IMG/VR virus record: IMGVR_UViG_3300035180_002210
Location: 1-64,000 of that record
Origin: a virus
Direction: 5' to 3' (one strand)
Length of the DNA stretch: 64,000 nucleotides
Shown here: positions 1-64,000 of the stretch, piece after piece
Layout of the letters: each line of letters starts with the position of its first letter
Position numbering within the stretch: position 1 is the first letter of the stretch
The notes under the pieces: model-generated
Told to the model about the DNA's origin: nothing
Database searches by the model: none
Seen by the model: only the letters and a program-made list of their open reading frames with translations
Translations under genes and position numbers: made by a program

Positions 1-216
1 GGCCTCCTGCAGCTTTATTCCGGAAGAGACTGGGATTAGGGTATGCAGTGTCTGATTGCGGCGTTTTTTGTATAGAAATTCTTCCTTCCAGCGCTTCATT
101 TCGGCATTGGTAGCATTAAGCCCAAGCGATGTAGGTTTTGAATCCGGCTTGCCTTTTATGGAATCATAGTACCGAAAGTATAGTTTTTTACCCCGGGGAA
201 AGAACCCTTTAATCAT
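1..216 (-). CDS. Partial ORF, probable N-terminus (arm-binding region) of a tyrosine integrase
   Basis: ATG at 216 after GGGGGC; reads MIKGFFPRGKKLYFRYYDSIKGKPDSKPTSLGLNAT... and stays open to the window edge. The YFRY...SLGL pattern and the position at the end of the repressor operon fit an integrase. No catalytic residues are visible. Confidence 0.5.
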   Translation of the reverse strand, partial: MIKGFFPRGKKLYFRYYDSIKGKPDSKPTSLGLNATNAEMKRWKEEFLYKKRRNQTLHTLIPVSSGIKLQEA

Positions 217-225
217 TATTGCCCC

Positions 226-1092
226 CTAATAGTTAATTACTGCCGTAAATTCAAGCTTTGCATTGAAAGGCGTAAAATACTCGATTTCAATGTGATCTGG
301 TTTGATGGTAACTGACTTGACATAATTTGTCAATAAATCCATATCAGTAAAGTCCTTACGATAGGCAGGCGGTTTTGGAAGCATGAGCATTTTCAACAGA
401 TCCTGAATATCATTAAGCTTTGCAGGAAGTTCCGTAAAGTATTTTTTATCCCGTTTCTTGAGCAGTTTGGTTTGTTTTTCAATCCGGGCCCGGGTTGCCT
501 CGAGATAGCTGAGATAATAGCTGTTAAATTTCCCGGTAACGGAGCGGATATGAGTTAAAATAGCCTTATTTACCGCATCCTGCCTATAGGTTTTGGCATC
601 ACAGGTGTCTTTCCCTTTTGAGAGCCGCCCTGTACAAATGTAATAATCGTGAATTGGGGTTTTTGCCACCCTCAATTTTGAGCCACAGAGGCCACAGCGG
701 GCGCCACCCCAGCCGGTTAGCAAATAGGACTGGCGCTTGCCAAGGATCCGTTTTTTCTTTTTCAGACTCATTAAGGCCGTAAATTGTTCTTCAGTGATCA
801 ACCGCGGCCAATTGCCTGCTTCACCGGTTTTATAGAACCCACGATAGAATTTGAGCCGGTCAGCAGCGAGGACGTACCCCACGGTAATTTCATACCAGGA
901 TTTTCCCCTGCGGGTTTTGTACCCGTGTGTGTTAAGATAATTGGCAATTTTACTTATCCCGAAGCCATCATTCATGGCCAGAGAAAGAATGAGTTTTACA
1001 ATTGCTGATTCAGCGGGGAAAACTTCTATTGTTTTTGTGTCTTTATTGAAGCGGTAACCGTAAGGGATTCCGCCGGATTTCCAAGTTTGCAT
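226..1092 (-). CDS. Large serine recombinase-like protein with recombinase and zinc-ribbon domains only (no catalytic resolvase domain)
   Basis: Begins at GGIPYGY, then IANYLNTHGYKTRRGKSW and LLTG..RCGLCGSKL..YYICTGR..C. No N-terminal YxRxS catalytic motif. Confidence 0.8.
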   Translation of the reverse strand: MQTWKSGGIPYGYRFNKDTKTIEVFPAESAIVKLILSLAMNDGFGISKIANYLNTHGYKTRRGKSWYEITVGYVLAADRLKFYRGFYKTGEAGNWPRLITEEQFTALMSLKKKKRILGKRQSYLLTGWGGARCGLCGSKLRVAKTPIHDYYICTGRLSKGKDTCDAKTYRQDAVNKAILTHIRSVTGKFNSYYLSYLEATRARIEKQTKLLKKRDKKYFTELPAKLNDIQDLLKMLMLPKPPAYRKDFTDMDLLTNYVKSVTIKPDHIEIEYFTPFNAKLEFTAVINY

Positions 1093-1094
1093 GA

Positions 1095-1484
1095 CTATTT
1101 AAACACTCCTCCACCAGTATTAATTTTTGTGATTAATAAAAGGTAGGTACCGGAATCACGGATTATTTTGCCATAAATATCTGCGGAATAACTATAATTA
1201 TCATTGATATCAGCTTTGATAAGCTGCTTGAAAATGTTTTTTGTGGTTACGGCATCGCAGTTTGGGACTATAATTTCACTACCAGCGTGAGACTCTTTTA
1301 GATACAAACGGAAATATTTGTCGCCTCCTCCGATTGCATGATTTGGACGAAAATAAATGTTGCTGAATACAAGGTTTTTGCCGAGATAATCTTTTGGAAA
1401 GTTCAGTACATCGGCAATACTGGCTGTTTTTTGAGCAAAAACGAGTCCTGAAAATAGTACAAACGTTATTAAAATTATTTTCAT
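1095..1484 (-). CDS. Exported protein, paralog of 2369-2785
   Basis: Signal peptide ending VFA|Q; shares FPKDYL.KNL.F.NIYFR with 2369-2785. Confidence 0.8.
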   Translation of the reverse strand: MKIILITFVLFSGLVFAQKTASIADVLNFPKDYLGKNLVFSNIYFRPNHAIGGGDKYFRLYLKESHAGSEIIVPNCDAVTTKNIFKQLIKADINDNYSYSADIYGKIIRDSGTYLLLITKINTGGGVFK

Positions 1485-1660
1485 AAATCTTTCTCCAATA
1501 CTTTTTCGAATAAGTTTGGAGCATCGGGTACAAAGTCTAAATAATCGCGCTTGGAGTTGAAGGGGGGATCGATATAAACGAGATCGATAAGCCCGTCCGG
1601 ATGAGCTTTAGTGAGTTCTTTGAGGACTTCAAGACAGTCGGCAAAATAGAGCTTATTCAT
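1481..1660 (-). pseudogene. 59-aa remnant of an N4/N6 DNA methyltransferase
   Basis: MNKLYFADCLEVLKEL...IDLVYIDPPFNSKRDY (motif IV, DPPF) followed by a short tail and stop. Abuts the cI stop codon and overlaps the next start (ATGA). Confidence 0.8.
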
Positions 1661-2302
1661 CTACATTTTCTCCAGTCTTGGCTGGCGGGCTACTACCCTG
1701 AACATTGCCTGAATTTCTTCCCTATCGGCAAAAATAGCCGGGTATTCGGAGTTAAATGAATGCAGCTCAACCGATCCGTTCTTGTTAATGTGCAACTTCT
1801 TAACCATTTGACGGTCCGAAAGAATGACAACTACAATATCGCCGCTGAGAGGGGTTTCCTTCGGGTCCACGAGGACAAGATCCCCGGGATGAAGGCGCGG
1901 GGCCATACTTTCGCCTTCAACAACTACGCAAAAACAACTGTTTTTTTTATGGTAATCGATAAATACAGTACCAACAACATCTGAGTCCTCAAAGATCATT
2001 TCGCTACCAGCCCTTACCTTGCCCACAATTGGATACCAATGCCCCTGGGCAATGGAAACATCGGATATTAGATTAGTGCCGTCATTGATTGGCGGCGTGA
2101 ATGTACTTTCAGTACCGGTGAGGAGCCAATCGAGAGTACACTTTCCTAAATCTGCTATTTTAAGCAATGTCTTGATATCTGGCTGGCGTATATTCGTTTC
2201 CCATGAAGAAATGGTTGCCTGTTTGACATCAAACATGTCCGCAAATTCCTGCTGGTTTTTACCCATCATTTTACGGATGGATGAGATTCTTTCTCCTAAC
2301 AT
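1661..2302 (-). CDS. cI: CI-like repressor (XRE HTH plus S24 peptidase)
   Basis: HTH NQQEFADMFDVKQATISSWETN; cleavage site VRAG; catalytic GESM and MVKK motifs. Confidence 0.93.
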   Translation of the reverse strand: MLGERISSIRKMMGKNQQEFADMFDVKQATISSWETNIRQPDIKTLLKIADLGKCTLDWLLTGTESTFTPPINDGTNLISDVSIAQGHWYPIVGKVRAGSEMIFEDSDVVGTVFIDYHKKNSCFCVVVEGESMAPRLHPGDLVLVDPKETPLSGDIVVVILSDRQMVKKLHINKNGSVELHSFNSEYPAIFADREEIQAMFRVVARQPRLEKM

Positions 2303-2368
2303 TCGGCGTTCAAAAGCATTTATTTATAATAATCTGTCTTAATTATAGAATACAAGTTTGCAAGATGT

Positions 2369-2785
2369 CTATTTAATAGTTGTAATTGAGCCATCGAAAT
2401 GAATTACATCAATTTTCGATATTCGCAGATAATAACAATAAGAGGAAAAGCAATTTACTCGAACCATTTTGCCTACCAGATTAGCGTTTGTAAGATCGTC
2501 ATGGGTAACGCCATATTTAGTCAATTGTCTATACATATTTTTTGTTATGGACACGTTCGCCTCACCGCCGATTAAAGAGCTATTTGCTCTCTCATACATA
2601 TATAAGATCATGTTTTTCCCCTCATCAGGAGTTGCAGAAGTCAGTCGGAAATAAATATTCTCAAATGCAAGATTCTTGTTTAAATAATCCTTTGGGAAGG
2701 TACAAACATCAGTAATGTCAGAAACCTTTTGAGCAAAGGCGTATGAACAGAATAATAATACAAAAATCGTGATGGAAAGCTTCAT
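2369..2785 (-). CDS. Exported protein, paralog of 1095-1484
   Basis: Signal peptide ending AFA|Q; motifs FPKDYLNKNLAFENIYFR, TKNMYRQL and YYLRISKI are mirrored in the paralog. Confidence 0.8.
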   Translation of the reverse strand: MKLSITIFVLLFCSYAFAQKVSDITDVCTFPKDYLNKNLAFENIYFRLTSATPDEGKNMILYMYERANSSLIGGEANVSITKNMYRQLTKYGVTHDDLTNANLVGKMVRVNCFSSYCYYLRISKIDVIHFDGSITTIK

Positions 2786-2838
2786 TTCGCGCTTATTATT
2801 AAGTTTTTAAATAAATATTGAAAATGTTAATAAAAAAC

Positions 2839-2867
2839 TTGACAGATACAACACATAGTTGTATATT
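2839..2867 (+). promoter_or_regulatory. Early rightward sigma70 promoter with overlapping palindromic operator
   Basis: TTGACA-17 nt-TATATT; inverted repeat ATACAAC-N5-GTTGTAT at 2846-2864; imperfect 20-bp direct repeat at 2871-2910. Confidence 0.8.
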
Positions 2868-2913
2868 TACAAAAGACATCAATAAATATTATAAAACATC
2901 AAAAAATATCGAC

Positions 2914-3162
2914 ATGAGCAAACAAAATAAAGCAAAGTCACTTAAAAAACAAAGCAAAATAAATATTGCTATCCCTGTTTTACTTCACGCCCGATTGCGG
3001 GATGAGGCTGAGTTCCAGGAACGACTTCAATATGCGGTTAACAGCCAAATTATTGAACTGGGCCTTATTAAGCTTGGCGAGTTGAGAGCTGCTGGCAAAT
3101 TAGATTTGAGCCGCGCAGCTTCGCCAGGTGAGCCACAACCTACACCCGCACATCAAAATTAA
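2914..3162 (+). CDS. Small DNA-binding regulator, ribbon-helix-helix-like, in the Cro position
   Basis: ATG 2914 lies downstream of the promoter; KINIAIPVLLHARLRDEAE...NSQIIELGL resembles an Arc/RHH fold. Confidence 0.55.
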   Translation: MSKQNKAKSLKKQSKINIAIPVLLHARLRDEAEFQERLQYAVNSQIIELGLIKLGELRAAGKLDLSRAASPGEPQPTPAHQN

Positions 3163-3224
3163 ACCGTAGCGAAAGATAATACAGGACAGTATATGACTTC
3201 AATAAGAATCCAATTGGAAAAGAA

Positions 3225-3500
3225 GTGGAAAGCGAAAGCAAATTGATGGAATTACTCAACGCCTTAGAAACAGCTATACTGAGGTTTGGGAGGGTACACC
3301 GGGAGACAGTAAAGAACCCCTACTGGTTCTTTGCGGAGAAATTAGGCTTTAAGAGCAAGAATTATTTTTACCAGATATTCCAGGAGCGGGATGAAACGAA
3401 GCTCCAGTACAAGCACTTATTGGAGATCGTAAGGATAACCAAGGACAAGGACTTGGCGCGGGCAGTATTTTCGGACGTGAAGGCGGCTTACCATGAGTAA
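3225..3500 (+). CDS. HTH-like phage regulatory protein (start may be ATG 3246)
   Basis: FAEKLGFKSKNYFYQ. A 17-codon leader ORF at 3193-3246 ends in TGATG, overlapping ATG 3246. Confidence 0.6.
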   Translation: MESESKLMELLNALETAILRFGRVHRETVKNPYWFFAEKLGFKSKNYFYQIFQERDETKLQYKHLLEIVRITKDKDLARAVFSDVKAAYHE

Positions 3501-3741
3501 AGTTAAAGAGATCAGATTGAGATTTAAGCCCGTTGAAGAAATGCTGGTAACCAAAGAAGTGGCGGCAGCGCTACTGAAAGTTTCGACTAATACGTTTTAC
3601 GATCGGTTTGTTAAACCCGGACTTCTTCCGGTAGTGATCCTGGATGAAGTTCAGCAGGCCCCCTTGTACTATTATGATGACATTAAACAACTAATCAATT
3701 CACGGAGAAAATATGTTACTCAGGACGAAAGCGAAAACTAA
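3493..3741 (+). CDS. Excisionase-like / HTH_17 DNA-binding protein
   Basis: LVTKEVAAALLKVSTNTFYDRFVKPGLLP...YYYDDIKQLI. Confidence 0.65.
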   Translation: MSKVKEIRLRFKPVEEMLVTKEVAAALLKVSTNTFYDRFVKPGLLPVVILDEVQQAPLYYYDDIKQLINSRRKYVTQDESEN

Positions 3742-3952
3742 CACACCATCACTAAGGGACAGAGCGACGGCATTACGGAATTTGGACAACCAGATTGAGG
3801 TACTGCGTAAGAAAGTGCACAAGCTGATCAACGGCTTACGTTACGATGAGCTGGCTAAACTCATGTGCGAGATCAGGGCCATTGAAGCGAAGCGACCTGC
3901 AAACTTTCCGGTGACTGTAGGTGAAATGCTGGAAATGGGAGCAATGCAATGA
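3713..3952 (+). CDS. Hypothetical coiled-coil protein
   Basis: 79-aa ORF overlapping its neighbours in the operon. Confidence 0.55.
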   Translation: MLLRTKAKTNTPSLRDRATALRNLDNQIEVLRKKVHKLINGLRYDELAKLMCEIRAIEAKRPANFPVTVGEMLEMGAMQ

Positions 3953-4122
3953 CAGCCGACAATGTTCTTTGCATAGTGATCTGGACGGTAGTTGTGTTTG
4001 CTTGCGGGTTCGTAATTGGTACTGTAAGGGCCAGACGCAAGGTTTACCTGGATTTGACAATAAAAAAATCCCCGGCAGCAATAGGGGGGGATTACTACCG
4101 AGGATTGGACAGAGAAAACTAA
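3949..4122 (+). CDS. 57-aa single-transmembrane protein
   Basis: ATGA overlap with the upstream stop; MTADNVLCIVIWTVVVFACGFVIGTVRARRKVY... (hydrophobic helix followed by basic residues). Confidence 0.6.
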   Translation: MTADNVLCIVIWTVVVFACGFVIGTVRARRKVYLDLTIKKSPAAIGGDYYRGLDREN

Positions 4123-4123
4123 C
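4058..4123 (-). ncRNA. Candidate ~65-nt antisense sRNA with intrinsic terminator
   Basis: Downstream of a minus-strand promoter; 16-bp stem (4067-4082/4091-4106) whose three mismatches become G.U pairs only on the minus strand; C7-containing loop; U-run tail. Confidence 0.65.
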
Positions 4124-4129
4124 AGCGGA

Positions 4130-4158
4130 AAGATATGCAAATAGTTTTCTTCTGTCAA
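4130..4158 (-). promoter_or_regulatory. Antisense sigma70 promoter
   Basis: TTGACA-17 nt-TATCTT on the minus strand. Confidence 0.75.
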
Positions 4159-4220
4159 GCAGAAGTTTTCAGATATTAACAAATAAAAGTTTCTATACAT
4201 TAATTAATAAAGGACAGAGC

Positions 4221-4889
4221 ATGAAACGGACAGCGTTTTTAGAGCAGTTTTCGTTAACGGAGGAATCACTCCGCGTAATCGAACCGGGCAAGGAATTGGA
4301 AGCAGTTAAGCGTAACGGCGATTCCCTCCGCTACGTGAAAGAACAGACACCGGAAGTTTGCCTGGAAGCAGTTAAGCAAGACGGCTATTCCCTCCGCTAC
4401 GTGAAAGAACAGACACCGGAAGTTTGCCTGGAAGCAGTTAAGCGTAACGGCTATTCCCTCCAATACGTGAAAGAACAGACACCGGAAGTTTGCCTGGAAG
4501 CAGTTAAGCGTAACGGCGATTCCCTCCAATACGTGAAAGAACAGACACCGGAAGTTTGCCTGGAAGCAGTTAAGCGTAACGGCGATTCCCTCCGCTACGT
4601 GAAAGAACAGACACCGGAAGTTTGCCTGGAAGCAGTTAAGCGTAACAGCTATTCCCTCCGCTACGTGAAAGAACAGACACCGGAAGTTTGCCTGGAAGCA
4701 GTTAAGCAAGACGGCTATTCCCTCCAATACGTGAAAGAACAGACACCGGAAGTTTGCCTGGAAGCAGTTAAGCGTAACGGCGATTCCCTCCGCTACGTGA
4801 AAGAACAGACACCGGAAGTTTGCATCGAGGCTGTGAAGATTGAAAAATCTGCGGCGGTTTACGTTGACTTGAAAATTTTTGAAGACTAA
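4221..4889 (+). CDS. Tandem 22-aa repeat protein (DUF4116-like)
   Basis: ATG 4221 after AGGACAG; eight EAVKxxGxSLxYVKEQTPEVCL units. Confidence 0.85.
   Translation: MKRTAFLEQFSLTEESLRVIEPGKELEAVKRNGDSLRYVKEQTPEVCLEAVKQDGYSLRYVKEQTPEVCLEAVKRNGYSLQYVKEQTPEVCLEAVKRNGDSLQYVKEQTPEVCLEAVKRNGDSLRYVKEQTPEVCLEAVKRNSYSLRYVKEQTPEVCLEAVKQDGYSLQYVKEQTPEVCLEAVKRNGDSLRYVKEQTPEVCIEAVKIEKSAAVYVDLKIFED
4299..4826 (+). repeat. 8 x 66-bp coding tandem repeat
   Basis: Unit GAAGCAGTTAAG...GAAGTTTGCCTG; copies start at 4299, 4365 and so on. Confidence 0.97.
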
Positions 4890-4910
4890 AACGAGAATAA
4901 GGACAGTAAA

Positions 4911-6056
4911 ATGACAGGACTAACAAAACCGGCGGGAGGAAGCCAGGGACAGGCAGGGGGAATGAGCACGGCGCTATCCACGCTTTCCAATAAGCTTATC
5001 AGCAACAATTCCGAGCTTAGCGCGCTCTTGGAAGATGCCAGAAAGGTATCAATCCCATTGATCCCCGAGACAACCCAGTTCACCGATCCCTATATACGGG
5101 TAGGGTTGACCTTCGTTCGCGTAAAAACCGAGTTTGCTCCTAAAAAGAAGTGGGATGAGAAAAAAAGAGCAATGGCAGAAACCGGAGAATTTGAAAGCAC
5201 GAACGGCGATATCTATAAAACCGATAACGGGCAATACGCACTACATCATACCAAGCTGAATGAAATTGCAAAGGCAGGCGGGGTTCAGATATACCACTCT
5301 TCCGTTGAAGAGCGCCAGCGAGACGATAAGGGTCTTGTTGTTTTCATTTCACACCTGGTTAAAGCAAAATGGCGTTCGGTTGACGGTGTTTATCATGATG
5401 AGGCGATCACCGGCACATACGATTACTATTCGGACGTAAAATCTAAAACACAGGCGAATGCGGACCGGCGCAGGAACAACGCGGATGCACTGGCAGAAAC
5501 CAAGGCGTTAAACCGGTTATTCAGAAAAGCTATTCCTCAGTTTTTGGGAAGCTACCCATTAGAGGAATTAAAAAAACCTTTTGCCGTTCCATTTGTAATT
5601 GATGACCAGAAGGCTTTGCTGGATTCCCTCGATCCCGATGATAGAAAGTTAGTTCACAAGCGTTTGACAGAGCAGCGCCTTGGGCTTATTAAGGATATGA
5701 CACCCGAAAGGCATATCGAGGATGCTGAAATTGTTACTCCAAAGCCACAGACTACCGAAGGGCCTGCAGGGCTGGATCCAACTAAAGAGGTGAAACCGCC
5801 AGAACCACAGGCGCCGCAGGCAGCGACAATACTTAGCCCGGAGGAGGAAATTAATCTTACTCTGAATGAGTACCGGAACACCGAGCAGAAGTACCGGACC
5901 AAGGGAATGATTGAGCTTCAATTATCGAAAGAGATTGACGATAAGAGCGCGAACGTGACCGAAGAACAGTTTGAGAAAGCATCGGTTGAAGATCAGATTA
6001 AGTTCCTGAGCAAGCTTTTACACGCGCCTAAAAAGCAGGAAGGATTGCCTATATGA
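4911..6056 (+). CDS. Hypothetical protein, possible single-strand annealing/recombination protein
   Basis: Immediately upstream of sbcD/sbcC; ALAETKALNRLFRKA motif and Pro/acidic C-terminal linker recall phage SSAPs (positional inference). Confidence 0.45.
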   Translation: MTGLTKPAGGSQGQAGGMSTALSTLSNKLISNNSELSALLEDARKVSIPLIPETTQFTDPYIRVGLTFVRVKTEFAPKKKWDEKKRAMAETGEFESTNGDIYKTDNGQYALHHTKLNEIAKAGGVQIYHSSVEERQRDDKGLVVFISHLVKAKWRSVDGVYHDEAITGTYDYYSDVKSKTQANADRRRNNADALAETKALNRLFRKAIPQFLGSYPLEELKKPFAVPFVIDDQKALLDSLDPDDRKLVHKRLTEQRLGLIKDMTPERHIEDAEIVTPKPQTTEGPAGLDPTKEVKPPEPQAPQAATILSPEEEINLTLNEYRNTEQKYRTKGMIELQLSKEIDDKSANVTEEQFEKASVEDQIKFLSKLLHAPKKQEGLPI

Positions 6057-7234
6057 GCAATTTAACCATCCTGCATACAGGGGACTGGCATGCTGACGTA
6101 GATCCGGTAAAGCGGAAGAAGCTTGCTCTTTCGCTGAAAGAAATACTTGAATACGTCCAAAGTAACCATGTAGACGCGATTGTTCACACGGGTGATATAT
6201 GGGAGCGCATGCAGAATTTTGCCGGCAAATCCGGCGCGCCATTAATCCGCTACTACCTCCGGCAATTAGCTAAGCACGTTAAGCACATCCATATCAATAA
6301 GGGTAATAACGAGCATGACCAGCCGGGGAGCATTGAACTTCTTGATCAGCTGCTGCCGAACATTCATGCAACGGAGGTGATCTCAGTTTCCGCCGTAAGA
6401 GGGGAATTCATGTACGATATGTTGAACGGGCCGATTGCTCCAACGGAACCGGACTATATTATAGCTTCAGTACCCTACCCGACAAAGGCAATGTTCATCA
6501 CCCAGGACAGCATTGATAATAACAATGCCAATTTCATTGAGAAGTTTGAGCAGGTTTTTGACCTGATAGCGGACACATGGAGCGGTTATACCTGCCCTAA
6601 GATCCTCAACTTTCACGGGAATGTACAAAGTTCCCGGTTGAACTCCGGACAGACTTTAGTTTCGCAGGACATCATGGTTGCGCCACAGACTTTGATGCGG
6701 GCACATGCGGACTATGCAGCTTTAGGCCATATCCATTTGCGGCAGGAGATCATGGGGAATATGGTTTACAGCGGCAGCGCGTTCAACAAGAACTGGGGAG
6801 AAACCGACGCAAAGAGCTTTGAGATTGTAGAATTTGAGACATTCCCTGCAATAACGGTAAATCACTTTCCGGTGTATTTCACCAACGCCAGGCCAATGGT
6901 TAAAGTTGCCGCGGTTCTGCAGGAAGACGGTGAACTTGCCTATGAAGAATATGAAGCCATCGAAGGCGCGGAATACCGAGTTCGCATATCAATACACGAA
7001 ACATTAAAGCTTCTTTACACCGAAACGCTGAAACAATCGTTGAGGTTGAAATTCGGTGATGATGTGAAGATTGAAGATATCACTATTCCAGTGCAGCGCG
7101 ATACGCGGTCCGAAACTATAATGGACTGCAAGGACCTGAAAGAGGAAGTAGTTGAATACAACACGGTTGTTAAGGAAGAGACTACGCCGGGCATGATTAC
7201 CAAGGTATTTCAAGTTATGAGGGAGTGTGCATAA
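6053..7234 (+). CDS. sbcD: SbcD/Mre11-like metallophosphoesterase nuclease
   Basis: HTGDWH, HTGD, GNNEHD, FHG, ALGHIH and YSGS motifs. Confidence 0.92.
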   Translation: MSNLTILHTGDWHADVDPVKRKKLALSLKEILEYVQSNHVDAIVHTGDIWERMQNFAGKSGAPLIRYYLRQLAKHVKHIHINKGNNEHDQPGSIELLDQLLPNIHATEVISVSAVRGEFMYDMLNGPIAPTEPDYIIASVPYPTKAMFITQDSIDNNNANFIEKFEQVFDLIADTWSGYTCPKILNFHGNVQSSRLNSGQTLVSQDIMVAPQTLMRAHADYAALGHIHLRQEIMGNMVYSGSAFNKNWGETDAKSFEIVEFETFPAITVNHFPVYFTNARPMVKVAAVLQEDGELAYEEYEAIEGAEYRVRISIHETLKLLYTETLKQSLRLKFGDDVKIEDITIPVQRDTRSETIMDCKDLKEEVVEYNTVVKEETTPGMITKVFQVMRECA

Positions 7235-9777
7235 TGAGACTACTTGAATTGAAATTACGCGGCGCAATTGGTATCTGGAAAGGTTTGGGCCTTGATGAAA
7301 TACAGGTTGATTTTTCCCAGTTTGAACCGGGCCTGATTGCCTTAGTAGGTACGAACGGCTGCGGGAAGTCCACAACCATCGAAAATTTACACCCATACCG
7401 CAGGCTGGTAAGCAGGACCGGATCTTTCAAACGGCATTTCCGGCTAAAGGATTCATTCCGATACCTGAAATATGAGATCGACGGGCATATCTACGAATCG
7501 AATATCTTAATTGACGCCTTCACAGAAGGAGCGCAAGCATTCCTGATTAAGGACGGTCAGCCGGTGAATGATGGTAAGGTTAAAACTTACGACGTTGAAA
7601 TTGAACAGCTTTTAGGTTCGGAGGAATTATTCTTTAATTCGGCCTTTTCAGCCCAAGGCGCAGCGGGTATTGCCGGGATGACAGTATCAGAACGGAGGAA
7701 GCTATTTAACGAAGTTTTGAATTTGCTCCGCTACACCCAGTACCATGAGTATTCGAAAAAGCAATTAAGCAAGAGCGAAACAGCACTTGCGAGGATTGAA
7801 GGCGAACTTAGCGCCATCCAGCCTATAAACGATCCACAATACAGCGAGGAGCGGTTAAAAGAGCTCAAAAATATAACCCTTGACCAAAAGAAAGAAGTAG
7901 AATTACTGGCGGGTGAATTGGGCGATATTCTGGCAAAAAAAACGACGCTTAACGACCGGTTGATTAAAGAGCAGGCCGATACCAAAAATAACCGGCAGGC
8001 GAATAATGACCTTACCGAGCGGACCAGCGCGATTCAGAATAAAATTGTTTCCGTCAAATCTTATTATGAAACGCTGCTATCCTCGAATGAAGCAAAGCGC
8101 GCTTCCATAAAAAAGAGCATTGAGACGTATGATAAGCTGCTTGCCAACAAAGAGACAATAGAATTGAATCTGGGACGGCTGGACTGGTGTAAAACAGAAC
8201 TGGCAAAGCTGGATGCAGGCGTCAACTGGGCGAAAGATGCTTATTCGGCAGCGCAGGAATATGCAGAGGTCGAACGCCAGAAACTAATTCTTGACAGAGA
8301 ATCAATAAGCAAAGCCACGAAGGACGCAGAGGACATTCAAAGAAAAGCCAGGGAAGATTATGCCTGGAATCTGGATGAATTGGTACCGGCCAGAAAAGAG
8401 ATTGAGGCCAATGAAAAGAAGATCAGCGACCATGAGTATAACCTACGGTCCTATCGCAATAAGCTGAAAAAAATTGAGGAAGCCAGCCGTCTTGTTTCTT
8501 CCGTTCCCTGCGATGCTGCTTTGGGAGCTACCTGCAAGTTTGTTTCGACCGCACACGCGGCGATACAAAGCAAAGCAGACGTTGAGAAGGAAATATTTGA
8601 GACTGAAAAAGTTATTGAACAGCTCCGGCAGCTAAATATAACGAAGCAGGAAGAGATAGCCACGAAGGAAGATGCTCTGAAAGCTGAGTTGAACAGCAAT
8701 ATGATAACCTATGATACTGCTATTCGAACCATTGAGGCGCAGCGGCAGGAACTTAACCGGAGAGAAAGCGATATAGCAAAAACGCTTGAAACTGTCAGTA
8801 TGAAGCGGGATGAAATTATTGCATCTCTTAAACCCCAGAGGGAAGAAGCTGAAACAATTCAGTCCGTGTTACAAGCAAACGATTGGACGAAACTTAAAGA
8901 GCGGGCCGCGGACGCGGAGAATCAGAAAAAAATCCAGGAGCATTCACTTTCCAGTCTCGAAGCATCGGAGGCTGATGCCAAGATGCGGTTTGAGGCCGAC
9001 ACGAAGGAGTTAACCAATGAGTTAACTGAGCTGGAAAAGAAGTTTATTCAAATTGATGAAACACGGATCCCGGGCCTTGAAGCAGAGATACGGCGGGAAA
9101 CCGAACTCTTCAAAACCAAGGATGAAAAATACAAAAAGCTCCAAAGCGATATTAACGACCGCGAATATGCCATCGTGACCGTTGAAACAAAGATCGAAAC
9201 CGAACGGACGAATGCCAAAAAGCGGGAAACACTTGAGGCGGAAAAGACCGGTGTTCAGATGGATATAAGGGAATGGGCCGCACTTTGCAAGGCATTCAGC
9301 CCTACCGGAATACCGGTATTAAAATTGGAAAACAGCGGGATTGACGTAACGCTTTACGCGAACGAGCTTCTTTCCCTCTTCGAAAATAAATTCCGGATAG
9401 CGTTCGATACCACCAGGCTTGACGTGGACAAGAAGAACCTGAAAGAAACCTTTGATATAAACATCATTGAGCCTGACGGGATTTGCGAAATATCCAATAA
9501 AAGCGGCGGCGAGAAAGTATGGCTTGAAACGGCTATTCAGTTGGCCATCAGTTTGTTAGGCCGCAGGCAAGGTAAGAGCATTCAGACGGCCTACCTTGAC
9601 GAGAAGGACGGAGCACTAAGCCTCGAAAATTCAATGGCTTATTTCGAAATGGTTAAGAAAGCGCATGAAATGAGCCACGTATATCATACGCTGGTGATTA
9701 CCCATACGCCGGAGATCATAGACGCAATTCAACAGCAGGTCATATTCAGTGACGGCTATCTAACGTATAAAAATTAA
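7234..9777 (+). CDS. sbcC: SbcC/Rad50-like SMC ATPase
   Basis: Walker A GTNGCGKST, long coiled coil with central PC-x7-C, signature KSGGE, Walker B AYLDE, ITH loop. Confidence 0.93.
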   Translation: MRLLELKLRGAIGIWKGLGLDEIQVDFSQFEPGLIALVGTNGCGKSTTIENLHPYRRLVSRTGSFKRHFRLKDSFRYLKYEIDGHIYESNILIDAFTEGAQAFLIKDGQPVNDGKVKTYDVEIEQLLGSEELFFNSAFSAQGAAGIAGMTVSERRKLFNEVLNLLRYTQYHEYSKKQLSKSETALARIEGELSAIQPINDPQYSEERLKELKNITLDQKKEVELLAGELGDILAKKTTLNDRLIKEQADTKNNRQANNDLTERTSAIQNKIVSVKSYYETLLSSNEAKRASIKKSIETYDKLLANKETIELNLGRLDWCKTELAKLDAGVNWAKDAYSAAQEYAEVERQKLILDRESISKATKDAEDIQRKAREDYAWNLDELVPARKEIEANEKKISDHEYNLRSYRNKLKKIEEASRLVSSVPCDAALGATCKFVSTAHAAIQSKADVEKEIFETEKVIEQLRQLNITKQEEIATKEDALKAELNSNMITYDTAIRTIEAQRQELNRRESDIAKTLETVSMKRDEIIASLKPQREEAETIQSVLQANDWTKLKERAADAENQKKIQEHSLSSLEASEADAKMRFEADTKELTNELTELEKKFIQIDETRIPGLEAEIRRETELFKTKDEKYKKLQSDINDREYAIVTVETKIETERTNAKKRETLEAEKTGVQMDIREWAALCKAFSPTGIPVLKLENSGIDVTLYANELLSLFENKFRIAFDTTRLDVDKKNLKETFDINIIEPDGICEISNKSGGEKVWLETAIQLAISLLGRRQGKSIQTAYLDEKDGALSLENSMAYFEMVKKAHEMSHVYHTLVITHTPEIIDAIQQQVIFSDGYLTYKN

Positions 9778-9787
9778 AGGATTTACC

Positions 9788-9940
9788 ATGCAGGACCAGA
9801 CAGTAATGAAATACAACCATCCTAAAGACGGTTTGAAAACAATTGTCCGCGTAGATAACGGAGAGCAGGCCATCGAGGAAATGACCGAGGAAGAAGAAAA
9901 CGCCTTCCCTCCTAATTTATTCGGATCCCAAGTAAGCTAA
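9788..9940 (+). CDS. 50-aa hypothetical protein
   Basis: AAGGA RBS; fills the gap between sbcC and the helicase; ends PPNLFGSQVS. Confidence 0.6.
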   Translation: MQDQTVMKYNHPKDGLKTIVRVDNGEQAIEEMTEEEENAFPPNLFGSQVS

Positions 9941-9942
9941 GT

Positions 9943-11550
9943 ATGAGAATAATTCAGGATAGGCCGTTCATGCCAAGAGACTGGCAGCGGGAGGGACTAA
10001 ACGCGCTGATGGAAACGCAAAGGCAGGGTAAGAAACAATTCCTTTGCGTAGCGACTCCCGGGTCCGGAAAAACAAAGTTTGCGTTAATGGGTACGCACCG
10101 GTTTTTCAGGATGGGATTGATGGACCGCGTAGTTGTAGTTACCCCTACCGATTATTTGAAACGGCAATGGGCGGCGGAAGCAGCAGAGTTCGCAGGGATT
10201 GACCTTGATCCGGACTTTGCCAATGCCTACCAGGCGGAAACATCGGATTTTCATGGTGTAGCCGTTACTTACTCATTGATAGGTTTGGATAAAGCCGGAG
10301 TGCATAAGCACAACACGATCAATAAACGCACACTGGTTATTCTGGATGAAGTTCACCACGCCGGAGATAACAAGACATGGGGGACGGCCTTAATTGAATC
10401 GTTTAAGGACGCGGAATTTATTATTTGTCTGAGCGGGACCGCATTCAGGACGGATGACTGCGAAATTCCCTTCGTGACTTACAAAGACAGGGTAAGTGTT
10501 TCCGACTATGAGTACACCTATGAGCGGGCGATAAAGGACAATGTTTGCCGGTCCGTTTATTTCAGCATTCACGACGGGAAAATGAAATGGGCGGTTGATA
10601 AGGCCGAGTTTGAGCACACGTTCAAAGATTTTCTTACGCCTGATCAGGTGAGCAAACGGCTGAGAACTGCCCTTGACGCCGGAGGCAACTGGGTACGCGA
10701 CGTTTTACGCGCGGCGGATGATAAGTTGAAAGAGATTAGGAATACTCATGCAGACGCAGGAGCAATGGTTTTTGCCAGCAGCCAACAACACGCGAAAGAA
10801 ATAAAAAGCGTTCTTGAACGGATAACCGGCTCAAAAATAGATGTAGTGATTTCGGAGGACGATAAAGGACGGGAGAAGATTGAGCGGTTTGCCAGGACAA
10901 ACGACCGCTGGATCATCAGCGTAAAGATGATTAGCGAGGGTGTAGATATTCCCCGGCTGAGGGTTGGGGTTTACATGACGAATATTAAAACTGAAATGTT
11001 CTTCCGGCAGTCTGTAGGTAGGTTCGTCAGAGTATTGAAGGGATTGAAGTTTCAGGATGCGTTCATGTTCATACCGGGCGACCGGGAGATCATAGGGCTG
11101 GCTGAGACTATCCAGGAAGAGCGCAACCATGTCTTAGACCAGGCCGAGAAGAGCAGCGATGATGACCAGCAGCGAAATTTGTTTGGCGAACCGGTTTACA
11201 CACCGGCATTGAAGGGGAAATTTCAGGCTATGGGCGCGGAACTGACTACATCGAAGCTTATGAGCGTAAATGTTGACATTAGTAAAGGCGCAAAATTTAG
11301 TGTTGTTAAATCGCCGTCGGCAGATGATCCGATCTACATACAGAAAGAACGGCTGCGGGATTACCTGAATACTTTGGCAAAGAGATATGCCAGACGGCAG
11401 ACGAACGGAAACCCTGCTATTCACCCCGATTACTCCGCACTTCACAAGTTATGGCGGCAGAACGGCGGGAAGCCGATGGAAATGGAAACTTTGCAGGAGC
11501 TTGAGAAGCGAGTACAATTTTATGAAGCACGGCTAAGAGAGGCAGCCTAA
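9943..11550 (+). CDS. Superfamily 2 (ResIII/DEAD-like) helicase
   Basis: TPGSGKT, DEVHH, LSGT, EGVDIP and QSVGRFVR motifs. Confidence 0.92.
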   Translation: MRIIQDRPFMPRDWQREGLNALMETQRQGKKQFLCVATPGSGKTKFALMGTHRFFRMGLMDRVVVVTPTDYLKRQWAAEAAEFAGIDLDPDFANAYQAETSDFHGVAVTYSLIGLDKAGVHKHNTINKRTLVILDEVHHAGDNKTWGTALIESFKDAEFIICLSGTAFRTDDCEIPFVTYKDRVSVSDYEYTYERAIKDNVCRSVYFSIHDGKMKWAVDKAEFEHTFKDFLTPDQVSKRLRTALDAGGNWVRDVLRAADDKLKEIRNTHADAGAMVFASSQQHAKEIKSVLERITGSKIDVVISEDDKGREKIERFARTNDRWIISVKMISEGVDIPRLRVGVYMTNIKTEMFFRQSVGRFVRVLKGLKFQDAFMFIPGDREIIGLAETIQEERNHVLDQAEKSSDDDQQRNLFGEPVYTPALKGKFQAMGAELTTSKLMSVNVDISKGAKFSVVKSPSADDPIYIQKERLRDYLNTLAKRYARRQTNGNPAIHPDYSALHKLWRQNGGKPMEMETLQELEKRVQFYEARLREAA

Positions 11551-11639
11551 TTATTCCGGTGGCCGGGAGCAAGTACGTCCCAAACGTCGTGTGCCTCCAC
11601 GATTGCAAACGGCCACTATTTTTTAAGAAAGGACAGTTT

Positions 11640-12047
11640 ATGATAGTGTTTATGACAATGGTTCTCATGGCAATATGGTTCGCAATTTTTGTTGACGCCA
11701 GAATCAGTTTTTTGGAGCGCGGCTGGCCGGTACTGAACTGGATGAAATCGGATTTCATGTATTTGATTATGCCGGTTGCGCTTTTATGCCAGATGATAGC
11801 GTTTATCCATTTCTTTCCGGAGAAGAACGGCTACCTGCTGTTTGTTGCGGCAGGCGCGTTTATTGGTTCATTTGCCTGGGATTTCGCGTTCGGGATTGTG
11901 GTATATGATGATGCTTTTTTCCCCTTCCGGAAATGGCTGTTCAACATGGGATTTGCCGGCAAATATTACTGGCAGCGATACATTGCCGACGGCGCAAGGT
12001 TACTGGCAGGAGGCATTTTACTTTACTTCGCGCTGAAAGGAATGTAA
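11640..12047 (+). CDS. Multi-pass membrane protein
   Basis: ATG 11640 after AGGACAG; about four hydrophobic segments. Confidence 0.7.
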   Translation: MIVFMTMVLMAIWFAIFVDARISFLERGWPVLNWMKSDFMYLIMPVALLCQMIAFIHFFPEKNGYLLFVAAGAFIGSFAWDFAFGIVVYDDAFFPFRKWLFNMGFAGKYYWQRYIADGARLLAGGILLYFALKGM

Positions 12048-12328
12048 TGAATTACCAGGTAAGAAAAGCAAGTGATGTACCTGCAGAGGCTAAAGGTTTA
12101 TTCCGATTTGTTAACGGCGCGCCGGTTGTACCGCCAGGACGTTTATTCCCGATTGAGGCTTACTGTATTCTGCTGGACCTGCGTTCAGATGAGGCGACGG
12201 TAGTTGTGGAAGCTTTGCGCGAGGCGAATTTGCTTCCGGCGAATCTTGAAAAGAGATTTAAGGCAGCAAACGAAACTTTTCCGCAAAGTGACCAGGTATC
12301 TTTTTTAGGCGAGGCAATCAATGGGTAA
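12047..12328 (+). CDS. Hypothetical protein
   Basis: TAATG coupling with the upstream stop; MNYQVRKASD... Confidence 0.65.
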   Translation: MNYQVRKASDVPAEAKGLFRFVNGAPVVPPGRLFPIEAYCILLDLRSDEATVVVEALREANLLPANLEKRFKAANETFPQSDQVSFLGEAING

Positions 12329-12584
12329 TAATGACGGCCTTACTTTGTTTTTCATGCTTGCGTTTATTGTCACAGCATGCTACGCCATCGCCTATAAGAG
12401 GAAGTTTGAAGAGCTGGCGGACAAGCACAGCGGGCGGGAATATTCACCCAACTACAATGAAATAATGACCATGCCATTTATTGACAAGGTGATTCTCCGC
12501 TGGCATAAATGGAATAATAGGAATATCCACTTCAGGCGCGAACGAAAACGCCTTTACGTAACTCTGGAAAGGGAGGAGTTATGA
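12321..12584 (+). CDS. Small membrane-anchored hypothetical protein
   Basis: N-terminal hydrophobic helix; overlaps neighbours. Confidence 0.65.
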   Translation: MGNNDGLTLFFMLAFIVTACYAIAYKRKFEELADKHSGREYSPNYNEIMTMPFIDKVILRWHKWNNRNIHFRRERKRLYVTLEREEL

Positions 12585-12799
12585 CAGCCCAGACTTACGC
12601 AACTGATTTATCGAAACTGAATACGAATGTTACCTGCCCGCATTGCGGCCATGTTCATAACGATGCAGAACACGGGATGAAGCTGATCATGCGCTACATA
12701 GAGAGTGTACGGGGTGTTGTAAGCCATCATTGCCCGAAATGCAAGATAAAGTATAAGGTATCTGCCAATTTGCAAGGATTAACCGCGTTACGCCCATGA
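12581..12799 (+). CDS. Zinc-ribbon protein
   Basis: CPHCG...CPKC; GGAGGAG RBS. Confidence 0.7.
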   Translation: MTAQTYATDLSKLNTNVTCPHCGHVHNDAEHGMKLIMRYIESVRGVVSHHCPKCKIKYKVSANLQGLTALRP

Positions 12800-13125
12800 T
12801 TGATTCAGCAAAAGCAGATTCCGTAATAAAACTCATATCCGAGTACCGGAGGAGCCGTCCCATAACCTCGAAGAAGATTGAGGATTTACTTGGAGTGCCA
12901 GGCGCAACCATTAGAGACGTTGTCCGCGAAGCCCGGAGAAAGAAAATACCCATAGGGAGTAATTCAAGCGGGTACTATTTGATAACCAAACAATCGGAGC
13001 TTGATGAAACGGTAAAACACCTACGCAGCCGGGCTTTGAGCGAGTTGGAAACACACCGGTTAATGAAGAACATACGGTTCAGCGAATTTCCGGAACAAAT
13101 GCAACTTTTTGGAGAACAGGCATGA
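12796..13125 (+). CDS. Winged-helix phage protein
   Basis: PITSKKIEDLLGVPGATIRDVVREAR...PIGS..GYY; C-terminal QMQLF. Confidence 0.7.
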   Translation: MIDSAKADSVIKLISEYRRSRPITSKKIEDLLGVPGATIRDVVREARRKKIPIGSNSSGYYLITKQSELDETVKHLRSRALSELETHRLMKNIRFSEFPEQMQLFGEQA

Positions 13126-13262
13126 TAGAAAATATACTTCTGATAGTTAAATGGTTTATCGCGTTTGGAATTATTGACGCGGCGATTTTGCTTCTGATCA
13201 TTTTTTGCCATCGTGACCGGAAGGATAAAAAGGATTCAAATACAAGGACACGCAGAATATGA
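13122..13262 (+). CDS. 46-aa membrane peptide
   Basis: ATGA overlaps at both ends; hydrophobic then basic. Confidence 0.5.
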   Translation: MIENILLIVKWFIAFGIIDAAILLLIIFCHRDRKDKKDSNTRTRRI

Positions 13263-13471
13263 AAATTAAGAATTATACGTCATCTACACCGGTAGCCCGG
13301 TCTGTTGAGTTTATTGAGACGCGACTTGCCGCGGCAGGCGCGGGGTTTATTACCAAGGTTTATGACGGGGAGCCAAAGCGGTTAAAAGGCCTGACTTTCC
13401 AGATCGTTATTAACGGAATGCCGACTATCTACAAATTACCGGCAAGGGATGAGTACCCAGTAATAAAATGA
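13259..13471 (+). CDS. Hypothetical phage protein, probably C-terminally truncated
   Basis: IKNYTS...I...L...GA..I...Y...YKLPAR looks like the start of a longer phage family as recalled; it stops shortly after LPAR. Confidence 0.5.
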   Translation: MKIKNYTSSTPVARSVEFIETRLAAAGAGFITKVYDGEPKRLKGLTFQIVINGMPTIYKLPARDEYPVIK

Positions 13472-13520
13472 ATACAGAAGTTTCCGGAACAATTTTGAAA
13501 ATAATTTTGAATAAACGTGC

Positions 13521-14504
13521 ATGAAAAATAATCTTGAATATTACCAGCGAAGAGCCGATTCATACAGGCATTCTAAAATTATATTTCTAAATGTTGAATA
13601 TGGGGATGGTAATTCAGGCCTGGCAGCGGAAGCAAGATACTGGAGATTGCTCGACCTGATTGCTGAGTCTGATAATTGCGAGCTTGATTTGACGAAGAAA
13701 CGGGAAAAAGCACAGGTATCGAAAATACTTGGATTATCATTCGCGAAGCTTGATAAATTACTTAGCGTCTTGGTTAGTGATGATCTGAGACTTTTGATTG
13801 AGGTGAGAGAAAATGTTTATTCAGCAGAAAAACTTCGCAAGGTTTTCCAGGAAGTTTCAAAATTACGGGAAGCTGCCAGAGTACGAAAAAACGGTCAAAA
13901 TAAGGGAGTTCAGCGAACCAATACCGAACCTGACGGAAGTTCGGGCGAACTCTTAACGGGTTCGGACGAACTGAACAACAAAGTAAAAGGTAAAGTAAAG
14001 GTAAAGGTAAATGAAAGTAGTAGTTGTAGTAGTAGTAGTAAGGAGATTTCCGGAAACAACAACAACGACAACTTTGATTCTCCGAATTTTGAAAACAAGA
14101 AAAGTTTGTCCCAGGCTTTTACTAACCTCATCCAGCGGAAGTTTGGAGAATGCCCGACCGGGACCTTAACAACGCTTTTGAAAAAATTCAACAGCAGCGG
14201 ACTTTCGCCGGTAACGGCCTGGCAAATTGTTCTTGACAGTTTCGATGAAATTGATTTGCAACCGGCAGAGAAGCGAAACGCAGCTTATCTGGTAGGCAAG
14301 ATGAAAGGGAAGTTTGATGACGCGCGCGCGGCGTTACGAGAGCAGGAGAGCAAAGATCAGAAAAAAAAGGACGCCCGTGAACGGCGGGAGGAAGAAAAGA
14401 AAATAAGCGAGGAATACCGTTTGGCCAAGTTACATGGCGGCGGACCACTTAGCGATTTTAAGAAATTAACCGAAGATTCACAAACAAAAGGTTGTATTAA
14501 TTAA
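13521..14504 (+). CDS. Phage replication initiator-like protein
   Basis: N-terminal YYQR..D...KI..L...YG...RYWRLLDLIAE, central low-complexity linker carrying DNA iterons, helical C-terminus. Confidence 0.7.
   Translation: MKNNLEYYQRRADSYRHSKIIFLNVEYGDGNSGLAAEARYWRLLDLIAESDNCELDLTKKREKAQVSKILGLSFAKLDKLLSVLVSDDLRLLIEVRENVYSAEKLRKVFQEVSKLREAARVRKNGQNKGVQRTNTEPDGSSGELLTGSDELNNKVKGKVKVKVNESSSCSSSSKEISGNNNNDNFDSPNFENKKSLSQAFTNLIQRKFGECPTGTLTTLLKKFNSSGLSPVTAWQIVLDSFDEIDLQPAEKRNAAYLVGKMKGKFDDARAALREQESKDQKKKDARERREEEKKISEEYRLAKLHGGGPLSDFKKLTEDSQTKGCIN
13908..14075. promoter_or_regulatory. Candidate replication origin within the initiator gene
   Basis: Palindromes GTTCAGCGAAC (13908), GTTCGGGCGAAC (13939) and GTTCGGACGAAC (13960), then purine-rich GTAAAG repeats, (AGT)n and (AAC)n tracts. 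Confidence 0.6.
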
Positions 14505-14505
14505 C

Positions 14506-14715
14506 ATGGCAAAAACATGGGTTTATGATCGTTTGTGTTCAGATTTGATTGCCCTCCGGCTGGAGCTTGCAGAGCTGGACCAGGATGTTGACAACGAGAT
14601 CCGGAAACATGGTGAAGTAGACCCGGAATCGTTACAGCAAGCAAAAGAAAAAATAGCCGAGGCCTGCGCCTTGGCGGAAACAGCATATCAAGAATTCGGG
14701 AAAATGAGGAAATGA
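14506..14715 (+). CDS. Hypothetical coiled-coil protein
   Basis: Operon position, 1 nt after the initiator stop. Confidence 0.6.
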   Translation: MAKTWVYDRLCSDLIALRLELAELDQDVDNEIRKHGEVDPESLQQAKEKIAEACALAETAYQEFGKMRK

Positions 14716-14888
14716 CGATAACAGATTTACAGGCGAAAGCCAGCAGCATGGAAGAAACCATAGTGCTCAGGGAGCAAGAAATTAAAGACGCGAATGCCCT
14801 TGACGCATTCAGCGCCATTCCAAACAAGTTACGGGAAATTGCGGTAGCATTGAGCCGGTACACTGTTTCGGTGAAGGGTAAAAGATAA
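14712..14888 (+). CDS. 58-aa hypothetical protein
   Basis: ATGA and TAATG overlaps; MTITDLQAKASSMEE... Confidence 0.6.
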   Translation: MTITDLQAKASSMEETIVLREQEIKDANALDAFSAIPNKLREIAVALSRYTVSVKGKR

Positions 14889-15589
14889 TGGACCTGAACA
14901 AGATTTACGAAGGCGACAGTGATTTTATTTTATCAAAATATTTTGATGATGAGTCAGTGGATTGTTGCATAACTTCACCTCCTTACTGGGGTTTACGTGA
15001 TTATAAAATGAACGCGCAGCTTGGGATTGAACGTACGCCCGAAGATTATATAGACCGGCTGGTAAAGGTATTCCGCGAGGTTCGCCGGGTATTAAAACCG
15101 GAAGGAACGCACTGGTTGAATTTAGGGGATAGTTATGCCCGTGATGTCAAACAGGGCAGTTCCGGGGCACATGCGGACTATGCAGCTTTAGGCCATATCC
15201 ATTTACGACAGGATATCATTTGGCAGAAGCCGAATCCGATGCCAGAGAGCGTAACTGACCGCTGTACGAAATCTCACGAATATATTTTCCTACTGAGCAA
15301 AAGCCCGAGATATTATTTTGATCAGGATGCTATCCGGGTTCCTTTGAAGGAAGCGCATTTTGCCACTTTTCCCGAGAAGCTCATAGAGCCGCTGGTTTTG
15401 GCGGGTTGTCCGGAGGGCGGAGTAGTCCTCGATCCATTCATGGGCGCAGGGACTACGGGTGTAGTTGCGTTCAAGAATAACCGGAATTACGTAGGGATTG
15501 AGCTGAACCCGGACTACATAACGATGGCCGAGAGGCGCATTTATAACATTGCGCCGTTATTCACCGAAAATTTAGGTAAAGCAGAGTAA
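14888..15589 (+). CDS. N4/N6 DNA methyltransferase (beta class), internally deleted and chimeric
   Basis: TSPPYW, HFATFP and VLDPFMGAGTT motifs; contains an sbcD-derived segment; lacks the variable region between DAIRVP and EAHFATFP. Confidence 0.85.
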   Translation: MDLNKIYEGDSDFILSKYFDDESVDCCITSPPYWGLRDYKMNAQLGIERTPEDYIDRLVKVFREVRRVLKPEGTHWLNLGDSYARDVKQGSSGAHADYAALGHIHLRQDIIWQKPNPMPESVTDRCTKSHEYIFLLSKSPRYYFDQDAIRVPLKEAHFATFPEKLIEPLVLAGCPEGGVVLDPFMGAGTTGVVAFKNNRNYVGIELNPDYITMAERRIYNIAPLFTENLGKAE

Positions 15590-15597
15590 GAAATACG

Positions 15598-15894
15598 ATG
15601 GAAAGAGTTAGTTCTACAAAACGGTACGCGAGCGACAAGGACCATGCACAAGGTACGGCCAAAATGCAATTGAAGTTTATTCTGGATAACGTCCGCCATT
15701 TGCGGAAGCTCCGCGGCGGCGACAGCTTAGAAAAGGCAGCAAGGAGCATGGCAGCGAACATTCAACTTGGCGGGGAGTTATCGCCGAACCAGTTATCCTA
15801 CGTTGACTCGATTTATGAAAAGGCATGGAAGGCAGCCGGTTTTGAATCGGTTGAGACGAAGCATGATTTTGGGCCAAGGAAGGCAGACAGGTAA
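15598..15894 (+). CDS. Hypothetical protein
   Basis: 98 aa; TAATG-coupled to the next gene. Confidence 0.65.
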   Translation: MERVSSTKRYASDKDHAQGTAKMQLKFILDNVRHLRKLRGGDSLEKAARSMAANIQLGGELSPNQLSYVDSIYEKAWKAAGFESVETKHDFGPRKADR

Positions 15895-16454
15895 TGAGCG
15901 TAAAAGGCAGCCGGGGTAAAACGGAAATTAAACAGATCAGCCACAAAGAGCTTTGCCGTATTGCGGCTATCTGGCTGCAAAATTACTGGGGTTGCAATGT
16001 AGTTGCGCGCGAGCTTGGAACATCGGCAGGTGAGATCCCGGATGCGTTTGGTGTTAAACACGGAATATGTTACCTGATCGAGTGCAATGCCACCAGGAGT
16101 GATTTTCTGGCCGATGGGAAAAAGATATTCCGGATTGATCCTGCGCTTGGGATAGGCTCATACCGTTACTTCATTTGCCCTGCAGGCCTTATCCAGCCGG
16201 AAGAAGTGCCGGAAAACTGGGGATTGCTTTGGAAACATGATTTCCAGACGCGGGTAGTTAAGGAGCCTGAATGTCAGGAAAGCAATGCCATATCGGAGAA
16301 AATACTTCTCACTTCGATAATCAGGCGGTTAGAAATTAGCAGCTGCGTTTTCGTCTCACCAGAAACGCCGCCGGAGAAACTTGAATGTTTTAGTACCGAG
16401 ACTTACGACTATGAAATAAAAGCAATCGGCAATTCAGCCGAAATAACTCAATAA
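15894..16454 (+). CDS. PD-(D/E)xK nuclease-like protein (MmcB-like), ExK motif reads ECN
   Basis: GEIPDAFG...LIECNATRSDFLAD.KK..R...G.G.YRYFICP.GLI...VPENWGLL. Confidence 0.7.
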   Translation: MSVKGSRGKTEIKQISHKELCRIAAIWLQNYWGCNVVARELGTSAGEIPDAFGVKHGICYLIECNATRSDFLADGKKIFRIDPALGIGSYRYFICPAGLIQPEEVPENWGLLWKHDFQTRVVKEPECQESNAISEKILLTSIIRRLEISSCVFVSPETPPEKLECFSTETYDYEIKAIGNSAEITQ

Positions 16455-16569
16455 TCAAAAACAAAATGAAGAAAGGATTGTTTGTTTGCGGGGTTCAAAC
16501 CCGAGAAGTTTACTTGACCGGGACGGTTGGGAAGCCGTCCCGGATATTACAAACAGTGTAGTTACGATT

Positions 16570-16884
16570 ATGAAACAATTAGCAATTTACGTTCTGTTAC
16601 CGCTGGCGGTCCTTGTGGCCTGGATGCTGCTGAAAATTACGAAGCGGAGCCCTTCCGGATTGAAGCAATATACTCTTGACCGGGAAGCAGCTTTGAAAGT
16701 TCATCCTGCAAATATGGAGCATCATCAGGAGTTAATTTCACAAAGCGTTCACTCCGCAGGGGTAGAGGTAATCCGGTATAGTTCCAAGCAGGAAATGCCG
16801 GTTTATTTATGCGGGCGGAAGCCGAAGGATTGTCCTTCGTTTGGGGTTGTATTCATCGAAATTAAACCGGAGGTAGCCAAGTGA
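16570..16884 (+). CDS. Membrane-anchored hypothetical protein
   Basis: MKQLAIYVLLPLAVLVAWMLL transmembrane helix; start uncertain. Confidence 0.55.
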   Translation: MKQLAIYVLLPLAVLVAWMLLKITKRSPSGLKQYTLDREAALKVHPANMEHHQELISQSVHSAGVEVIRYSSKQEMPVYLCGRKPKDCPSFGVVFIEIKPEVAK

Positions 16885-17234
16885 GAATTTTAGTATCAAG
16901 AACCGAAGGCGGTAAGTTTGAAGTTGTATCGCTACCCAGCAGCCGGAAGGTAATGTTGAAGCGGTTTAAGCGCGGTGACTTTTCGGCCATAGGGAAGTTT
17001 TCCGGAATTTTGTTCGGGAAGGGCTGCCGGATATTCAATAACAGCCCTGTACAAGCGAGGGTATATAGCGAATGCAAGGAATATAGTTTTACCGGGATAA
17101 AACCGGCCCAGAATTTTCCATTCTTTTTTTCTACAGGCGAAAGAGGTTTATTCCAGATCAAAGCTTCCCGAACCTGGCAAGCTAATTCGAGAAGGAATAT
17201 GCGGCGGAAGAAGAAATTCGGAGGAAAGCAATGA
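16881..17234 (+). CDS. Basic hypothetical protein
   Basis: GGAGG RBS; GTGA and ATGA overlaps. Confidence 0.55.
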   Translation: MRILVSRTEGGKFEVVSLPSSRKVMLKRFKRGDFSAIGKFSGILFGKGCRIFNNSPVQARVYSECKEYSFTGIKPAQNFPFFFSTGERGLFQIKASRTWQANSRRNMRRKKKFGGKQ

Positions 17235-17416
17235 AAGTATCATTTGATTTTGACGGCTGTTTGAGTCAGCCGGTTATGCAGCAGGTATTTTTGGCTATGG
17301 CCCACTACCGGGAGTATAACGGGAAATTACACCAGTTGCAGAACGAGGTATATATCATAACGAAGCGGAACGCAAACGGGAAGAATGATGATCTGTACGA
17401 GGTTTGCCGACCTTGA
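17231..17416 (+). pseudogene. Truncated HAD-superfamily protein
   Basis: Motif I SFDFDGCL and motif II VYIITKR present; stops before motifs III and IV. Confidence 0.6.
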
Positions 17417-17533
17417 CTATTCCAAGCTTACCTGAGATGGCTGATTCCCTTTGCCATTCACGCAGGGCGGAACTACCAGCAGCAGCACATTGGTTATTAC
17501 GCTTCCATTACAGAAACACAATTCGGGAAGTAA

Positions 17534-17890
17534 ATGCGACGTAACCGATTTAGCGACCAGGAGCGCAAGGACCTGACAGAAAAAGCACTTGCAATGTGGA
17601 ATGATATGGAGATAGGCGGCATGCACGATACGGGAAAGTTCAGGATTATTGCCGAGGAGCTTAACGTTTCGTTGAATACAGTTCTGACTATCATTTACAA
17701 TAACACCGGAGAAAAGCCGGAAAAGGAGGAAACTGCCAGGGCAAAGGTAATTGCCAGGTACGGTTCTGATCACTTCAACCCGTTCATAGACTTGCTCCCG
17801 ATAGCTGAGCTGAGCGTATTGAACGTGAGGAAGTTTGAAGAGCGGTTAAAGTTGGCGGAGCATCCTAAAGAGGAGGAATATTGGGAGTAG
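17534..17890 (+). CDS. HTH protein, candidate late regulator
   Basis: FRIIAEELNVSLNTVLTIIY; last gene before the packaging module. Confidence 0.6.
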   Translation: MRRNRFSDQERKDLTEKALAMWNDMEIGGMHDTGKFRIIAEELNVSLNTVLTIIYNNTGEKPEKEETARAKVIARYGSDHFNPFIDLLPIAELSVLNVRKFEERLKLAEHPKEEEYWE

Positions 17891-17896
17891 CAAAGT

Positions 17897-17942
17897 TTAT
17901 GCAAAAAACGATGCAAATAATGAAAAAATAAGCCATTAATTT
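17897..17942 (+). promoter_or_regulatory. Late promoter motif copy (upstream of terS)
   Basis: TTATGCAAAAAACGATGCAAA with TAATTT 40 nt after the motif start. Confidence 0.55.
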
Positions 17943-17977
17943 ACTTTTTATTGAAAAAACACAGAAAACGATAAACA

Positions 17978-18550
17978 ATGCCACCCCGTAAAGCGCCGGA
18001 ATCTCCCGAGCAAGTTGCAGCATTCGAAGCCTTCTTCAAAATGGGTAATACCCGGAGCATTGCCAAATTGTCCCGCTTGCTGAAAAAAAACAAAAATACG
18101 CTGCAGAAGTGGTATCAGAAATTCAAGTGGGAGGACAGAGCAGAGCGCCGGAGCAGGAAAATTGCGAAGGAGATAGAGAAAAAGACCGATAAGGACCTGA
18201 TTAAGCAGCGTACCAGCTATTTATCTGAGATTGGATTTTACCGAGACGCATTGAAGGACTTGCTTGATACCGTGATCAAAAAGGATCCAAAGACCGGGAA
18301 ACCAAAGATCATGATTATACCCGAGAGCGTTAAGGACGTAGGTATTATCATAAAGGCTTATGAGATTCTCACCCGGCTCGAAATGGACGTGTTGAAAGAG
18401 GACAAGGACCAAAATAAGGATGAGGGTGTTCACCTTACGTTCGTTCAGCAGATAACCGTCAACGGCAAAACAGTTGAAGAGGAAGTAAAATTGGAAAGCG
18501 CGCCGGTTGTTGATGAGATTGAGGAAGCGACTGTAGTGAATGAATCTTAA
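17978..18550 (+). CDS. terS: Terminase small subunit
   Basis: N-terminal HTH RSIAKLSRLL...KW..KFKWEDR; overlaps terL. Confidence 0.75.
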   Translation: MPPRKAPESPEQVAAFEAFFKMGNTRSIAKLSRLLKKNKNTLQKWYQKFKWEDRAERRSRKIAKEIEKKTDKDLIKQRTSYLSEIGFYRDALKDLLDTVIKKDPKTGKPKIMIIPESVKDVGIIIKAYEILTRLEMDVLKEDKDQNKDEGVHLTFVQQITVNGKTVEEEVKLESAPVVDEIEEATVVNES

Positions 18551-19922
18551 ATTAGAGAATGAGATAAACCCCGCGTACTTTCCTTTGTTTTGGGACCGGA
18601 AGCGATATGAGGTTTTGTACGGAGGGGGAGGTTCGGGCAAAAGCTATTTTGCCGGCCAGAAAATGCTTACCAGGGTTATGCAGGAGGAAGGGCATAAATT
18701 CCTTGTGGTCAGAAAGGTTGCTAAGACGCTGCGCGGAAGCTGCTATTCACTATTGCAGGGTGTAGCTCAATCATGGGGGATAGAACAAAAGTTCGATTTT
18801 AGGAAAACGGATATGTCCATCCAGTACAGAGCGAACGGAAATGAGATTGTTTTTGCCGGTATGGATGATACGGAGAAGATTAAGTCTATTTTTGGCATTA
18901 CGGGTATTTGGATTGAAGAAGCTACTGAATTAGCGAAAACTGATTTCATGCAGCTTGATATCCGACTCAGGGGACAGACGCCGAACTACAAGCAGATCAT
19001 GTTGAGCTTTAACCCGATAAACAGTCAAAATTGGCTATACAGGCATTTTTTCGCCAATCCGGGAGCACGGGTACAAAAGCGGAGCACGATACTTAAAACT
19101 ACGTACAAAGACAATTTGAAACTGGATGCCGAGTACGTAGAAATGCTGGAAGGATTGCGGGAGCAGGATGAGAATTACTATAATGTCTATTGCCTTGGAC
19201 TTTGGGGACAGTTAGCGGAAATTATCTACAAACCATTCCCGATCAGGAAGCTTTATCCGCCATACTTCACGGACACATTTTACGGCCTCGATTTTGGTTT
19301 TGTAATGCCTACGGCCTTGGTCCAGATTGACCGGAGGGAAAATGAGTTCTTTTTGACTGAGAAAATATACCGGACAAGGCTCACTAACGGGGAATTAATC
19401 CAGCAAATGAATGATTTGGGTATTTCGAAGCATCAGCCAATCTACGCCGACGCTGCCGAGCCGCAGAGGATCCAAGAGATTCACAATGCAGGGTATATGA
19501 TCATCCCGGCCAACAAGCGGGTGAAGGACGGCATAGACCATGTAAAGCGCCATGTGATTTACAGCACACCTGAGAATGTGAATATAAACAGCGAGGTTTT
19601 GGGCTACGCTTACAGGAAAGACAAGGACGGCAATATATTGGAGGAGCCGATAAAAATTAAAGATCACATGATGGATGCTATCCGTTATGGAATACATACG
19701 CACCTGGGGTTAGACTTCGGTGAGTTGGCGCAGAATCCGGCAAATATGGATATGGACAACCTGATAAAGCTATCGGATGCTTACATGGAGTTGAAGTACC
19801 GCTGTTTGAAGGAAGGTTTGGACGAGGCTACAATGGCGCAAAGGCTTATCAAGGAGCTTCAGCTTAATGAGGTGAATTACGATAAGCTGAAAAAGTACGT
19901 GAAGACTGAATATGACTATTGA
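18540..19922 (+). CDS. terL: Terminase large subunit (PBSX/SPP1-like)
   Basis: YGGGGSGKS, WIEEATE, SFNP, GLDFGF, YADAAEP and DHMMDAIRY motifs. Confidence 0.95.
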   Translation: MNLKLENEINPAYFPLFWDRKRYEVLYGGGGSGKSYFAGQKMLTRVMQEEGHKFLVVRKVAKTLRGSCYSLLQGVAQSWGIEQKFDFRKTDMSIQYRANGNEIVFAGMDDTEKIKSIFGITGIWIEEATELAKTDFMQLDIRLRGQTPNYKQIMLSFNPINSQNWLYRHFFANPGARVQKRSTILKTTYKDNLKLDAEYVEMLEGLREQDENYYNVYCLGLWGQLAEIIYKPFPIRKLYPPYFTDTFYGLDFGFVMPTALVQIDRRENEFFLTEKIYRTRLTNGELIQQMNDLGISKHQPIYADAAEPQRIQEIHNAGYMIIPANKRVKDGIDHVKRHVIYSTPENVNINSEVLGYAYRKDKDGNILEEPIKIKDHMMDAIRYGIHTHLGLDFGELAQNPANMDMDNLIKLSDAYMELKYRCLKEGLDEATMAQRLIKELQLNEVNYDKLKKYVKTEYDY

Positions 19923-19947
19923 CAATTAACAAATAGAACCCTATGTT
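19919..19947 (+). promoter_or_regulatory. Sigma70 promoter of an inserted (moron-like) unit
   Basis: TTGACA-17 nt-TATGTT overlapping the terL stop. Confidence 0.65.
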
Positions 19948-19954
19948 TGATAAC

Positions 19955-20290
19955 ATGAAAAAACCAATAAGTAACGAAATTTTAGAAAAACTCGTCATCG
20001 GCACATTGATTGACAAACCGGTAAGCTTTGAGCTGGTTGAATCATTCTTGAAGCCGGAACATTTTAATAATGATGATCACCGGAGAATATATCAGGCGAT
20101 CATAGACCTTGCAGCAGCACATATACCTATTACTCCGTTCGCGATACTTGATAAATCCGCTCCTGATTTCATACACCGGTCAGACTTCGCGACATACATA
20201 ATGCAGTTAGCACAGATAACGGTTTCACGGGGCCACCTGGCAGATACGGCCAGAGCCTTGATAACCAAACAACAAGGAGCAGCAGAATGA
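19955..20290 (+). CDS. Stand-alone DnaB N-terminal domain protein
   Basis: EKLVIGTLID...LKPEHF..DHRRIYQAIIDL...PI matches DnaB_N; no RecA-like motor domain follows. Confidence 0.8.
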   Translation: MKKPISNEILEKLVIGTLIDKPVSFELVESFLKPEHFNNDDHRRIYQAIIDLAAAHIPITPFAILDKSAPDFIHRSDFATYIMQLAQITVSRGHLADTARALITKQQGAAE

Positions 20291-21225
20291 AGAAGTTATT
20301 TTATCGGTTCATCACTTTTTTGGTAGCGACGTTTATTCAACCCATCCACAACGAGCTATTGACTTTACGCGGCTGGATCACCGGCAGGGCGGAACTGTTT
20401 GAAAATGCAGTGAAAGCGGAATCAGAGAAGTTTTACAAAACGCTGGCAGAGCACGTAGAGGCTTTATCCAAAGGGTTGGCGGCTGAAGCGGTAGCACTTA
20501 GCCAAGGAATTGCCAACGAGGCCCAACGCGCTTTCAATAAATCAGTGAAACCGGCAGTGCTGATTGTGAATGATACGATCATTAACATGGCAGCGACACC
20601 AACGTTTAAGATTGAGGGTATTTTTGACCGGGTAGCTGATGAAGTAACAATCGCAATGCAGGCAAATTTCCGAGAAGTGGCGAAGTTCAGACTCGATATG
20701 AGGAAGATTGCTAAAATATTTGGCGAGGAATACGGGCAGCTTTACGAAAAGGGGAAAGAATCTATTCTGTTTTACCAGGAGTTTATTGCATCCGCTAAGT
20801 ACAGAAAAGATCCCGTTGAACCACCGTTTGATTTCTTTTCCGGCGTAATGAAGGAATATAATTTCCGGTTCGCTAACAGCATTCAGAGTATGAATGTTCT
20901 AACCGAGGAGTATTTACAGCAGCAGTTTATTAATTCCTTTATTGGCATTGCCCGCTATGTTATTGAAGAAGAAGAAAAGCTGGTACAGGAAAACCAGGCA
21001 AAGATACAGAGCATGCACGCCATAAGCGAAGGCCAGAGCGCGAACGTTCAGCAGTCCAATATTCTGGATATGAACGGGAACCCGATTAACACGGCAGCAC
21101 CGACACCCAGCGAACCCGAACCAGCAGACGCCGAGCCAGCCGCGGCAATTTCATCGAGCGGCACATACCCTATTCCACCTGCAGGCAGCAGCCCGCTCCC
21201 AGCCGAGGACGGCGAAGTAGTTTAA
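20287..21225 (+). CDS. Hypothetical protein
   Basis: 312 aa; AAGGAG RBS; Pro/Ala-rich tail. Confidence 0.75.
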   Translation: MKKLFYRFITFLVATFIQPIHNELLTLRGWITGRAELFENAVKAESEKFYKTLAEHVEALSKGLAAEAVALSQGIANEAQRAFNKSVKPAVLIVNDTIINMAATPTFKIEGIFDRVADEVTIAMQANFREVAKFRLDMRKIAKIFGEEYGQLYEKGKESILFYQEFIASAKYRKDPVEPPFDFFSGVMKEYNFRFANSIQSMNVLTEEYLQQQFINSFIGIARYVIEEEEKLVQENQAKIQSMHAISEGQSANVQQSNILDMNGNPINTAAPTPSEPEPADAEPAAAISSSGTYPIPPAGSSPLPAEDGEVV

Positions 21226-21332
21226 TCCTAAAAAGTGCGCTCCGGTGTGGCGGGATATGTCAGGTCCCGTCACCGGGAACATCGGAAACAGAGAGCCGGA
21301 GCGCAAAAATTATAAACCGGAAAGGACTAACG

Positions 21333-21920
21333 ATGAAAACAATACTGTTTATCCTGTTAACAGTTGCGATATTCGCCCAGAATGATTACAAAGGTTGTCC
21401 GGAAACCGGGACGCCATCGAAGGCAAATATAAACGCGCTGAATGTATTGAAGAACCGCGCAGCGATACCGGCGGTTGCTGATTTTGATACGACCGTTACT
21501 TTGGAGGCTATGCTGATCACCGGCGATGACACAAAACGATGGACACCGGCAAAGGCGGGACAGATCACCGGACAGATTAAACTTGTTAAGACCGGAGGCG
21601 CGGAATCCTGCAATTGCGGAATGAAAGACGATGAGGACAGAGACGCGCATATTGAGATTGTTTCACTCACTCATAGTACACTGCCGGTAATTGTAGAGGT
21701 TACACCCAGGATCAGGGCACAGATGAAGGCCCGGGGAATTGACTGGAGTACCAAAACTTTGAAAAGCCTTGTAGGCTCCATTGTAACCGTTCAGGGCTGG
21801 CTATTTTATGACGCCGAGCATAAGCAAAGCGCAACGAACACCGCACCGGCAGGGAAGCATAACTGGCGGGCGACCGCATGGGAGATTCACCCCGTTACCT
21901 ATTTGAAAGTGGTGAAATAA
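21333..21920 (+). CDS. Exported protein, possible OB-fold
   Basis: Signal peptide IFA|Q; ESCNC, DAHI, IVEVTPR, GWLFYD and WEIHPV motifs. Confidence 0.7.
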   Translation: MKTILFILLTVAIFAQNDYKGCPETGTPSKANINALNVLKNRAAIPAVADFDTTVTLEAMLITGDDTKRWTPAKAGQITGQIKLVKTGGAESCNCGMKDDEDRDAHIEIVSLTHSTLPVIVEVTPRIRAQMKARGIDWSTKTLKSLVGSIVTVQGWLFYDAEHKQSATNTAPAGKHNWRATAWEIHPVTYLKVVK

Positions 21921-21924
21921 ACGC

Positions 21925-22185
21925 ATGGATAAGCAAAACATCTACGCAATTTATTGGAGATACAAGAACTCAACCAGGGAGCGTATCCTCGTTATGGGGA
22001 GAAGGAACCCGGTTCTATTTAGCTCAGAATCTGCCTGCAGGGCTGACGTAAAATTGCGGAACCATGTGACCAGTAGAATTTTATATCGAGCTCAAAAAGT
22101 AAAAGTTTATAAAAATGGCGTAGTGAAGAAAATAGTCATAAATAATTTTCAGTGGCTATCACCCGCTATGACGGTGACGAAATGA
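21925..22185 (+). CDS. Hypothetical protein
   Basis: 86 aa, operon position. Confidence 0.55.
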   Translation: MDKQNIYAIYWRYKNSTRERILVMGRRNPVLFSSESACRADVKLRNHVTSRILYRAQKVKVYKNGVVKKIVINNFQWLSPAMTVTK

Positions 22186-22505
22186 AGCTTAACGGCCTCG
22201 AAGTTGACTTTGATGAAAATGAGGGCTTGCTAAACATATTCGCCCGGCAATATTGGGAGATAAAGTTAGAGTTCATAAACGAGGAGATACCGAGGCCGCA
22301 GACGGAGAAAAGATTCATGGCGGCCTTCGCGGAAAAGTACAAGCTTGAAATGACACTGGATGATTTTATTGAGCTGAAAGACTACGCGGAGAACGACTAC
22401 CGCGGGGAGGCATTAGCCAGAATTCAGGAAGATTTGGACAGTGGATTGCTTACAGAAGTAAATAGTGCAAAATATAGAGCAAAGGGGAAGCCCGAAACTT
22501 TATAG
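22182..22505 (+). CDS. Hypothetical protein
   Basis: ATGA overlap at 22182. Confidence 0.65.
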   Translation: MKLNGLEVDFDENEGLLNIFARQYWEIKLEFINEEIPRPQTEKRFMAAFAEKYKLEMTLDDFIELKDYAENDYRGEALARIQEDLDSGLLTEVNSAKYRAKGKPETL

Positions 22506-22508
22506 TTT
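22463..22508 (+). promoter_or_regulatory. Late promoter motif copy (upstream of portal)
   Basis: TAGTGCAAAATATAGAGCAAA with TAGTTT 40 nt after the motif start. Confidence 0.6.
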
Positions 22509-22535
22509 CCCGTCAAATTTTGGAGTAAAGCCGAT

Positions 22536-24350
22536 ATGAACATCAGTCTTGCTGACGATGAAAATGATAAACCAGAAATTCTCACGGACAATGATATTAT
22601 TGAACAGGTCAACAATAACGCGCAATTCCAAAAGGATCTACGTGTTTTAGACCAATCCAGTGCGATAAACTTTGAATTAGCAAACGAGGTACTTGCCTTG
22701 CTGCAGGACAGCGAAGGCCTCATGTTCGATCAGTCTGAAGGAGAGCGGTTTATTAATTGGGAAACAGAGCCCATTCCCTACCAGGTATTACGCAGGGCCG
22801 GAGCTTCAGAGCCAGCCGAACTTATTAAGAGCCACCGAACTTTCGATTTTATTACATGGGGCAGAATACCTCCAAGAGAGGGCGCGAGGGGTTGTAGGTT
22901 AAAATTCCGGAATCCGGATTATCAGCCGACCAGGGAAGAAAGTGCCATGCTTCGCCAGTGGGAAATGAAGATATTCGAACAGTTCTTTTTTCCCCCGAAT
23001 GAGTATTACGCCAATTTCGGAAAGTTCATAAGCGCAGCGTACCGGGATTGGTTTGATCTGGATGATATTACGACTGAATTTAGGATGGATGGTTTTGGCC
23101 AGCCGGTAGCGGTCCACTTGCAGGATCCCATAATAATGAAGCCGATTGTGAAGCAGAGGAAATACTCAGCAGCGGGATTATACTCAGACGTTGAGGATAT
23201 CCTGAACGATTATGAGAAGCTTTTAGACACGAAGGAATTTAAGGAAGCGACCAGCCGGGACAGGGAAGAAGCCGACTATCTGCTATTGTACAATAACAAG
23301 CGCTTTGCAGCCCTCACCAGGGAAAGAGTACGTAAGTTCCACTTCTTCACCCGTAGCGATTTTCGACACGCACAGCGGGGCTATAGCGTTGTGGAGAAGG
23401 GAATCCGTACACTCACGAACATCATCAACGCGCTAACATGGAATGCCAGCAATTTCAACAGCCGCCAATTTACCAGCATGGTAGCATTTACCGGCGGAGG
23501 CGTTAACACCGTCGCGTTAGAAAAGCTGAAAAAGATACTCTACGCCAACATGAGCGGAGCCAGCAACGCCCAGAAATTCCCGATGATCAGCTTAACCGGG
23601 GAAAAGACGGACGCCAAAGTTTTGAATCTTCGCCAGAACTCCAAGGACTTTGAATTCCACCAAGGCACTACTTTACTCTTCTCAATTTGGTGTAAATACT
23701 CCGGGACGGACCCGAACGAGCTTGCATTAGCTTCCTACAAGGACGCGGTAGGGAAACCGGGATTATTCAATGAATCCGCCGACGGCCTTGTTAAGGAGAG
23801 CAAAGATTCAGGAGCCAGAACCTTCCTTACGCACCTTGCAGATTCAATGAATGTGCCTAACAGGGACGGGCTGAACGTATTCCAGCTTATGACTCAGATG
23901 GATGTTAAGATGGAGTTCACCGGCTTCGAAATAGAGGACGCAAAGGTAAAATACGAACTCCGTGAAAAAGACTTAGAAACCGTAAAGAGCGTAAACGATA
24001 TTTTGGCCGAGCAGGACAAGGAACGTCAGGTTTTAATGTTGGGAGATAATAACATATTCGATATTCCCGGGTTCCATAACTCATCGGTTTATCAAACCGC
24101 GTTATTCCTTGCTCAGCAGAAGGCTCAGAAAGACGCCGCCCAGCAGCAACCGGGAGGAATGCCGGGCATGCCAGGACAGCAGGCACCGCAGGACCCCGCA
24201 GCGGAAGCCCAGCAGCAGGGTATTCAATTAACTGATAAAGACCAAGCTTTGTTAAAGCAGGTTCAACAAAAACAAGGCGGCAATTCAATGGACAACGATT
24301 TGCAGGCCGAACTACAACAAAACGGCGGACAGCCGGAGGAGCAGGAATGA
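22536..24350 (+). CDS. Portal protein
   Basis: Position after terL; DxFxxDxITxE, RGYSxxE and KDFEF...YxxDPxEL resemble Twort/SPO1-like portals. Confidence 0.8.
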   Translation: MNISLADDENDKPEILTDNDIIEQVNNNAQFQKDLRVLDQSSAINFELANEVLALLQDSEGLMFDQSEGERFINWETEPIPYQVLRRAGASEPAELIKSHRTFDFITWGRIPPREGARGCRLKFRNPDYQPTREESAMLRQWEMKIFEQFFFPPNEYYANFGKFISAAYRDWFDLDDITTEFRMDGFGQPVAVHLQDPIIMKPIVKQRKYSAAGLYSDVEDILNDYEKLLDTKEFKEATSRDREEADYLLLYNNKRFAALTRERVRKFHFFTRSDFRHAQRGYSVVEKGIRTLTNIINALTWNASNFNSRQFTSMVAFTGGGVNTVALEKLKKILYANMSGASNAQKFPMISLTGEKTDAKVLNLRQNSKDFEFHQGTTLLFSIWCKYSGTDPNELALASYKDAVGKPGLFNESADGLVKESKDSGARTFLTHLADSMNVPNRDGLNVFQLMTQMDVKMEFTGFEIEDAKVKYELREKDLETVKSVNDILAEQDKERQVLMLGDNNIFDIPGFHNSSVYQTALFLAQQKAQKDAAQQQPGGMPGMPGQQAPQDPAAEAQQQGIQLTDKDQALLKQVQQKQGGNSMDNDLQAELQQNGGQPEEQE

Positions 24351-24598
24351 TAGTTAACACCAAGGACACCCGTTTCGAACTAAAGGAAGGTGATACGCAT
24401 ATTTACAATAATTGCGTCATCCACCAGTATGGACAATTGGACGCGGTAAAGGAAGATAAACCGGCAAAGACCATAAAGGATTGTGCGAACTTTGACCAGT
24501 GTGTTGCGTTCGTGAAAGAAGAAATAGGATTAACCTACGAGCTGATAAAGAGCGTTTTAATCAGTGCCGATAAATTTTTCATTACCCAAGGCCAATGA
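24347..24598 (+). CDS. Hypothetical protein
   Basis: ATGA overlaps on both sides. Confidence 0.65.
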   Translation: MIVNTKDTRFELKEGDTHIYNNCVIHQYGQLDAVKEDKPAKTIKDCANFDQCVAFVKEEIGLTYELIKSVLISADKFFITQGQ

Positions 24599-25644
24599 TA
24601 CTTACTATAGATTCGAAGATTCACCACCTTAAAGAGCTTGATTTCATTGAGCGGGAACTTTACGGCCTTTTTAGCCCGGAGGAGTTCTATACCGATTTAC
24701 GGAAGTTTCTGCAGCAGAATCCGGACATCGACCTACGCAATAAGGGCTGGTTGAATGAATTCGAGGTCAGGGCCATTGATGAATATGTAAAGAATTATTT
24801 CTTCTCGAGGATCCCCGAAGCAAAGACATGGTATTTACGCGCGTATATAGTAGGCCGGTTGACGGCTGAAAGCGACCTTATGGGAACGGTACTCAGTTTG
24901 GCGCCTTTAGCAACAATGCCATTATTTGTGCAGACAGCAGCAAAGGAATTCGGGCTATCCCTACATGAAGCCAAAATGCTGGAAGGCGCGGTCAGTACGG
25001 CAGGAATGCACATAACCAACACTACCCAGGGGACGATTCAGCAGATTCAGACCGCGATATCCGATGCTTTGATCAGGCGGGAAGGCATTCAGGGAATAGA
25101 GCGAAGATTAAATTCCATGCTGAATCTTGACATAGGCGATTTGAACCGGGACTGGAAAAGGGTTGCGATAACCGAAACGAATATGCTGTTTAACGACGGA
25201 TATATCTCTTCTATGCTTGACGGGGACTATGTAATAGGAGTGAGCATGCCGGACGCTTGCGATTCTTGTTTGAACGACATTAACAATAAAATTTACCAGG
25301 TGACAGCCGCGCCGCCGCCGGACTATACCGAGTTAACCGGAGAAGCCAAGAAACAGGCCGAATTTGATTGGGAAACCAAAGTTTGGGCAGGAAAGAACAA
25401 TATAGGCCGGAGTGCTTCCAAGCGGAAACGTTTGGATAAACAGGCTGGTAACGCCGAGACTAATTTACGGCACAAGCATCATCACGAAATGAGCATGCCC
25501 GCTTGCCCGTATCATCCACACTGCCGCTGCCGATGGATTCACTTTAACCCGAAATTCCAATGGATTGACAAAGGCGGTAATTTGCGCTTTGCAGTTGAGG
25601 ACCCGGACGCGCATGATGAATGGTATAAGGAGAATATAGGGTGA
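24595..25644 (+). CDS. MuF / SPP1 gp7-like head morphogenesis protein
   Basis: RDWKRVAITE, DACDSC and PYHPHCRCRW motifs. Confidence 0.85.
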   Translation: MILTIDSKIHHLKELDFIERELYGLFSPEEFYTDLRKFLQQNPDIDLRNKGWLNEFEVRAIDEYVKNYFFSRIPEAKTWYLRAYIVGRLTAESDLMGTVLSLAPLATMPLFVQTAAKEFGLSLHEAKMLEGAVSTAGMHITNTTQGTIQQIQTAISDALIRREGIQGIERRLNSMLNLDIGDLNRDWKRVAITETNMLFNDGYISSMLDGDYVIGVSMPDACDSCLNDINNKIYQVTAAPPPDYTELTGEAKKQAEFDWETKVWAGKNNIGRSASKRKRLDKQAGNAETNLRHKHHHEMSMPACPYHPHCRCRWIHFNPKFQWIDKGGNLRFAVEDPDAHDEWYKENIG

Positions 25645-25883
25645 ACGTAGATACGGTCCCGATACTTGCAACCATTATTCTTATTGCGACAGCAGCCACG
25701 TTTATACTTGGAATAGGCGCCTATGTTATTCACGGCAGGAAAACGAAGCTGCCATTCACCCACTATGAGAAAGACATTCTGGAAAAGAAAATCCAGAACA
25801 TTCTTTATACCGGCAATAATAAATACCGGACCGAAGAGCTTATAAAATTAATCGGCGAAGAAGTCAGAAAAGCAAAGAAATGA
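25641..25883 (+). CDS. Small membrane protein
   Basis: N-terminal transmembrane helix; overlaps both neighbours. Confidence 0.6.
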   Translation: MNVDTVPILATIILIATAATFILGIGAYVIHGRKTKLPFTHYEKDILEKKIQNILYTGNNKYRTEELIKLIGEEVRKAKK

Positions 25884-28800
25884 AATTCGTAGTTAAATAT
25901 CCGGACTATGAAGGCGGCTTCATTTACAAAGCCGTTGAAGGGTATAATGTTGTTACCAGGGACAATGACCTACATATCATTGACTCCCGGCCCATAAATA
26001 TGCTCAGGAAGGGATTAGACACCCACCGGGGTAAGATTTTACGCTATGACGATAGTACGGTAGAGGTTTTGACAGATCAGGGCGTAAGGACAGCCGACAG
26101 AGAATTATTTAACCGAGTTCTGATTCATAAGTCTATTGCCACCCAGGAACGGCAGGCAGCGGACGAAATTTGGCAGCGAGGCGGCCTGATTAAATCAGTT
26201 CGTAATATGATGACGGTAAAGCCCCCAAAGGTAAAGGACAATACTGTTAAACCGCCATCATCGGGCGGCCTGGCATGGAATGCGAAGGGCGGGCAGAAAC
26301 CCGATCATAAATACATCGAGCGCAGGCCATCACCCACAAGGCCGGATGAATGGGTTTATTTATACCAGCTTCCTAATGGTGAGAAGAAATGGCATGATGA
26401 GAGCGGCCAGGAAATAAGCGAACAGGACGCAAACTCCGCAGCGCAGAACGAGCCGTCAGAAGGCAATTTAACCGGGTATAAGGAAGGTTCGTTCGTTAAG
26501 GTAAACAGCAGAACCGCCAGAGTGAGCGGCGTAGCTGATAATGTAATTTCGGTTCAGTATGATGACGGCAGTGAGGAAATACTTTCTTCCTTCCAGTTGA
26601 ATCCGAAGTTGCAGAAAGTTGGAGCAAACTATTTTGATCCGCAGTCACAACAGAATTATGCAGTTGAAACGATAGGGGACAATGTATTTTTAGGCAGGAG
26701 CCAGAGCGGAGAACTCAGGGCTTTTTTGAAACGGAAGATTTTCAAGCTCAGTGACGAGCAGATACACCCTAAAACAAAGTCACGGCTGGACCCGAACCAC
26801 TACACCCACGACAGCGTTTACAAAACTTATGCTTCTCATTCCCAGGCGCACGGCTATGATGAAATGAGCGACGATGGTTTGAACTATGCAAAAACCACAC
26901 CGGTTGCAGGCGGACAGTGGACTATAAACCGCGAATATGATCCGGCTACAAAGGAATTTACCGTGAGTGTAAACGGGAAAAAGGATTTCAAAATTGACTA
27001 TGAGGGCAAGAACCTTGAAGTTATAGACGCGACGGACACGGACATTATTGCCAAGGACGAAACCGGCGGGATCTGGAATGTTGATAAACGCCTGTACGGC
27101 GATTATTTACGGAAACAGGGGTTGAAGATCCCCGCAGCGGGTGACAATTCAGGGTTGAGCGAAACAGACCAGATATTGAAACACGTTACGGACACCGGCA
27201 GCCAGGGAGATAAAGCAATTTCAAACGCCACCGGCATTCCGTTAAACCGGGTGAAAAAATACCTTGCAGACCTATTGATCGACGGGAAGCTCCGGCACCG
27301 GAACGGGGAGTATTCGACGAAAGAGAAACCGAAAGGACGATGGGTAGCTGATCAGAAGGCGCCAATCGTCAGCGCAGAGGAGCGGGCCAAGGGTGAGCAG
27401 GAGCGGTTGTCCAGGATTAACGATAAGAATGTTGCCAAAAATTCAGATGAGTATAAGACCGGCACTTCTTTATTGGAGAAGGAAGGGTTTAATCTTAACC
27501 CGAATAATGAATTTTACGCATCGAAGCGGGTACGCGCGAACGGCTTAGATTTTGACATCGAGGCCAAGTATAACATGCAAACCGGATTGTGGGAAACCCA
27601 AGTTTCTAACGGCCATTACAAGGAACTGCAAATAGGCAGCAATCCGGATGAAAAATTCAAGATAGCCGATATCACCGGTGACACCGTCAGGTACTATGAC
27701 CATAACGGAAAAATCAATTCAGTTGATTTGAAAGAGCTTGAAGCGATAAACGGCAGAAATGTATTTGAGCCTACCAAGGCGCAGAATGCCAGCCAGAATA
27801 TTGCTATGGGTGATCAGACGGAGATTGTATATGCCAATGGTGAAAAGCACAAGGCAAACTACGCGGTAGTTGAGCTTGACGATATTACCGCCAGCCACGA
27901 CGAGCGGACATTCCTTCCAAACAAGAACTATCCGCAGATGGACGGCCAGAGCACGAACGACCGGGATTATACCAAGAATCTGGACGATCAGCGCATGGTT
28001 CAAAAGGTTGAACAGAACTGGGATAACCGGACTATCAACAACAGCCAGCAGGCGGACCAACATATTATTATTTCACCGGAAAACTTTGTTGTTTCCGGGA
28101 ATAATAGGACGATGAGTGCGAAGTTAGCCAGAGAGAGTAACCCGAAGGCTTGGGAAGCGTTCAAAGAAAAGATGATAGCCGACGCCAGTTATTACGGGCT
28201 GGATCCGGAAGCCATAAAAGGGATGAAGCACCCGTTTTTTGTGAAGATTGACGCCGATACGCCGAAGGATGAGAACGGGAAATACGTGTACCGGAAATCG
28301 GAGCTTGCGAAATTCAATGCCGATGATAAGAAGTCCAAGACCGAAGAAGAAGAGGCCATGACCTACGGGGACGCGATTCAGGGCCGCCCGGAGATCATGG
28401 AGGTACTTGCAGACGCCATGAAGGATAAGGAAACACTTAGCGATATTTTGAACAGCAAAGCGGTTGATACGCAGAAGGCGTTCAGGGATGCCCTATTCCA
28501 ATCCGGGGTAATGCCGCAGCAGGCAGCGAAAAAGTATTTTAATCCGGACGGCAGCTTAACGGATAACGGTAAAATTCTCGTTCGCAGCGTACTCAAAGGG
28601 ACATTCCTCAGCCCGGACACGTATGAACTTTCCACGTCAGAAGGTATGAAAACCTTCGGTGACGCCATCATTGATAATGTTGGAGCGAACTCTATAAACG
28701 CCAGCCTGCACCCTGAATGGAGCCTGCAGAACTACATTAATGATTCAATACGACTTGAAGGGAAATATCAGTACAGCGGGGACTACAAGAAGAGCGGCAG

Positions 28801-30265
28801 CCCGTTTGAGCAGATGTTACGCATGCGGAATATGTTTGATGCACCGCACGACCGCCGGACCGTAGCTTTGAATCTGCTTGCTAAGAAGGGGAAGGAAGTT
28901 TACGGGAAAATTCTGAAAGATTATAACCAGACGGCCAGCACCGAGCAGACCAACAACATGGATAGCATGTTTGGTGAGAACATTACACCCGAAAACCTGT
29001 TTGAATCCGCGGTGATCGACGGGGAGTATAAGGGTAAACCGATATTTACACCGGAGGACCGGAAACTGCTGGATGAATTCAAATTTGAAACCCAGCCGAG
29101 CAAAGGCGGGAAATGGCAGAAACCGAAAGATACGTCAGCGGTTGATAAGGCGTTCAATGAAGCGACCGGGCAGCAGGAGGAAACGCAGCAGGTAGAGAAG
29201 TCGATTGATACCAGTCATAACGCACTTCTCCCGTCAAAGAAGAATCCGCGGGTGAGCCGGTGGCAGAGGATTGAATCAGCAAGTGCAGAATATCAAATTG
29301 GTGATTTTGGACCTATCTATCATCAGTTCAAGAAGAGATCAAAAGAAGCCATTCAGTTCCTTGTTGAAAAGAAGGACGGAGAGGCAATAGGCGCATTATA
29401 TCATCCAGCCATAGGCGATATTGATTTGGTTTGGGGTAAAGAAGGGACTGGAAATAATGATGGATACGGGCTTGCGAAAATTGTTAAATACCATCCGGAA
29501 GTAGTTGAAAATCTTCAGGGAATATTGGAATCTATGCCAATTAAGAGTAAAGGTAAAAATAGAATTCGATTAGAAGATAACAACCATGAAGCGGCTGTGA
29601 GTTTAGAATGGTATGGTAAGGCGAAGACCTGGTTGTTAACCGAGTACCAAAAACAAAAAGCCGCCCGAAGTATGAACGTGGGCGGCGAATCTCAGTTGAG
29701 ACCAGATGAAACGACTACTTCATCTGTAAATCCAGTAAGCAATATAGTGAATGCAGGTGATGAAAGTCAAGAGATTAACAAAGGGATGAACGCAGTAGAT
29801 TTCGCGCTGAAATATCACAAAGACCAGAAATATAACGGTCAGCCGTATGTAGAAGCGCATTTGCAGCCGGTATTTGAAATGAGTAAAACACTTTGGACAG
29901 CCAGCGACAGGAAATTAGACTTTGAAACCTTGGGGAAGGCGGCCTTCCTTCACGATGTAATGGAGGACACCGATGCGACCTATGATCAGGTGAAAGAGCT
30001 TTTCGGACAGGACGCCGCGGATGCCTGCCAGCTGCTTGATACTACTAATAAGACCAAGGACGAGTATTACGCGGGAATAGCTACTTCTCCGTTAGCCAAG
30101 TTAATAAAGGCGGCAGACCGGCTTGTAAATCTGAAATCGCTTGCAGCTCACCCGGACGTTGACTGCGCAGCCTATCTTAAAAATAAATACCGGAATGATC
30201 TTGCATACTATGAGAAGTACGACATTTACCCGGACCTGATTAAACAGGCAGTAGACGAATTATAA
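25880..30265 (+). CDS. Polyvalent protein 1: DdrB-like ParB domain, PBECR-like RNase domain, HD (RelA/SpoT-type) hydrolase
   Basis: YAVVELDDITASHD...RDY...VVSGNNRTM (ParB-like, ~27850-28340); IGDIDLVWG...GYGLAKI...H...WLLT (PBECR-like, ~29300-29650); H..Q...PY..H...LHDVMEDT...KAADRLVNL (HD, ~29790-30260). Confidence 0.8.
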   Translation: MKFVVKYPDYEGGFIYKAVEGYNVVTRDNDLHIIDSRPINMLRKGLDTHRGKILRYDDSTVEVLTDQGVRTADRELFNRVLIHKSIATQERQAADEIWQRGGLIKSVRNMMTVKPPKVKDNTVKPPSSGGLAWNAKGGQKPDHKYIERRPSPTRPDEWVYLYQLPNGEKKWHDESGQEISEQDANSAAQNEPSEGNLTGYKEGSFVKVNSRTARVSGVADNVISVQYDDGSEEILSSFQLNPKLQKVGANYFDPQSQQNYAVETIGDNVFLGRSQSGELRAFLKRKIFKLSDEQIHPKTKSRLDPNHYTHDSVYKTYASHSQAHGYDEMSDDGLNYAKTTPVAGGQWTINREYDPATKEFTVSVNGKKDFKIDYEGKNLEVIDATDTDIIAKDETGGIWNVDKRLYGDYLRKQGLKIPAAGDNSGLSETDQILKHVTDTGSQGDKAISNATGIPLNRVKKYLADLLIDGKLRHRNGEYSTKEKPKGRWVADQKAPIVSAEERAKGEQERLSRINDKNVAKNSDEYKTGTSLLEKEGFNLNPNNEFYASKRVRANGLDFDIEAKYNMQTGLWETQVSNGHYKELQIGSNPDEKFKIADITGDTVRYYDHNGKINSVDLKELEAINGRNVFEPTKAQNASQNIAMGDQTEIVYANGEKHKANYAVVELDDITASHDERTFLPNKNYPQMDGQSTNDRDYTKNLDDQRMVQKVEQNWDNRTINNSQQADQHIIISPENFVVSGNNRTMSAKLARESNPKAWEAFKEKMIADASYYGLDPEAIKGMKHPFFVKIDADTPKDENGKYVYRKSELAKFNADDKKSKTEEEEAMTYGDAIQGRPEIMEVLADAMKDKETLSDILNSKAVDTQKAFRDALFQSGVMPQQAAKKYFNPDGSLTDNGKILVRSVLKGTFLSPDTYELSTSEGMKTFGDAIIDNVGANSINASLHPEWSLQNYINDSIRLEGKYQYSGDYKKSGSPFEQMLRMRNMFDAPHDRRTVALNLLAKKGKEVYGKILKDYNQTASTEQTNNMDSMFGENITPENLFESAVIDGEYKGKPIFTPEDRKLLDEFKFETQPSKGGKWQKPKDTSAVDKAFNEATGQQEETQQVEKSIDTSHNALLPSKKNPRVSRWQRIESASAEYQIGDFGPIYHQFKKRSKEAIQFLVEKKDGEAIGALYHPAIGDIDLVWGKEGTGNNDGYGLAKIVKYHPEVVENLQGILESMPIKSKGKNRIRLEDNNHEAAVSLEWYGKAKTWLLTEYQKQKAARSMNVGGESQLRPDETTTSSVNPVSNIVNAGDESQEINKGMNAVDFALKYHKDQKYNGQPYVEAHLQPVFEMSKTLWTASDRKLDFETLGKAAFLHDVMEDTDATYDQVKELFGQDAADACQLLDTTNKTKDEYYAGIATSPLAKLIKAADRLVNLKSLAAHPDVDCAAYLKNKYRNDLAYYEKYDIYPDLIKQAVDEL
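29649..29735 (-). ncRNA. Candidate ~85-nt structured antisense RNA nested in polyvalent gene 1
   Basis: 8-bp hairpin at 29703-29726; terminator stem GCCGCCC/GGGCGGC at 29660-29686 followed by TTTTTGTTTTT on the minus strand; own promoter. Confidence 0.65.
29741..29770 (-). promoter_or_regulatory. Antisense sigma70 promoter inside the coding sequence
   Basis: TTGACT-18 nt-TATATT on the minus strand. Confidence 0.65.
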
Positions 30266-30299
30266 CAAATAACAGCATATATCAGTTAACAGGCGAAGC

Positions 30300-33200
30300 A
30301 TGGATAATCTTGATGATAAATTGAAGGCGGACAAAAACTTTAAGCTACAAGGACGTAAAAGCTTTCAGGGCCTTGATATTGCGGTAGAGAACCGGCCCGG
30401 CAGCATACGCAGCGGGCTTGACAATGACGGGGAGGAATGGGAAACCCGTATGTTTTATGAATATGGATATATCCGCGGCACGCTTGGAGTTGACGGCGAG
30501 CAGGTAGATTGCTATGTGGGTAAAAACGCCGACAGCCAAAAGGTTTTTATCATCCATCAGAAGAATCCGGAAACCGGCAAGTATGATGAGGATAAAGTTA
30601 TGCTTGGGTTCACAGATAAAACACACGCCAGGGACGCCTATTTGGCACACTACGACTCGCATAAGTTCCTTGGTGAAATAACTGAAATGACCATCGACGA
30701 ATTAAAAGAGAAATTGAAAACCAGGAAGGGTAAAATGATTAAGAGCGTATCAATTTTCGGTAAAAAAGTATTGCAGGCGTTCGAGGATATTTTTAAGTCA
30801 GTGAAAGTCCGGGATCTATTGACTATGAATATGTTTGACGCCGCGAATCCGGATGATGAGGTGACAGAGGGTAAAACCGTAGTAAAAAACGGAAAGACTT
30901 ATGAATACCGCCGGAGCCAGAAAAACCCGGGGGTACGCAGATTGTTTTCCACCGAGCAGGACGAACCGGCGCAGCCGGATTTATTCCAGACCGCTCCAAA
31001 GATAGCAGGGCCTACACCGAAGCAGGCAGCGGCCTTGGGTGAGCATGAGCCAGTAGACCAGGCAGCCATGAAGGAGGCCACAAAGAGAACTAAATTATTT
31101 GGCCAGCAAGTAAGTTTATTCGATCAGCAGGAAGAGCCGAAAACTGCAAAAAGCCTTGTAAAAATAACTAATAAAATAACCGGTGAATCTGCAAAACCGG
31201 ATGAAAAAATAACTGACAAGATACCGGAAGAGGAACACCCCGAGACAATAGGTGATGATCTGTTCTCCCAGCCAGCACCCAGCCCGAAAAAGAAAGAGGA
31301 TGAAGAAAACCCGACAATGGCGTTTGGAGCGGAGGCTATTGATAAGAACGTCGTGAAGAAACGGCAGGAAATAAATGCCAAAGCGCTTGAACTTCTTAAA
31401 ACAAAGAAACCTGAAGAAATGACAATGGATGATAAAATAATCCTTGCTCAGTATTCAGGCCGCGGCGGATTGGGCGGAAACACTTTTGACGATATCAGTT
31501 TGAACGAATATTACACCAGGACGCAGGAAGCACAGTTTATTTGGGATATGTTAGGGAAGTTTGGCTTCAAAGGCGGACCGGTACTGGAACCGAGTTCCGG
31601 AGTTGGCGTATTTATCCATACCGCGCCAAAGGACACCATAGTTGACGGCGTAGAGCTTGATAAGACGAGCAGCGCTATTGCTTCCATACTTCACGGGCAA
31701 TTCCACAACATAACGAACCAGAGTTTTGAGCAACATATAAAAGGAAGCGACGGCGGAAAATATGCAGCGGTAGTAGGAAACCCGCCATTCGGGCCGCGCG
31801 GAATGACCTCAGTTGACGATCCGGAAAAGATAGACTTGAACACCTGCCAGGAATATTTCCTTGACCGGGGTATTGACGAACTTGAAGAAGGCGGGTTATT
31901 GGGAATGATTGTTCCCACGGGTATCATGGATAACCAGGTGAATGAATGGCGGCTTTCTCTCAATAAAAAGGCAGACTTTTTAGGCGCAATCAGGATGCCT
32001 ACCGGAGTATTTAAGCATGCAAAGGCTCAGGTAACAACGGATATTGTATTTTTCCGTAAAAGGGATGATGCAGTACGGGACTATCTTGAAAACGTTCCTA
32101 AAGAGGATTTGAAGGGCTTATACGACGCTCAAATTCTTGACGCGGAGTTTATTGCCGGTAACTATTTTGAGAAGAACCCGCAGTACGCCCTTGGAACAAA
32201 GAAGCGCGGGCAATGGGAAGGACAGAGCATTTGGACCGGTGACATAAGCCGGGGTGATCTGGATGAAGTTGGAGCATTACTGAAATTTACGGATCGGGAC
32301 GCGGAATATCAGAAGCTTGGAATCCTCATTGATCGACTGCCGGCAAAAGAGCTTCATGTTGGAGATACCAAAACATTCAACGGGCGCACCTACCGATTGA
32401 ACGAAAACCACCGATGGGAAAGGGTTGATGAAGCGGAGCTGGGTAAAGAATCCCTGCCAAAAGAGCTGCAGGAGAAGCTTGGAATAAAAACAAAAGCAGA
32501 ATTTCAGGCCTTGCAGCGGGACGTAGCGAAAAAGCTTGAACTCACCCGCGAGCAGTTAAATCTTCTGGATGATAAGGTTTTGTCATCGGAGCTGGAAGCG
32601 TACAATGACAAAAACGACTTCCGGGCGGAAATGCTGAAGCACGCTACTTTGTTAGGGCTGGCAGTTAAAAAGTTTCAGATTGATTTACGAAGCGGGGCCA
32701 TTGAAGGAAGCGACGCACAAAAAGAAGCAGCTAAGCTTGCAGGCTTGCTCAATCAGTTCCATGATAAATACGGACACCCGATTAATGATTTGAAACTGAA
32801 ACGGTACTTAGGGCGCACAACCGGAAACCCTATTCTTTATTTGGCCGGGTCCTTTAACGAGGACGGCGGGTTAAGCGCAATTTTTGACGATCCACTGGCT
32901 TACTACGCAGTATACAGGACAAACTACGAAGTGGGTGAGCTTGACAGCAAGAGCATACCGAAAATTTTACAATATCTGGTTGATAACGGGCTTGACACTT
33001 CTTTCGAGTCTATACAGTCCATGTACAGCGGCGGCACCATCGAAGAAAATGAGCTTATCCGTGATGAGAATGTTTTTATTGACGAGAACGGCGGGTATAG
33101 CCCAACGCAGGAGGTTTGTGTAGGTACGGTTTATAATAAACTGGATGCCTGGACAAAAATGCGAAAAGACATCAGCGAAAAATTGTCAACTCCGGCAGGG

Positions 33201-36200
33201 GTAAACGAACCCGAGGGCGAAGGTAAAACGCTTAGCGACGATGAAAAGGAAACCTTGCTACTGAAGGATAAAAAGCTTGAAGATCAGATTTTTGAGATGA
33301 AACGCAGAGCCGGATCTACGGAGTTAACGAATCTTCCGGTATCAATGAAGGACGCAGGAGAATTTTTTGATATTAAGCATTTGAACGAATATTTAAGCGG
33401 GAAACTGGGAGCTAATTTTGTTGGCAACATATCCAGGAATAAAGAAGGCTTTTTTGGTATGGAGGACCAAGGGCTACAGAACACCTATTTGATGTATGCC
33501 ACAAAAGGCGCAGAAGGCCAGGACAAATATGAAAAAGATCAACGGAACCGGTCTATGGAGGCGTATTTCGGTAAGGAAAATCTGAATCCGCCGATGTTTC
33601 TCTTCCTGAATATGCTTAACGGCTTATCGGTTCGCGGCGCAAATAGTCTTGAATTCAAAAAACAGTACGAAGATATTGCGAACAGCTTTGTCAAATACCT
33701 TGATTCAATTGATGAGGCACCGGCCATAACCGATATTTATAACCGGGCTTTTAACGACTTCATACAGAAAAAGTATGATGATTCAGTTATCGAAGGCCTG
33801 AATCACTTTGCTTACGATAAAGTTGTTGCCACCGATAAGGACGGCAAAGAATTTACAGTAAGGGATAAAATAGGCTCCCATGTTTGGGAAGTTGTCCGGC
33901 GCATGTATGACCAAGGGAAGGGTATAATTGCTCACGGCGTCGGTTTAGGAAAGACTGTCACTGCAATTGCGCTGATAGCCTTATCGAAGGCAACGGGCCG
34001 ATGCAAGAAGCCGGTAGTGATCATGCCGAAGTCATTGCAGCTGAATTGGGTAAACGAAATTAACAAGTGGACCGAAGGGAGTAAGATACTTCCGGTTGGA
34101 TTGAAGCAGGTAAACGGAGTCTGGAAGGATTGCAACGCGCAGGAAACTATTTTGCAGCTTCAGCAGATTCAGAACGAGGACTGGGACTATATTCTGATCA
34201 CCAGGGATGACTTTAAACGGATAGATTTCAACCCCGAGACGAAAAAGCGAATGATTAAAGAGATAGCGGATAAATACTATCCGGAAGGTGATGAAATGAC
34301 CAAACTCGATAAGCAGAAGCGCGAAGTGGCTATTCAGCAATTGGCAAAGACCATGCAGAACGATACCGCGTTCGAAAACGTGTTTCTGGAAAATCTTGGG
34401 CTGGATATGATGGTGAGGGACGAGGCCCATGATTGCAAGAACTTACTGCAGGCAGTTCAGACGGATATTAAAGGCATAGGCAATGCCGCCGCGGCGATCA
34501 GCATGCACAACTTTTTTGCATCGAAGATCATACGCGGAGCCAATAACGAAAAGGGCGTATTCTCTATGACGGCAACACCGATTTCTAACAGTCCGCTTGA
34601 AGTGTTTAATATGATGCTGCCGGTTATGGAAAAGGAGCTCGAGGCGATCAATATTAAGACAATGGATGATTTTGTTGAGAAATTTGCAGATCACGGAATG
34701 CGGATGACTGCCGACGCCGATGGTAAGGTAGGAGAAAAAGACATGTTCTCCGGCTGGAAAGTGCCTGACGCGCTAAGGAAGATTTTCTACCGGTTCACCG
34801 ACTTTAAAACAAAGGATGATGTTGAAAGTGTACGGTCAAGCATAAAGTTCCCGAAGGAACGGCCTTCCAATTTATACAGTACGTTAAATGCAGGGCAGGA
34901 ACAATTAAGCGATCATTGTTCGGCAAGGCTGAATTGTTTGAAATACCGTGAGCAGGATCCCAATACTAAAAAGTGGAACCTGAAAGACAGCGTAATGACC
35001 AAGGACATTGAGGAAGAAGTTCTAACCGAGCAGGAGAAGCAGGACGCGGTTCACTACTTCTATAATCAGTTCATACCCACGTATGAGAAATTGAACCGGG
35101 GCCGCAGTCCGGAGGATCCGCCGATTGATGACTGTTTCTTCTCAATTCAGAGCGACCTTATTAAGATCAGCAGCGATTTGGACTGGTACGCCGGGAACCG
35201 CAGCTATTATTCCAAGGATATTGATGAATCGTTTGTTGAGAAATACAATGATTTAGATAAGTATAAACAGTTGACCGAGCATGCTGCAGGGCTTTATAAT
35301 TCGGGCAAGAAGCAGCTCATTTTCGCTATAAATACTACGCTTCACCCGATCATACTTGATAATCTGATAAAGGCCGGGATAAAGCCTTCTGAAATTGCTA
35401 TTGTAAACGGAAAGACGGCAAAGAACGCACAGGCCCGCTCCAAGTTCAGTGAAGGGTTCAACAGCGGCAAGTATAAAGTAATTATCGGTAACTACGCCAC
35501 AATGGGCGAAGGTTTGAATTTTAACAAAGAATGCGCTGCCATCACCCACGTACAACCGGCCTGGAACTATGCACAGATCGAGCAGGGAAATGGCCGGGGA
35601 ATTCGGCAGGGGAATGACCTGGACTTTGTTGATACGTATTACATGCTCACCAAGGGCAGCATCGACACCTTCATGACTGATAAGATCATGAAGAAGGGCG
35701 GCATGGTTTCTAAATTCCTCAAAGGAGAGCTGAGCGAGTGGAACGAAGATGTTCAGCTTGACGGTGACGAAATGCTGGCCGCACGGGCGAAGAACCCGGA
35801 ACGGGCAAGGAAAATTCTGGAAAGAAGGAACGCCGCCATTCAGGAGGCTAAGAAGGAGAAAAACCGGGTAATTAATTTCCAAAAGTTTGATCGGTTGTTT
35901 GAAGTAAAAGCTAAGATGAGTAAGTTTGAGGACCAAAACAGCAAACAGTATAAAATGCTGGAACAGGAACAAAATGAGATCATGGAGCGGTTGAACAACG
36001 ATCCGGAATTCAAGCTGAAAGACCACCTTACTTCAGATCAGAAGCCTATTGTTATCAGGAACCATGACGTAGCAATTCCTGTAGGAAGTGTGGTGAAATA
36101 TTCGAACCACCCGGACGAAGCAAATGAATTTGCGGTATTGACCGACTATACCCCGAGCACGGGACGGGTTCTTTTGACCACGTACAGTTCTGATACAAGG

Positions 36201-37043
36201 GAGATTAAGTCTATGCCGGTTGAATCGTTCATCAGCCAGTACGGATGGACCGTAAAGAAAACGGACCTTGACGTAGCGGGAATGTTCAAAACTTTGGTTG
36301 ATAAGGAGAATCTTATTGATATGGGCATGATTAACGCCATGCCGATAGACGCTTTGAACGCGAACCGGAAACAGTTATTGCAGAATTTACGGGATGTGGA
36401 CTACGCACCCCCATTGATGTATAAAAATATGAATGGTGAAATTAAATTTGATGTAGCCGATGATGTATTTCAGACAATAGAGGAGGACGGCGGGAAGGTC
36501 CTATTCCCGCAGGAATATCCGGATTGGGTTAAGGTTGCCAGCCAGATTATTAAGAGTAAACGGGATGACTCGAAAGCCCGGGGATTTTGCCGAGCGATTT
36601 ACGGCGATAATTGGGAAAAGGAACTTCCGAAAGCGGTTAAGAAGTTGACGAATCCGAAAGCGGAAACAAACACCACACCGCAGGATAAGTTTGAAATACC
36701 GGACTGGAAAGAAGCCAAGTTTAATGTTTTAGTCAAGCAACTTGAAAACGAAGGCTATATTTCACCGTATGACGCTCATAGGGCAGTTAAGGAGAAATCG
36801 GACCGCTTGCCATCGGAATATCTCATGAACCGGATATTGCAGGGCGGATTGAGTAAGAAATACATTGCGGATTATGAAAACGCGGAAAACAAGGAAGAAT
36901 TTCTGCAGCGCAATAACGACCGCATGGAGTCTATAATTGCGCTCTTTGACCACGGTGATGACGAACTGAAAAAATGGCACGACAAATTGAAGCTTGACAA
37001 ATGGTACGGAGATAATAAACATTTAAGCGAGAAAACAGCATGA
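30300..37043 (+). CDS. Polyvalent protein 2: inorganic-pyrophosphatase-like domain, N6-adenine MTase, SNF2 helicase (DarB-like)
   Basis: EN..GSIRSG...YGYIRGT.GVDG..VD...YDEDKVMLGF (iPPase); LEPSSGVG and GNPPF (MTase); AHGVGLGKT, DEAH, TATP and Q.NGRGIRQGN (SNF2). Confidence 0.88.
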   Translation: MDNLDDKLKADKNFKLQGRKSFQGLDIAVENRPGSIRSGLDNDGEEWETRMFYEYGYIRGTLGVDGEQVDCYVGKNADSQKVFIIHQKNPETGKYDEDKVMLGFTDKTHARDAYLAHYDSHKFLGEITEMTIDELKEKLKTRKGKMIKSVSIFGKKVLQAFEDIFKSVKVRDLLTMNMFDAANPDDEVTEGKTVVKNGKTYEYRRSQKNPGVRRLFSTEQDEPAQPDLFQTAPKIAGPTPKQAAALGEHEPVDQAAMKEATKRTKLFGQQVSLFDQQEEPKTAKSLVKITNKITGESAKPDEKITDKIPEEEHPETIGDDLFSQPAPSPKKKEDEENPTMAFGAEAIDKNVVKKRQEINAKALELLKTKKPEEMTMDDKIILAQYSGRGGLGGNTFDDISLNEYYTRTQEAQFIWDMLGKFGFKGGPVLEPSSGVGVFIHTAPKDTIVDGVELDKTSSAIASILHGQFHNITNQSFEQHIKGSDGGKYAAVVGNPPFGPRGMTSVDDPEKIDLNTCQEYFLDRGIDELEEGGLLGMIVPTGIMDNQVNEWRLSLNKKADFLGAIRMPTGVFKHAKAQVTTDIVFFRKRDDAVRDYLENVPKEDLKGLYDAQILDAEFIAGNYFEKNPQYALGTKKRGQWEGQSIWTGDISRGDLDEVGALLKFTDRDAEYQKLGILIDRLPAKELHVGDTKTFNGRTYRLNENHRWERVDEAELGKESLPKELQEKLGIKTKAEFQALQRDVAKKLELTREQLNLLDDKVLSSELEAYNDKNDFRAEMLKHATLLGLAVKKFQIDLRSGAIEGSDAQKEAAKLAGLLNQFHDKYGHPINDLKLKRYLGRTTGNPILYLAGSFNEDGGLSAIFDDPLAYYAVYRTNYEVGELDSKSIPKILQYLVDNGLDTSFESIQSMYSGGTIEENELIRDENVFIDENGGYSPTQEVCVGTVYNKLDAWTKMRKDISEKLSTPAGVNEPEGEGKTLSDDEKETLLLKDKKLEDQIFEMKRRAGSTELTNLPVSMKDAGEFFDIKHLNEYLSGKLGANFVGNISRNKEGFFGMEDQGLQNTYLMYATKGAEGQDKYEKDQRNRSMEAYFGKENLNPPMFLFLNMLNGLSVRGANSLEFKKQYEDIANSFVKYLDSIDEAPAITDIYNRAFNDFIQKKYDDSVIEGLNHFAYDKVVATDKDGKEFTVRDKIGSHVWEVVRRMYDQGKGIIAHGVGLGKTVTAIALIALSKATGRCKKPVVIMPKSLQLNWVNEINKWTEGSKILPVGLKQVNGVWKDCNAQETILQLQQIQNEDWDYILITRDDFKRIDFNPETKKRMIKEIADKYYPEGDEMTKLDKQKREVAIQQLAKTMQNDTAFENVFLENLGLDMMVRDEAHDCKNLLQAVQTDIKGIGNAAAAISMHNFFASKIIRGANNEKGVFSMTATPISNSPLEVFNMMLPVMEKELEAINIKTMDDFVEKFADHGMRMTADADGKVGEKDMFSGWKVPDALRKIFYRFTDFKTKDDVESVRSSIKFPKERPSNLYSTLNAGQEQLSDHCSARLNCLKYREQDPNTKKWNLKDSVMTKDIEEEVLTEQEKQDAVHYFYNQFIPTYEKLNRGRSPEDPPIDDCFFSIQSDLIKISSDLDWYAGNRSYYSKDIDESFVEKYNDLDKYKQLTEHAAGLYNSGKKQLIFAINTTLHPIILDNLIKAGIKPSEIAIVNGKTAKNAQARSKFSEGFNSGKYKVIIGNYATMGEGLNFNKECAAITHVQPAWNYAQIEQGNGRGIRQGNDLDFVDTYYMLTKGSIDTFMTDKIMKKGGMVSKFLKGELSEWNEDVQLDGDEMLAARAKNPERARKILERRNAAIQEAKKEKNRVINFQKFDRLFEVKAKMSKFEDQNSKQYKMLEQEQNEIMERLNNDPEFKLKDHLTSDQKPIVIRNHDVAIPVGSVVKYSNHPDEANEFAVLTDYTPSTGRVLLTTYSSDTREIKSMPVESFISQYGWTVKKTDLDVAGMFKTLVDKENLIDMGMINAMPIDALNANRKQLLQNLRDVDYAPPLMYKNMNGEIKFDVADDVFQTIEEDGGKVLFPQEYPDWVKVASQIIKSKRDDSKARGFCRAIYGDNWEKELPKAVKKLTNPKAETNTTPQDKFEIPDWKEAKFNVLVKQLENEGYISPYDAHRAVKEKSDRLPSEYLMNRILQGGLSKKYIADYENAENKEEFLQRNNDRMESIIALFDHGDDELKKWHDKLKLDKWYGDNKHLSEKTA

Positions 37044-37417
37044 AGGAAGCAGTAAAGAAGTTCTTAGAACTAATGTCCAACCAGGAAGACGGCAAATGCT
37101 TGTATAAGTTTTTTGGCGGCTGCTGGGAGCTTGCCTATCCGATCTTCAAGAAATATGCGCCAAAAGAGCTGCAGGCTTACGAAGACCGGCTGCCGGAAGA
37201 GTTCACCTATTTTAATCCTCAGGTTGAGAAAATACTTTCCACCGGTGACGAAAAAGAAAACTGGACAGCCGCGGTAAACTATTATAATTCCCGCATGGCA
37301 TCATACGCCAACCCGCAGGACGTTGACTTTATTACCGATCCTACAACGGGTGATGACATTCCCTACGTGCCGAACCAGAGCATAGACGCGAAGCAATATT
37401 TTGGCCGGGAAGAATGA
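37040..37417 (+). CDS. Hypothetical protein
   Basis: ATGA-coupled to the DarB-like gene. Confidence 0.7.
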   Translation: MKEAVKKFLELMSNQEDGKCLYKFFGGCWELAYPIFKKYAPKELQAYEDRLPEEFTYFNPQVEKILSTGDEKENWTAAVNYYNSRMASYANPQDVDFITDPTTGDDIPYVPNQSIDAKQYFGREE

Positions 37418-37764
37418 GCAGCGGTTTACGGAAGTTTTACGAAAGCCGGGATTCGCTAACGGCAGAGGAGCGGGAAAAGTTTGATGAGATATTCGAGCCG
37501 ATAATCCGCGAATACGGGCATGGAGTAATCCGGGCCTTTTACCAGCTCAGCCACCGGCTACGGTTAGAATTCGAGTGCAACTCTTTGCCAATAACGCTGC
37601 TATACCGGCTATCGTTATTCCGTATGTTTGAAACGGAGTATGCAGCGTTAACCACAAAAGAGGTGATTGATATTGAAGGCCTGCCGAAGCGGACGGCCTA
37701 TCAGATGAAAGCAAGATTCTGGAAACAGAAACATGATGCTAAAAAATTAACAAAGAACGGGTAA
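37414..37764 (+). CDS. Hypothetical protein with C-terminal HTH-like segment
   Basis: TTKEVIDIEGLPKRTAYQM. Confidence 0.6.
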   Translation: MSSGLRKFYESRDSLTAEEREKFDEIFEPIIREYGHGVIRAFYQLSHRLRLEFECNSLPITLLYRLSLFRMFETEYAALTTKEVIDIEGLPKRTAYQMKARFWKQKHDAKKLTKNG

Positions 37765-37769
37765 TATTA

Positions 37770-38102
37770 GTGAAAACAGGAAAAGGACGAATTACAGAAA
37801 TTTTTAATACGCTGGAGAAGGTTGGGTATATCGTATTCACGTTCAACAGCCAGAAAGCCCTTGGAACCGGAATGAAAGACTTTGTTGATCATTTGATCAT
37901 CGGGCATGGCCGGTCAATTTATATTGAAGTGAAATTGGGGAGAGACGTAATAAGCAAAGGGCAGGAGCGGACACACGCGCTTTTAGCCGCGGTATCGGCA
38001 CAAAACAGGCTGGTTGAACTATTCATAGTGAGGGACGAAACCCAGGCAACAGCGATTAGAGATAAAATTTTATATTCAAAAGATATGGAAATGATACTAT
38101 GA
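37770..38102 (+). CDS. VRR-NUC-like PD-(D/E)xK nuclease
   Basis: DFVDHLII...IYIEVK...ISKGQ. Confidence 0.75.
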   Translation: MKTGKGRITEIFNTLEKVGYIVFTFNSQKALGTGMKDFVDHLIIGHGRSIYIEVKLGRDVISKGQERTHALLAAVSAQNRLVELFIVRDETQATAIRDKILYSKDMEMIL

Positions 38103-38695
38103 AGCTCGATTTCATGACCAAGATATTGATAGTGGCTACCGCAATCATAATCGGTACGCTTACTTTCTTCGTGACGAAAGGGATCTACTACAAGGCGCCG
38201 GTTCAGCCGCCACCGCCGATGATAAAGATTGATACCGTAACCGTGACGGTTTACCAGTCTTTTCCGCCGATTGTGATACATGGCAAGATTGATACCTTTT
38301 ATGTTTATGTAACATTGGACGGGAAGCCAACGCAGCAGATAACAGCCGAGGCCGATACTTCCATAGTTGACCAAGGCGATACGCTCAATATTTCCACCCG
38401 ATACATCTTTCCGCCGGATAATCTGTTCAAGACAAACGTGAGCTGGCTGAAGCATACGCGGGAGATTCACACCACGACCACGAACTATGAAGTGAAGGAA
38501 GTCCCGGGAAAGCCCGATCTGTTTGATATGGGAATAATGGGTGAGTTAGCATATCCGAATTTTACCGTTGAACCCGAGCTTTACGCAGCGCTAAACCTGG
38601 GTAAAAACAGTTATTGGGCCGGTGTAAGCGGCAAATGGAGCAACCAGCGGATAAACCCGATCTACAAGCTGGGCGCGAAGTTCAGCTTCTTCTAA
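38099..38695 (+). CDS. Membrane-anchored protein, possible spanin-like lysis accessory
   Basis: N-terminal transmembrane helix, DT-rich beta segments, amphipathic C-terminus ending in F. Confidence 0.45.
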   Translation: MKLDFMTKILIVATAIIIGTLTFFVTKGIYYKAPVQPPPPMIKIDTVTVTVYQSFPPIVIHGKIDTFYVYVTLDGKPTQQITAEADTSIVDQGDTLNISTRYIFPPDNLFKTNVSWLKHTREIHTTTTNYEVKEVPGKPDLFDMGIMGELAYPNFTVEPELYAALNLGKNSYWAGVSGKWSNQRINPIYKLGAKFSFF

Positions 38696-38716
38696 AAAGA
38701 CAATTCATTTTTTAAC

Positions 38717-38770
38717 AAAGGCCTCCCCACCTGCAAAGGCATAGGTACGTAAAGCGGGCGGCCTTTTTTT
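38717..38770 (+). terminator. Intrinsic terminator-like structure
   Basis: AAAGGCC...GGCCTTTTTTT closing stem with U-tract. Confidence 0.55.
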
Positions 38771-38831
38771 ATTTCTGCCAGTCATCCCCCTTGTCAATCC
38801 GAATCTACAACTCCCCCGTACTTAAAGTAAT

Positions 38832-38877
38832 TAGTGCAAAAAACAGACTAAATAATGATTCCTAAACGGCTTAGTTT
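38832..38877 (+). promoter_or_regulatory. Late promoter motif copy (upstream of protease and capsid)
   Basis: TAGTGCAAAAAACAGACTAAA with TAGTTT 40 nt after the motif start. Confidence 0.7.
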
Positions 38878-38903
38878 CACGCTATATGAAGAAACTATTT
38901 TAA

Positions 38904-40397
38904 ATGCACAACACAAGTAAAGACGAGTTCAGTTTTTTTGCCGACGAAGCCTACCTGGTTAAAAGCGGTGATGCCAAAAGCCACAAGTTTGGCGGCTGCT
39001 TTACTACTGAGGACCGGGACATTGACGGAGAAATCCTCGACGCGGACGGCATGGATATTACTTCGTACTTCATGAACGGCTGGGGTAAGATAAAATATGA
39101 GCACCCGGATTACCTTGATACCTTCATAGGCGCGCCTACCAAAGTCTGGCGGAATGGGAAGAAGACCTACTTCGAAGCAGAATTCTACCATTTCCATGAT
39201 ATTCCGGATGATATGTTGAACACGCAGCAGAAAGCAGCCAAGCAGGCTTATGACTTGCTCAAGAACACCGAAGAGTGGAACCGGCTGCACCCTGAAGCGC
39301 CTAAGCAGAAAATTGGTTACAGTGTTGAGGGTGAGTGGCGGAAAAAGGACAAGGATGAAAAGACCGGCAGGATCAAAAAATCCAGACTGGTAAATGTTGT
39401 ACTTACAACGAAGCCAAGGAACCGCGGTACGGAAGCAGTTTTGAAATCAATGGAAGTAGGGTATGCACACGGCATAACGGACCAGACGGGGTTTGGAGCG
39501 ACACGCCTTTCATCCATTCAAAGAGATAAGAAGCAAATTAAAAAATCAGCCGATACGGACGATGACAGTCTGGTAGATATGACTGAATCTATTAACAATT
39601 CATTCATTAAAATCATTAAGGAGCATATTCCTATGAAAAAGTTCAAAGACAAAAAAGAGTGCCATGAGTATTACAAAAGCTTAGGGCTCGACGACGACGA
39701 AGCCGGAATGCTTGCCGATAAGTGGGAAAAACACGAATCAGGCGAAGGCAAGGAAAAGGAAGAGTTAGAGCGCAAGAAGAAAGAAGAAGCGGAAAAGAAC
39801 GAGAAAGTTGAAAAATCGCTTGGTATTTCCGATATGCGGGCCAGCCTGGAAGCAATCCAGTCCCTGGTTAAAGCGCGTCCTTCCTTCACGGTAGAAGAGT
39901 TTGAAGGGAAACTTTCAAAATCGGTTAAAGTGAACGCCAAAGGCGAAGTTGAGGACATTACCCCCTATTTCAAAGAGAAAGAGAAAATGGATATTGCCAT
40001 CCTCGAAACTCTGGTTGGGCTGAACGACAAACTTGATCTGTTCGCAAAATCAATGGGACTTTTAGTTGCGGGTACGGTTCAAATGGCTAAATCGGTTGGG
40101 ACAACCATTCAGTTTAGCGAATTGAACGCGAAAGCCGCAGTAAAAATGCTGAAATCAAGCTCGATGAGCCTTGGTCTATCAACAGACAATCTCGACGATC
40201 ACACCATTGACGATAACAACAGAATGGAAAAATCGTTAGGCAGCGACCTTAAAAAAGGAGAAGTGATTGAAATACTCGACAAGTTACGCCAGGCAGGCAA
40301 AGTTGACCGGTTAACTGTTTCCCGCGCGGAAGTTGGCGAGATTGACGATAGGACCATGCAGATGGTGAAATCGAACCGGAATCTGTTACACAAATAA
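38904..40397 (+). CDS. Prohead protease fused to scaffold
   Basis: TEDRDIDGE...YF...G.IKYEH...IG.P...IGYSVEG...VVLT.KPRN; charged helical C-terminal half with many xxKS sites. Confidence 0.85.
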   Translation: MHNTSKDEFSFFADEAYLVKSGDAKSHKFGGCFTTEDRDIDGEILDADGMDITSYFMNGWGKIKYEHPDYLDTFIGAPTKVWRNGKKTYFEAEFYHFHDIPDDMLNTQQKAAKQAYDLLKNTEEWNRLHPEAPKQKIGYSVEGEWRKKDKDEKTGRIKKSRLVNVVLTTKPRNRGTEAVLKSMEVGYAHGITDQTGFGATRLSSIQRDKKQIKKSADTDDDSLVDMTESINNSFIKIIKEHIPMKKFKDKKECHEYYKSLGLDDDEAGMLADKWEKHESGEGKEKEELERKKKEEAEKNEKVEKSLGISDMRASLEAIQSLVKARPSFTVEEFEGKLSKSVKVNAKGEVEDITPYFKEKEKMDIAILETLVGLNDKLDLFAKSMGLLVAGTVQMAKSVGTTIQFSELNAKAAVKMLKSSSMSLGLSTDNLDDHTIDDNNRMEKSLGSDLKKGEVIEILDKLRQAGKVDRLTVSRAEVGEIDDRTMQMVKSNRNLLHK

Positions 40398-40466
40398 GCA
40401 AACAAGTTTCACACGAATTATAATTAACAAATAGAAACTTAAACTAATTAATTACGGAGTTTAATC

Positions 40467-41879
40467 ATGGATCAGGATATCCTTTCCTTCGGGCCCAGCA
40501 GCAATCCGGAAATTGCCGCTTTACAGAAAGCCCTGACGGTCGGTTACGACCACGCAATAACCGATCAGACCGGTTTTGGAGCTACCAGGCTCCAATCCAT
40601 CCAAAATACCCTTGTATGGGCGATTGAGGATGAAACCCAGTCGAGATTCTGGATCTCGCTGCGGAAAACAAAAGCGAAATCCTTAATTGAGGAATACGCC
40701 AAATTGAATTACATCGGCGATGCTTCGTTCTACGCTGAGGGTGGAATACCCGAAGAGTACAATGAAGATCTGTCAAGAGACTTCGAGCCCGTCAAATTTG
40801 TTGGCGCGGTTGGAACAGTCCCTTTGACTATCGACGTTGTTGATTCAATCACCGATAACGAATTATTGGTGATGAAAGCAAAAGCCACGGCTATTGTAAG
40901 AACCTGCAATCTGAAAACCATCTTCGGCAATTCAAACAACATTCCTTTGGAATGGAACGGGCTGGTAGAGCAGTTTTACCGCAAGGTAAAGAACCCGACG
41001 CAGAACGTTATTGACTGCCGCGGACAGGTACTTGACATCAACAACATGGCCGAAGCTGCTAAGATAATCGCCTATAACTACGGCGACAGAAACAATTTGA
41101 AATTTTGGATGAGCAACGGCGCGTTTACGAACTACGCCAAAGAGCTGATCAAGAACAAAACCTATTTTGTAAACGGGCGTCAGATCAATGAAATTGTTGC
41201 CGTACCTAAAACCATTGAAATTGGTGATAACGGTAAGGGAACGATTGAAACCGATCTCCACTTCCAGTTCAGAGGCCAGACGAACATTAACGACTTATGG
41301 CCGCGCCTGAACTCAAACAAGAGTGACTTTGCAGCCACAACAGCAAAATGCCCGGCAACGCTTTCCGGCGGTACCGCAACGGCTACCGTTGTTGCTGATC
41401 CACACAGCAAGCTTGACGGCGGCGTATATGACTATTGCTTTATTCCGGTTAACCAGTATGGCGCCGGCAAAGGCTTTGAAGTCCTGAATATCTCTGTTTC
41501 CACAGGACATAACGTAACCTTCGCGCTTAGCGACAACGGATCGGCACCCGGTTATGAAGCGACCTGCTTTGAGGTTTATAGAAAAAACACTGCACAGACA
41601 AACCTTATTGACTACCGCTACATGGCAACATTCAAAGCCAGTGCACCCAATAAAGTTGATGACGGTTCAGCCATCCCGGGAACTGAAATTGCAATTTTAG
41701 CAGACTGGAACCCCGATCAGGTGTTTGACTTCCGCCAATTGCTCCCCATGGTCCGTATGGACCTGGCACGGGTGAAGGATTCAAAACAGTGGTTACAGAA
41801 ATTATACGGAACACCTTTCCTCAAAAACGCAAACAAGGTTGTTCTGTTCACGAACGTCGGCAGCACGCCTTTATCATAA
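40467..41879 (+). CDS. Major capsid protein (A511/Twort-like)
   Basis: QKALTVGY...Q.G.GA.R.QS; EEY...F..EG; FG.S...EWNGL; NVIDCRG; QLLPMVRMDLA...LYG.P.L. Confidence 0.88.
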   Translation: MDQDILSFGPSSNPEIAALQKALTVGYDHAITDQTGFGATRLQSIQNTLVWAIEDETQSRFWISLRKTKAKSLIEEYAKLNYIGDASFYAEGGIPEEYNEDLSRDFEPVKFVGAVGTVPLTIDVVDSITDNELLVMKAKATAIVRTCNLKTIFGNSNNIPLEWNGLVEQFYRKVKNPTQNVIDCRGQVLDINNMAEAAKIIAYNYGDRNNLKFWMSNGAFTNYAKELIKNKTYFVNGRQINEIVAVPKTIEIGDNGKGTIETDLHFQFRGQTNINDLWPRLNSNKSDFAATTAKCPATLSGGTATATVVADPHSKLDGGVYDYCFIPVNQYGAGKGFEVLNISVSTGHNVTFALSDNGSAPGYEATCFEVYRKNTAQTNLIDYRYMATFKASAPNKVDDGSAIPGTEIAILADWNPDQVFDFRQLLPMVRMDLARVKDSKQWLQKLYGTPFLKNANKVVLFTNVGSTPLS

Positions 41880-41901
41880 TTGCTCTACTGCTGTCCGGTT
41901 G

Positions 41902-41938
41902 GTTGCGGAGTCCTCTGAAAATAGGCTCCGCAGCTTTT
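41902..41938 (+). terminator. Intrinsic terminator after the capsid gene
   Basis: GTTGCGGAG(T)CCT / AGGCTCCGCAGC stem followed by TTTT. Confidence 0.7.
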
Positions 41939-42143
41939 AATTAGTCATTTACACCGTTTTACCGGTTCTATGTAGCAGGGCAGGCCGGAAACCGGCGCGA
42001 TACGAAGCTTGAACTGACGGTTTACACCTGGAAGCGAAAGTACAGATAATTCACTCAGCCTATGACGGGCAAAATTTACCCCTTCCCCTTTCTTCGCGGA
42101 GAGGGGAAGGCCAATATTTAATTTAATTAATCAGGAAGCAGTT

Positions 42144-42446
42144 ATGATAGTTAAAAACCCGGCCCTTGCAAACAAAACACTGATTGTTCACGAAGAAGTG
42201 CATCCGTCGAACAAAATTACTCTCGATCATGAAGGTAAAGTAGAATTAACCCATGATCAGGCAACAGCCCTTTTAACCGTGCCGGGATTTACCGAGCATG
42301 TAGAGGAAAAGGAGCAGGAACAGAAGGTTCCCCAGGAACCCAAAACACCGGCAGAAGCGAAAGCGGCTGCAGCAGCAAAAGGCGGCAAAAAAGGGAAGGC
42401 GACAGACGAACCAAAAACACCGGCAGAAGAAACCGTACAAGAGTAA
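42144..42446 (+). CDS. Small head-associated hypothetical protein
   Basis: Follows the capsid gene; duplicated EPKTPAE. Confidence 0.7.
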   Translation: MIVKNPALANKTLIVHEEVHPSNKITLDHEGKVELTHDQATALLTVPGFTEHVEEKEQEQKVPQEPKTPAEAKAAAAAKGGKKGKATDEPKTPAEETVQE

Positions 42447-42488
42447 ACAGCCCTATGTTTCAATAACCCAGCTAAACTATGCAGAGCC

Positions 42489-43655
42489 ATGATAAAAAAA
42501 CTTTTATGCGGATCCGCGCAAACACTTTTGCTCGATTGGACCAATGTTGTAAACCTTACTAACTTCCTCACTACCGACGAAGGCGCAATACCTATTACCG
42601 TTGACGGAGAGGAAATGTTAGTTTCGCCTTTGGTTGCCAAATGGGAGATATATTTCAATCTCTTTGACGAGGACGGGCAGGCAGTAACCGATGCAGCGGG
42701 GAATCCGATCAAGGCGATCAAGTTTGACTTTGACACCGACAAAAATCAATTCTCGAAATCAATTACGATAAATGAATCGACACCGAACCAGTATGTACGG
42801 TTGTATGTCTATTCATCGGACGTTGATATTGCGGACGGGGCCCAGCCGGAGGATTATAAGCTTGAAAAACTTGAAGTTGCGGCAATGGGTACTGAATTGG
42901 TACCGGTTAGTTATTTCATTGACTTCATATTGAGCCCGGAAACGAAGCTGGACCCCGCATACGCGGAGGCGGTTGCTTCATACGCGAAGAATAACCGACC
43001 GGGAATCAAATCATTTTTACGCAGCGCAGAATCGCGCCTGGAGAGCAAGACAAAGTTGTTTTTCCAGGAGCGGATTATTACCGAGCAGAGAGATTATTTT
43101 TTCGATCAGTACACAATCCACTTATGGCAGTTTGTTGTTGGCAGTCCGCCGATTAACGCCATTACCGATTATAAACTTCAATTTGCGAACCAGCAGATTG
43201 CAGATATAAACCCGAAATTATGCACTTATGACCGAATGATGGGCATTATTGAATTCCTTCCTTATCCGGCAGGCGAAAGTTTAGCGCTATACTCCATGCT
43301 TTTGACCAACATGAGCGCAATGGCCGTGACTGTATTGAACGATTCGGCATTGAGCCGGATCCCTAATATGTTCGTTTGCAGTTACCGAACCGGACTTGTT
43401 TTCCCGGGTTGTGACGAAGGCGAGAAGGAGAGCATACGGCAGGCCATTTGTAAGAAGGCGTTCAAAGCTTCCATTCCAATAATTGATCCGGGTATTCGCC
43501 AGACGTCGAGGACGGAAGGGATAGACGGGACTTCCTCTTCCCGTAATTATGGCGGGTATGATAAGCTGCTTGAGCGGATAGACAAAGAGGAAGATGAGTT
43601 CGTGTTTGACCTGATGAAAAAATACGGGAAACTTGCTGAAATGGTGGTTGTATAA
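42489..43655 (+). CDS. Head-tail adaptor-like protein
   Basis: Position; SAE..LE...L...EQRDY; P..F..SY.TG; S...GIDG.S.S pattern. Confidence 0.6.
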   Translation: MIKKLLCGSAQTLLLDWTNVVNLTNFLTTDEGAIPITVDGEEMLVSPLVAKWEIYFNLFDEDGQAVTDAAGNPIKAIKFDFDTDKNQFSKSITINESTPNQYVRLYVYSSDVDIADGAQPEDYKLEKLEVAAMGTELVPVSYFIDFILSPETKLDPAYAEAVASYAKNNRPGIKSFLRSAESRLESKTKLFFQERIITEQRDYFFDQYTIHLWQFVVGSPPINAITDYKLQFANQQIADINPKLCTYDRMMGIIEFLPYPAGESLALYSMLLTNMSAMAVTVLNDSALSRIPNMFVCSYRTGLVFPGCDEGEKESIRQAICKKAFKASIPIIDPGIRQTSRTEGIDGTSSSRNYGGYDKLLERIDKEEDEFVFDLMKKYGKLAEMVVV

Positions 43656-43927
43656 TGAAACTTTTTGGTAAAAGCATCGGCCAGGAACACGAAGCGCAGC
43701 CGGAAGTAAAAAGGCTGGCTGAAAAGGAAGAAGTAACCAGGACGGCTAAACCGCACTTATACAGGCGGAAAAGCGAGATAGAGCGGTTGACCGAGAAAGA
43801 AAAGAAAATGGCTGCCAAAGAAGGCAATGAGCATTCAGGTACGTTCGCGAAATTCAAAGCGGGTAAGATCAAAACGCAGCAGGACCTTTTGAAGAAAGAA
43901 AAAGCCGGTCAGGAGCCGGTCCAATGA
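43655..43927 (+). CDS. Small charged protein with LFGK|S leader, probable head-internal protein
   Basis: Starts MKLFGKS, the motif also found in polyvalent protein 3. Confidence 0.65.
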   Translation: MKLFGKSIGQEHEAQPEVKRLAEKEEVTRTAKPHLYRRKSEIERLTEKEKKMAAKEGNEHSGTFAKFKAGKIKTQQDLLKKEKAGQEPVQ

Positions 43928-44111
43928 AATTATAATTAACAGGATCGTTATGAAAAAAATATTTCTTATTCTCGTTTTATTGGATCTTCCTGCTTTCGGG
44001 CAGATATTTACCTATCTGAAGGCCAAAGAGAGTTTATAATAATTTAATAACGAAGTGAGAGAACATGACAGCACCGGCTTATAAATTGAATATTTCGTCA
44101 CGGTTACTAAA

Positions 44112-44516
44112 ATGCAAGAAATAATATTTGATATGGAACATTATGCTACGTCAATAATTGGCGGACTTGTCGGCGTTATCACCGTAATTATAGGCTTTGT
44201 GAGCCGTGACTTTAACGAACGACTAAAATTAGTTGATAAACGGTCGCAGGAAATTGAGACTAACTATCTTTCAAGGTTCGCTGATATAAAAGACCGTATT
44301 TCCGAAACTACACTGTCCCTAAGCACGGAAATATACGAAACAAAACACGAAATATTAAACGCTATGATGAAATTTACTGAGGCAAGTGCTAAAGTCCAGG
44401 AAGTTAACAGAGATAGGTATGCTGACAAAGCACAAGTGGATAAAGACCTGCAAGGCTTAAACGAGCGTATTCACGAGAATAAAACAGACATTCAAAAATT
44501 ATCAGAAAGGCTATAA
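44112..44516 (+). CDS. Transmembrane plus coiled-coil protein of the lysis cassette
   Basis: One transmembrane helix then coiled coil; precedes the holin. Confidence 0.6.
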   Translation: MQEIIFDMEHYATSIIGGLVGVITVIIGFVSRDFNERLKLVDKRSQEIETNYLSRFADIKDRISETTLSLSTEIYETKHEILNAMMKFTEASAKVQEVNRDRYADKAQVDKDLQGLNERIHENKTDIQKLSERL

Positions 44517-44517
44517 G

Positions 44518-44769
44518 ATGAACGCAAAAGTAAAAGACCTGTATATGTATGTTTTGGGCGCAATTGTAGTGCTTGGAGCATTTATTATCGTAGGTATGAT
44601 GATTTACCATGAAGTGCCCGCGGGCTCAAAAGACACGATTAATATTGCAATCGGAATTCTTCTCGGCCTGGCAGGTGCCGTTGTTCAATACTTTTATGGC
44701 AGTTCCAAAAGCAGTAGTGACAAAAACGATTTGCTGGCTGGTAAAGTACCTGAAGAAAAGACTGAATAA
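44518..44769 (+). CDS. Holin-like protein
   Basis: Two transmembrane helices and YFYGSSKSS.DK motif; coupled to the endolysin. Confidence 0.75.
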   Translation: MNAKVKDLYMYVLGAIVVLGAFIIVGMMIYHEVPAGSKDTINIAIGILLGLAGAVVQYFYGSSKSSSDKNDLLAGKVPEEKTE

Positions 44770-45335
44770 TGACGATCTATGAACTGAAACAGATTGCGCC
44801 AAACGCTCACTCTCCGGAAGTATTTCTACCTATTCTCGAAGCATCGTTTGATAAGTATGGAATAAATACTCCGGAACGTCAGGCTTGTTTTATTGCTCAG
44901 GTACTTCACGAATCAGGCGAGTTCCGGTACACCAAAGAAATTGCATCCGGTAAAGAGTATGAAGGGCGTACAGATTTAGGGAACACGGTTGCCGGTGACG
45001 GTGTCCGGTATAAAGGCCGTGGCGCAATACAGGTAACAGGAAGAGCAAATTATTATGCGTGTTCCATGTATTTGTTTGGTGATGACAGGTTGGTGCAACA
45101 TCCGGAATTACTTGAACAGCCTGAGTACGCAATCGCTTCCGCTTGTTGGTTCTGGAACTCTCGTAAACTATCTGACATTGCAGATGTTCCCGAAGGATGG
45201 ACACACACTTGGAAGGGTAACGTTTACGATCACTTCCAATGGATCACAATTCGCATAAATGGCGGACTTAACGGTTATAGCCGGAGATTACAGTATTATA
45301 CCAAAGCGAAGGCGGTATTAAAAAATGCTGCGTAA
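44769..45335 (+). CDS. Endolysin, glycoside hydrolase family 19
   Basis: FIAQVLHESGEFRY.KE, YEGR.DLGN, YKGRG.IQVTGR.NY and RINGGLNG motifs. Confidence 0.92.
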   Translation: MTIYELKQIAPNAHSPEVFLPILEASFDKYGINTPERQACFIAQVLHESGEFRYTKEIASGKEYEGRTDLGNTVAGDGVRYKGRGAIQVTGRANYYACSMYLFGDDRLVQHPELLEQPEYAIASACWFWNSRKLSDIADVPEGWTHTWKGNVYDHFQWITIRINGGLNGYSRRLQYYTKAKAVLKNAA

Positions 45336-45352
45336 CATAATTTACATTTAAC

Positions 45353-46036
45353 ATGCCACTACGCATAACGGATCCCAATTTTACCGATATTATGACCATC
45401 TACGGGTTGGACGCATGGTATTATCATGCGCGGCTTTGCAGTTGTGTAGGCGCTAATAACGGAGTTCCGGATTCAAGTGATGATTGTGAAATGGGATTCA
45501 GGTACAGCGCACCGGAGAAGGTCCGCCTGCAGAGAACGCAGACTACCAAGAAAACGCTTAACACCCCATCCGGAGTAATACCGGACGGGGCCATCACCCT
45601 GACAGTTCCTAAATACTGGAAGAAGAAATTACAGAATGCCTGGGTGACTGCTGCTCATGGTGACGTTTATTCATTGATTGGTAAATCACAGGTAGCAAGG
45701 GATATTTTGAAACGCGGGGTACGCGACCGGATATTCGCGTTTGATATACAGAAAATCCTATCGGTAGCGATAAAAGATACGTTTTATATACAAGGGACTG
45801 ATTTTACCCTGCAAGACCGGACAATAGTCTGGGCGGAGGATAAGGGCCCGGAGGACGGAGCCTTTTATTCGGTTGAGTTTTTATGCAACCAGCAGTACCG
45901 GCAATATGACACGGACGCCTTCGACCGCGGTGGTGACGGCGATGATTTGCCAAAGAGAATTAATGCAGTGATCCGGCAGTACGTAAATCCGGATGATAAC
46001 CCGCTTGACGCGGTAGACACCAAGGAGAATATCTAA
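45353..46036 (+). CDS. Head closure / neck protein
   Basis: A.LCSC...C..G..Y pattern as in Twort-like neck proteins; position. Confidence 0.55.
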   Translation: MPLRITDPNFTDIMTIYGLDAWYYHARLCSCVGANNGVPDSSDDCEMGFRYSAPEKVRLQRTQTTKKTLNTPSGVIPDGAITLTVPKYWKKKLQNAWVTAAHGDVYSLIGKSQVARDILKRGVRDRIFAFDIQKILSVAIKDTFYIQGTDFTLQDRTIVWAEDKGPEDGAFYSVEFLCNQQYRQYDTDAFDRGGDGDDLPKRINAVIRQYVNPDDNPLDAVDTKENI

Positions 46037-49000
46037 TGCAACTATTCAGTAAGGCTATCCAGAACCAGTTTAAGCAGCTCGATCTATTTCACCAGCAAAC
46101 GTCGTTATTCGATCCGCAGCCAGGGCAGGAGAAGGAATTTGCTGAAGGTGACCGGCGGAAGCTTCAAATGGCGAAGAATGGGAAGTTACGTTGGATGAAC
46201 GCGGACGCCGATTCAATGGCCGCAGACCTGAATAAGAAATTTACGGACTACGTAGGCGCGCTGGATGAAACGGAGTTTTGCCTTACAGCCAGACAGTACC
46301 GGGCATATAAAGGGCTGGAGTTTTCCGGCGGGACAACCAAGATACAGAGCCCGGCAGACGCAGCGTATTTGTTTAAGCAGCTCAGGGAAGAAGCAATTGA
46401 ACATGCTTTTGCGGTACATGTGAATAAGGATGGGGATGCGGTAGTACAGCATTTAGGGACAGGGAAGTTTGATGAATCGGTTGTTGACAGGCAAGCACTT
46501 ATATCAATGGCAAAAGACTTCGAATCGAAGGAAATCTATTTTGTTCATAATCACCCCAGCGGGAATTTACAACCGAGCCGTGATGACGCCTATGTATTGG
46601 GGCTGATGCAGAGCGAATTTTCGGGCACCGATACCACGCTGAAGGGTATTATTGTTGATACTTTAGAGAATAAGTTCACTGAGTTCAATCCTCAACAAGG
46701 CTTTACAACAGATTTGATAGCGGAGGCCCCAGAGCAGGAAAGGAGTTATCCCGTACTTGCTTTTTCAAAACAATATTTCTACGCCGATATCTCAATTAAT
46801 AAAAAAATACTCCACCCCGATGATGTAGCGGGGTATATCCAGGCAAGCAGGTTCAGCAGCGGAGAGGTGTACCAATTATTGACGCTGAATATTGCGAATA
46901 AGGTTATTGGGCGCTTTAATCTAACCAAAATGAAATATAGCTATGACCAGGCGAGCCTTGACGAAATAGCCTGGTTAACACTTCATTCCGGAGGCAGTGG
47001 CTGCATATTAATGAGCGGTGAAGAACGACTGCCGGGTGAAGCGCTAAGAGATAAATTAAAGCATTATAGCGTAAATTTACTCGATTATATACGCATATCG
47101 CCAGAAAAAAGAAAATTCACGAGCATGGAGGCAAACGGCTTCTCTTATGATATACCGGCAGGGAATGACAGCCCGACCGGGCAGGATTATTCGAATGCGG
47201 CGGAGCCAGCTACATCCTATAATACCACCAGGAAGGGATATGCTAAATTTGATGCAAACACGGCCAGCCCAGAGGAGCTAAGAAAAATCCCAGTTGAGGA
47301 CCTTACGTTCAGCGATAAGAAAAAGCTTTATCCCCGATTAATAGAAGCATACAAAAAAGCTAAAGAAGAGCTTAGTGCCTTATGGAAAAATCAGGGGAAA
47401 GGCGGCGAATGGTTTATCCCGGAAGCAGCAACATTTTTGCCGGCAAAATTTTTCCATTATCCGGTGAGCAAAGCGGAGAATAAGGAATTGTATGATAAAA
47501 TTCAGGCTGCCAAGGGGAGATATGAGGCTTTGAAGTCTGTTTATGATAAAATATATGACAATTTACTTGTTGAGATTGACGATAAAGGGAAAATTTCTGT
47601 TAATTGTGATAACGAGTTTGATTGCGGCAGTTACGAAAAGGGTGTTGCCTTTTTGCAAAAGCTCGAACCATCACTGTATGAAGCTTTTATGAAGGATAAG
47701 AGCAGACCATCCACGGGACTATTCGGGAAAAGTGTAGTTATATTCGGGAAATCGTTAAAACCTACGATGCCATCTGTTAGTAAAGCACCGGCCACCCAAC
47801 CGGGACAGGAGAAGCCCGGCCACAAATATGTGAAGCGTGAACGGGATCAGAAACACCCCGGGAAATACATTTATTATTATAAAATGCCGAACGGGCAGAT
47901 TGAGGCGAGCAATGACGCCAACGGCCCGGATAAATCACCGGCGGCACCGGATAATGCAGTACCAGGCAATACCGCGCATGATACACAGGCAGAAAACTTT
48001 ACTCAGGACCAAGGCGACGGCCAGCAGCAAACACAGAACAATGATCAGCAGCAGGGAGCGGCGCAGGATCCGGCAGCAGCAGCGGAAGCAAAGAAGAATG
48101 CCGATGATCCGGACTATGTTGACTACGCCAGAATCAAAAAGGTTTATGGCCTACGCCAGCCGGAGATTCAGGTAATTGAAAACCTTGCAACAGACTACAT
48201 GCGAAAGGCGAAATTCCAGAAAGGAAGATTCCTTGAGGATGTTGATGCTATTTGTGAGGAAGGCGGGATAAAAGGAGTTTTGCCGAGCATTCGCTTTGGT
48301 GAGTTCGCCGTAAAGGGCAAAGGGAGTATTTTTGACAAAGCGCTGAGGAATATTGCCAAGGGAAGGCCGGAAAAGAACTATGAGTTTTCGGATATCCTAC
48401 GGACAACGATTGTGATTAACAGCCCGAAGCAGGCAAAGAAGCTGAGAAGTTTGCTGGAAAAGAAAGGGTATGAATTTTTAGAAGATGAAAATTTGTACGA
48501 TAGTACCACACCCGGATATAAACATATTGCCTGGAAGGTCAGGCGGGGCAAGGACGATCCGTTGGTGAAAGAAATTCTACTAATGCGGCCTAACATGCTG
48601 GAAGCAAAATTCGGGCTGGGACACGGGCTTTATGACGTTGAGAAGCATATTATTAAACTTATGCCGAAGATTGAAAGGCACAAAGACCTTGCAGGGTTTC
48701 TAACCGGGGTGAAAGAAATTTTAGGTTCGCACATGAGCCAGTTTTATGAAGACGCATATTACCGGGATTTAGAGGAAGAGGGCGGAGCTGCGCTTGATGA
48801 TCATGCCGGTTCAACTGTGAAAGAACCATCTTCGCGTTCTTCATATTCGACAGAGACGGACCCGAGTGAAACGAACGCTACAAGCAATTCTTCGAGTTTG
48901 CCTTCTGCGGCTAAAGACTTATCGAGCAGCACAATGACATCACTGATGGGCTTTTTGAATGACATGTGGCAGCCGATTTCAGCTAATTTATCTACTTCTT

Positions 49001-49158
49001 CAGGAGTGAGTCCGAGGCGCTCTGCCAAGGCAGCAAAGATAGATTCTATTTTCTCTTTCATCGTTGAACCATTGGGTAAGTTGCATAAAAAATACAGTCA
49101 GAATATAATCAATAAGAGTACCAGATTCAAGCGGTTCTTTAGTACCAAGGTGAAATAA
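46036..49158 (+). CDS. Polyvalent protein 3: JAB/RadC-like domains and RelA/SpoT-like nucleotidyltransferase
   Basis: E...FVHNHPSG.LQPS.DD (intact JAB) followed by a degenerate copy; VK...SIFDK...SDILRTTI...GYKH...EILL...GH.LYD (RelA/SpoT-like, ~48300-48770). Confidence 0.75.
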   Translation: MQLFSKAIQNQFKQLDLFHQQTSLFDPQPGQEKEFAEGDRRKLQMAKNGKLRWMNADADSMAADLNKKFTDYVGALDETEFCLTARQYRAYKGLEFSGGTTKIQSPADAAYLFKQLREEAIEHAFAVHVNKDGDAVVQHLGTGKFDESVVDRQALISMAKDFESKEIYFVHNHPSGNLQPSRDDAYVLGLMQSEFSGTDTTLKGIIVDTLENKFTEFNPQQGFTTDLIAEAPEQERSYPVLAFSKQYFYADISINKKILHPDDVAGYIQASRFSSGEVYQLLTLNIANKVIGRFNLTKMKYSYDQASLDEIAWLTLHSGGSGCILMSGEERLPGEALRDKLKHYSVNLLDYIRISPEKRKFTSMEANGFSYDIPAGNDSPTGQDYSNAAEPATSYNTTRKGYAKFDANTASPEELRKIPVEDLTFSDKKKLYPRLIEAYKKAKEELSALWKNQGKGGEWFIPEAATFLPAKFFHYPVSKAENKELYDKIQAAKGRYEALKSVYDKIYDNLLVEIDDKGKISVNCDNEFDCGSYEKGVAFLQKLEPSLYEAFMKDKSRPSTGLFGKSVVIFGKSLKPTMPSVSKAPATQPGQEKPGHKYVKRERDQKHPGKYIYYYKMPNGQIEASNDANGPDKSPAAPDNAVPGNTAHDTQAENFTQDQGDGQQQTQNNDQQQGAAQDPAAAAEAKKNADDPDYVDYARIKKVYGLRQPEIQVIENLATDYMRKAKFQKGRFLEDVDAICEEGGIKGVLPSIRFGEFAVKGKGSIFDKALRNIAKGRPEKNYEFSDILRTTIVINSPKQAKKLRSLLEKKGYEFLEDENLYDSTTPGYKHIAWKVRRGKDDPLVKEILLMRPNMLEAKFGLGHGLYDVEKHIIKLMPKIERHKDLAGFLTGVKEILGSHMSQFYEDAYYRDLEEEGGAALDDHAGSTVKEPSSRSSYSTETDPSETNATSNSSSLPSAAKDLSSSTMTSLMGFLNDMWQPISANLSTSSGVSPRRSAKAAKIDSIFSFIVEPLGKLHKKYSQNIINKSTRFKRFFSTKVK
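48801..49061 (-). CDS. 86-aa acidic protein nested antisense in the 3' end of polyvalent gene 3
   Basis: Natural amphipathic sequence (MKEKIESIFAALAERLGLTPEEVDKLAE...), while the sense frame here reads as a Ser-rich shadow; has its own promoter. Confidence 0.7.
   Translation of the reverse strand: MKEKIESIFAALAERLGLTPEEVDKLAEIGCHMSFKKPISDVIVLLDKSLAAEGKLEELLVAFVSLGSVSVEYEEREDGSFTVEPA
49102..49130 (-). promoter_or_regulatory. Antisense sigma70 promoter inside the coding sequence
   Basis: TTGAAT-17 nt-TATATT, about 40 nt upstream of ATG 49061. Confidence 0.7.
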
Positions 49159-50069
49159 TGGCCGGTCATTTCGAGATCAAATATGATTACGATTTGTCAC
49201 CGCTGCGCGATTTCTTTATCATGGTTAAGAACCGGCTGGAAACACCGCAGAGTAATCTTGTAGAGGCCGTGCAGGCGGCGGGGAACATGGTAATGAATGA
49301 ATGGATAAGCGCGGCAAACAACAGGTTCCGCCATTCGAACGGAGGCTACGCTCAGGGGATTGTACAGGGGGTTAAATATCCGTTTCAGGATAATCCACTA
49401 CACTTTGTTATTGAGCATACCAAAAAATACGCGACCTGGATTGAGCAGGGATATGATCCGTTTGATATGAAGAAAATGCTGCAGACGAGCAACAAGGTTC
49501 GTGTTTCCAAGGAAGGGCACAAATACTTAGTTATTCCCTTTCGCCACGGTACTCCCGGGTCCAAGACGATGGAGGCCATGCCGAAAGAAATTTACCAGCA
49601 GGCCAGAGAGCTTAAACAGAGTACCATCACCGGCCGGTTTCTGGAAGGCAGCCAGCAGGGCGCGAAGGGTTACAATGACGCGCAATTACTCAGGCAGTAT
49701 AATCCTAAAAAGGTTGAGCGTAACCGTTATAAATGGGGTGAGCAGCTTACGGACAAAGGAGCGGACGGTAAATACAGCAGATATGACGGTATGACCAGGT
49801 TTAACCGGAATGTAGCGAACGTGCGGGCCATAAACGGCGTACAGGCACCGACAGGGAAGTTTGCACTCAATTCCACAACCGAAGATTCACCGAATTACAG
49901 CTCATATTTCACTTTCAGGGTGATGAGCGAAATTTCGGAAGGCTGGATTAACCCGGGCGCGCCGGGGATGTACATATTGAAAGATGTGATCGAGCGGACA
50001 TCGGAGCGGGTTTACCAGATGATGGCCCGGGGGATAAAGCTTGATATGCGGGAAATGGGTTTTTCATAA
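49158..50069 (+). CDS. Virion morphogenesis / neck protein
   Basis: YA.WIEQG..PFDMK...YLVIPFRH...Y.TFR.MS...GWI.PG. Confidence 0.65.
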   Translation: MAGHFEIKYDYDLSPLRDFFIMVKNRLETPQSNLVEAVQAAGNMVMNEWISAANNRFRHSNGGYAQGIVQGVKYPFQDNPLHFVIEHTKKYATWIEQGYDPFDMKKMLQTSNKVRVSKEGHKYLVIPFRHGTPGSKTMEAMPKEIYQQARELKQSTITGRFLEGSQQGAKGYNDAQLLRQYNPKKVERNRYKWGEQLTDKGADGKYSRYDGMTRFNRNVANVRAINGVQAPTGKFALNSTTEDSPNYSSYFTFRVMSEISEGWINPGAPGMYILKDVIERTSERVYQMMARGIKLDMREMGFS

Positions 50070-50104
50070 TTAACAAACAAAGGGTAATATAAGTAAAAAA
50101 ATCC

Positions 50105-50133
50105 TTGACAAAGAATCAAGAGCTTATTAAGTT
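50105..50133 (+). promoter_or_regulatory. Sigma70 promoter of a moron-like unit
   Basis: TTGACA-17 nt-TAAGTT upstream of AGGACAG and ATG 50167. Confidence 0.6.
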
Positions 50134-50166
50134 TCTGACGGACATTGAAAACAAGAAGGACAGCAG

Positions 50167-50664
50167 ATGAAATTTCAAGGCAGAGAAATTAAGCACCCGG
50201 TCAGAGAACTACGCAAACTACTCCGCACGCTATTGTTATGCACGATTTGTGCAGCGATTGAAAAGCACAAAATCCATAAAGTACAGCCATACCCGATTGA
50301 CTCCGAATTCCCAGGTGAAAAGCGAATCCATGTTATCGTGAAGGCCCAGCCACGCTACTTTTCTCCTTTCCTTTATATCGGGTTCGTAATCTGTTTTTTA
50401 CAGACAGTTTGGCGTGAAGGATTAAAAACTGCGTTTACCGATACACCAGGGCAATTCGCGTTCTCAAGACCTACAATAACAGAAGATGATTTTGCAATTC
50501 TGGAAACAGGTAAATGTCCGGCGCGAGTGAATGGCTCGTTTAAGCTTTCGCCCACAACCGGCATACAGGAGGTTGATTATTCTTCACCATCCGTCCAGGG
50601 AGGAAAGATGCTGGCGGAAGAGATCCGGAAGTATTTAGTGAAATACGCGGAGGAACTGAAATGA
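50167..50664 (+). CDS. Hypothetical protein
   Basis: RBS present; one hydrophobic segment. Confidence 0.6.
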   Translation: MKFQGREIKHPVRELRKLLRTLLLCTICAAIEKHKIHKVQPYPIDSEFPGEKRIHVIVKAQPRYFSPFLYIGFVICFLQTVWREGLKTAFTDTPGQFAFSRPTITEDDFAILETGKCPARVNGSFKLSPTTGIQEVDYSSPSVQGGKMLAEEIRKYLVKYAEELK

Positions 50665-51308
50665 AATACTTCTCCGTTGATATTGAGACTACGTCAGACG
50701 ATCCGGAAACCGGACAGATACTGCAGGTTGCGGTTGTGTTTGAGGACACTGAAAAGCCGCTGCCTATCGGAGAGCTCCCGTTTATAAGTTTTATCATAAA
50801 TCATAGGATTTTCCAGGGAGACGCATATTGCCTGAGCATGAATAACTGGATATTCAATATGCTGGCCGATCATCAACGCAGGCCGGATTTACCAGTCTAT
50901 TTTCCAAGCGAAGCAGCCCAGATGATGTTTGCTTTCATGTATAATTGCCTTAACCCGGATAACCCACTTCGGCAATTAACAATAAATATAGCGGGTAAAA
51001 ACTTCGCTAATTTCGATTTCAACTTTTTGAAGAAGCTACCAGGATGGAAGCACAGTTTTGGATCCCATGATACACTGAATCTTAAAGAGCCGATTTGCCA
51101 CCGGTTTATTGATCCGGCTATTCTCTATGTGGATTGGACCAAGGATAATTGCCTGCCGTCGTTCGATGAATGCCTAAAACGCGCCGGGATAGGGTACGGG
51201 GTGAAACATAACGCAGTTGATGACGCGCGGGATATTATTAAATTGATACGGAGGCATAGGAAGCATGAAGCGATTTCAAAAACAGAGGACGAGGCTAACA
51301 ATGGCTGA
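50661..51308 (+). CDS. DEDDh 3'-5' exonuclease
   Basis: SVDIETT, AGKNFANFD, RFIDP and HNAVDDA motifs. Confidence 0.85.
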   Translation: MKYFSVDIETTSDDPETGQILQVAVVFEDTEKPLPIGELPFISFIINHRIFQGDAYCLSMNNWIFNMLADHQRRPDLPVYFPSEAAQMMFAFMYNCLNPDNPLRQLTINIAGKNFANFDFNFLKKLPGWKHSFGSHDTLNLKEPICHRFIDPAILYVDWTKDNCLPSFDECLKRAGIGYGVKHNAVDDARDIIKLIRRHRKHEAISKTEDEANNG

Positions 51309-51361
51309 GCAACGCAAAAAACCCCACTTCGATTGGATGCTGACTGAATATTTCTCCGGAG

Positions 51362-51721
51362 GTGAAGTTAATGTTTAGATGGATTTTACATTTATACCGT
51401 CATCCCAATACCGATTATATACGATACCCCTTGAAAAGATTGATATGTTATTTCAGAGGACACAGTTATATCGAGATATTTTGCTTAAACTTTCCTCTTG
51501 GGTATTTATGGAAGCGAGTATGTACTCATTGTTGGCATGTTGAGAAAGAATGGGCGCCAACTCAGGAAGAGATAACCAGGGAACATATACGGTCAGCGCA
51601 TGGAGTGCAAAGATGGATGGACATGTTATTCGAGGGTACCCTTGAATATAAACCTAAAAAAGTAATTTTAAGCCAAAGGCGGGATGCTCCGGAAGAGCCG
51701 GAGAAGGAGCGGGAAACGTAA
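51362..51721 (+). CDS. Hypothetical protein with Cys/His motif
   Basis: LICYFRGH...CTHC; start uncertain. Confidence 0.5.
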   Translation: MKLMFRWILHLYRHPNTDYIRYPLKRLICYFRGHSYIEIFCLNFPLGYLWKRVCTHCWHVEKEWAPTQEEITREHIRSAHGVQRWMDMLFEGTLEYKPKKVILSQRRDAPEEPEKERET

Positions 51722-51749
51722 TCCCTAAAGATCCCAAGCTACGGTTAAA

Positions 51750-51796
51750 TAGTGCAAAAAACAGACTAAAAAAAACGGGGAATCGTGCCGAAATTT
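51750..51796 (+). promoter_or_regulatory. Late promoter motif copy (upstream of tail operon)
   Basis: Exact 21-bp copy of TAGTGCAAAAAACAGACTAAA (38832); AAATTT 41 nt after the motif start. Confidence 0.7.
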
Positions 51797-51840
51797 CCGC
51801 CGTAATAATCTTTTTGTATTCTCATTGTAAACTACAGAGT

Positions 51841-52749
51841 ATGGTACAACCATTAACTGAAATTTCCATAAAAGCATCGGCGTTCGGCGGTCAGCTTGAC
51901 ATTGCCTGGACTTTCCCGGAGGTACTGCCTGATAAATATAAGGTTTACCTGTTCAGGAGAGCCAACGAGGCTGTTTCCGACAATGATGATATAGCCCGCT
52001 ATTTCCAAAATATAAATAATCTGGTCAGGTATGACTATAAAGGATTATGGGTATTTGACCGGATTTCGCCTTTGGTTGAAATTATTGGAGATCAGAAGGT
52101 TTACAATGACAAGACATACTACTACAAAGCGATAATCCGAGACGAAGATTCCGCAGAATACAGCGAAGCCGTTAGTGCCTACGGCATTCCTCATCCAGAT
52201 ATAAAAGTAAATATAACCGACGGCAAGGATGTAGTTGAGCAGGCGGTAAGCCGGATGTTCGACAGTGTTTACGACGTGACGGGCAAAAAAGTTGTTCTTT
52301 CCAAGGACATCAATATTGTGAAGCAATTTTCAATTGAACCCATAGGTTCAAATTGGGTGATGATCGAGCGGGTAAACGGATCGACACAAAACGCATTCTG
52401 GGGAGGCATACTGCTGACCAACAAGGATAAAATTCAGAAAGGGGAACTGGATGTAGATATTATCCGCTGCACATTTATGACGATGGACGGCACCGACCGC
52501 AGAGATAAAGCAGCCCAGATTTTCCGTTCGATGAAACAGCAATTAATTTCATCCTGCAAGGCCAGCGGCGCCTATGAGTGCGTTATTTCCCTCGAAGGCG
52601 ATTATTACAACCCGCAGGTACACGGAGTTAACGCCCTGGGGTTTATTGCGGTGTTTAACCTGGTCATTGAGAATAAATTCCAGATACCGAACCCGTCACC
52701 GGTGAGCAGTGTAGATATTCAGGATTCACCAATTAACAGCGATATATAA
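51841..52749 (+). CDS. Tail completion/terminator-like protein with N-terminal beta-sandwich
   Basis: Position before the sheath; FN3-like I.W...Y.LFR...TYYYKA. Confidence 0.5.
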   Translation: MVQPLTEISIKASAFGGQLDIAWTFPEVLPDKYKVYLFRRANEAVSDNDDIARYFQNINNLVRYDYKGLWVFDRISPLVEIIGDQKVYNDKTYYYKAIIRDEDSAEYSEAVSAYGIPHPDIKVNITDGKDVVEQAVSRMFDSVYDVTGKKVVLSKDINIVKQFSIEPIGSNWVMIERVNGSTQNAFWGGILLTNKDKIQKGELDVDIIRCTFMTMDGTDRRDKAAQIFRSMKQQLISSCKASGAYECVISLEGDYYNPQVHGVNALGFIAVFNLVIENKFQIPNPSPVSSVDIQDSPINSDI

Positions 52750-52750
52750 A

Positions 52751-53086
52751 ATGAGCAAGAAAAAATTACCGGATAACCCGGGGATAGAGGCCTTAACCAT
52801 TGAAGCAGCTTTGCAGCTTAACCAGATTACCGACCAGCAGATAGCAGCCCAATGTTTGGATATAGCCGAGAGCGAAGGCGAAGCGGCAGCCCGATTCCTT
52901 CTGGCTCAGGCATTAAGTGGCCCGGTGAGCATCGAGTCAATTAACCAGTACCCGGACCAGGCAGAATTTAACAACCGGCTGGAGAACTACAGAGAGCAGT
53001 ATTTACGGAGCTTAGTTGTTCAGGATCCGCAGCAGGAAGCTACCCTTTACGACAAGCTCGACCGAGCGAAAACTTTTTTAATCTAA
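52751..53086 (+). CDS. Hypothetical protein
   Basis: 111 aa within the tail operon. Confidence 0.65.
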   Translation: MSKKKLPDNPGIEALTIEAALQLNQITDQQIAAQCLDIAESEGEAAARFLLAQALSGPVSIESINQYPDQAEFNNRLENYREQYLRSLVVQDPQQEATLYDKLDRAKTFLI

Positions 53087-53107
53087 TTAGTATGAAAGGA
53101 TATTGAG

Positions 53108-54862
53108 ATGATTGTAATTAACGGACAAGTTCATAATGTGCCAGACGTGTACGGATCGACGAAAGTGATTGATCAGGCGACAGGGACGGCACCGGCTTTT
53201 AACGGGCTGCTGATTGTTGGGAACGCGAAGCAGGGTATTCCGTACTCAGCTGCTACCGGCGACCAGGTATTCATCCCTTTTTCAAGCGTAAACGCGGCGA
53301 AGAAGATTTTTGGTAACTGCGAGCTTACGCAGGCTTTTGCATGGGCGAAGCGCGGCGGCAGCCAGGTTGCCTATCTTTCCACACCGGCATTACTCACGCA
53401 GACAAAGACCGTAATTAAAGACGCAACCAGCCCGACACCTTTAGTGTGTTTTGACCTGACATCGAATCTTTACGGCGCAGTTGGCAACGACCATCAGTTG
53501 GCAATTACCGCCGACGGTACAGCCCATACACTGAGCTTCACGATCACACCGTCCAAGGCTTCGAAATTCCTTTCCGCTTCAGTGACCGCAGCTAAGCAGA
53601 TTCCGCTTATTGAAACGGAAGGACTGCATGTTGGGGACACCGTAATATTTACGGATAATTCGACTTCCCCTACCTACACATCGGCAACGCTGGTAAGTAT
53701 TGACACGGTGAATAACCGGGTTACGGTAGATACGGCAATTACCGTAGACGCTACCAAACAGGCAAGAATGTTCCTCCAGGACGTTTTAGGCGCAGTAACC
53801 AAGAAATTTACGGCAGTTAATACGGACCCGACAATCCTTGACCAGATCGTAGGATGGTTCAACAGCACCGGAATATTGACGGCAAGCGCGAAGGACTCTT
53901 CCGGAGCTTTCTATGCCGGGTCACCGGCAACCATAGCCACGATGAGCGCAACCTATTTAGGCGCACATACGCTTAAAACGGCAACCGGCTCATCAACTGA
54001 CGCGACAACGACCAGCGGCGGCGATTGGGACAACTTTATTACCGCTTTGCCACAGAAGATGGAAGAATTCCGGAACGTAAGGAAAAGCAGAATCCGCATT
54101 GTTAACGCGGTGACACCGGACGCAGGCGTTCATACCATGCTGAAAACAGGCGCGGCGCAAATGCGGGCAAACCTGAACTCCATAAAAGTGATTACCGGCT
54201 GCGGAGTAACCAGCGGCGTACTGGATGAGCTGCAGGATGTTTCTGCCTCAACCCATCCCTGGAAGCGCGCACTTGCCCTTGATACCGACGATATCACCCT
54301 TGCTTCAATTTCGCTGGAAGGCATACCGGCTTATTTGAGCTTAGCCCCTCAATACGCGGGTATGATGAGCTCGAACACCGTTCACAGAAACTTAACGATG
54401 GATCCGGTAGATGCAGTTTCCGTATCGAAGTTTTTCGGAGGATCGAACAAAGAAACAGAAACAACTTTCTGGCTGAAATCCGGCTGTTTAATTGTTTCAA
54501 CGACACAGGACGGTTTTGTGATCACCCAGGCGATAAATACTTATCTGAAACAGGATAAGAGCTGGAACGCCGATGACAACAAGACCTATCTTGACCAGCA
54601 GCGGCAGATTGCGGACTACGTAGACGAACGGGTACGGACCGCGCTGAAATCTGCACCGGGTAACGAGAACACGACGGAAACGAGTGTGACGAACCTTGCT
54701 TCGAATGAAATTACCCTATTGAAGGGTGAAGGCTATTTGAAGGACGCCAGCGGCATCACCAGCGTTTTCACGATAAACGGAGCTATCAAGGTAAAACCGA
54801 AATACTTCCTGATCGACAGCATTGATTTTATTGGTGTTGAGAACGAAATAGTTATTGTTTAA
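53108..54862 (+). CDS. Tail sheath protein
   Basis: PDVY, IVG.A..G.P, AKKIFG..EL and C-terminal I.QAINT...IDFI motifs; 584 aa. Confidence 0.85.
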   Translation: MIVINGQVHNVPDVYGSTKVIDQATGTAPAFNGLLIVGNAKQGIPYSAATGDQVFIPFSSVNAAKKIFGNCELTQAFAWAKRGGSQVAYLSTPALLTQTKTVIKDATSPTPLVCFDLTSNLYGAVGNDHQLAITADGTAHTLSFTITPSKASKFLSASVTAAKQIPLIETEGLHVGDTVIFTDNSTSPTYTSATLVSIDTVNNRVTVDTAITVDATKQARMFLQDVLGAVTKKFTAVNTDPTILDQIVGWFNSTGILTASAKDSSGAFYAGSPATIATMSATYLGAHTLKTATGSSTDATTTSGGDWDNFITALPQKMEEFRNVRKSRIRIVNAVTPDAGVHTMLKTGAAQMRANLNSIKVITGCGVTSGVLDELQDVSASTHPWKRALALDTDDITLASISLEGIPAYLSLAPQYAGMMSSNTVHRNLTMDPVDAVSVSKFFGGSNKETETTFWLKSGCLIVSTTQDGFVITQAINTYLKQDKSWNADDNKTYLDQQRQIADYVDERVRTALKSAPGNENTTETSVTNLASNEITLLKGEGYLKDASGITSVFTINGAIKVKPKYFLIDSIDFIGVENEIVIV

Positions 54863-54870
54863 GGCCTTCT

Positions 54871-54913
54871 TTCCCGCCTTGCCTGATGAGAAGAGGCAGG
54901 GCGGGGAAATTTT
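54871..54913 (+). terminator. Stem-loop between sheath and tube genes
   Basis: TTCCCGCCTTGCCT / AGGCAGGGCGGGGAA followed by ATTTT. Confidence 0.55.
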
Positions 54914-54959
54914 AACAAGCAGAAATTTATAATAGTTAAGTATAAGAAAGGATTTGAAA

Positions 54960-55538
54960 ATGTTTGGTTCATCGACATTGGGTTTACCGGTTCTGATTAA
55001 GACCATTAACAACCCGAACCAGTATTATAAAGGAAGATCGGGAAGCGCACTTGTTTTCCACCTCCTTGACGGGAATAATGATGTTATTGCCCGCGGACAG
55101 GGCGTAAGCCACAGCCAGGCACCACAGCAGAGCCCGTACATGGAGTTCGGCAAACGGAAAACGAGCGAGATCATAACCGGCGCCATGCCGGTAGGCCAGA
55201 TTTCCGTAAACACGCTGTTCACGATGGAAAGCAACGACCGCATGCCGACGGTCCGGAATCTGCCCGCCGATAAGGAATTCACGGCCATCATCCAGATTGG
55301 CCCGCACGAGGATCCGGAAGTGGCCAATGCAATACTGAACGTGTTCAAAGGTGTGAAGTTTGCAGGCGAACAGGGAAATATGAACGCGAACTCGATTTAC
55401 GTGATGAATTACAACTTCATGTACATTGAACGTTTATCCGGCGCCGAATGGGCCAAGGAGAATGGAAGCGCTGTCTATAACAAGATTGTTTCCATTGAAG
55501 TTGGTTCCAGAGATCAGATTCAGAACGGAGCCTATTAA
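54960..55538 (+). CDS. Tail tube protein
   Basis: Follows the sheath; IAR.Q.VS...EFG...EI..G...FKGV...N...FMY pattern. Confidence 0.75.
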   Translation: MFGSSTLGLPVLIKTINNPNQYYKGRSGSALVFHLLDGNNDVIARGQGVSHSQAPQQSPYMEFGKRKTSEIITGAMPVGQISVNTLFTMESNDRMPTVRNLPADKEFTAIIQIGPHEDPEVANAILNVFKGVKFAGEQGNMNANSIYVMNYNFMYIERLSGAEWAKENGSAVYNKIVSIEVGSRDQIQNGAY

Positions 55539-55540
55539 TC

Positions 55541-56050
55541 ATGAAAACCGCAGCAGTAGAGATTAATGGCCAGACTTTTGCCTTTAGAGTTGAAGAGACC
55601 ATTCTTGACGAGATCAAGATTGAGAATGAGGCTGCCTCCCTCATGGGGGGAGTGCAGCCGCTTTCCGAACTGAAAAGCGCTATCGACGAAACGTTGAACC
55701 AATACCATAAATCGAATGATGATAAGTATGGCAAGGTTGAGTACGCAGAAATGCGGGCTAAGTTTGACGCATTGCGAAAAACAAAGGACGGAGAACTGCC
55801 GGAGGGTGAGCGGGAAGTTGTAAATGAAGCCTATACGAAGTTATGGGAGCAGATAAACGACAACCGGCACTTTGTGGCGTATTTACGGCTGCAGACGCAG
55901 CTTGACAATATTTACGGCTTCGCCAGGATAATTGTGCTTTGCCAGGAGAAACCACAGGGATTCAACTTCCGGGATCAGAAAAGCGACTTCATGAAGGAGG
56001 TTCTCGCTGCGCTCGACGCGCAGAAGTTTTTTTTTCGCGGAGCGAATTAA
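55541..56050 (+). CDS. Tail assembly chaperone
   Basis: Between tube and tape measure genes; ends in a slippery T9-CGC. Confidence 0.75.
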   Translation: MKTAAVEINGQTFAFRVEETILDEIKIENEAASLMGGVQPLSELKSAIDETLNQYHKSNDDKYGKVEYAEMRAKFDALRKTKDGELPEGEREVVNEAYTKLWEQINDNRHFVAYLRLQTQLDNIYGFARIIVLCQEKPQGFNFRDQKSDFMKEVLAALDAQKFFFRGAN

Positions 56051-56471
56051 GAAGCTAAGGCGCCTTATTGACCTGACGGAAGAAGAGCAGGCGAAGGATA
56101 AGGAGTTTATTACTGAAGCGGTCAAACAAGGCCAGGATTTACGGCACTGGTGGAAGGCCCATTATAATTACAGCAGGACGGACCCGAGGTATTTAGCAGC
56201 GACGGACTCAGTTATTTATGAAGACTACCTTGATTTTGTCATCGGCAAATTCAGGCCTGCAGTTGATTCGGAAGTTGGGTTAGACCTTTTTCTTGGCAGG
56301 CAGGAAGATCCGAAGTTTGATCAACGAATGAACGATAATTTCAAGAATAATTTGAAACAGGCGATAGAGCAATTCAATGCTCCGGCAGATAAATCAGCCG
56401 GCAAAGATGACAGCAAAGATGACCGCAAACAATCGGATGAAAACACGGAAGAAGTAAATGCAGGAAGTTAA
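56037..56471 (+). CDS. Frameshift extension of the tail assembly chaperone (+1 frame, no own start)
   Basis: Open frame AERIKKLRRL...LRHWWKAHYNYSRTDPRYLAATD...; overlaps the tape measure start. Confidence 0.75.
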   Translation, partial: AERIKKLRRLIDLTEEEQAKDKEFITEAVKQGQDLRHWWKAHYNYSRTDPRYLAATDSVIYEDYLDFVIGKFRPAVDSEVGLDLFLGRQEDPKFDQRMNDNFKNNLKQAIEQFNAPADKSAGKDDSKDDRKQSDENTEEVNAGS

Positions 56472-58959
56472 CAATCTCAGATTAGATATAATTGCGAATC
56501 TCAAAGCGGAAGGTTTTGAGAATGTTGAGAATTATATCCGGAAGCTGGATGATGTTATAGGGCAGACTACGCAGAAAGCGCAGAGGGATTATTCCGGGGT
56601 TTTGAACAGTCCCAGCTATATGCAGAATAAATCCGGGCTTGATGAGAACCAGATTAAGCAGGCTGCTCAGTTTGAAGATACCTTCCGGCAGAGTTTGGCG
56701 CAAATGCAGGATCAGCTTATGGGAACGCATGCGGACACCGCCGAACGATTAGGCTATTATCAATACCTTGGGGGAAAAGTTCAGCCGCCACAGGTAATGT
56801 CTCTCAGACGGGGTATAATTTCCAGTTATAGCAATGTGTTCAACAGGATGAACGAATGGCAGAGCAGCGCGGAAACTTTACGCAACCAGCACGGGCCGGA
56901 CTCAGAAATGGGCGGCATAATGGAAGCGCAGATAGCCAGTATTAAAAACCAGAAGTCCGCCATCCTTGATTCCATCCGGGAAGAGTTGAAGATATTCGAT
57001 GAAATGGCGCAGAAATTTGCCAAGGTGAAGGGCGAAGGCACTGAATTTATAAAGAAGCTTGGCCAGATATTTTCCATAGGGTATATGATATCACAGGCCG
57101 GGCAAATGGCAAAATGGGCTATGCACGGTTCAGTGGTTGAGTCTGAAATTGGCGGCCATTACAGGACGGCGTTTGATTACACCAGCCCCATTGGTTCATA
57201 TTCAGCAGGGATGGAAGCACAGTTGTTTGAGCGCATGCAACGGCGTTCCTACGCGGCTCAGGGCTGGCAAACAGGAGCGGGTATAGCGCAAGGCGCGGGC
57301 ATGGCGTTTATCTCATCAGGCAACCCGTATGCAATGTTGGCAGGCGGTGTGCTCGCCGTATTAGGCACGATAGGAGGCGCCTACGCGGGGAACCAGGCAC
57401 AGATAGCGAACATTGAGGACCAGAGCCGGATCCAGGAACAGTTGAAAATGACTTCGCAGTTTTATTCAATGGCTAAACCGGCGGTTGATCTTGCGCTGCG
57501 GATTGAAAATTTAGGAATGAGGACGAGGCGGAGGACGGGAGCCAATTTAAGCGGCGGAGAGCTGCGCGATCTTGGGTTAACAATGGAAGAAGGACTGGGA
57601 GTTGAAAATTCCTTTTCCGCTTCACGCGGTTACTACGACGGTGATCTGATGCACGAACAGGCAACATGGGCGAAAGCGCATGGACTTGAACCGGGCGCGC
57701 TGTTCGGGGTGAACAGAACTTCAATGATAACCGGAGAAAGTTACGGCGCGGCTTACCAATTACAGGCAACAAAGTATGCGAAAGCTGCCGGATATGCTGA
57801 TCCTAACAAAGCAATTGAATATCTGGCAAAAATAGCCGACACCCAGGTTCAAATGCTGCAATTATCGGTAAAGGCAGATTTGAAAGATACGATGACCTTG
57901 TTTTCCATGCCGAGTAAATTGTTTGGTCCCGATTCTCCCTACGGTAAAATGGACGTAATGGGAGGCCGGACCATGAACACGCTTGCAAACCTAATGCAGC
58001 CGGGCGACAGGGCATCGGAAGCATGGCTTTATTCCTCTCTTGGATTAAGCCCGAAAGAGTTTAACGAGATGAAAAAGGGCGGCATGATGAATAACCTGGA
58101 CAGCTTCCAGAAGGCCATGCGAACCCTACAACGGATCGGCGCGGGAATGGAACCGAACCAGTTTTATTTTATGCTCGATCATTTGTTTAAGGACGGTCCA
58201 CAGGGGATGGTCCCGCATATTCAGGAGCTTTTAACGAAGGGAAGCGTGAGCTGGACTGATAAGGAGGGGAAATCTCAGTCCACTTCCTTATCGAAATTAT
58301 TTTCTCCCGACACCGGAGTAAGTAAAGCTGAACAGGATAAATTTACCAAAGACATGCAGACGGACGCCCAAAATTCCGTTACTAAACTGAACCGGTTGAA
58401 TTTTACGATGGAGGACATAAATAAGAAGATAGGTGACACTTCTTCGAAAACTATTATTGGAATGATGGTTGAGCAGGCCCGGTTTTCCGAAAAGTTATTC
58501 GGGCAGGACGGGGTAATGGAACAGCTTAATAAGGCCTCGAGATGGGGACAGATTGAACAGTATTCCTCAGCGGTTAAGAACGGAATTATCGGCTTCGGAA
58601 AAGTTGAAGGTATTCTTTCAAAAATGTATAAAGATCCGGATGAATTATTAAACGCTCTTTACCATGTTGCCGAGAATAACGACCAGGAATCAATATTGAA
58701 GGAGAACGCCAGGAACTATGTTGCCGGTAAAAAACGGATACAGCATGAAATAGGCGTTAGGAAGGTAATTAACGAAGCAAAGTCTCATGGTGATGCAGGC
58801 GGAGATTCGTACAATGGAGTTATTGAAGTTTTACACAGCATTCATTCGCGTTTAGGTGATTTGGCAAACGCGCCGAATATAAATCACCTGCATATCAATG
58901 GGAGTAACCCGAATGAGGTTTGGGAACTGGCGAACAGTTCCACCGGAGGATTGGGATGA
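56458..58959 (+). CDS. Tape measure protein
   Basis: 833 aa, helical, Gly/Ala-rich hydrophobic patch, canonical position. Confidence 0.75.
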   Translation: MQEVNNLRLDIIANLKAEGFENVENYIRKLDDVIGQTTQKAQRDYSGVLNSPSYMQNKSGLDENQIKQAAQFEDTFRQSLAQMQDQLMGTHADTAERLGYYQYLGGKVQPPQVMSLRRGIISSYSNVFNRMNEWQSSAETLRNQHGPDSEMGGIMEAQIASIKNQKSAILDSIREELKIFDEMAQKFAKVKGEGTEFIKKLGQIFSIGYMISQAGQMAKWAMHGSVVESEIGGHYRTAFDYTSPIGSYSAGMEAQLFERMQRRSYAAQGWQTGAGIAQGAGMAFISSGNPYAMLAGGVLAVLGTIGGAYAGNQAQIANIEDQSRIQEQLKMTSQFYSMAKPAVDLALRIENLGMRTRRRTGANLSGGELRDLGLTMEEGLGVENSFSASRGYYDGDLMHEQATWAKAHGLEPGALFGVNRTSMITGESYGAAYQLQATKYAKAAGYADPNKAIEYLAKIADTQVQMLQLSVKADLKDTMTLFSMPSKLFGPDSPYGKMDVMGGRTMNTLANLMQPGDRASEAWLYSSLGLSPKEFNEMKKGGMMNNLDSFQKAMRTLQRIGAGMEPNQFYFMLDHLFKDGPQGMVPHIQELLTKGSVSWTDKEGKSQSTSLSKLFSPDTGVSKAEQDKFTKDMQTDAQNSVTKLNRLNFTMEDINKKIGDTSSKTIIGMMVEQARFSEKLFGQDGVMEQLNKASRWGQIEQYSSAVKNGIIGFGKVEGILSKMYKDPDELLNALYHVAENNDQESILKENARNYVAGKKRIQHEIGVRKVINEAKSHGDAGGDSYNGVIEVLHSIHSRLGDLANAPNINHLHINGSNPNEVWELANSSTGGLG

Positions 58960-60701
58960 GAGAACAAAAACGGCACATACAGCCGAAAGTTTTCCTTTAC
59001 AATGTTGGCGGCGGTCTAAGGCTGGATGAATTTGTGCAGAGCATAACGATACATAAATCGCTTGAAGGTGAAGTTCATTCACTGCTAATTACGCTTAATC
59101 CGGTATTGCGACCGACGAAAAAGCCCTATACCACGACCACGAATATGATAAGCTACTGGCGGAAGATCATACGGCCTTTCCAGATCATTTGCGCTACCAT
59201 CGACGGACAACGGGAAGACTGGACCTTTTTAGGGTTGATAGATCAGCCGACAGAAGGGAACACCATAGGCAGCGGCCAAGGATCCAAGACATTCAGCTTC
59301 AGCGCGGGATTGTTACTGCCAAAGTTATTGTCCGCGCAGAAAATAGTTACTTCGCAGATGCTTGTAGATATGAACAACGCGAAGATAAAGCAGGCGTTCG
59401 GGGATAATCTTTCCTTCTTCAAATGGGTACGGGGCTATGTGGACCGCATTGATAAAAACGTTTTTCAGGGTAATAAGCCCGAGGACGCGATCCGCTGGAT
59501 ATTGAACAATTGCCTGCATATAAAATATATTCCGACTTTTGACATTCATGGTGGGGTTGAGGTCCAGCGGATTGACACCAGCGAATTTTTGGGATGGAAA
59601 AATGACAAGGTTAAAAATGACGTTCTCGATTTTAAGATTTTAGAGGAAGATTTATTATACGATCCGACATTAACGACTTACACAGGCACTATACTTGAAT
59701 ATATCAAAAGTTGCCTTGATATGGGGTTCTATGAGTTGTTTTTTGATACGATCACCAGGAACGGGCAGCCCTATAACTGCATGAAGATACGGACCATTCC
59801 TTATTCAAGCAGGAAAGTAAACAGCAAGAGCCCATTCAGCTCGACCGCGAACTGGGCATACTGGGATGATCTGCCGGTTTATACCATAGATGACAGTAAA
59901 CGGCTTAGCGATAATCTTGCAATATCGGACCGGGAAATTGGAAATTATTTCCAGATGCACTTTGACAATAATATCATGGGAGCACCAGGCGGAGTAATGG
60001 ACACTTTCGGGTACGGGTTTCCCTTGGTTAATACTGATTCGGCGCAAATGTACGGCCTGCGCGAAATTGGCGGCAGGACGAAAATGATTTTGAACATGGC
60101 GCCGGAGATTATTAATAAAGGGCCGTATACTTCCCAGAGCGGGCTTTTGCAGGATATTTACAATAACGTACTGCCAATTCTAAACAGCGCACAGAAGCAA
60201 TATGAAATCAGCCTGAATGAATATCTATTCGTCCGGAGAGAAAAACTTGCGGAGTGGTTCAGCTTCCCGAATTATGAATGCGGACAACTTTCGATTGTTG
60301 GGGATGAGGATGCCACAATAGGGATGAAGCTGGATTATACGGACCGGGAATATTTTGAAGCTTTATTTTTTGGCGAGATGGTAGACGCTTCCGGGGCTAT
60401 CAGGAAAGAAAATTTTAAGGAGATATCCGGCAGGGGAATGGAATATTATATCAAGGGTGTGACGCACAGTTATACTTACCCGGGATTTTTCCAGACTAAC
60501 TTGCAGCTTACCCGCGGAGTTCCCAAGGGAGGACAGATAGCCGATTGGTACGCAGCGGTAAGGCCGCATTTTACAGCCGCGAATCTCAACTATGAAGGAG
60601 AAAAGGTTTTACCGGCCAACAGCGCAATTATAATTCCATGTGATATATTAAGGCCGGTGGAAATTGGGGATAGTGTAACCGTGAATAAAGGCGCGAAATG
60701 A
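58956..60701 (+). CDS. Baseplate hub protein
   Basis: Follows the tape measure; FYELFFD, YGLR, G.L.I.G...IG and YYIKGVTH...T.L.LTRG motifs. Confidence 0.7.
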   Translation: MREQKRHIQPKVFLYNVGGGLRLDEFVQSITIHKSLEGEVHSLLITLNPVLRPTKKPYTTTTNMISYWRKIIRPFQIICATIDGQREDWTFLGLIDQPTEGNTIGSGQGSKTFSFSAGLLLPKLLSAQKIVTSQMLVDMNNAKIKQAFGDNLSFFKWVRGYVDRIDKNVFQGNKPEDAIRWILNNCLHIKYIPTFDIHGGVEVQRIDTSEFLGWKNDKVKNDVLDFKILEEDLLYDPTLTTYTGTILEYIKSCLDMGFYELFFDTITRNGQPYNCMKIRTIPYSSRKVNSKSPFSSTANWAYWDDLPVYTIDDSKRLSDNLAISDREIGNYFQMHFDNNIMGAPGGVMDTFGYGFPLVNTDSAQMYGLREIGGRTKMILNMAPEIINKGPYTSQSGLLQDIYNNVLPILNSAQKQYEISLNEYLFVRREKLAEWFSFPNYECGQLSIVGDEDATIGMKLDYTDREYFEALFFGEMVDASGAIRKENFKEISGRGMEYYIKGVTHSYTYPGFFQTNLQLTRGVPKGGQIADWYAAVRPHFTAANLNYEGEKVLPANSAIIIPCDILRPVEIGDSVTVNKGAK

Positions 60702-61585
60702 AAGGGTATGAACCAACTTTACCGAGTATATCAGGAAAAGGCACCAGGGCATTATTTACCCAGGGCAGGCTTGTATGCTTTAAGCTAAAGGACGGAGGAT
60801 ATACTACTTATCTCGAAGACCGGTACCAGAAGCGGTACGCATGGGACAGATTAGTTTTTCTTTCTTCAGGCTGGAATGCCAGCGACGGTAACAATAATCT
60901 ACCTAAGCCATTTATTATTGATGAGAGCAATAAGGTTTTACAAAGCGGCGATACTATTATTTATGTAATGCTCAGCAGTGACCTGCTACTGGTCCTGGGA
61001 TCGGCGCGGACTCCATACCCGCACCTGGACGATAATTTGAATGCGGACCCGACGGACCCGAATAGTTTTGAACCGAGTCAAGTGCGGAATAACGATAACC
61101 GGTACTGGCAGTGGAAAGATGACGGGAAAGGCGGCCTTGCTTTATACCTTGAAGGGAAAGAAGGAGGCACCGGTAATTTTGGCGTAATGGTTTCGGGGAA
61201 AGGGGTGAATGGCAATTTTTATTTGAAGGTAAACGGCGGCGCTTACTTGACAAAACTTGACAAGACAGGCAAAGCCATATCCAGCTTCGGGGTTGATAAG
61301 GACGGGAATTATATAGTTGATGCAGGCGGGACGGTAACTCTTCAGAAGCGGAACGGAACCGATGTTATAGCAAAAATGAGCATGGACGCCCAGGGTAATT
61401 TTGATATAAGCGGAAACGGGAAAATGAATATTACGATGAACGGGATTGATCTGCTTTCCGTTTTAAGCGATCTGATAACCGAGACAGGAAACATTAAGAC
61501 TATGGTCCAAGGCGCGCCGGTACCGCCGAGTAATTTTGCAAACTTCCCCTTGCTGAAAGCTAAAATTGACGGGATGAGGAAATGA
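60698..61585 (+). CDS. Baseplate spike (gpV-like)
   Basis: N-terminal OB-like region, beta-repeat C-terminus ending PP.N...F. Confidence 0.65.
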   Translation: MKGYEPTLPSISGKGTRALFTQGRLVCFKLKDGGYTTYLEDRYQKRYAWDRLVFLSSGWNASDGNNNLPKPFIIDESNKVLQSGDTIIYVMLSSDLLLVLGSARTPYPHLDDNLNADPTDPNSFEPSQVRNNDNRYWQWKDDGKGGLALYLEGKEGGTGNFGVMVSGKGVNGNFYLKVNGGAYLTKLDKTGKAISSFGVDKDGNYIVDAGGTVTLQKRNGTDVIAKMSMDAQGNFDISGNGKMNITMNGIDLLSVLSDLITETGNIKTMVQGAPVPPSNFANFPLLKAKIDGMRK

Positions 61586-62304
61586 TACAGAAATTTTCGA
61601 TACCAAAAGCGGAGTATGTAGTTTTCCAGTTGGTGAGCCTTGACAGTTCAACGACAGTAACCGTTATTGATACTATTTATCTGGCGCTGCTGCCTAATAA
61701 TTTTGGTTACGGCCTGCAGAGCCGGGACTCAATTGTTAAAACGCACAGTCAGGTTTTTACGAACGCGGTTGACTATGCGCCGGAAAAGGTAAGGATATCG
61801 GGGACGTTTGGACAGAGGCCGCGGTATATGGCCGGTACTTACATGGACGGATGGAGCAGGCTGAAACAGTTTGAAGATACGATAGTCCGGAAGTCTAAAA
61901 CAAGGGACGGTGACACGCATTACGCGATAAACTATTATGATTATGTGTTCCAGCGCTTTGGCAGCATCAATATAGGTGATTGGAGCATCGACGGGAACGC
62001 GGATTCCAACGCACAGTTAGTTCCTTACGCGTTAAATTTTGTGATCACCGGAGATTTAATCCTGGTGGACAATACGGATCCGCTGCTTTATATGCTGCAG
62101 AAGGTGTATTCACCGGTTGACGGTATCTATAAAAGCATAGTGGCCGCGGCTGATTCGTTAGCGGCGAGCCTGGCAATAGTGAGCATTGCTGCTGAAATAG
62201 TTGAAATTGCCAGTGTGCTCACCGAGCCATTGGCGCAGGTGACGAGCCTGATTGTAGATGTACAGGGAGCGAAGATCAGTCCGGCATTGAAGGGAATAGG
62301 ATAA
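61582..62304 (+). CDS. Baseplate / tube-initiator-like protein
   Basis: LLP......SR...T...V.ISGTFG...Y.L.F pattern; position. Confidence 0.55.
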   Translation: MIQKFSIPKAEYVVFQLVSLDSSTTVTVIDTIYLALLPNNFGYGLQSRDSIVKTHSQVFTNAVDYAPEKVRISGTFGQRPRYMAGTYMDGWSRLKQFEDTIVRKSKTRDGDTHYAINYYDYVFQRFGSINIGDWSIDGNADSNAQLVPYALNFVITGDLILVDNTDPLLYMLQKVYSPVDGIYKSIVAAADSLAASLAIVSIAAEIVEIASVLTEPLAQVTSLIVDVQGAKISPALKGIG

Positions 62305-63081
62305 ATGGAAGCAGCGGCAACAATTTACACAAACGCGGCAATTTTGGAAGCAAAGGTAAAAACTGCTTTGCAGGCTTTATTGCCGGTGACAGACGAGTAT
62401 GATTTGAATAATACTTCCGAGGCCGTTCATAACCTTGAACTCACTTTACGTCAGGCGCGCATGCTGCTGGTGTATGAGCGGTTCGCGAAGCTGAGCAGAG
62501 AAGATTTTATTACGCTTACTTCCGCGCAGGCCGGAGGGCTGGTGTTGCGGGATTACACGATATCCAGTTTTGATACGCCGTCGAAAATAGCGGCAAAGTT
62601 CGGGATGAATCTGGATGATCTTACACAGTTAAACAATCTGAAATCATCGCAGTTTACGCAAGGACGAACTATTCATGTTTATGTTCCAGCCGGGACGGTT
62701 ACGGTGACGAAAAGCGATATTCCGGTCTACGGGAGCCATAAGGGCCGGGATATACTGGGAACGGATATTCCAGCAGCGCCGTTCTTTGTAAAAAATGACC
62801 TTGCGGTTTTGAGCCCGGAAGATACTTTCATACAGGGGGTGAATATACTTACCAGTTTGATAAAAGGGGACTACCCGATGGTTGACATTGGAATAACAAA
62901 CTATGCAGGCAGTGATTTGCCGGATGACCTTGTAGATAATTTATTAACGACGGAATTACTGGCCCAGTTGGATCTTGACGGACGTATTGCATCGGCAGAC
63001 GCCATCGTGATCAACCGGCAGGAGGGCGCAATAACAGCGCAGGTAAAAGTAACATCAATAAACGGGTATAGCAATGATTAA
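62305..63081 (+). CDS. LysM-containing baseplate wedge (gp25-like C-terminus)
   Basis: YTI...DT..KIAAKFG.....L..LN.L (LysM); L..D.RI in the C-terminus. Confidence 0.7.
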   Translation: MEAAATIYTNAAILEAKVKTALQALLPVTDEYDLNNTSEAVHNLELTLRQARMLLVYERFAKLSREDFITLTSAQAGGLVLRDYTISSFDTPSKIAAKFGMNLDDLTQLNNLKSSQFTQGRTIHVYVPAGTVTVTKSDIPVYGSHKGRDILGTDIPAAPFFVKNDLAVLSPEDTFIQGVNILTSLIKGDYPMVDIGITNYAGSDLPDDLVDNLLTTELLAQLDLDGRIASADAIVINRQEGAITAQVKVTSINGYSND

Positions 63082-64000
63082 GCGCGCCAGCCAGATTTTA
63101 GGAGAAATGATCGCAGACTTTATAGCCGAACAGGATAAAGTTAACTTTTTAGGGATAAATTCAGCAATCCGAGGTTGCTTTGTTGGAATAGCCAATCAAT
63201 TATCCGAGGTCTGGAATGATATTACGCAGACAAAGCGGGATAACCAGATACAGACGGCCAAAGGCGATGACCTTTCGGTAATTGCAGGCTGGGATAATCT
63301 TTCCAAACGAGGCCCGGCCTATTCAAGTGTGCCTTGCATATTCAGCGGGCCCGGCAGCCAGGTAATTTTAGCCGGTACGCAGGTACGCGCTCCGGGGAGT
63401 AATGCAATTTTCAGCACTTTAGAAGATATTACTATCGGACGTAATTACAATCAGTTAGGACACCCGATATTAAGTAATACTTTGGGAGATACGGTACTCT
63501 GTATATCAATTGACACCGGTTCAGCGTCGAAAGTTCAGGCGGGAGAAATTACGGAGCTGGTTACGCCTATTTCGGGAGTGAGTGTTATAAATCTTGTGCC
63601 GAGTACCGGCGGGGCCGACACCGAGACGGACGAAGAATTGCGGGCAAGATCGACGGCAAAAAACGAGCTGCCATCGCAGGGTGTAACGGGTTATTATCTT
63701 GGAATAGCCCAGCAGGCAAATGATAACGTACTCAAAGCATTCCCCAAATTTAATTACGCTGCGGACAGTGTTGATTTATACTTATTGCGCCGAGGGCTGG
63801 GCGGGTTCACGAATGATGAGCTAACCGCGATTGCAGCGTATGTAAACGGCTATAATAAGGGCGGACAGCCGGTACATTGTTATAATTCACCGCAGCAGGG
63901 AATTTCAATATATATAGAGTTGACCAGTAAACAAGGAGTTGATCCGGCGGTTTTATACCGGAACCTGGCTATTTCCATTTCGGATTATATAGACCGGGAA
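63074..64000 (+). CDS. Baseplate J-like wedge protein (partial)
   Basis: ATG 63074; TAKGDDL and TGGADTETDEELRAR; open to the window end. Confidence 0.85.
   Translation, partial: MIKRASQILGEMIADFIAEQDKVNFLGINSAIRGCFVGIANQLSEVWNDITQTKRDNQIQTAKGDDLSVIAGWDNLSKRGPAYSSVPCIFSGPGSQVILAGTQVRAPGSNAIFSTLEDITIGRNYNQLGHPILSNTLGDTVLCISIDTGSASKVQAGEITELVTPISGVSVINLVPSTGGADTETDEELRARSTAKNELPSQGVTGYYLGIAQQANDNVLKAFPKFNYAADSVDLYLLRRGLGGFTNDELTAIAAYVNGYNKGGQPVHCYNSPQQGISIYIELTSKQGVDPAVLYRNLAISISDYIDRE

Follow-up and report, generated by a model that had tools for sequence, protein, structure and literature searches.

Candidate opposite-strand genes directly behind effector domains in the polyvalent genes of a temperate phage

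In at least 19 distinct lineages of phages, an element located directly behind the PBECR1 domain of polyvalent proteins is predicted from its sequence to be an antisense sRNA gene that has its own promoter, a hairpin with covariation, and a terminator. A probable relative of this element is found in the temperate, 72-kb phage from which the window is taken (the window being the whole stretch of DNA analysed, 64,000 nucleotides). The best explanation that we can offer, held tentatively and with slightly less than even confidence, is that two polyvalent (giant virion-module) genes of this phage each carry an independently promoted small gene on the opposite strand, directly behind an enzymatic effector domain. 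These would be the sRNA gene behind PBECR1 and, behind an alarmone-synthetase-like domain, a small gene from a family of free-standing genes, and both would serve as safety catches. The features of the first site are as follows.

25880-30265, plus strand: polyvalent virion protein gene 1 (1461 aa, from the ORF list), with ddrB-ParB, PBECR1 RNase-like, and HD_4 phosphohydrolase domains
29393-29662, plus strand: PBECR1 domain coding region (aa 1172-1261 by Pfam; last residues WLLTEYQK)
29741-29770, minus strand: promoter-like site 1, TTGACT-18-TATATT (-35 at 29770-29765, -10 at 29746-29741)
29647-29734, minus strand: predicted antisense sRNA of ~85 nt, three hairpins and a U-tract
29726-29703, minus strand: hairpin A of this RNA (predicted fold; loop UAGUCG)
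29702-29689, minus strand: hairpin B (predicted fold)
29686-29660, minus strand: terminator hairpin C (stem GCCGCCC/GGGCGGC)
29659-29647, minus strand: U-tract, overlapping the QKQK codons
29792-30214, plus strand: HD_4-type (RelA/SpoT-hydrolase-like) phosphohydrolase domain (aa 1305-1445 by PHROG 990, aa 1305-1382 by Pfam HD_4)

Gene 25880 is flanked by portal and minor head genes on one side and by protease and major head genes on the other. It matches PHROG 990 (2.6e-24) and the Pfam families ddrB-ParB (8.8e-12), PBECR1 (8.5e-9), and HD_4 (8.7e-5, under the curated cut-off). The PBECR1 domain (PF18809) scores 36.3 bits against a cut-off of 27.6 over profile positions 1-103 of 104, and shares 50-62% identity with the PBECR1 domains of many polyvalent proteins. 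The HD_4 domain shares 58% identity with the C-terminal part of L007, a frame of 1651 aa in a MAG prophage. This is the only HD-domain relative with another upstream domain, and neither site-1 hexamer is present in it.

The sRNA family was defined from IMG/VR loci L009-L088 and is located on the minus strand, with its start ~85-140 nt and its end 0-15 nt from the PBECR1 coding end. The sequence-only reading had proposed that polyvalent homologues should show a minus-strand promoter just past the toxin domain, and for PBECR1 this is borne out: the pattern TTGnnn-N16-18-TAnnnT is found on the minus strand at +85 to +138 from the PBECR1 end in 19 of 26 lineages. None of the 26 carries it on the plus strand, it occurs in 56 of 729 other windows, and codon shuffles yield a mean of 3.1 (maximum 9). 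The seven lineages that lack the pattern include six at 62-70% GC. The -7 boxes described in Flavobacterium include TAnnTTGY and TAnnTTTG (PMC9723704). The TAnnTTTG box occurs in 14 of the 26 PBECR1 lineages against 24 of 602 background windows, and by sequence it is the Bacteroidota sigma-A box, as described for flavobacteria in the same source. In the window, the -10 hexamer with two further bases reads TATATTGC, which matches TAnnTTGY but not TAnnTTTG. Its -10 lies at +88 and its -35 at +117 from the PBECR1 end, and the same offset is observed in 18 of the 25 other lineages.

The coding sequence itself is constrained at this position. Synonymous sites inside PBECR1 are saturated, the top codon at conserved residues mostly accounting for 31-65% (up to 91%); just behind the domain, the codons are fixed (GAC in 25/25, ACT in 17/18, GAC in 24/24, and GCT in 24/24). 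The identical nucleotides GCAAAGATA are found in two different reading frames, and an (A/G)TA codon is conserved ~30 codons past the PBECR1 end, also in lineages at 62-67% GC. The stretch after PBECR1, previously described as a low-complexity linker, is a conserved element in the relatives and not a loose linker. Among the pattern matches listed, 29 of 80 lie directly behind PBECR1, as do about 31 of the 38 judged genuine (with L108 and L131 added). The RNA module also occurs behind GGDEF (L093) and behind domains without a Pfam match (L115, L118, L121, L130, and L152).

The RNA of the relatives has a conserved loop on variable stems. The hairpin A loop motif AGCNGUGYC is present in 79 of 80 loci, and its stems take 22 distinct forms, 20 of which have at least 5 bp. 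The two arms pair at 6.0 positions within a lineage versus 1.52 between lineages. Both sides have changed in all five pairs with 100% of the cells paired, and this covariation score was matched by 0 of 500 shuffles. The hairpin contains 8 G-U pairs versus 2 A-C. Hairpin C folds at -11.9 kcal/mol with its own arms versus -8.2 with chimeric arms. Read on the minus strand, 44 of its 298 pairs are G-U, versus 5 of 265 on the plus strand. It is more stable on the minus strand in 20 of 26 cases and on the plus strand in 3. In 15 of 26, the 10 nt that follow it contain at least 6 T, and the U-tract after the hairpin is found on the minus strand only. The element (A/U)GUGUC is repeated, once in the hairpin A loop and once in the 5' arm of hairpin C. 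Taken across relatives, these sequences support site 1 as beyond chance.

The hexamers, the terminator-ended structured RNA, and the 86-aa ORF at the second site, all of which had been claimed from the window sequence, are present where they had been placed. The minus strand from 29734 to 29645 folds with an MFE of -29.8 kcal/mol (z = -3.47), and none of 200 shuffles folded equally well. The window RNA agrees with the family in location, promoter, and layout, with three hairpins followed by a U-tract. Its stem C aligns column for column with the CAGUGUC/GACACUG stem of the relatives, and is different in sequence but still complementary. The loops AGCNGUGYC (hairpin A) and GUCYGU (hairpin C) are lacking in the window RNA, and AGCNGUGYC is absent from both strands of the 72-kb genome. 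Because the conserved loop motif is missing, we file the window RNA by position and architecture only, as a probable divergent relative of the post-PBECR1 family and not as a proven member. Within the window alone, promoter-like hexamer pairs are no more frequent than chance (29 versus 29.9 in shuffles, and 33 versus 32.3 in a second count). At the curated gathering score, Rfam gave 0 matches for the window and 19 loci (126,972 bases, both strands), and no mention of an antisense RNA behind PBECR1 was found in the available papers that name PBECR. As far as these searches reach, the family is undescribed.

The second site lies at the end of another polyvalent gene.

46036-49158, plus strand: polyvalent protein gene 3 (1040 aa), with RadC-JAB (46345-46596), an alarmone-synthetase-like domain, and a Ser/Thr-rich tail
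48070-48780, plus strand: RelA/SpoT-like (small alarmone synthetase fold) domain, from an AF2 model and Foldseek
48796-49158, plus strand: sense tail of gene 3 (aa 921-1040), crossing the minus-strand small gene and its promoter
48801-49061, minus strand: gene for an acidic helical protein of 86 aa (ORF list; stop at 48801-48803)
49102-49130, minus strand: promoter-like site 2, TTGAAT-17-TATATT, ~40 nt upstream of the ATG of this ORF

Gene 46036 overlaps both of its neighbours, its start with the stop of the preceding gene and its stop with the start of the following one at 49158. In the AF2 model of 48001-49155, residues 24-260 have a mean pLDDT of 41-89 in blocks of 10 residues, and the sense tail is below 50 along its entire length. 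The top Foldseek matches of the domain are 8vx3 (E 1.7e-4, TMt 0.60-0.70), 5ded, and 7ztb (CapRel), with a probability of 1.00, together with 6ex0 and SpoT/Rel structures. By predicted fold, the domain is thus a small alarmone synthetase; both toxin-like domains named in the sequence-only reading are recovered, PBECR1 by Pfam and the RelA/SpoT-type fold by Foldseek. With E values allowed up to 5, Pfam RelA_SpoT matches neither the window domain nor P0125 or P0126.

In the related locus L002, both site-2 hexamers are identical, the spacer differs at 4 of 17 bases, and the 86-aa ORF is kept with the same start and 59% identity. The ORF occupies the antisense frame that shares wobble positions with the sense frame, which is open across the small gene in the window, L002, and P0126. 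When the sense peptide of the window is re-coded synonymously, 48% of the re-codings contain an antisense ATG-ORF with 86 or more codons (P = 0.74 for L002), so that the ORF by itself is uninformative, since the sense peptide keeps it open. Conversely, given the sequence of the small protein, random re-codings leave the sense frame open in 52% of cases for the window and in 66% for L002. There is no depletion of wobble changes that alter the antisense protein (6/15 in the overlap versus 35/83 in the control). Modelled alone by AF2, the small protein has a pLDDT of 60 and a pTM of 0.42. Its language-model recognition value is 1997, where most known families reach 2300, and it has no match to a known antitoxin family.

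Exhaustive and profile searches recovered relatives of the small protein with 80-85 aa (P0128, P0130, P0131, and P0142-P0146), at phmmer E values of 5.1e-5 to 8.8e-4 among 1.84 billion representatives and profile E values of 1e-21 to 1e-32. Together with P0127 they form a family of 80-86 aa that aligns end to end and almost without gaps, with the motifs LAExG...F and G(A/S)(I/V/L). In seven of the eight relatives tested (P0128, P0130, and P0142-P0146), the protein sequence forces TAA or TAG in the opposite, wobble-aligned frame. These genes are therefore, judging from their protein sequences, free-standing and not shadows of a sense tail. In the window and L002 the sense frame spans the whole ORF, and the small gene is not free-standing there. 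More tentatively than at site 1, the relatives support site 2 as beyond chance. The distant relatives lie beside ABC-transporter genes, in a prophage-like region, or fused in a 220-aa protein adjoining a cyclase gene; none is beside a synthetase-like gene in the contexts looked at.

Complex prediction of the small protein with the synthetase-like domain gave 0.57 (runs 0.57, 0.34, and 0.70), versus 0.01 for the best control. At least 61% of the contacts agree between runs, and the partner pLDDT is at least 77. Of 80 solved complexes, 58 attained the mark used, as did 2 of 110 mismatched pairs, and passes at or below 0.60 comprise only 7 of the 80 solved complexes plus both passing mismatches. 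The prediction thus weakly suggests that the small protein contacts the synthetase-like domain.

The sequence features, their conservation, the covariation, and the strand are observed, whereas the following mechanism, with transcription, toxicity, and neutralisation, is inferred. In the lineage of the window, the polyvalent reading frame would have run on across the small-protein gene. Host RNA polymerase would transcribe both nested units independently of the late operon, and the units would act as safety catches in phage-carrying cells. The sRNA may pair with the effector mRNA; alternatively, a factor that acts on the effector mRNA or protein may recognise the sRNA by the conserved loop and by the UGUC elements that are repeated in it. 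The small protein would bind the synthetase-like domain, and the packaged protein would reach the next cell without the nested units.

A more specific version, which we consider rather improbable, is that polyvalent effector genes carry host-promoter-driven antidotes within their own coding sequence, namely an sRNA decoy or inhibitor of the PBECR1 RNase and an overprinted immunity protein for the alarmone-synthetase-like effector. The sRNA promoter would follow the sigma-factor type of the host, and the loop with its UGUC elements would be an RNA antitoxin, perhaps mimicking the RNA substrate of PBECR1. Carrier cells would be protected, while the next host would receive packaged protein free of the antidote. 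As to the nested antidote cassettes suggested earlier, the units do look like real genes, given the promoter recurrence, covariation, terminator, and small-protein family. Several observations speak against the idea of one cassette per toxin: the RNA module also follows GGDEF and domains without a Pfam match, distant relatives of the small protein are found in non-toxin contexts, and L007 lacks the site-1 promoter. The same occurrences behind GGDEF and domains without a Pfam match, and the same non-toxin contexts, favour an account in which the nested units are real and expressed but are not antidotes, which we regard as somewhat unlikely. The sRNA might then time or silence the late virion operon, act in trans on host transcripts, or be a module travelling with inter-domain junctions, and the small protein might have an accessory or regulatory task unrelated to the synthetase-like domain, behind which it would lie by chance. 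A conserved loop on varying stems would suit recognition of a common partner, and the phage's own HD_4 hydrolase-like domain could counter an alarmone synthetase. On the other hand, most of the matches judged genuine lie directly behind PBECR1, both units of the window are located exactly at the end of an enzyme domain, and the predicted contact, weak as it is, stands well above its controls.

Two further explanations deny one or both genes. Both sites could be by-products, the hexamers arising by chance in A-rich linker codons, the hairpins being incidental, and the ORF being a shadow of a Ser/Thr-rich tail with few Tyr, His, and Gln. This agrees with the promoter-like counts in the window, which equal those of shuffles, with the openness of the ORF given the sense peptide, with wobble sites that carry no selection signal, and with the low-confidence model of the isolated small protein. 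By-products are quite unlikely, however, as chance does not explain the fixed synonymous sites, the identical nucleotides read in two frames, a promoter pattern confined to one strand and one offset in 19 of 26 lineages, the stem covariation, the G-U asymmetry, or the stops forced in the opposite frame of the small-protein relatives. Slightly less probable still is a role of the post-PBECR1 structure in the sense mRNA, with no antisense RNA; it might, for instance, cause pausing or processing at a domain boundary and so aid co-translational folding or domain separation. The position of the element at domain junctions, behind several kinds of domain, would fit such a role, as would the (A/G)TA codon that is conserved even at high GC. 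The strand preference argues against it, in the G-U pairs of hairpins A and C, in the better folding of the minus strand, and in the restriction of both the U-tract and TTG-17-TAnnTTTG to that strand.

The current view of polyvalent virion proteins is that they are weapons injected by the phage. If the safety-catch explanation holds, the nested units bear on how a producing or lysogenic cell tolerates such weapons, and a hidden layer of control becomes testable. An sRNA gene hidden in coding sequence is invisible to intergenic RNA-motif searches, and this one is not in Rfam. In most lineages its promoter fits the sigma-A box of Bacteroidota, which makes the sRNA gene directly testable in gut Bacteroides phage systems. 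Site 2 would be among the few well-argued phage cases in which a frame on the other strand covers a protein gene completely, and would connect a new small-protein family with an alarmone-synthetase-like effector.

Among known systems, type I toxin-antitoxin systems and the cis-antisense RNAs of phages and plasmids include hok/sok, lambda OOP, and P22 sar. Like these, the predicted sRNA is short, structured, and terminator-ended, has its own promoter, lies opposite a potentially harmful gene, and would be fully complementary to its mRNA. Its target would be an internal region of a giant multidomain gene whose product is packaged in the virion, whereas theirs is a small membrane peptide gene or a regulator; moreover, the RNA gene lies wholly in coding sequence at a domain boundary, and its loop is conserved across phages with diverged stems. 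In the type III system ToxIN, the RNA ToxI consists of tandem repeats, is encoded upstream of toxN on the strand of that gene, and is processed by the toxin. An RNase-type protein is likewise paired here with a structured RNA carrying a repeated short element, (A/U)GUGUC, but this RNA is antisense and nested, and the module also occurs behind non-RNase domains. The toxSAS toxins (FaRel, PhRel, and CapRel) have antitoxins, and Tas1-Tis1 consists of a (p)ppApp-synthetase effector and its immunity protein. Site 2 resembles them in a domain of RSH-synthetase fold as a putative weapon, with a small acidic protein encoded right beside it and a weakly supported predicted contact. It differs in that the effector's own reading frame covers the convergent small gene along its entire length, that the effector, one domain of a polyvalent virion protein, has no Pfam RelA_SpoT match, and that the small protein falls outside known antitoxin families. 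The polyvalent proteins of phages and conjugative elements described by Iyer et al. 2017 (PMC5512222) share the domain repertoire (PBECR1, ddrB-ParB, RelA/SpoT, InPase, SNF2, and RadC) and the head-module position. Nested minus-strand genes do not figure in the available text of that description, from which the words "antisense" and "linker" are absent. RadC is listed there as specific to conjugative elements, whereas here it is fused to a RelA/SpoT-like domain in a phage.

The window covers the first 64 kb of a single virus record of 72,034 bases, and nearly all of its genes lie on the plus strand. It encodes an integrase together with a large terminase, a portal, a minor head protein, a head protease, a major head protein, and an endolysin, a gene set that identifies a temperate tailed phage. 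Three giant genes are located in or adjoining the head module, and their domain set is the polyvalent-protein repertoire of Iyer et al. 2017 (PMC5512222). The features concerned are as follows.

226-1092 (-): integrase
25880-30265 (+): giant gene, 1461 aa, with ddrB-ParB, PBECR1, and HD_4 domains
30300-37043 (+): giant gene, 2247 aa, with InPase, Eco57I-type methylase, and SNF2 helicase domains
46036-49158 (+): giant gene, 1040 aa, with a RadC-JAB domain and a C-terminal region without a Pfam match
29770-29741 (-): promoter-like hexamer pair behind PBECR1
29734-29645 (-): predicted structured RNA with three hairpins
49130-49102 (-): promoter-like hexamer pair in gene 46036
48801-49061 (-): 86-aa ORF

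Syntenic relatives of genes 45353, 46036, and 49158 are found on L002 (G001:C150), and a relative of the HD domain on L007 (G001:C98). These loci are two contigs of one metagenome-assembled genome (MAG) titled Ignavibacteriales, so the host probably belongs to the Bacteroidota/Ignavibacteria group, and the relatives of both giant genes in this MAG probably represent one related prophage. The window DNA was found in microbial-mat and sediment metagenomes, and four DNA runs (contigs) over 29450-49400 have zero differences at either site. The phage collection contained no close DNA relative of gene 25880 or gene 46036, and IMG/VR scans with the queries A1, A3, P0142 (a small-protein relative), and P0011 (a PBECR1 relative) returned no relatives. 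The sole match of the metagenome scan, L006, was discarded as a spurious oxidoreductase match.

Several features of the giant genes are recorded here in their own right. The RadC-JAB domain (46345-46596) is fused with a RelA/SpoT-like domain in a phage protein; the 2017 survey (PMC5512222) gives RadC for conjugative-element proteins only. In the L002 relative, an LPD3 domain replaces the N-terminal half of the gene 46036 protein. The longest antisense ORF of the region (257 aa, 35253-36026, minus strand) lies within the InPase-methylase-SNF2 gene. This phage carries both an HD_4 domain of the RelA/SpoT-hydrolase type (29792-30214, gene 25880) and a domain with the alarmone-synthetase fold (48070-48780, gene 46036), and the hydrolase-like domain could itself counter the synthetase-like domain or host alarmone defences.

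Within the window, both hexamer pairs are located exactly where the sequence-only reading had placed them, and the 86-aa ORF lies at 48801-49061. The terminator-ended structured RNA of that reading was also recovered: the minus strand at 29734-29645 folds as three hairpins followed by UUUUUGUUUUU, with a minimum free energy of -29.8 kcal/mol (z = -3.47; 0 of 200 shuffles fold as well). The assignment of a RelA/SpoT-like domain to gene 46036 is backed by structure. In the AlphaFold model of its last 385 residues, residues 24 to 260 form a folded core (10-residue block mean pLDDT of 41 to 89), and the best Foldseek matches of this core are small alarmone synthetases, CapRel, and Rel/SpoT (8vx3, 5ded, 7ztb, and 6ex0; probability = 1.00, TMt at most 0.70). 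Promoter-like sites occur in the window at the frequency of dinucleotide shuffles (29 versus 29.9 and 33 versus 32.3), and antisense ORFs of 60 to 257 aa are abundant in its plus-strand genes; taken on its own, the window lends the site features no significance.

The PBECR1 domains were aligned, and 80 IMG/VR loci encoding the domain were taken from 265 confirmed. Twenty-four of these have at least 300 nt downstream and share less than 30% of 12-mers, and together with the window and L048, a further fetched locus, they make up 26 lineages. The region behind the domain had been described as a low-complexity linker, a description that does not hold: after WLLTAFEKK, nearly all lineages show the conserved peptide motifs ..(T/R)TD(T/I).. 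and ..(D/N)DTA(T/R/L)... Inside PBECR1, conserved residues are written in mixed codons (the top codon mostly accounts for 31 to 65%, with one column up to 91%), so that synonymous sites are saturated there. Behind the domain, codons are fixed (GAC in 25/25, ACT in 17/18, GAC in 24/24, and GCT in 24/24) in lineages that range from 39% to 70% GC, and the conservation is, as judged from these codons, one that acts at the nucleotide level. Further downstream, the nucleotides GCAAAGATA are read as GCA-AAG-ATA in one subfamily and as (G)GC-AAA-GAT-A in another; selection on the protein cannot account for such a two-frame reading. This stretch, the minus-strand TATCTTTGC box, is located approximately 90 to 100 nt after the PBECR1 end in the loci L026 and L045, where the frames give A-K-I and G-K-D. 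Programmed frameshifting at the A-rich EKK codons was rejected, as inspection by eye gave no in-frame X XXY YYZ heptamer, and a plus-strand -35-like ATGACA in the second motif was discounted for want of a -10 element behind it.

Recurrence of a minus-strand promoter behind PBECR1 in homologues, which the sequence-only reading had proposed, was borne out. Nineteen of the 26 lineages have the pattern TTGnnn-N16-18-TAnnnT on the minus strand, +85 to +138 beyond the domain end, with one match each and a spacer mostly of 17 nt, versus 0 of 26 on the plus strand. Elsewhere in these loci, 56 of 729 windows of 100 nt contain it, and codon-shuffled controls have it in a mean of 3.1 and a maximum of 9 lineages (500 shuffles). 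Fourteen of 26 lineages have TAnnTTTG as the second element, versus 24 of 602 background windows. PMC9723704 gives TAnnTTTG as the -7 box of the flavobacterial housekeeping sigma factor and TAnnTTGY as a variant, which the window's box TATATTGC matches. Bacteroidota names are common among the closest protein relatives.

The RNA behind this promoter was defined from the 80 loci. The loop of hairpin A contains AGCNGUGYC in 79 of them, and its stem varies among lineages while complementarity is kept: 20 of 22 distinct arm pairs have at least five consecutive pairs, and in the two exceptions the anchor had taken an earlier motif copy. On average, 6.0 positions pair between arms from one lineage, compared with 1.52 between arms of different lineages. 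In a plain MAFFT alignment, each of the five pairs of hairpin A varies at both of its positions, with pairing kept in 100% of cells; covariation scores 0.363 versus 0.170 in shuffles (0 of 500 reach it), slid controls are all lower, and RNAalifold agrees. Hairpin B is short and variable. Hairpin C leads directly into a U-rich tract, which is the reverse complement of the FEKK codons, and its stem differs by subfamily (CAGUGUC/GACACUG, AACGUCUG/CAGACGUU, and CGUCAG.GUC/GAC.CUGACG; GCCGCCC/GGGCGGC in the window). Because MAFFT mis-registers hairpin C between subfamilies, with helices 2 and 3 just 36% and 62% paired, arm energies were used instead, and these are -11.9 kcal/mol for a lineage's own arms versus -8.2 kcal/mol for chimeric arms.

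The strand of the RNA is indicated by its G-U pairs, which number 44 of 298 in hairpin C when the minus strand is folded versus 5 of 265 for the plus strand, and by 8 G-U pairs on the minus strand versus 2 A-C in hairpin A. Among 26 cases, hairpin C is more stable on the minus strand in 20 and on the plus strand in 3. This asymmetry, the promoter, and the U-tract together assign the RNA to the minus strand. The family has no match in Rfam, and the word "antisense" is absent from PMC5512222 and from a 2026 bioRxiv preprint, two papers that name PBECR. We consider it highly probable that the RNA family behind PBECR1 is a real antisense gene.

Scanning IMG/VR with a pattern that combines loop A and the hairpin-C motif yielded 94 stretches, and the counts below refer to 80 of them. 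Twenty-nine of the 80 lie directly behind PBECR1 in antisense. The other 51 are mostly without a stem and chance-like; approximately 42 of the 80 were judged to be chance, having neither stem nor PBECR1, and by our estimate many such matches are expected at the information content of this pattern. Eight of the 51 appear genuine: two follow divergent PBECR1 domains (L108 by a Pfam match and L131 by visual inspection), one follows a GGDEF domain (L093:2797-3711, plus strand, E = 6.9e-11), and five follow domains without a Pfam match (L115, L118, L121, L130, and L152). Behind the GGDEF and no-Pfam domains, the module has the loop AGCUGUGUCA, a covarying stem, and a terminator. Given its positions behind such varied domains, its behaviour resembles that of a mobile module placed at junctions within polyvalent genes. 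The 29 matches and the other genuine ones indicate that the module favours PBECR1 and is not exclusive to it. Neither hexamer is present in L007, where the relative of the HD domain is preceded by another domain. These findings limit the proposal that each toxin-like domain travels as a cassette with its own antidote.

In the window's own copy, the promoter stands at the family offset, and three hairpins with the U-tract are present. The terminator stem of the copy can be aligned with that of the family while differing in every base, and the conserved loop motif is missing from the copy and does not occur elsewhere in its genome. By position and architecture only, the copy is classed as a putative divergent relative of the family. 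The closest PBECR1 relative with a window-like linker is P0011.

The 86-aa ORF occupies the antisense frame in which wobble positions fall on the wobble positions of the sense frame, and the two protein sequences are thereby coupled. The ORF has the same start and 59% identity in L002, and when the sense tail, which is predicted to be disordered (pLDDT below 50), is re-coded synonymously, an ORF of this length is present in 48% of cases for the window and in 74% for L002. Wobble changes that alter the antisense protein are not rarer in the overlap (6/15, with 15 informative sites only) than elsewhere (35/83). The coupling explains all three results, and the conservation in L002 could not by itself demonstrate selection on the ORF. 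Both promoter hexamers at this site are identical in L002, with 4 of 17 spacer bases different, a result that is only suggestive because it comes from a single relative. The stretch 49060-49158, spanning the promoter of the small gene and the junction with the next gene, has codon identity with L002 at 15 of 21 identical residues, compared with 45% in the whole alignment.

The case for a small protein gene rests instead on external relatives and would be made by them as follows. Pfam and PHROGs gave no match for the ORF, the protein atlas no usable match, and tblastn against phages and plasmids no match for the protein or its relatives; AF2 of the protein alone gave a pLDDT of 60. An exhaustive phmmer search of 1.84 billion representatives returned three proteins of 80 to 83 aa with end-to-end alignment (E = 5e-5 to 9e-4), and a profile search added four further relatives, including one from a 5.9-Mb contig. 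The 378-aa repeat protein P0129 was rejected as a relative, since it resembles the family at motif level only. In this frame relation, Asp or Asn before Tyr forces TAA or TAG on the opposite strand. Each of the relatives P0128, P0130, and P0142-P0146 carries this combination at residues 72-73, and three have a second at residue 16. Re-coding these relatives closes the opposite frame in 100% of cases, whereas it stays open in 52% (window) and 66% (L002). Since the opposite frame is forced closed in the relatives, the small-protein family is not a shadow of the Ser-rich tail. The simplest history would be that a small convergent gene lay behind the synthetase-like gene and that, in the window lineage, the polyvalent frame ran across it to the start of the next gene.

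When the synthetase-like domain and the small protein were modelled together, the predicted complex scored 0.57 (runs of 0.57, 0.34, and 0.70) versus 0.01 for the best control, with a partner pLDDT of at least 77 and shared contacts of at least 61%. Of 80 solved complexes, 58 reach the mark used, as do 2 of 110 mismatches, and scores of 0.60 or less include just 7 of those 80 complexes and both passing mismatches; the model weakly suggests that the two may be in contact. Among 401 genomes sampled from the MAG's phylum, distant look-alikes are found beside ABC-transporter genes, in a prophage-like region, and by a cyclase gene, where the look-alike forms the N-terminus of a 220-aa protein, and none has a synthetase-like gene next to it, which argues against a strict antitoxin role. 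The 220-aa protein (L184:1492-2154, plus strand), family-like over its first ~75 residues, directly follows a response-regulator/nucleotide-cyclase gene.

Behind each of two enzyme domains there is thus a small nested gene on the minus strand, with a promoter-like site of its own. For the first, comparison among lineages establishes the predicted promoter, structure, terminator, and strand of an RNA family; the second encodes a protein with free-standing relatives. The sequence-only reading of nested antidote units is supported in part, namely for the nested genes, which, from the comparison with relatives, probably exist and recur. The window RNA copy and the 86-aa ORF are each rather likely to be functional. 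Host polymerase would make both products irrespective of late-operon activity, and in the carrier cell each would hold back its neighbouring effector. The RNA might pair with the effector mRNA or, via its invariant loop and repeated UGUC, engage a protein, and the small protein may bind the synthetase-like domain. Taken whole, a reading of nested, host-transcribed small genes that restrain adjacent effectors is tentative and falls a little short of probable. The closest known kinds are cis-antisense/type I RNA antitoxins, type III RNA antitoxins, toxSAS-antitoxin pairs, and effector-immunity pairs; none of them has the present arrangement, in which the small genes lie within the coding sequence of virion polyvalent genes.

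What the first reader, a model, noticed from the sequence alone, without database searches (positions are those of the whole stretch)
29649..29770. Structured ~85-nt antisense RNA hidden right behind the PBECR-like RNase domain
Seen within 120 bp of coding sequence: a promoter; a perfect 8-bp hairpin (CAGATGAA-N8-TTCATCTG, 29703-29726); a small TCTC/GAGA stem; and a GC terminator stem (29660-29686) with an 11-nt U-rich tail on the minus strand. The terminator-loop GAAGTA (29667-29672) is also complementary to TACTTC (29716-29721), so an alternative or pseudoknot-like pairing is possible. Inference: an RNA antitoxin or decoy substrate for the RNase (analogous to type III ToxI RNAs), or a cis-antisense regulator. 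The cassette lies between two putative cleavage motifs (VEK|S and INK|G).
Basis: partly seen in the sequence, partly recalled or inferred. Interest (0 to 1): 0.8.

Follow-up and report, generated by a model that had tools for sequence, protein, structure and literature searches.

The report
Antisense small RNA behind phage RNase
Inside a giant phage effector gene, just after its RNase domain, the opposite strand carries what looks like a complete small-RNA gene that is kept in many unrelated phages, which points to an RNA partner travelling with the RNase.

Summary
The window alone is only suggestive: the fold z-score is -3.5 against dinucleotide shuffles but only -2.0 against synonymous recoding. 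Comparison with other phages settles it. I examined 58 non-redundant loci that encode a PBECR1 RNase domain. In 27 of them, including the window, the opposite strand just past the domain holds the same unit: a -35/-10 promoter (or a Bacteroidota-type -7 box), a 5' hairpin with a nearly invariant loop, and a second hairpin that abuts the domain's last codons, followed directly by a U tract in the AT-richer members. Both stems covary. Loop nucleotides are fixed at synonymous sites whatever the genome's GC content. G-U pairs fall on the minus strand. Two cultured phages, Bordetella BPP-1 and Pseudomonas Itty13, carry it. A third variant with its own conserved antisense promoter occurs in rhizobial-type loci. 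In the window the unit sits at the edge of a PBECR1 cassette that an orthologous gene lacks. Rfam 15 and my literature searches gave no match. My odds that this is a conserved antisense transcription unit are about 0.85. No transcript has been seen and the function is untested; I favour an RNA inhibitor or decoy of the RNase (about 0.38).

The parts
29765..29770 (-). -35 box of the antisense promoter (TTGACT)
   Evidence: A TTG-type -35 box at 16-18 nt from the -10 box recurs upstream of the 5' hairpin in the related loci.
29741..29746 (-). -10 box of the antisense promoter (TATATT). The transcription start is inferred near 29734.
   Evidence: A TAnnnT box sits 22-40 nt upstream of the loop GUC in 25 of 26 evaluable loci. 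Best promoter match averages 8.19 of 12 on the minus strand, against 3.62 on the plus strand of the same 56 nt and 4.25 in random minus-strand windows.
29703..29726 (-). P1, the 5' hairpin of the RNA (8 Watson-Crick pairs plus a closing G-U; loop UAGUCG). This is the type II variant of a conserved hairpin.
   Evidence: Among four sequences 29 of 32 cells pair, 7 of 8 pairs show compensatory changes, and the covariation score is 1.0 against 0.32 in shuffles (0 of 500 reach it). The type I form in 23 loci scores 0.74 against 0.27.
29689..29702 (-). P2, a small middle hairpin (GUCUC/GAGAU on the minus strand)
   Evidence: A hairpin sits at the same place in L068, but it is not conserved in L079 or L086.
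29660..29686 (-). P3, the terminator stem-loop (GCCGCCC ... GGGCGGC)
   Evidence: Among six sequences 41 of 42 cells pair, 3 pairs show compensatory changes, and there are three G-U pairs on the minus strand and no A-C.
29649..29659 (-). U-rich tail of the terminator (UUUUUGUUUUU). On the plus strand these are the codons QKQK at the end of the PBECR1 domain.
   Evidence: In other loci minus-strand terminator-like sites pile up at offset 0-4 from the domain end.
29300..29656 (+). Coding region of the PBECR1 RNase domain as delimited by homology (Pfam hit at aa 1172-1261)
   Evidence: (PF18809, 36.3 bits, cut-off 27.6).
25880..30265 (+). Host gene: a 1461-aa polyvalent virion protein (ddrB-ParB, PBECR1, HD phosphohydrolase)
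29113..29784 (.). Segment without DNA homology to the orthologous gene in L045. It holds the PBECR1 module and the whole antisense unit.
   Evidence: blastn homology ends at 29112 and resumes at 29785, 15 nt beyond the -35 box.

Best explanation
WHAT IT IS (my odds about 0.85). The stretch is a small-RNA gene on the minus strand, nested in the DNA that encodes the flexible linker after the PBECR1 RNase domain of a packaged polyvalent phage protein.
- A sigma-70-type promoter (29770-29741) should start an RNA near 29734.
- The RNA forms a 5' hairpin (P1), a small variable hairpin (P2) and a GC hairpin with a U tract (P3). P3 should end the RNA at about 29650, on the last codons of the RNase domain. 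The RNA would be about 85 nt.
- The unit moves with the RNase module as one cassette.

HOW IT WORKS (inferred; my odds about 0.38 for this route). The RNA is the cassette's antidote.
- Its hairpins, with loops that are fixed in sequence, are bound by the PBECR1 domain as a substrate-like inhibitor or decoy.
- This would keep the RNase quiet in the cell that builds virions or carries the prophage.
- After injection into a new host the protein arrives without the RNA and is active.
- An immunity protein gene cannot be placed in the middle of an open reading frame, but an antisense RNA gene in a linker can.

SHOWN: the anatomy; conservation of place and orientation; covariation of P1 and P3; nucleotide-level constraint; a conserved antisense promoter; cassette linkage.

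INFERRED: that the RNA is made, where its ends lie, that it binds the RNase, and that it inhibits it.
For: 1. Place. In 57 non-redundant PBECR1 loci, 8 of the 15 strongest in-ORF minus-strand terminator-like sites (dG <= -12 kcal/mol) fall in the 7.6% of ORF length around the domain end, nearly all at offset 0-4.

2. P1. In 23 type I loci the five core pairs have 0-1 unpaired cells of 23, and GC, CG, AU and UA all occur. The covariation score is 0.74 against 0.267 +/- 0.032 in shuffles (0 of 500 reach it) and 0.13-0.24 with slid partners. For the window's own variant, 7 of 8 pairs are compensatory among four sequences.

3. P3. Across six sequences including the window, 41 of 42 cells pair and 3 pairs are compensatory. 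RNAalifold finds P1 and P3 on its own.

4. The constraint is on nucleotides, not only on the peptide. Third letters of the four loop codons match the consensus in 22, 23, 20 and 23 of 23 loci. Each locus's own codon usage predicts 9.6, 12.4, 5.1 and 4.6, over a GC range of 39-69%. The amino acids encoded by the stems vary freely.

5. Promoter. The best -35/-10 match upstream of P1 averages 8.19 of 12 on the minus strand. Random minus-strand windows average 4.25 (0 of 10,000 resampled means reach 8.19), and the plus strand of the same DNA averages 3.62 (24 of 26 loci have minus > plus; Wilcoxon p = 1.9e-5). Eight loci instead carry TA(T/C)(C/A)TTTG at that place. This is the sigma-A -7 box of Bacteroidota (PMC9723704, passages read).

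6. Strand. G-U pairs lie on the minus strand: 3 against 0 in P3, an invariant closing G-U in P1 (4 of 4), and 4 against 1 in the type I core. In the loci with the most significant structure, the z-score against synonymous recoding is more negative on the minus strand in most, for example L068 -6.35 against -4.22.

7. Linkage. All 47 model hits with E <= 3.3e-4 in 534,658 nt lie just past a PBECR1 domain, antisense to it. The window's unit lies inside the swapped cassette.

8. The unit persists where it is not translated: L081 after its stop codon, and L007 in another frame.

9. For direct recognition rather than mere antisense pairing: the loop sequence stays fixed from Bacteroidota-type to Pseudomonas and Bordetella phages. 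A cis-antisense pair has no need for that, because target and RNA change together. PMC5737381, section 17 (passage read), makes the general point.
Against: - No transcript has been observed.
- Across all PBECR1 loci the structure is not universal. With synonymous resampling the mean z at the domain end is about 0. Only 17-19% of 54 loci fall below -1.64, although that compares with 2-4% at position -303.
- 31 of 58 non-redundant loci lack the type I or type II hairpin. A rhizobial-type subset of these, 12 sequences examined, has another variant.
- The RNA is not strictly tied to the RNase. Of 20 viral contigs found by an RNA-derived DNA pattern, 8 have no PBECR1 next to it. L140 keeps only the last 11 residues of the domain. 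L138 and L139 have another upstream domain. One lineage of three contigs looks unrelated.
- In GC-rich members a U tract does not directly follow P3.
- Stems are almost purely Watson-Crick, which would also suit a sense/antisense kissing pair or a DNA hairpin.
- Nothing here shows binding to, or inhibition of, the RNase.
Confidence: 0.38

Rival explanations
1. Cis-antisense control (type I-like). The same small RNA is made, but it acts by pairing with the sense mRNA of the polyvalent gene. Mirrored hairpins meet loop to loop, a duplex forms and is cut, and the message is broken just after the RNase-coding part. Leaky expression in a lysogen then yields only unstable products.
For: - The RNA is perfectly complementary to the sense message by position.
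- Stems are almost all Watson-Crick, so both strands can fold: only 4 G-U and 1 A-C among 115 core cells.
- The promoter looks constitutive.
- Three structurally different variants keep the same place and orientation. This fits a role defined by position rather than by sequence.
Against: - The RNA covers the region after the RNase domain, not its start or ribosome-binding site. That is a poor place to stop synthesis of the RNase.
- Pairing in cis does not explain a loop sequence fixed at synonymous sites over very distant phages.
- The unit is kept where the RNase domain has been replaced (L140, L138).
Confidence: 0.27
2. A small RNA with another target. It is transcribed as described but acts in trans on host or phage RNAs or proteins unrelated to the RNase. 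Its place in the linker only reflects free coding space.
For: - The fixed loop motif, and a second copy of GUGUC in P3 of the type I form, could be seed regions.
- Copies exist without PBECR1.
Against: - A common target would have to be shared by hosts of different phyla.
- Linkage to PBECR1 is strong in both directions: all 47 model hits follow the domain, and 12 of 20 pattern hits are adjacent to it.
Confidence: 0.15
3. Not an antisense RNA. The conserved hairpins work on the sense strand (ribosome pausing or mRNA processing at a domain boundary) or as DNA (a boundary element that favours exchange of domain cassettes). The promoter-like boxes are by-products.
For: - The sense mRNA certainly exists.
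- Hairpins fold on both strands with similar energy in the window: -29.1 kcal/mol on the plus strand and -31.2 on the minus.
- The unit sits at a recombination boundary.
- Several loci have stops or frame changes right at this point: 5 of 57 ORFs end within 5 codons of the domain.
Against: - It does not explain a -35/-10 pair with 16-18 nt spacing kept on the minus strand only.
- It does not explain the switch to the Bacteroidota -7 box.
- It does not explain the conserved TTGGAC-17-TATATT of the third variant.
- G-U pairs on the minus strand would be A-C mismatches on the sense strand.
Confidence: 0.12
4. Chance, or a side effect of a conserved linker peptide (RTTDT ... DDTA ... NI).
For: - The window alone is weak: z = -2.0 against synonymous recoding.
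- The loops do encode recurrent peptide motifs.
- Ala-Ala and Gly-Gly codons pair naturally.
Against: - The stems covary while their encoded amino acids change freely.
- Synonymous sites are fixed against each genome's codon bias.
- The motif persists out of frame and after stop codons.
Confidence: 0.03

Closest known systems
Type III toxin-antitoxin systems (ToxI RNA with the ToxN endoRNase) - features recalled, not tested by a call
   Same: Under the favoured reading, a small structured RNA encoded beside an endoRNase neutralises that RNase directly. The RNA and the RNase travel together on phage-related DNA.
   Different: There are no tandem repeats. The RNA is antisense and lies inside the ORF, 3' of the RNase domain, not upstream on the same strand. 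The RNase is a PBECR1 (BECR-fold) domain of a 1461-aa virion protein, not a ToxN or AbiQ protein. Processing and binding are untested.
Type I toxin-antitoxin antisense RNAs and kissing-loop antisense RNAs (Sok/hok, SymR/SymE, CopA/CopT) - recalled
   Same: A short, constitutively promoted, hairpin-rich RNA that ends in an intrinsic terminator and is encoded opposite a toxic gene product.
   Different: The target gene is not a small toxic peptide. The overlap is about 3.8 kb into a long ORF, after the toxic domain. The loop sequence is conserved across phyla.
Toxin-immunity cassettes of polymorphic toxins, and barnase-barstar - recalled; PBECR context from PMC5512222 (passages read)
   Same: A nuclease module and its putative antidote are inherited and swapped as one cassette. 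Copies also occur without the nuclease.
   Different: The antidote would be an RNA nested in the same reading frame's linker, not a downstream protein gene. PMC5512222 does not use the words 'antisense' or 'linker' at all (0 occurrences each).
Rfam release 15 families
   Same: None.
   Different: The window region gives only isrD, at 16.5 bits against a gathering score of 37, E = 6.1. Six related loci give nothing at the motif.

Membership tests
Bacterial intrinsic (Rho-independent) terminator | GC-rich stem-loop directly followed by a U tract on the transcribed strand | tested here: met
   A 7-bp GC stem at 29686-29660 is followed by UUUUUGUUUUU. It is the second best of 91 T-tail sites in the window. 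The tool's own scan lists only an inner 5-pair version. Whether it actually terminates is not testable here.
Sigma-70-type promoter | -35 TTGACA-like and -10 TATAAT-like hexamers 16-18 nt apart, upstream of the RNA | tested here: met
   TTGACT-18-TATATT, 10 of 12 matches. None of 200 random windows of the same region reach that score. The box is conserved in relatives. Activity was not tested.
Type III TA antitoxin RNA (ToxI-like) | Array of tandem direct repeats (about 36 nt) that is the antitoxin precursor | tested here: not met
   Tandem Repeats Finder found 0 arrays in 28800-30400 at minimum score 30.
Type III TA antitoxin RNA (ToxI-like) | Partner toxin of the ToxN/AbiQ endoRNase family, encoded downstream on the same strand | tested here: not met
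   Pfam finds PBECR1, ddrB-ParB and HD only. The RNA is on the opposite strand.
Type III TA antitoxin RNA (ToxI-like) | The RNA binds and inhibits the RNase protein | not testable with these tools
   Needs binding and toxicity-rescue assays.
Type I TA system | Antisense RNA overlapping the toxin's mRNA | tested here: met
   The unit lies wholly inside ORF 25880-30265 on the other strand.
Type I TA system | The toxin is a small (under about 60 aa), usually membrane-active peptide whose translation the RNA blocks | tested here: not met
   The sense product is a 1461-aa multidomain protein. The overlap is after the RNase domain, far from the start codon.
Pfam PF18809 PBECR1 (the neighbouring domain) | Score above the curated gathering threshold | tested here: met
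   36.3 bits against 27.6, at aa 1172-1261. Catalytic residues were not examined.
Conserved PBECR1-linker antisense RNA (family proposed here) | P1 hairpin with loop (N)AGCUGUGUCAU (type I) or GGAGUCGU-like (type II), antisense, 35-80 nt past the domain end | tested here: met
   The window has the type II form (loop GUAGUCGU). It aligns without gaps to L068, L079 and L086, with 7 of 8 pairs compensatory. It is not found by the type I model R1.
Conserved PBECR1-linker antisense RNA (family proposed here) | P3 hairpin abutting the last codons of the domain, with covariation | tested here: met
   41 of 42 cells pair and 3 pairs are compensatory in six sequences.

The most novel reading that the evidence does not exclude
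RNase modules of phage polyvalent proteins carry their own immunity as an RNA gene written antisense into the linker that follows them. The RNA's fixed hairpin loops mimic the RNase's natural substrate. The core U-GUC-A of the type I loop recalls an anticodon loop; this is recalled and untested. The RNA would hold the enzyme inactive in the producing cell or lysogen. Copies left without a domain (L140, L138) would act as orphan immunity against RNases injected by competing phages. The antisense promoter-hairpin unit behind the PBECR2 module of L045 and the third RNA variant in rhizobial-type phages would then be further instances of one general rule: each RNase cassette brings its own RNA antidote.
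Probability: 0.3. Interest if true: 0.9.

Novelty: new variant of a known kind. Interest (0 to 1): 0.8.

Why it matters
- Searches for structured RNAs usually scan intergenic DNA, so an RNA gene hidden inside a reading frame is missed. Here a whole promoter-to-terminator unit is kept inside the linker of a protein-coding gene, across phages of hosts from different phyla.
- If the RNA controls the RNase, it would explain how phages can make and package a potentially self-harming nuclease. It would also explain how nuclease modules can be shuffled between polyvalent proteins without losing their safeguard.
- It would add an RNA-based immunity layer to phage-phage and phage-host conflict.
- It is directly testable, because two cultured phages (Bordetella BPP-1, gene bbp10, and Pseudomonas Itty13) carry the motif.

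Tried and rejected
- Expression data. The look-up of sequencing runs listed four DNA holders and no RNA holder. Laying their contigs showed no difference from the window between 29069 and 31500, so they gave no natural variants to test the stems.
- Close relatives by DNA. blastn of 28900-30265, and of an L071 region, against 50,697 phage records gave no match.
- First protein-pattern scans. The viral-contig scan gave one distant locus. The metagenome scan gave 42 loci that match either PBECR1 or HD, and none shares the linker. P0008, whose linker is most like the window's, and P0005 were not found in viral contigs. P0005 was then found in genome contigs.
- PBECR2 generalisation. No relatives of the L045 PBECR2 module were found in viral contigs, so the antisense unit behind it stays a single case.
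- Search for the RNA in bacterial genomes. Model R1 gave 5 weak hits (23-28 bits) in 151 genomes of the phylum of G001. None is near a PBECR1 domain, and I treat them as false. G001 itself has none.
- Universal structure after PBECR1. Rejected: the mean z against synonymous resampling is about 0 over 54 loci.
- ToxI-like repeats. None found.
- Pseudoknot GAAGTA/TACTTC. Not tested formally.
- Type I hits all being on the minus strand. This only restates their orientation relative to the gene, so I do not count it as evidence for which strand is active.
- Supplements of PMC5512222 and PMC9723704 were not seen. They may list linker features or promoter tables.
Full report
CONTEXT. The window is part of a 72,034-bp viral contig with nearly all genes on the plus strand. 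The finding lies inside ORF 25880-30265 (+), which encodes 1461 aa.
- Pfam finds ddrB-ParB at aa 653-789 and PBECR1 at aa 1172-1261 (36.3 bits, cut-off 27.6). A weak HD match (aa 1305-1382, 22.7 bits) is below its cut-off.
- PHROGs confirms a metal-dependent phosphohydrolase at aa 1305-1445 (E = 2.6e-24).
- PHROGs also shows portal and head genes upstream, and a 2247-aa DarB-like methylase/helicase gene downstream.
- The host gene is therefore a packaged 'polyvalent' protein of the kind described in PMC5512222 (passages read).
- Coordinates 29649-29770 encode aa 1257-1297, the linker between the RNase and HD domains.

THE OBSERVATION. Taken alone this is not convincing.
- With the protein held fixed and synonymous codons permuted, z is -2.04 on the minus strand and -2.28 on the plus strand.
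- The fold ranks 242nd of 10,652 windows.
- Simple promoter and terminator matches are no more frequent than in shuffles.
- The terminator-like site is, however, the second best of 91 in the window.

NO CLOSE RELATIVES, BUT AN ORTHOLOGUE WITH A DIFFERENT CASSETTE.
- DNA searches found nothing.
- The 161 protein relatives share only the PBECR1 stretch. What follows 'WLLTAFEKK' is a variable T/D/S/G-rich linker.
- P0005 (1636 aa) is 74% identical to the window's protein over residues 1-1110 and 58% identical over the HD domain. In between it has a PBECR2 module instead of PBECR1.
- The DNA encoding P0005 (L045) lies on a contig of an Ignavibacteriales metagenome-assembled genome.
- blastn homology with the window stops at 29112 and resumes at 29785. 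The PBECR1 module and the entire antisense unit therefore lie in one swapped segment, whose right edge is 15 nt beyond the -35 box.

COMPARATIVE TEST ACROSS PBECR1 LOCI. An alignment of five PBECR1 stretches (A1) retrieved 80 viral loci. Together with five metagenome loci they collapse to 57 non-redundant loci.
- A scan for minus-strand hairpin-plus-T-tail sites found that 8 of the 15 strongest in-ORF sites lie within -40 to +300 of the domain end, which is 7.6% of ORF length. Nearly all sit at offset 0-4, the same place as in the window.
- The structure is not universal. Against synonymous resampling the mean z at the domain end is about 0. Even so, 17% (plus strand) and 19% (minus strand) of 54 loci fall below -1.64, compared with 2-4% at 300 nt upstream.
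- In most of the strongest cases the minus strand is the more extreme.

A CONSERVED 5' HAIRPIN (P1).
- Read on the minus strand, 23 loci have stem-(N)AGCUGUGUCAU-stem (type I). Four loci (the window, L068, L079, L086) have a shorter loop, GGAGUCGU or GUAGUCGU (type II).
- Type I: the five core pairs are unpaired in 0-1 of 23 sequences and use GC, CG, AU and UA. Covariation is 0.74, against 0.267 +/- 0.032 in shuffles (0 of 500) and 0.13-0.24 with slid partners. RNAalifold agrees.
- Type II: 29 of 32 cells pair and 7 of 8 pairs are compensatory.
- The amino acids encoded by the stems differ widely.
- The four loop codons keep their third letters in 22, 23, 20 and 23 of 23 loci. Each locus's own codon usage predicts 9.6, 12.4, 5.1 and 4.6, with GC between 39% and 69%. 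The constraint is therefore on nucleotides.

THE TERMINATOR HAIRPIN (P3). The window's GC stem aligns without gaps to five other loci. 41 of 42 cells pair, three pairs show compensatory changes (GCCGCCC/GGGCGGC, GCCGGAA/TTCCGGC and GCCGGGG/CCCCGGC), and there are three G-U and no A-C pairs on the minus strand. RNAalifold on the full minus-strand RNAs of the four type II members predicts P1 and P3. Ten of 16 pairs are compensatory, and a closing G-U is present in all four. The middle hairpin is not conserved.

THE PROMOTER. Upstream of P1 on the minus strand, 25 of 26 evaluable loci have a TAnnnT box 22-40 nt from the loop GUC.
- The best -35/-10 match in the 56 nt upstream averages 8.19 of 12. 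Random minus-strand windows of the same loci average 4.25 (0 of 10,000 resampled means reach 8.19). The plus strand of the same DNA averages 3.62 (24 of 26 loci have minus > plus; p = 1.9e-5).
- Eight loci carry TA(T/C)(C/A)TTTG instead. This matches the Bacteroidota sigma-A -7 consensus TAnnTTTG (PMC9723704, passages read). Protein relatives with the same linker type come from Prevotellaceae and other Bacteroidota.
- The peptides over these boxes vary (NI, SI, TI, KD, KY, SM, SL) while the nucleotides are kept.
- PBECR1 loci without the type I or II hairpin also score above background on the minus strand: 6.74 against 3.55 on the plus strand. A rhizobial-type subset of them (12 sequences examined, including a Sinorhizobium-phage-sized contig and Agrobacterium phage Atu_ph08) shows a conserved TTGGAC-17-TATATT or TTGGAC-17-TACATT. 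It also has a different hairpin, again with several G-U pairs on the minus strand. At least three RNA variants therefore share place and orientation.

LINKAGE BOTH WAYS.
- A covariance model of type I P1 (R1) searched over 534,658 nt gave 47 hits with E <= 3.3e-4. All lie antisense just past a PBECR1 domain. They include a second copy in L056, whose contig has two PBECR1 domains. They also include L081, where the ORF has already ended.
- In L007 the hairpins persist after a stop codon, with the usual linker motif in another frame.
- Starting from the RNA instead, a two-block DNA pattern found 20 viral contigs. Twelve have PBECR1 ending 21-33 nt away on the other strand. The other eight have none, even with an HMM.
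  - L140 keeps only 'KTWLLSAFEKK' behind another domain and ahead of an InPase domain.
  - L138 and L139 have another upstream domain and a PBECR5 domain about 300 aa further on.
  - One lineage of three contigs looks unrelated, and two contigs are unclear.
- In 151 bacterial genomes only weak, unlinked hits appeared.

CULTURED PHAGES. R1 hits Pseudomonas phage Itty13 (38.2 bits) and Bordetella phage BPP-1 gene bbp10 (32.8 bits). Each hit lies 34 nt past the PBECR1 end, with TATATT or TACAAT boxes upstream. Atu_ph08 has the third variant.

KNOWN OR NEW.
- Rfam 15 has nothing at the motif.
- A full-text search for 'PBECR1' returns one paper, which never uses 'antisense' or 'linker'.
- Searches for 'polyvalent protein' with 'antisense RNA' and 'phage', and for antisense RNA with BPP-1 or bbp10, gave nothing relevant.
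- The BPP-1 motif in PMC5737381 is a different, DGR-linked one.
- I found no description of this RNA in those searches.

MECHANISM. What is shown is a conserved antisense unit with promoter, structured body and, in the AT-richer members, a terminator, which is genetically tied to the RNase cassette. What it does is inferred.
- I favour direct recognition by the RNase domain, as an inhibitor or decoy. A cis-antisense pair has no need to hold its loop sequence fixed across phyla. An overlap placed after the toxic domain is a poor way to stop its synthesis. An RNA in a linker is the only way to keep an antidote inside an uninterrupted reading frame. Orphan copies also resemble orphan immunity genes.
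- Against this: some PBECR1 loci show no such unit, some units lack PBECR1, stems are nearly pure Watson-Crick as a kissing sense/antisense pair would need, and no binding has been shown.
- My odds: a real antisense transcription unit 0.85; inhibitor or decoy 0.38; cis-antisense control 0.27; another small-RNA role 0.15; a sense-strand or DNA element 0.12; chance 0.03.

Noticed in passing
L045:6938-7052 (minus strand): The orthologous gene's PBECR2 module is also followed by an antisense unit, about 40 aa past the domain: a promoter-like site TTGACA-17-TATCTT and a perfect 11-bp hairpin with a T tail (z = -3.59). No relatives were found to test conservation.
   Followed up: partly
L096, L100, L102, L104, L108, L116, L120 about 2853-3030; L152:989-1166 (minus strand): A third RNA variant lies behind PBECR1 in rhizobial-type phage loci. 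It has a conserved TTGGAC-17-TATATT or TACATT promoter and a CUGAG/CUCAG hairpin with several G-U pairs on the minus strand. The plus strand there reads 'ENIS' and uses the ATA codon.
   Followed up: partly
L151 (Pseudomonas phage Itty13, MW460249.1 7625-9331): The frame that encodes the PBECR1 match is open over the whole 1707 nt. The two annotated CDSs lie on the opposite strand and meet inside the domain (locus 825/865). The deposited annotation may have called the wrong strand here.
   Followed up: partly
window 29168-29275; L045 about 7240-7320: A short motif 'EKSI(D/E)...LLPSKKN.R..RWQR' flanks the exchanged modules in both orthologues. P0005 has 'EKSIE' before and 'NKSID' after its PBECR2 module. 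It may be a module boundary or a processing site.
   Followed up: no
L007:2100-2200; L090:2860-2900; L081:2878: Five of 57 ORFs end within 5 codons of the PBECR1 end (L005, L007, L081, L090, L123). In L007 the first hairpin has an A run before it and a T run after it, so it looks like a two-way terminator. L090 has an in-frame TGA followed by the usual linker motif.
   Followed up: no
L003 at +534 and -1265 from the domain end; L004:1963-4017: An identical 14-bp hairpin with a T tail on the minus strand (-19.8 kcal/mol) occurs twice in one locus, within repeated 45-104-nt modules.
   Followed up: no
window 4068, 14653, 14786 (minus strand): These are the other strongest terminator-like sites of the window, and all are on the minus strand. 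The gene-bearing plus strand has only weak ones, the best at -8.5 kcal/mol.
   Followed up: no
window 29393-29437: Other contigs of runs X2 and X3 match only these roughly 45 nt (the GDIDLVWG-coding core of PBECR1) and then diverge. Other PBECR1 genes in the same samples therefore share this core at the DNA level.
   Followed up: no

Follow-up and report, generated by a model that had tools for sequence, protein, structure and literature searches.

At the 3' end of a gene for a phage polyvalent protein, the question arises whether the opposite strand also encodes a protein and, if so, whether that protein restrains the RelA/SpoT-like domain encoded immediately before this stretch. Such an overprinted antitoxin gene had been proposed in the first-pass annotation of the window (the whole stretch of viral DNA that was analysed, 64,000 nt). 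The features under discussion are as follows:

46036..49158, plus strand: polyvalent-protein gene, 1040 aa, from the ORF listing
46345..46596, plus strand: RadC-like JAB domain, aa 104-187 (Pfam PF04002, phrog_10276)
48160..48792, plus strand: RelA/SpoT (RSH)-like nucleotidyltransferase-fold domain, residues 10-220 of the 341-aa segment that starts at 48133
48793..48900, plus strand: predicted disordered Ser/Thr-rich linker of the plus frame (segment residues 221-256; pLDDT <50)
48904..49098, plus strand: two predicted tail helices of the plus frame (segment residues 258-322; pLDDT 67-87)
49062..49158, plus strand: last 32 plus codons and stop, which would contain the 5' leader of the minus gene
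48801..49061, minus strand: candidate overprinted gene, 86 aa, ATG start, from the ORF listing; acidic (pI 4.5), four predicted helices
49102..49130, minus strand: promoter-like TTGAAT-17-TATATT, 40 nt before the minus ATG, 9/12 matches
49158..50069, plus strand: downstream gene, 303 aa (phrog_16819), whose ATG shares one base with the plus stop

The plus protein carries an N-terminal RadC/JAB domain (Pfam E 9.8e-13; 48.5 bits against a cut-off of 22.1), long linkers, the RelA/SpoT-like fold domain and the Ser/Thr-rich tail. Its neighbours of 1461 and 2247 aa contain ddrB-ParB, PBECR1, HD_4 (weak), InPase, Eco57I methylase and SNF2 domains. The locus therefore has the marks of a polyvalent protein: several unrelated conflict-type domains (RadC/JAB and the RSH-like fold) in one polypeptide, similar neighbours and a virus record. 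Nearly all genes of the operon lie on the plus strand, and the minus gene would be transcribed against them. The downstream gene has a homologue with the identical one-base overlap in the related phage lineage L083; in lineage L002 the homologue overlaps the plus gene by 8 nt.

The upstream domain was analysed at the level of fold and of sequence family. The AlphaFold2 model of the 341-aa segment reached a pLDDT of 79.2 and a pTM of 0.73, with the domain block at pLDDT 80-97. Foldseek matched the domain best to CapRel 7ztb (E 3.8e-4) and then to SpoT, RelSeq and RelA (up to E 5e-2), with further matches to the Rel proteins of S. aureus, M. tuberculosis and B. subtilis (probability 1.00, 148-247 columns). 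Pfam RelA_SpoT (PF04607) gave no match in the window protein at E<=0.01 or even at E<=1; four of 12 members of the family matched weakly, the best of them at E 0.019. Hence the RelA/SpoT-like domain named in the first-pass annotation holds at fold level, where the model points to an RSH synthetase (Pol-beta-like nucleotidyltransferase) fold, but misses the Pfam threshold. Judged by eye, it may carry motifs like those of the family (D..R, GYK and an E-rich strand). The last 341 aa have 64 relatives at E<=0.001 in a representative library, and the domain module was found in varied architectures, i.e. in RadC-, LPD3- and LPD1-bearing proteins and in short forms of 409-548 aa.

The minus ORF is nested within the last 120 codons of the plus gene, and the ORF listing bore out the earlier observation that both strands stay open throughout the overlap. 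From the coordinates, third codon positions coincide in the two frames and the first position of a plus codon lies opposite the second position of a minus codon. The minus stop falls ~3 codons past the last confident domain helix (184-220 of the segment), just beyond the nucleotidyltransferase domain as had been stated. The disordered linker faces the C-terminal helix of the minus protein, and the part of the tail helices up to 49061 carries minus residues 1-52 on the opposite strand. AlphaFold2 with six sequences predicted for the minus protein helices at residues 2-16, 20-35, 39-49 and 53-77 (pLDDT 77.3, pTM 0.63), and pI was 4.2-4.7 in all six. This protein had no match in Pfam, PADLOC or PHROG, its fold had none in PDB (best E 2.2) or BFVD (best E 1.3), and no relative of it was found outside the mirrored, antisense context.

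DNA was compared in five lineages including the window; they fall into three deep groups, and the statistical cells cannot be treated as independent. L082 and L085 are one distinct gene; the other distinct phage genes with DNA are those of L002, L083 and L084. Identity of the plus gene to that of the window is 64% in L002 and 38-39% in L082/L085, L083 and L084. In all four of these genes the minus ORF contained 0 stops and began with an ATG at the same codon, so that the interruption in close homologues which the first-pass annotation had set as its counter-evidence was not seen. Given the plus protein and its codon usage, the probability of an open frame with this ATG was 0.112 for L002, 0.265 for L082, 0.230 for L083 and 0.228 for L084 (product over L002, L082 and L083 ~0.007). 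Only 3 of the 70 overlap columns are identical in the five lineages (control, 8/186), and the third base that completes the ATG is one of them. ORF and start are also kept in a fragment from a bacterial genome, G121. Here a ~440-nt species-specific insertion between conserved genes contains this segment alone; the minus ORF is uninterrupted (83-96 aa), with a protein called from it on 16 contigs, while the plus frame is broken by 2 stops and the domain is absent.

The reading that we prefer, tentatively and with a probability of about 0.4, is that the minus ORF is a real gene acting as cognate inhibitor of the RelA/SpoT-like domain. The gene would be overprinted antisense on the 3' end of the phage polyvalent gene, with third codon positions coinciding. 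The plus frame of the overlap would stay open and be translated up to the start of the next gene, evolving as a low-constraint 'shadow', and the minus frame would give rise to a conserved, acidic product, ~80-90 aa long, for which four helices are predicted. This protein may bind the toxin-type nucleotidyltransferase domain and keep it inactive in the producing cell, as an immunity protein or antitoxin, and the polyvalent protein would be packaged and delivered without its inhibitor. Expression, binding, toxicity of the domain and its neutralisation are steps that we infer. In the phages the minus gene is always linked to the RelA/SpoT/CapRel-like domain, which ends a few codons before the minus stop, and therefore inhibition of that domain is its most likely job.

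Another job for the product is possible, if somewhat doubtful: the gene may be real, conserved and overprinted, but encode a late-operon regulator, an anti-defence protein or a helper of cargo assembly or packaging rather than a neutraliser of the domain. Such a gene would be supported just as well by all of the protein-level evidence for selection on the minus frame, given below, by the stand-alone copy in G121 and by the confident prediction of a small helical fold. The minus protein is unlike any known antitoxin, and the phage has other possible counter-activities, since the co-encoded HD_4-like hydrolase and pyrophosphatase (InPase) domains could counter an alarmone synthetase without an antitoxin. 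Against this, the minus gene was seen attached to this one domain module only, across architectures, as is expected of a cognate partner. The structure co-prediction of domain and minus protein, which had been suggested as a check, scored 0.32 against 0.01 for the best of three controls; it was graded as weak support, and in this band wrong predictions outnumber right ones unless the pairing had a high prior probability. Of 80 solved complexes, 58 reached the mark used for these scores, as did 2 of 110 mismatched pairs, but at a score of 0.60 or less it was reached by just 7 of the 80 solved complexes, together with both passing mismatches. The runs agreed in at least 84% of contacts, with a partner pLDDT of at least 77. 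As an extension of the inhibitor reading, toxin domain and antisense-nested antidote might be inseparable and move as one cassette from one phage polyvalent protein to another, with at least one bacterium (G121) having captured the antidote alone, possibly as protection against injected toxin; this we regard as rather unlikely.

Less probable still, and in our view unlikely, is that there is no minus gene, the ORF being a non-functional antisense shadow that stays open through a tail poor in Tyr, His and Gln and whose apparent conservation mirrors a weakly constrained plus tail. The length of the minus ORF and its promoter-like site are indeed no more than chance would give. When the plus gene was shuffled synonymously, the overlap stretch was free of stops in 246 of 1000 shuffles and the longest open stretch had at least 98 codons in 714 of 1000. 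Other open stretches of 95, 83 and 71 codons occur in the same antisense frame of the plus gene, and a neighbouring gene contains a 257-aa antisense ORF. Tyr, His and Gln, the sole plus residues able to yield minus stops, make up 2.4% of the tail against 9.4% of the domain in 22 family members, and length and openness are therefore largely by-products of composition; the probability of a stop-free frame given the plus protein was 0.28-0.88 per lineage. The promoter proposed in the first-pass annotation is present 40 nt upstream of the ATG, but such sites are no more numerous (6) than in shuffles (6.8 +/- 2.8). Both hexamers are identical in L002, and L083 and L084 have TTGAAA or TTGCAA, 17 nt and TACCTT at the aligned place, comparisons that are confounded by plus coding. 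The plus tail is alignable across the 22 family members, its helices are predicted at pLDDT 67-87, and nested antisense genes have a low prior.

Third codon positions also spoke for the absence of a gene, being at baseline in most comparisons. Pooled pSN/pSS pointed towards a gene (0.54 [0.31-0.82] vs 0.81 [0.68-0.96]), but this signal stems from the single pair L083-L084, in which minus nonsynonymous changes were 5/26 of third-position changes overall vs 13/55 in the control. Between the window and L002 they were 8/27 in the overlap vs 19/68 in the control, with a pSN/pSS of 1.00. In deep pairs the minus amino acid was kept in 59-64% of two-fold boxes, which is flat against the baseline of 63-65%. 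Leu and Arg codons gave a different result. Switches between their codon boxes are informative because they are synonymous in the plus frame yet alter the second position of the minus codon, and such switches were suppressed: the box was unchanged in 15 of 16 conserved Leu/Arg columns of the overlap vs 43 of 71 outside (one-sided Fisher p=0.008).

The frame under selection was then assessed on replaced codons, by a test that, like the Leu/Arg test, was devised in the course of the analysis. Over codons that differ between lineages in their first two bases, the excess was taken as the mean BLOSUM62 score minus that of random pairing. In the domain the plus frame had an excess of +0.93 to +1.63 (p=0.0005) and the antisense frame one of -0.06 to -0.58. 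In the overlap the plus values (+0.32, -0.19 and -0.15) were not significant, whereas those of the minus frame were +0.85 (p=0.006), +0.38 (p=0.02) and +0.31 (p=0.039). Columns 288-335 gave +0.81 and +0.64 for minus (p=0.0015 each) and -0.20 and -0.15 for plus. When all six frames of the overlap were scored, only that of the minus ORF showed an excess (+0.70; plus frame -0.09), and in two control runs the true coding frame had +0.63 and +0.73 and the same antisense frame -0.29 and -0.65. These comparisons support the view that in the overlap the plus frame behaves as a non-coding frame and the minus frame like true coding frames. In G121 the stand-alone copy, compared with the phages, yielded +0.39 for minus and -0.33 for plus.

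The signal starts and stops with the minus ORF. In 48-column sliding windows the minus excess was negative in 25 of 25 domain windows, reached its maximum (+0.65) over minus residues 1-48 and dropped to -0.59 beyond the minus ATG; these windows overlap, and the count of '0 of 70' obtained from them amounts to just ~5 independent windows. Within 48904..49061 conservative replacements occur in the minus frame and not in the plus frame, and the plus frame of the linker at 48793..48900 lacks such a signal. In the last 32 plus codons, past the minus ATG, the plus excess was just +0.20 and the minus excess -0.62, and the third-position difference was 0.39 and 0.22 vs 0.5-0.6 elsewhere.

A mere shadow fits poorly with these results. 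It does not predict what was observed, namely that plus first codon positions are more conserved than second ones, giving conservative replacements in the antisense frame only and within the ORF limits only, in a frame that is negative in the domain. The suppressed Leu/Arg box switches, the conserved third base of the ATG and the G121 insertion, which retains the minus ORF though the plus frame is broken, point the same way. The minus ORF is thus probably a real protein-coding gene. The case for purifying selection draws mainly on one kind of test, because the third-position tests were flat or mixed. The earlier description of the plus tail as a shadow of a selected minus frame gains from the replaced-codon and Leu/Arg tests and from the conservation of ORF and ATG, but not clearly from third positions; likewise, the comparison of selection in both frames favoured minus by excess, but not by the pSN/pSS between the window and L002. 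A regulatory antisense RNA exerting type I/III-like control of the polyvalent gene, with an incidental ORF, is very improbable: the promoter-like site conserved between the window and L002 and the lower synonymous divergence in the 32 codons upstream of the minus ATG would suit it, but it leaves the frame-specific conservative replacements and the conserved ATG and ORF unexplained, and promoter-like sites are at chance level.

The putative inhibitor can be compared with known systems. CapRel, a fused tRNA pyrophosphokinase, bears its own C-terminal antitoxin part. It and the toxSAS modules (FaRel/ATfaRel and others) likewise have the RelA/SpoT synthetase fold, and inactivation of the toxin domain by a small partner protein is a concept shared by toxSAS (PMC7229694, PMC11782079) and the proposal made here. 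Unlike toxSAS antitoxins, which are separate co-directional genes or fused domains, the candidate is encoded antisense, entirely within the 3' end of the toxin gene. It shares no sequence or fold likeness with them, nor does it belong to a known antitoxin family or fold (Pfam, PADLOC, PDB, BFVD). The domain itself, a candidate toxin below the Pfam threshold, is part of a 1040-aa phage polyvalent protein. In polymorphic toxins, which are delivered and multidomain, the C-terminal toxin module and a small cognate immunity gene are transferred together from one architecture to another; that gene lies downstream on the same strand, whereas the candidate lies inside the toxin gene on the other strand. 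RelA/SpoT domains in phage polyvalent proteins were described by Iyer et al. 2017 (PMC5512222), who proposed host shut-down by alarmone synthesis; as here, these are multidomain phage proteins adjoining others of the same type, and the accessible part of that paper mentions neither a partner or immunity gene nor an antisense gene for the domain. Embedded antisense genes of E. coli O157:H7 and Pseudomonas aeruginosa are, as far as the accessible accounts go, likewise fully nested ORFs, for which the case is made by conservation and by purifying selection on the alternate frame. Those examples are backed by ribosome profiling of cultured strains, and most of the genes are young; the present one, from an uncultured phage known from sequence alone, is kept down to 38% host-gene identity, and its embedded frame, rather than the annotated one, carries the selection signal. 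No precedent for an antisense-nested protein antitoxin was found in the literature.

If the minus gene is real, it would be a well-conserved, evolution-supported antisense overlapping gene of a phage, in a rare and disputed class, in which selection acts on the hidden frame and the annotated one is carried along. The replaced-codon test, which asks in which frame the replacements are conservative and uses six-frame and sliding-window controls, is simple and can be reused for such cases. If its product is the cognate inhibitor, the locus would represent a new toxin-immunity architecture, in which the antidote gene lies within the toxin gene on its other strand, beyond the reach of standard gene callers, and it would offer a way to study how phages cope with toxin-type domains in the polyvalent proteins that they package.

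The open reading frame on the minus strand (hereafter the minus ORF) inside the 3' end of the polyvalent-protein gene is, with a probability of about 0.75, a real gene. The features concerned, in a virus record of ~72 kb in total of which the window is a part, are the following.

25880..30265, plus strand: upstream polyvalent gene, with ddrB-ParB, PBECR1 and a weak, sub-threshold HD_4 (RelA/SpoT-type hydrolase)
30300..37043, plus strand: upstream polyvalent gene, 2247 aa, with N-terminal InPase, Eco57I-type methylase and SNF2 helicase
46036..49158, plus strand: polyvalent ORF, 1040 aa
46345..46596, plus strand: RadC/JAB domain, aa 104-187 of the 1040-aa protein (Pfam E 9.8e-13)
48801..49061, minus strand: minus ORF, 86 aa

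AlphaFold2 modelling of the last 341 residues of the plus protein gave a confident domain (block pLDDT 80-97, residues 10-220) and a tail that was disordered at residues 221-256 and then formed helices at 258-288 and 294-322 (pLDDT 67-87). The PDB structures closest to the domain model were the tRNA pyrophosphokinase CapRel (E 3.8e-4), SpoT, RelSeq and RelA. The window's plus protein did not reach Pfam RelA_SpoT, to which 4/12 relatives gave a weak match (best E 0.019). Thus, the name RelA/SpoT-like, used in the first-pass annotation, is valid for the fold but not for family membership. Together with the products of the two upstream genes, the plus protein makes up a set of three polyvalent proteins of the type that Iyer et al. 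2017 (PMC5512222) described; RelA/SpoT domains in phage polyvalent proteins were already reported there.

The minus protein, predicted by AlphaFold2 from six minus-frame sequences, consists of four helices (pLDDT 77.3, pTM 0.63), and all six sequences are acidic. Neither PDB nor BFVD contained a match to this fold. When the minus protein was modelled in complex with the domain, a score of 0.32 was obtained versus 0.01 for the best control; at least 84% of the contacts agreed between runs and the partner pLDDT was at least 77. Of 80 solved complexes 58 attained the mark used, as did 2 of 110 mismatches, and scores of 0.60 or less at the mark comprised only 7 of the 80 solved complexes together with both passing mismatches. 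The proposed pairing with the domain stands out from the controls, within the band graded as weak support. A real minus gene with a function other than that of an antidote to the domain is a fairly plausible alternative, a little less likely than the antidote role: the weak grade leaves room for it, and the distance from the controls speaks against it.

By length and openness, the minus ORF is unremarkable on its own. According to the coordinates, the two frames have their third codon positions in common, and position 1 of the plus gene lies opposite position 2 of the minus ORF. In this register the antisense frame of the plus gene contains open stretches of 98, 95, 83 and 71 codons; among 1000 synonymous shuffles of the plus gene, the overlap was stop-free in 246 and the longest open stretch reached at least 98 codons in 714, which rules out length as evidence. 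A minus stop in this register requires a Tyr, His or Gln codon in the plus frame after a suitable third base, and these residues are scarce in the tail (at-risk residues 2.4% vs 9.4% in the domain, 22 family members). The openness of both frames was also discarded as evidence for either one, since the probability of an open minus frame given the plus protein was 0.28-0.88, and that of an open plus frame given the minus protein 0.61-0.69 per lineage. The TTGAAT-17-TATATT promoter-like site, a promoter in the first-pass annotation, does exist (49130..49102), but such sites occur at chance density (6 observed vs 6.8 +/- 2.8), so that it has no value as evidence for a minus gene. Another antisense ORF, of 257 aa (35253..36026, minus strand), lies nested within the gene for the 2247-aa polyvalent protein; unlike the ORF at 48801..49061, its register is fully aligned, with minus position 3 opposite plus position 1.

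Searched exhaustively with HMMER, the 341-aa segment retrieved 64 proteins at E<=0.001, and the best 16 relatives, excluding the window's own protein, extend into the tail. DNA was compared for four other distinct phage genes: L002 (64% identity to the window), L083 and L084 (38-39%), and L082, whose gene is identical in L085. We had to consider that the minus frame might be interrupted in homologs; instead, all four genes lacked stops inside the ORF in the same antisense frame and carried an ATG at the same codon, with probabilities given the plus protein of 0.112, 0.265, 0.230 and 0.228. Only 3/70 columns of the overlap are invariant across the five lineages (8/186 in the control), and the ATG-making third base is among them. 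The phage collection gave no match to the region (blastn), the 86-aa protein (tblastn) or the 341-aa C-terminal segment (tblastn); the plasmid collection gave none to the 341-aa segment, the 86-aa protein retrieved nothing but itself in the word-index protein search, and two protein-atlas searches yielded no usable match. PDB sequence-profile searches returned low-complexity matches only. No relative was found in viral contigs scanned with the window segment, A1 or the family proteins P0005, P0009 and P0011; scans with A2 and with a back-translated motif pattern each gave a single record only. Genome contigs scanned with the family protein P0002 gave 80 loci, with the C-terminal module covered only in L002; the remainder match the N-terminal LPD3 region, no further than residue 306. 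When contigs from four DNA runs were compared with 46036-50069, the overlap contained no variant letters and the one difference was a 1-base insertion at 47243 in one run, which left population variation out of the analysis.

One important question is which frame is under selection. Codons differing between lineages in their first two bases were taken from an alignment made from the plus translations, which is therefore not biased to the minus frame, and the replaced residues were scored in each frame with BLOSUM62.

Excess (mean BLOSUM62 score of replaced residues minus random pairing) in each frame
Domain: plus frame +0.93 to +1.63 (p=0.0005); antisense frame -0.06 to -0.58
Whole overlap, plus frame: +0.32, -0.19, -0.15 (not significant)
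Whole overlap, antisense frame: +0.85 (p=0.006), +0.38 (p=0.02), +0.31 (p=0.039)
Overlap at minus residues 1-48: plus frame -0.20, -0.15; antisense frame +0.81, +0.64 (p=0.0015 each)

In a sliding window, the minus excess was below zero in 25/25 domain windows, rose up to +0.65 over the ORF and fell to -0.59 past its ATG. When all six frames were scored, the overlap showed an excess in the antisense frame of the minus ORF alone (+0.70), and two control runs showed it in the plus frame (+0.63, +0.73; same antisense frame -0.29, -0.65). This overturned the idea, drawn from the alignment of the tail across the family, that only the plus frame is coding. Leu/Arg codon-box switches that are synonymous in the plus frame change the second position of the minus frame, and the box was kept in 15/16 overlap columns vs 43/71 (one-sided p=0.008). 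Pooled pSN/pSS was 0.54 vs 0.81 in the control (bootstrap P=0.04). In these selection statistics the cells are not independent, the deep groups number only three and two tests were designed after the data had been seen.

The third-position tests were weak. Minus nonsynonymous third-position changes between the window and L002 amounted to 8/27 vs 19/68 in the control, with pSN/pSS of 1.00. For L083-L084 the ratio was 0.17, a value equally low in 0/70 overlapping control windows, and the signal was smaller with all minus nonsynonymous third-position changes (5/26 vs 13/55). At two-fold boxes of deep pairs, the amino acid was kept in 61-70% (plus) and 59-64% (minus) of cases in the overlap, against a baseline of 63-65%; in the domain, 88% were kept in the plus frame. 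Conservation of Ser codon boxes was rejected as evidence and attributed to ancestry, because it was equally high in the control (7/8, 8/8, 9/9). Purifying selection on the minus frame, as expected initially, is thus borne out by the replaced codons and Leu/Arg boxes but hardly by third positions. A shadow ORF with no minus gene behind it, which would fit the third-position results and the shuffles, is unlikely in view of the six-frame test; an antisense RNA, set beside an excess measured on amino acids, is very improbable.

A real minus gene is also consistent with a copy standing alone in a bacterial genome, G121. The family profile, searched against 301 genomes from the class to which L002's host belongs, gave this one extra match (2/301 in total); further searches matched 1/401 genomes of the phylum and 1/12 of G121's family and order, and the segment was not found in the 11 other genomes of its family.

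L090 5653..6164 (G121:C103): species-specific insertion of ~440 nt

The insertion is flanked by a histidine ammonia-lyase-like gene and by an outer-membrane-protein gene, and the gap between the two genes is 514 nt vs 73 nt in the relative G046. Homology of the segment is confined to the tail, the domain being absent; the plus frame has two stops, and the minus ORF is intact (83-96 aa). This ORF is a called gene on 16 contigs, and the word-index protein search with it returned only 99-100% copies. Between G121 and the phages, replaced codons scored +0.39 in the minus frame and -0.33 in the plus frame. Upstream of the ORF, the insertion includes ~140 nt with no recognised origin.

If the minus ORF is a gene, the plus frame over it would be a translated, low-constraint read-through. 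The polyvalent-gene stop and the next gene's ATG overlap by one base in the window (49156..49160) and in L083 (2967..2971), and by 8 nt in L002; the downstream gene is conserved too. Retention of the one-base overlap in the 38%-identical L083 suggests conserved translational coupling of the polyvalent gene to the next gene. The plus frame may be kept open for this coupling; its probability of being open given the minus protein is only 0.61-0.69 per lineage. Over the final 31-32 plus codons (49062..49158 in the window, with the corresponding stretch of L002, L083 and L084), third-position divergence was 0.39 and 0.22 vs 0.5-0.6 elsewhere. This hints at nucleotide-level constraint, such as that of a leader or promoter on the minus strand, or of the region where the next gene starts.

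Both embedded antisense genes and toxSAS-antitoxin pairs are already known. An antisense-nested protein antitoxin was not found in the literature searched, that on toxSAS included. The minus ORF is constantly linked to a fold of toxin type that is shuffled among architectures, and the cell in which a toxin is packaged has to tolerate it. From this, and from the weakly graded complex score (0.32), we tentatively infer that the minus protein may be an antidote to the RelA/SpoT-like domain. The HD and pyrophosphatase domains of the upstream polyvalent proteins could use the products of this domain as substrates.
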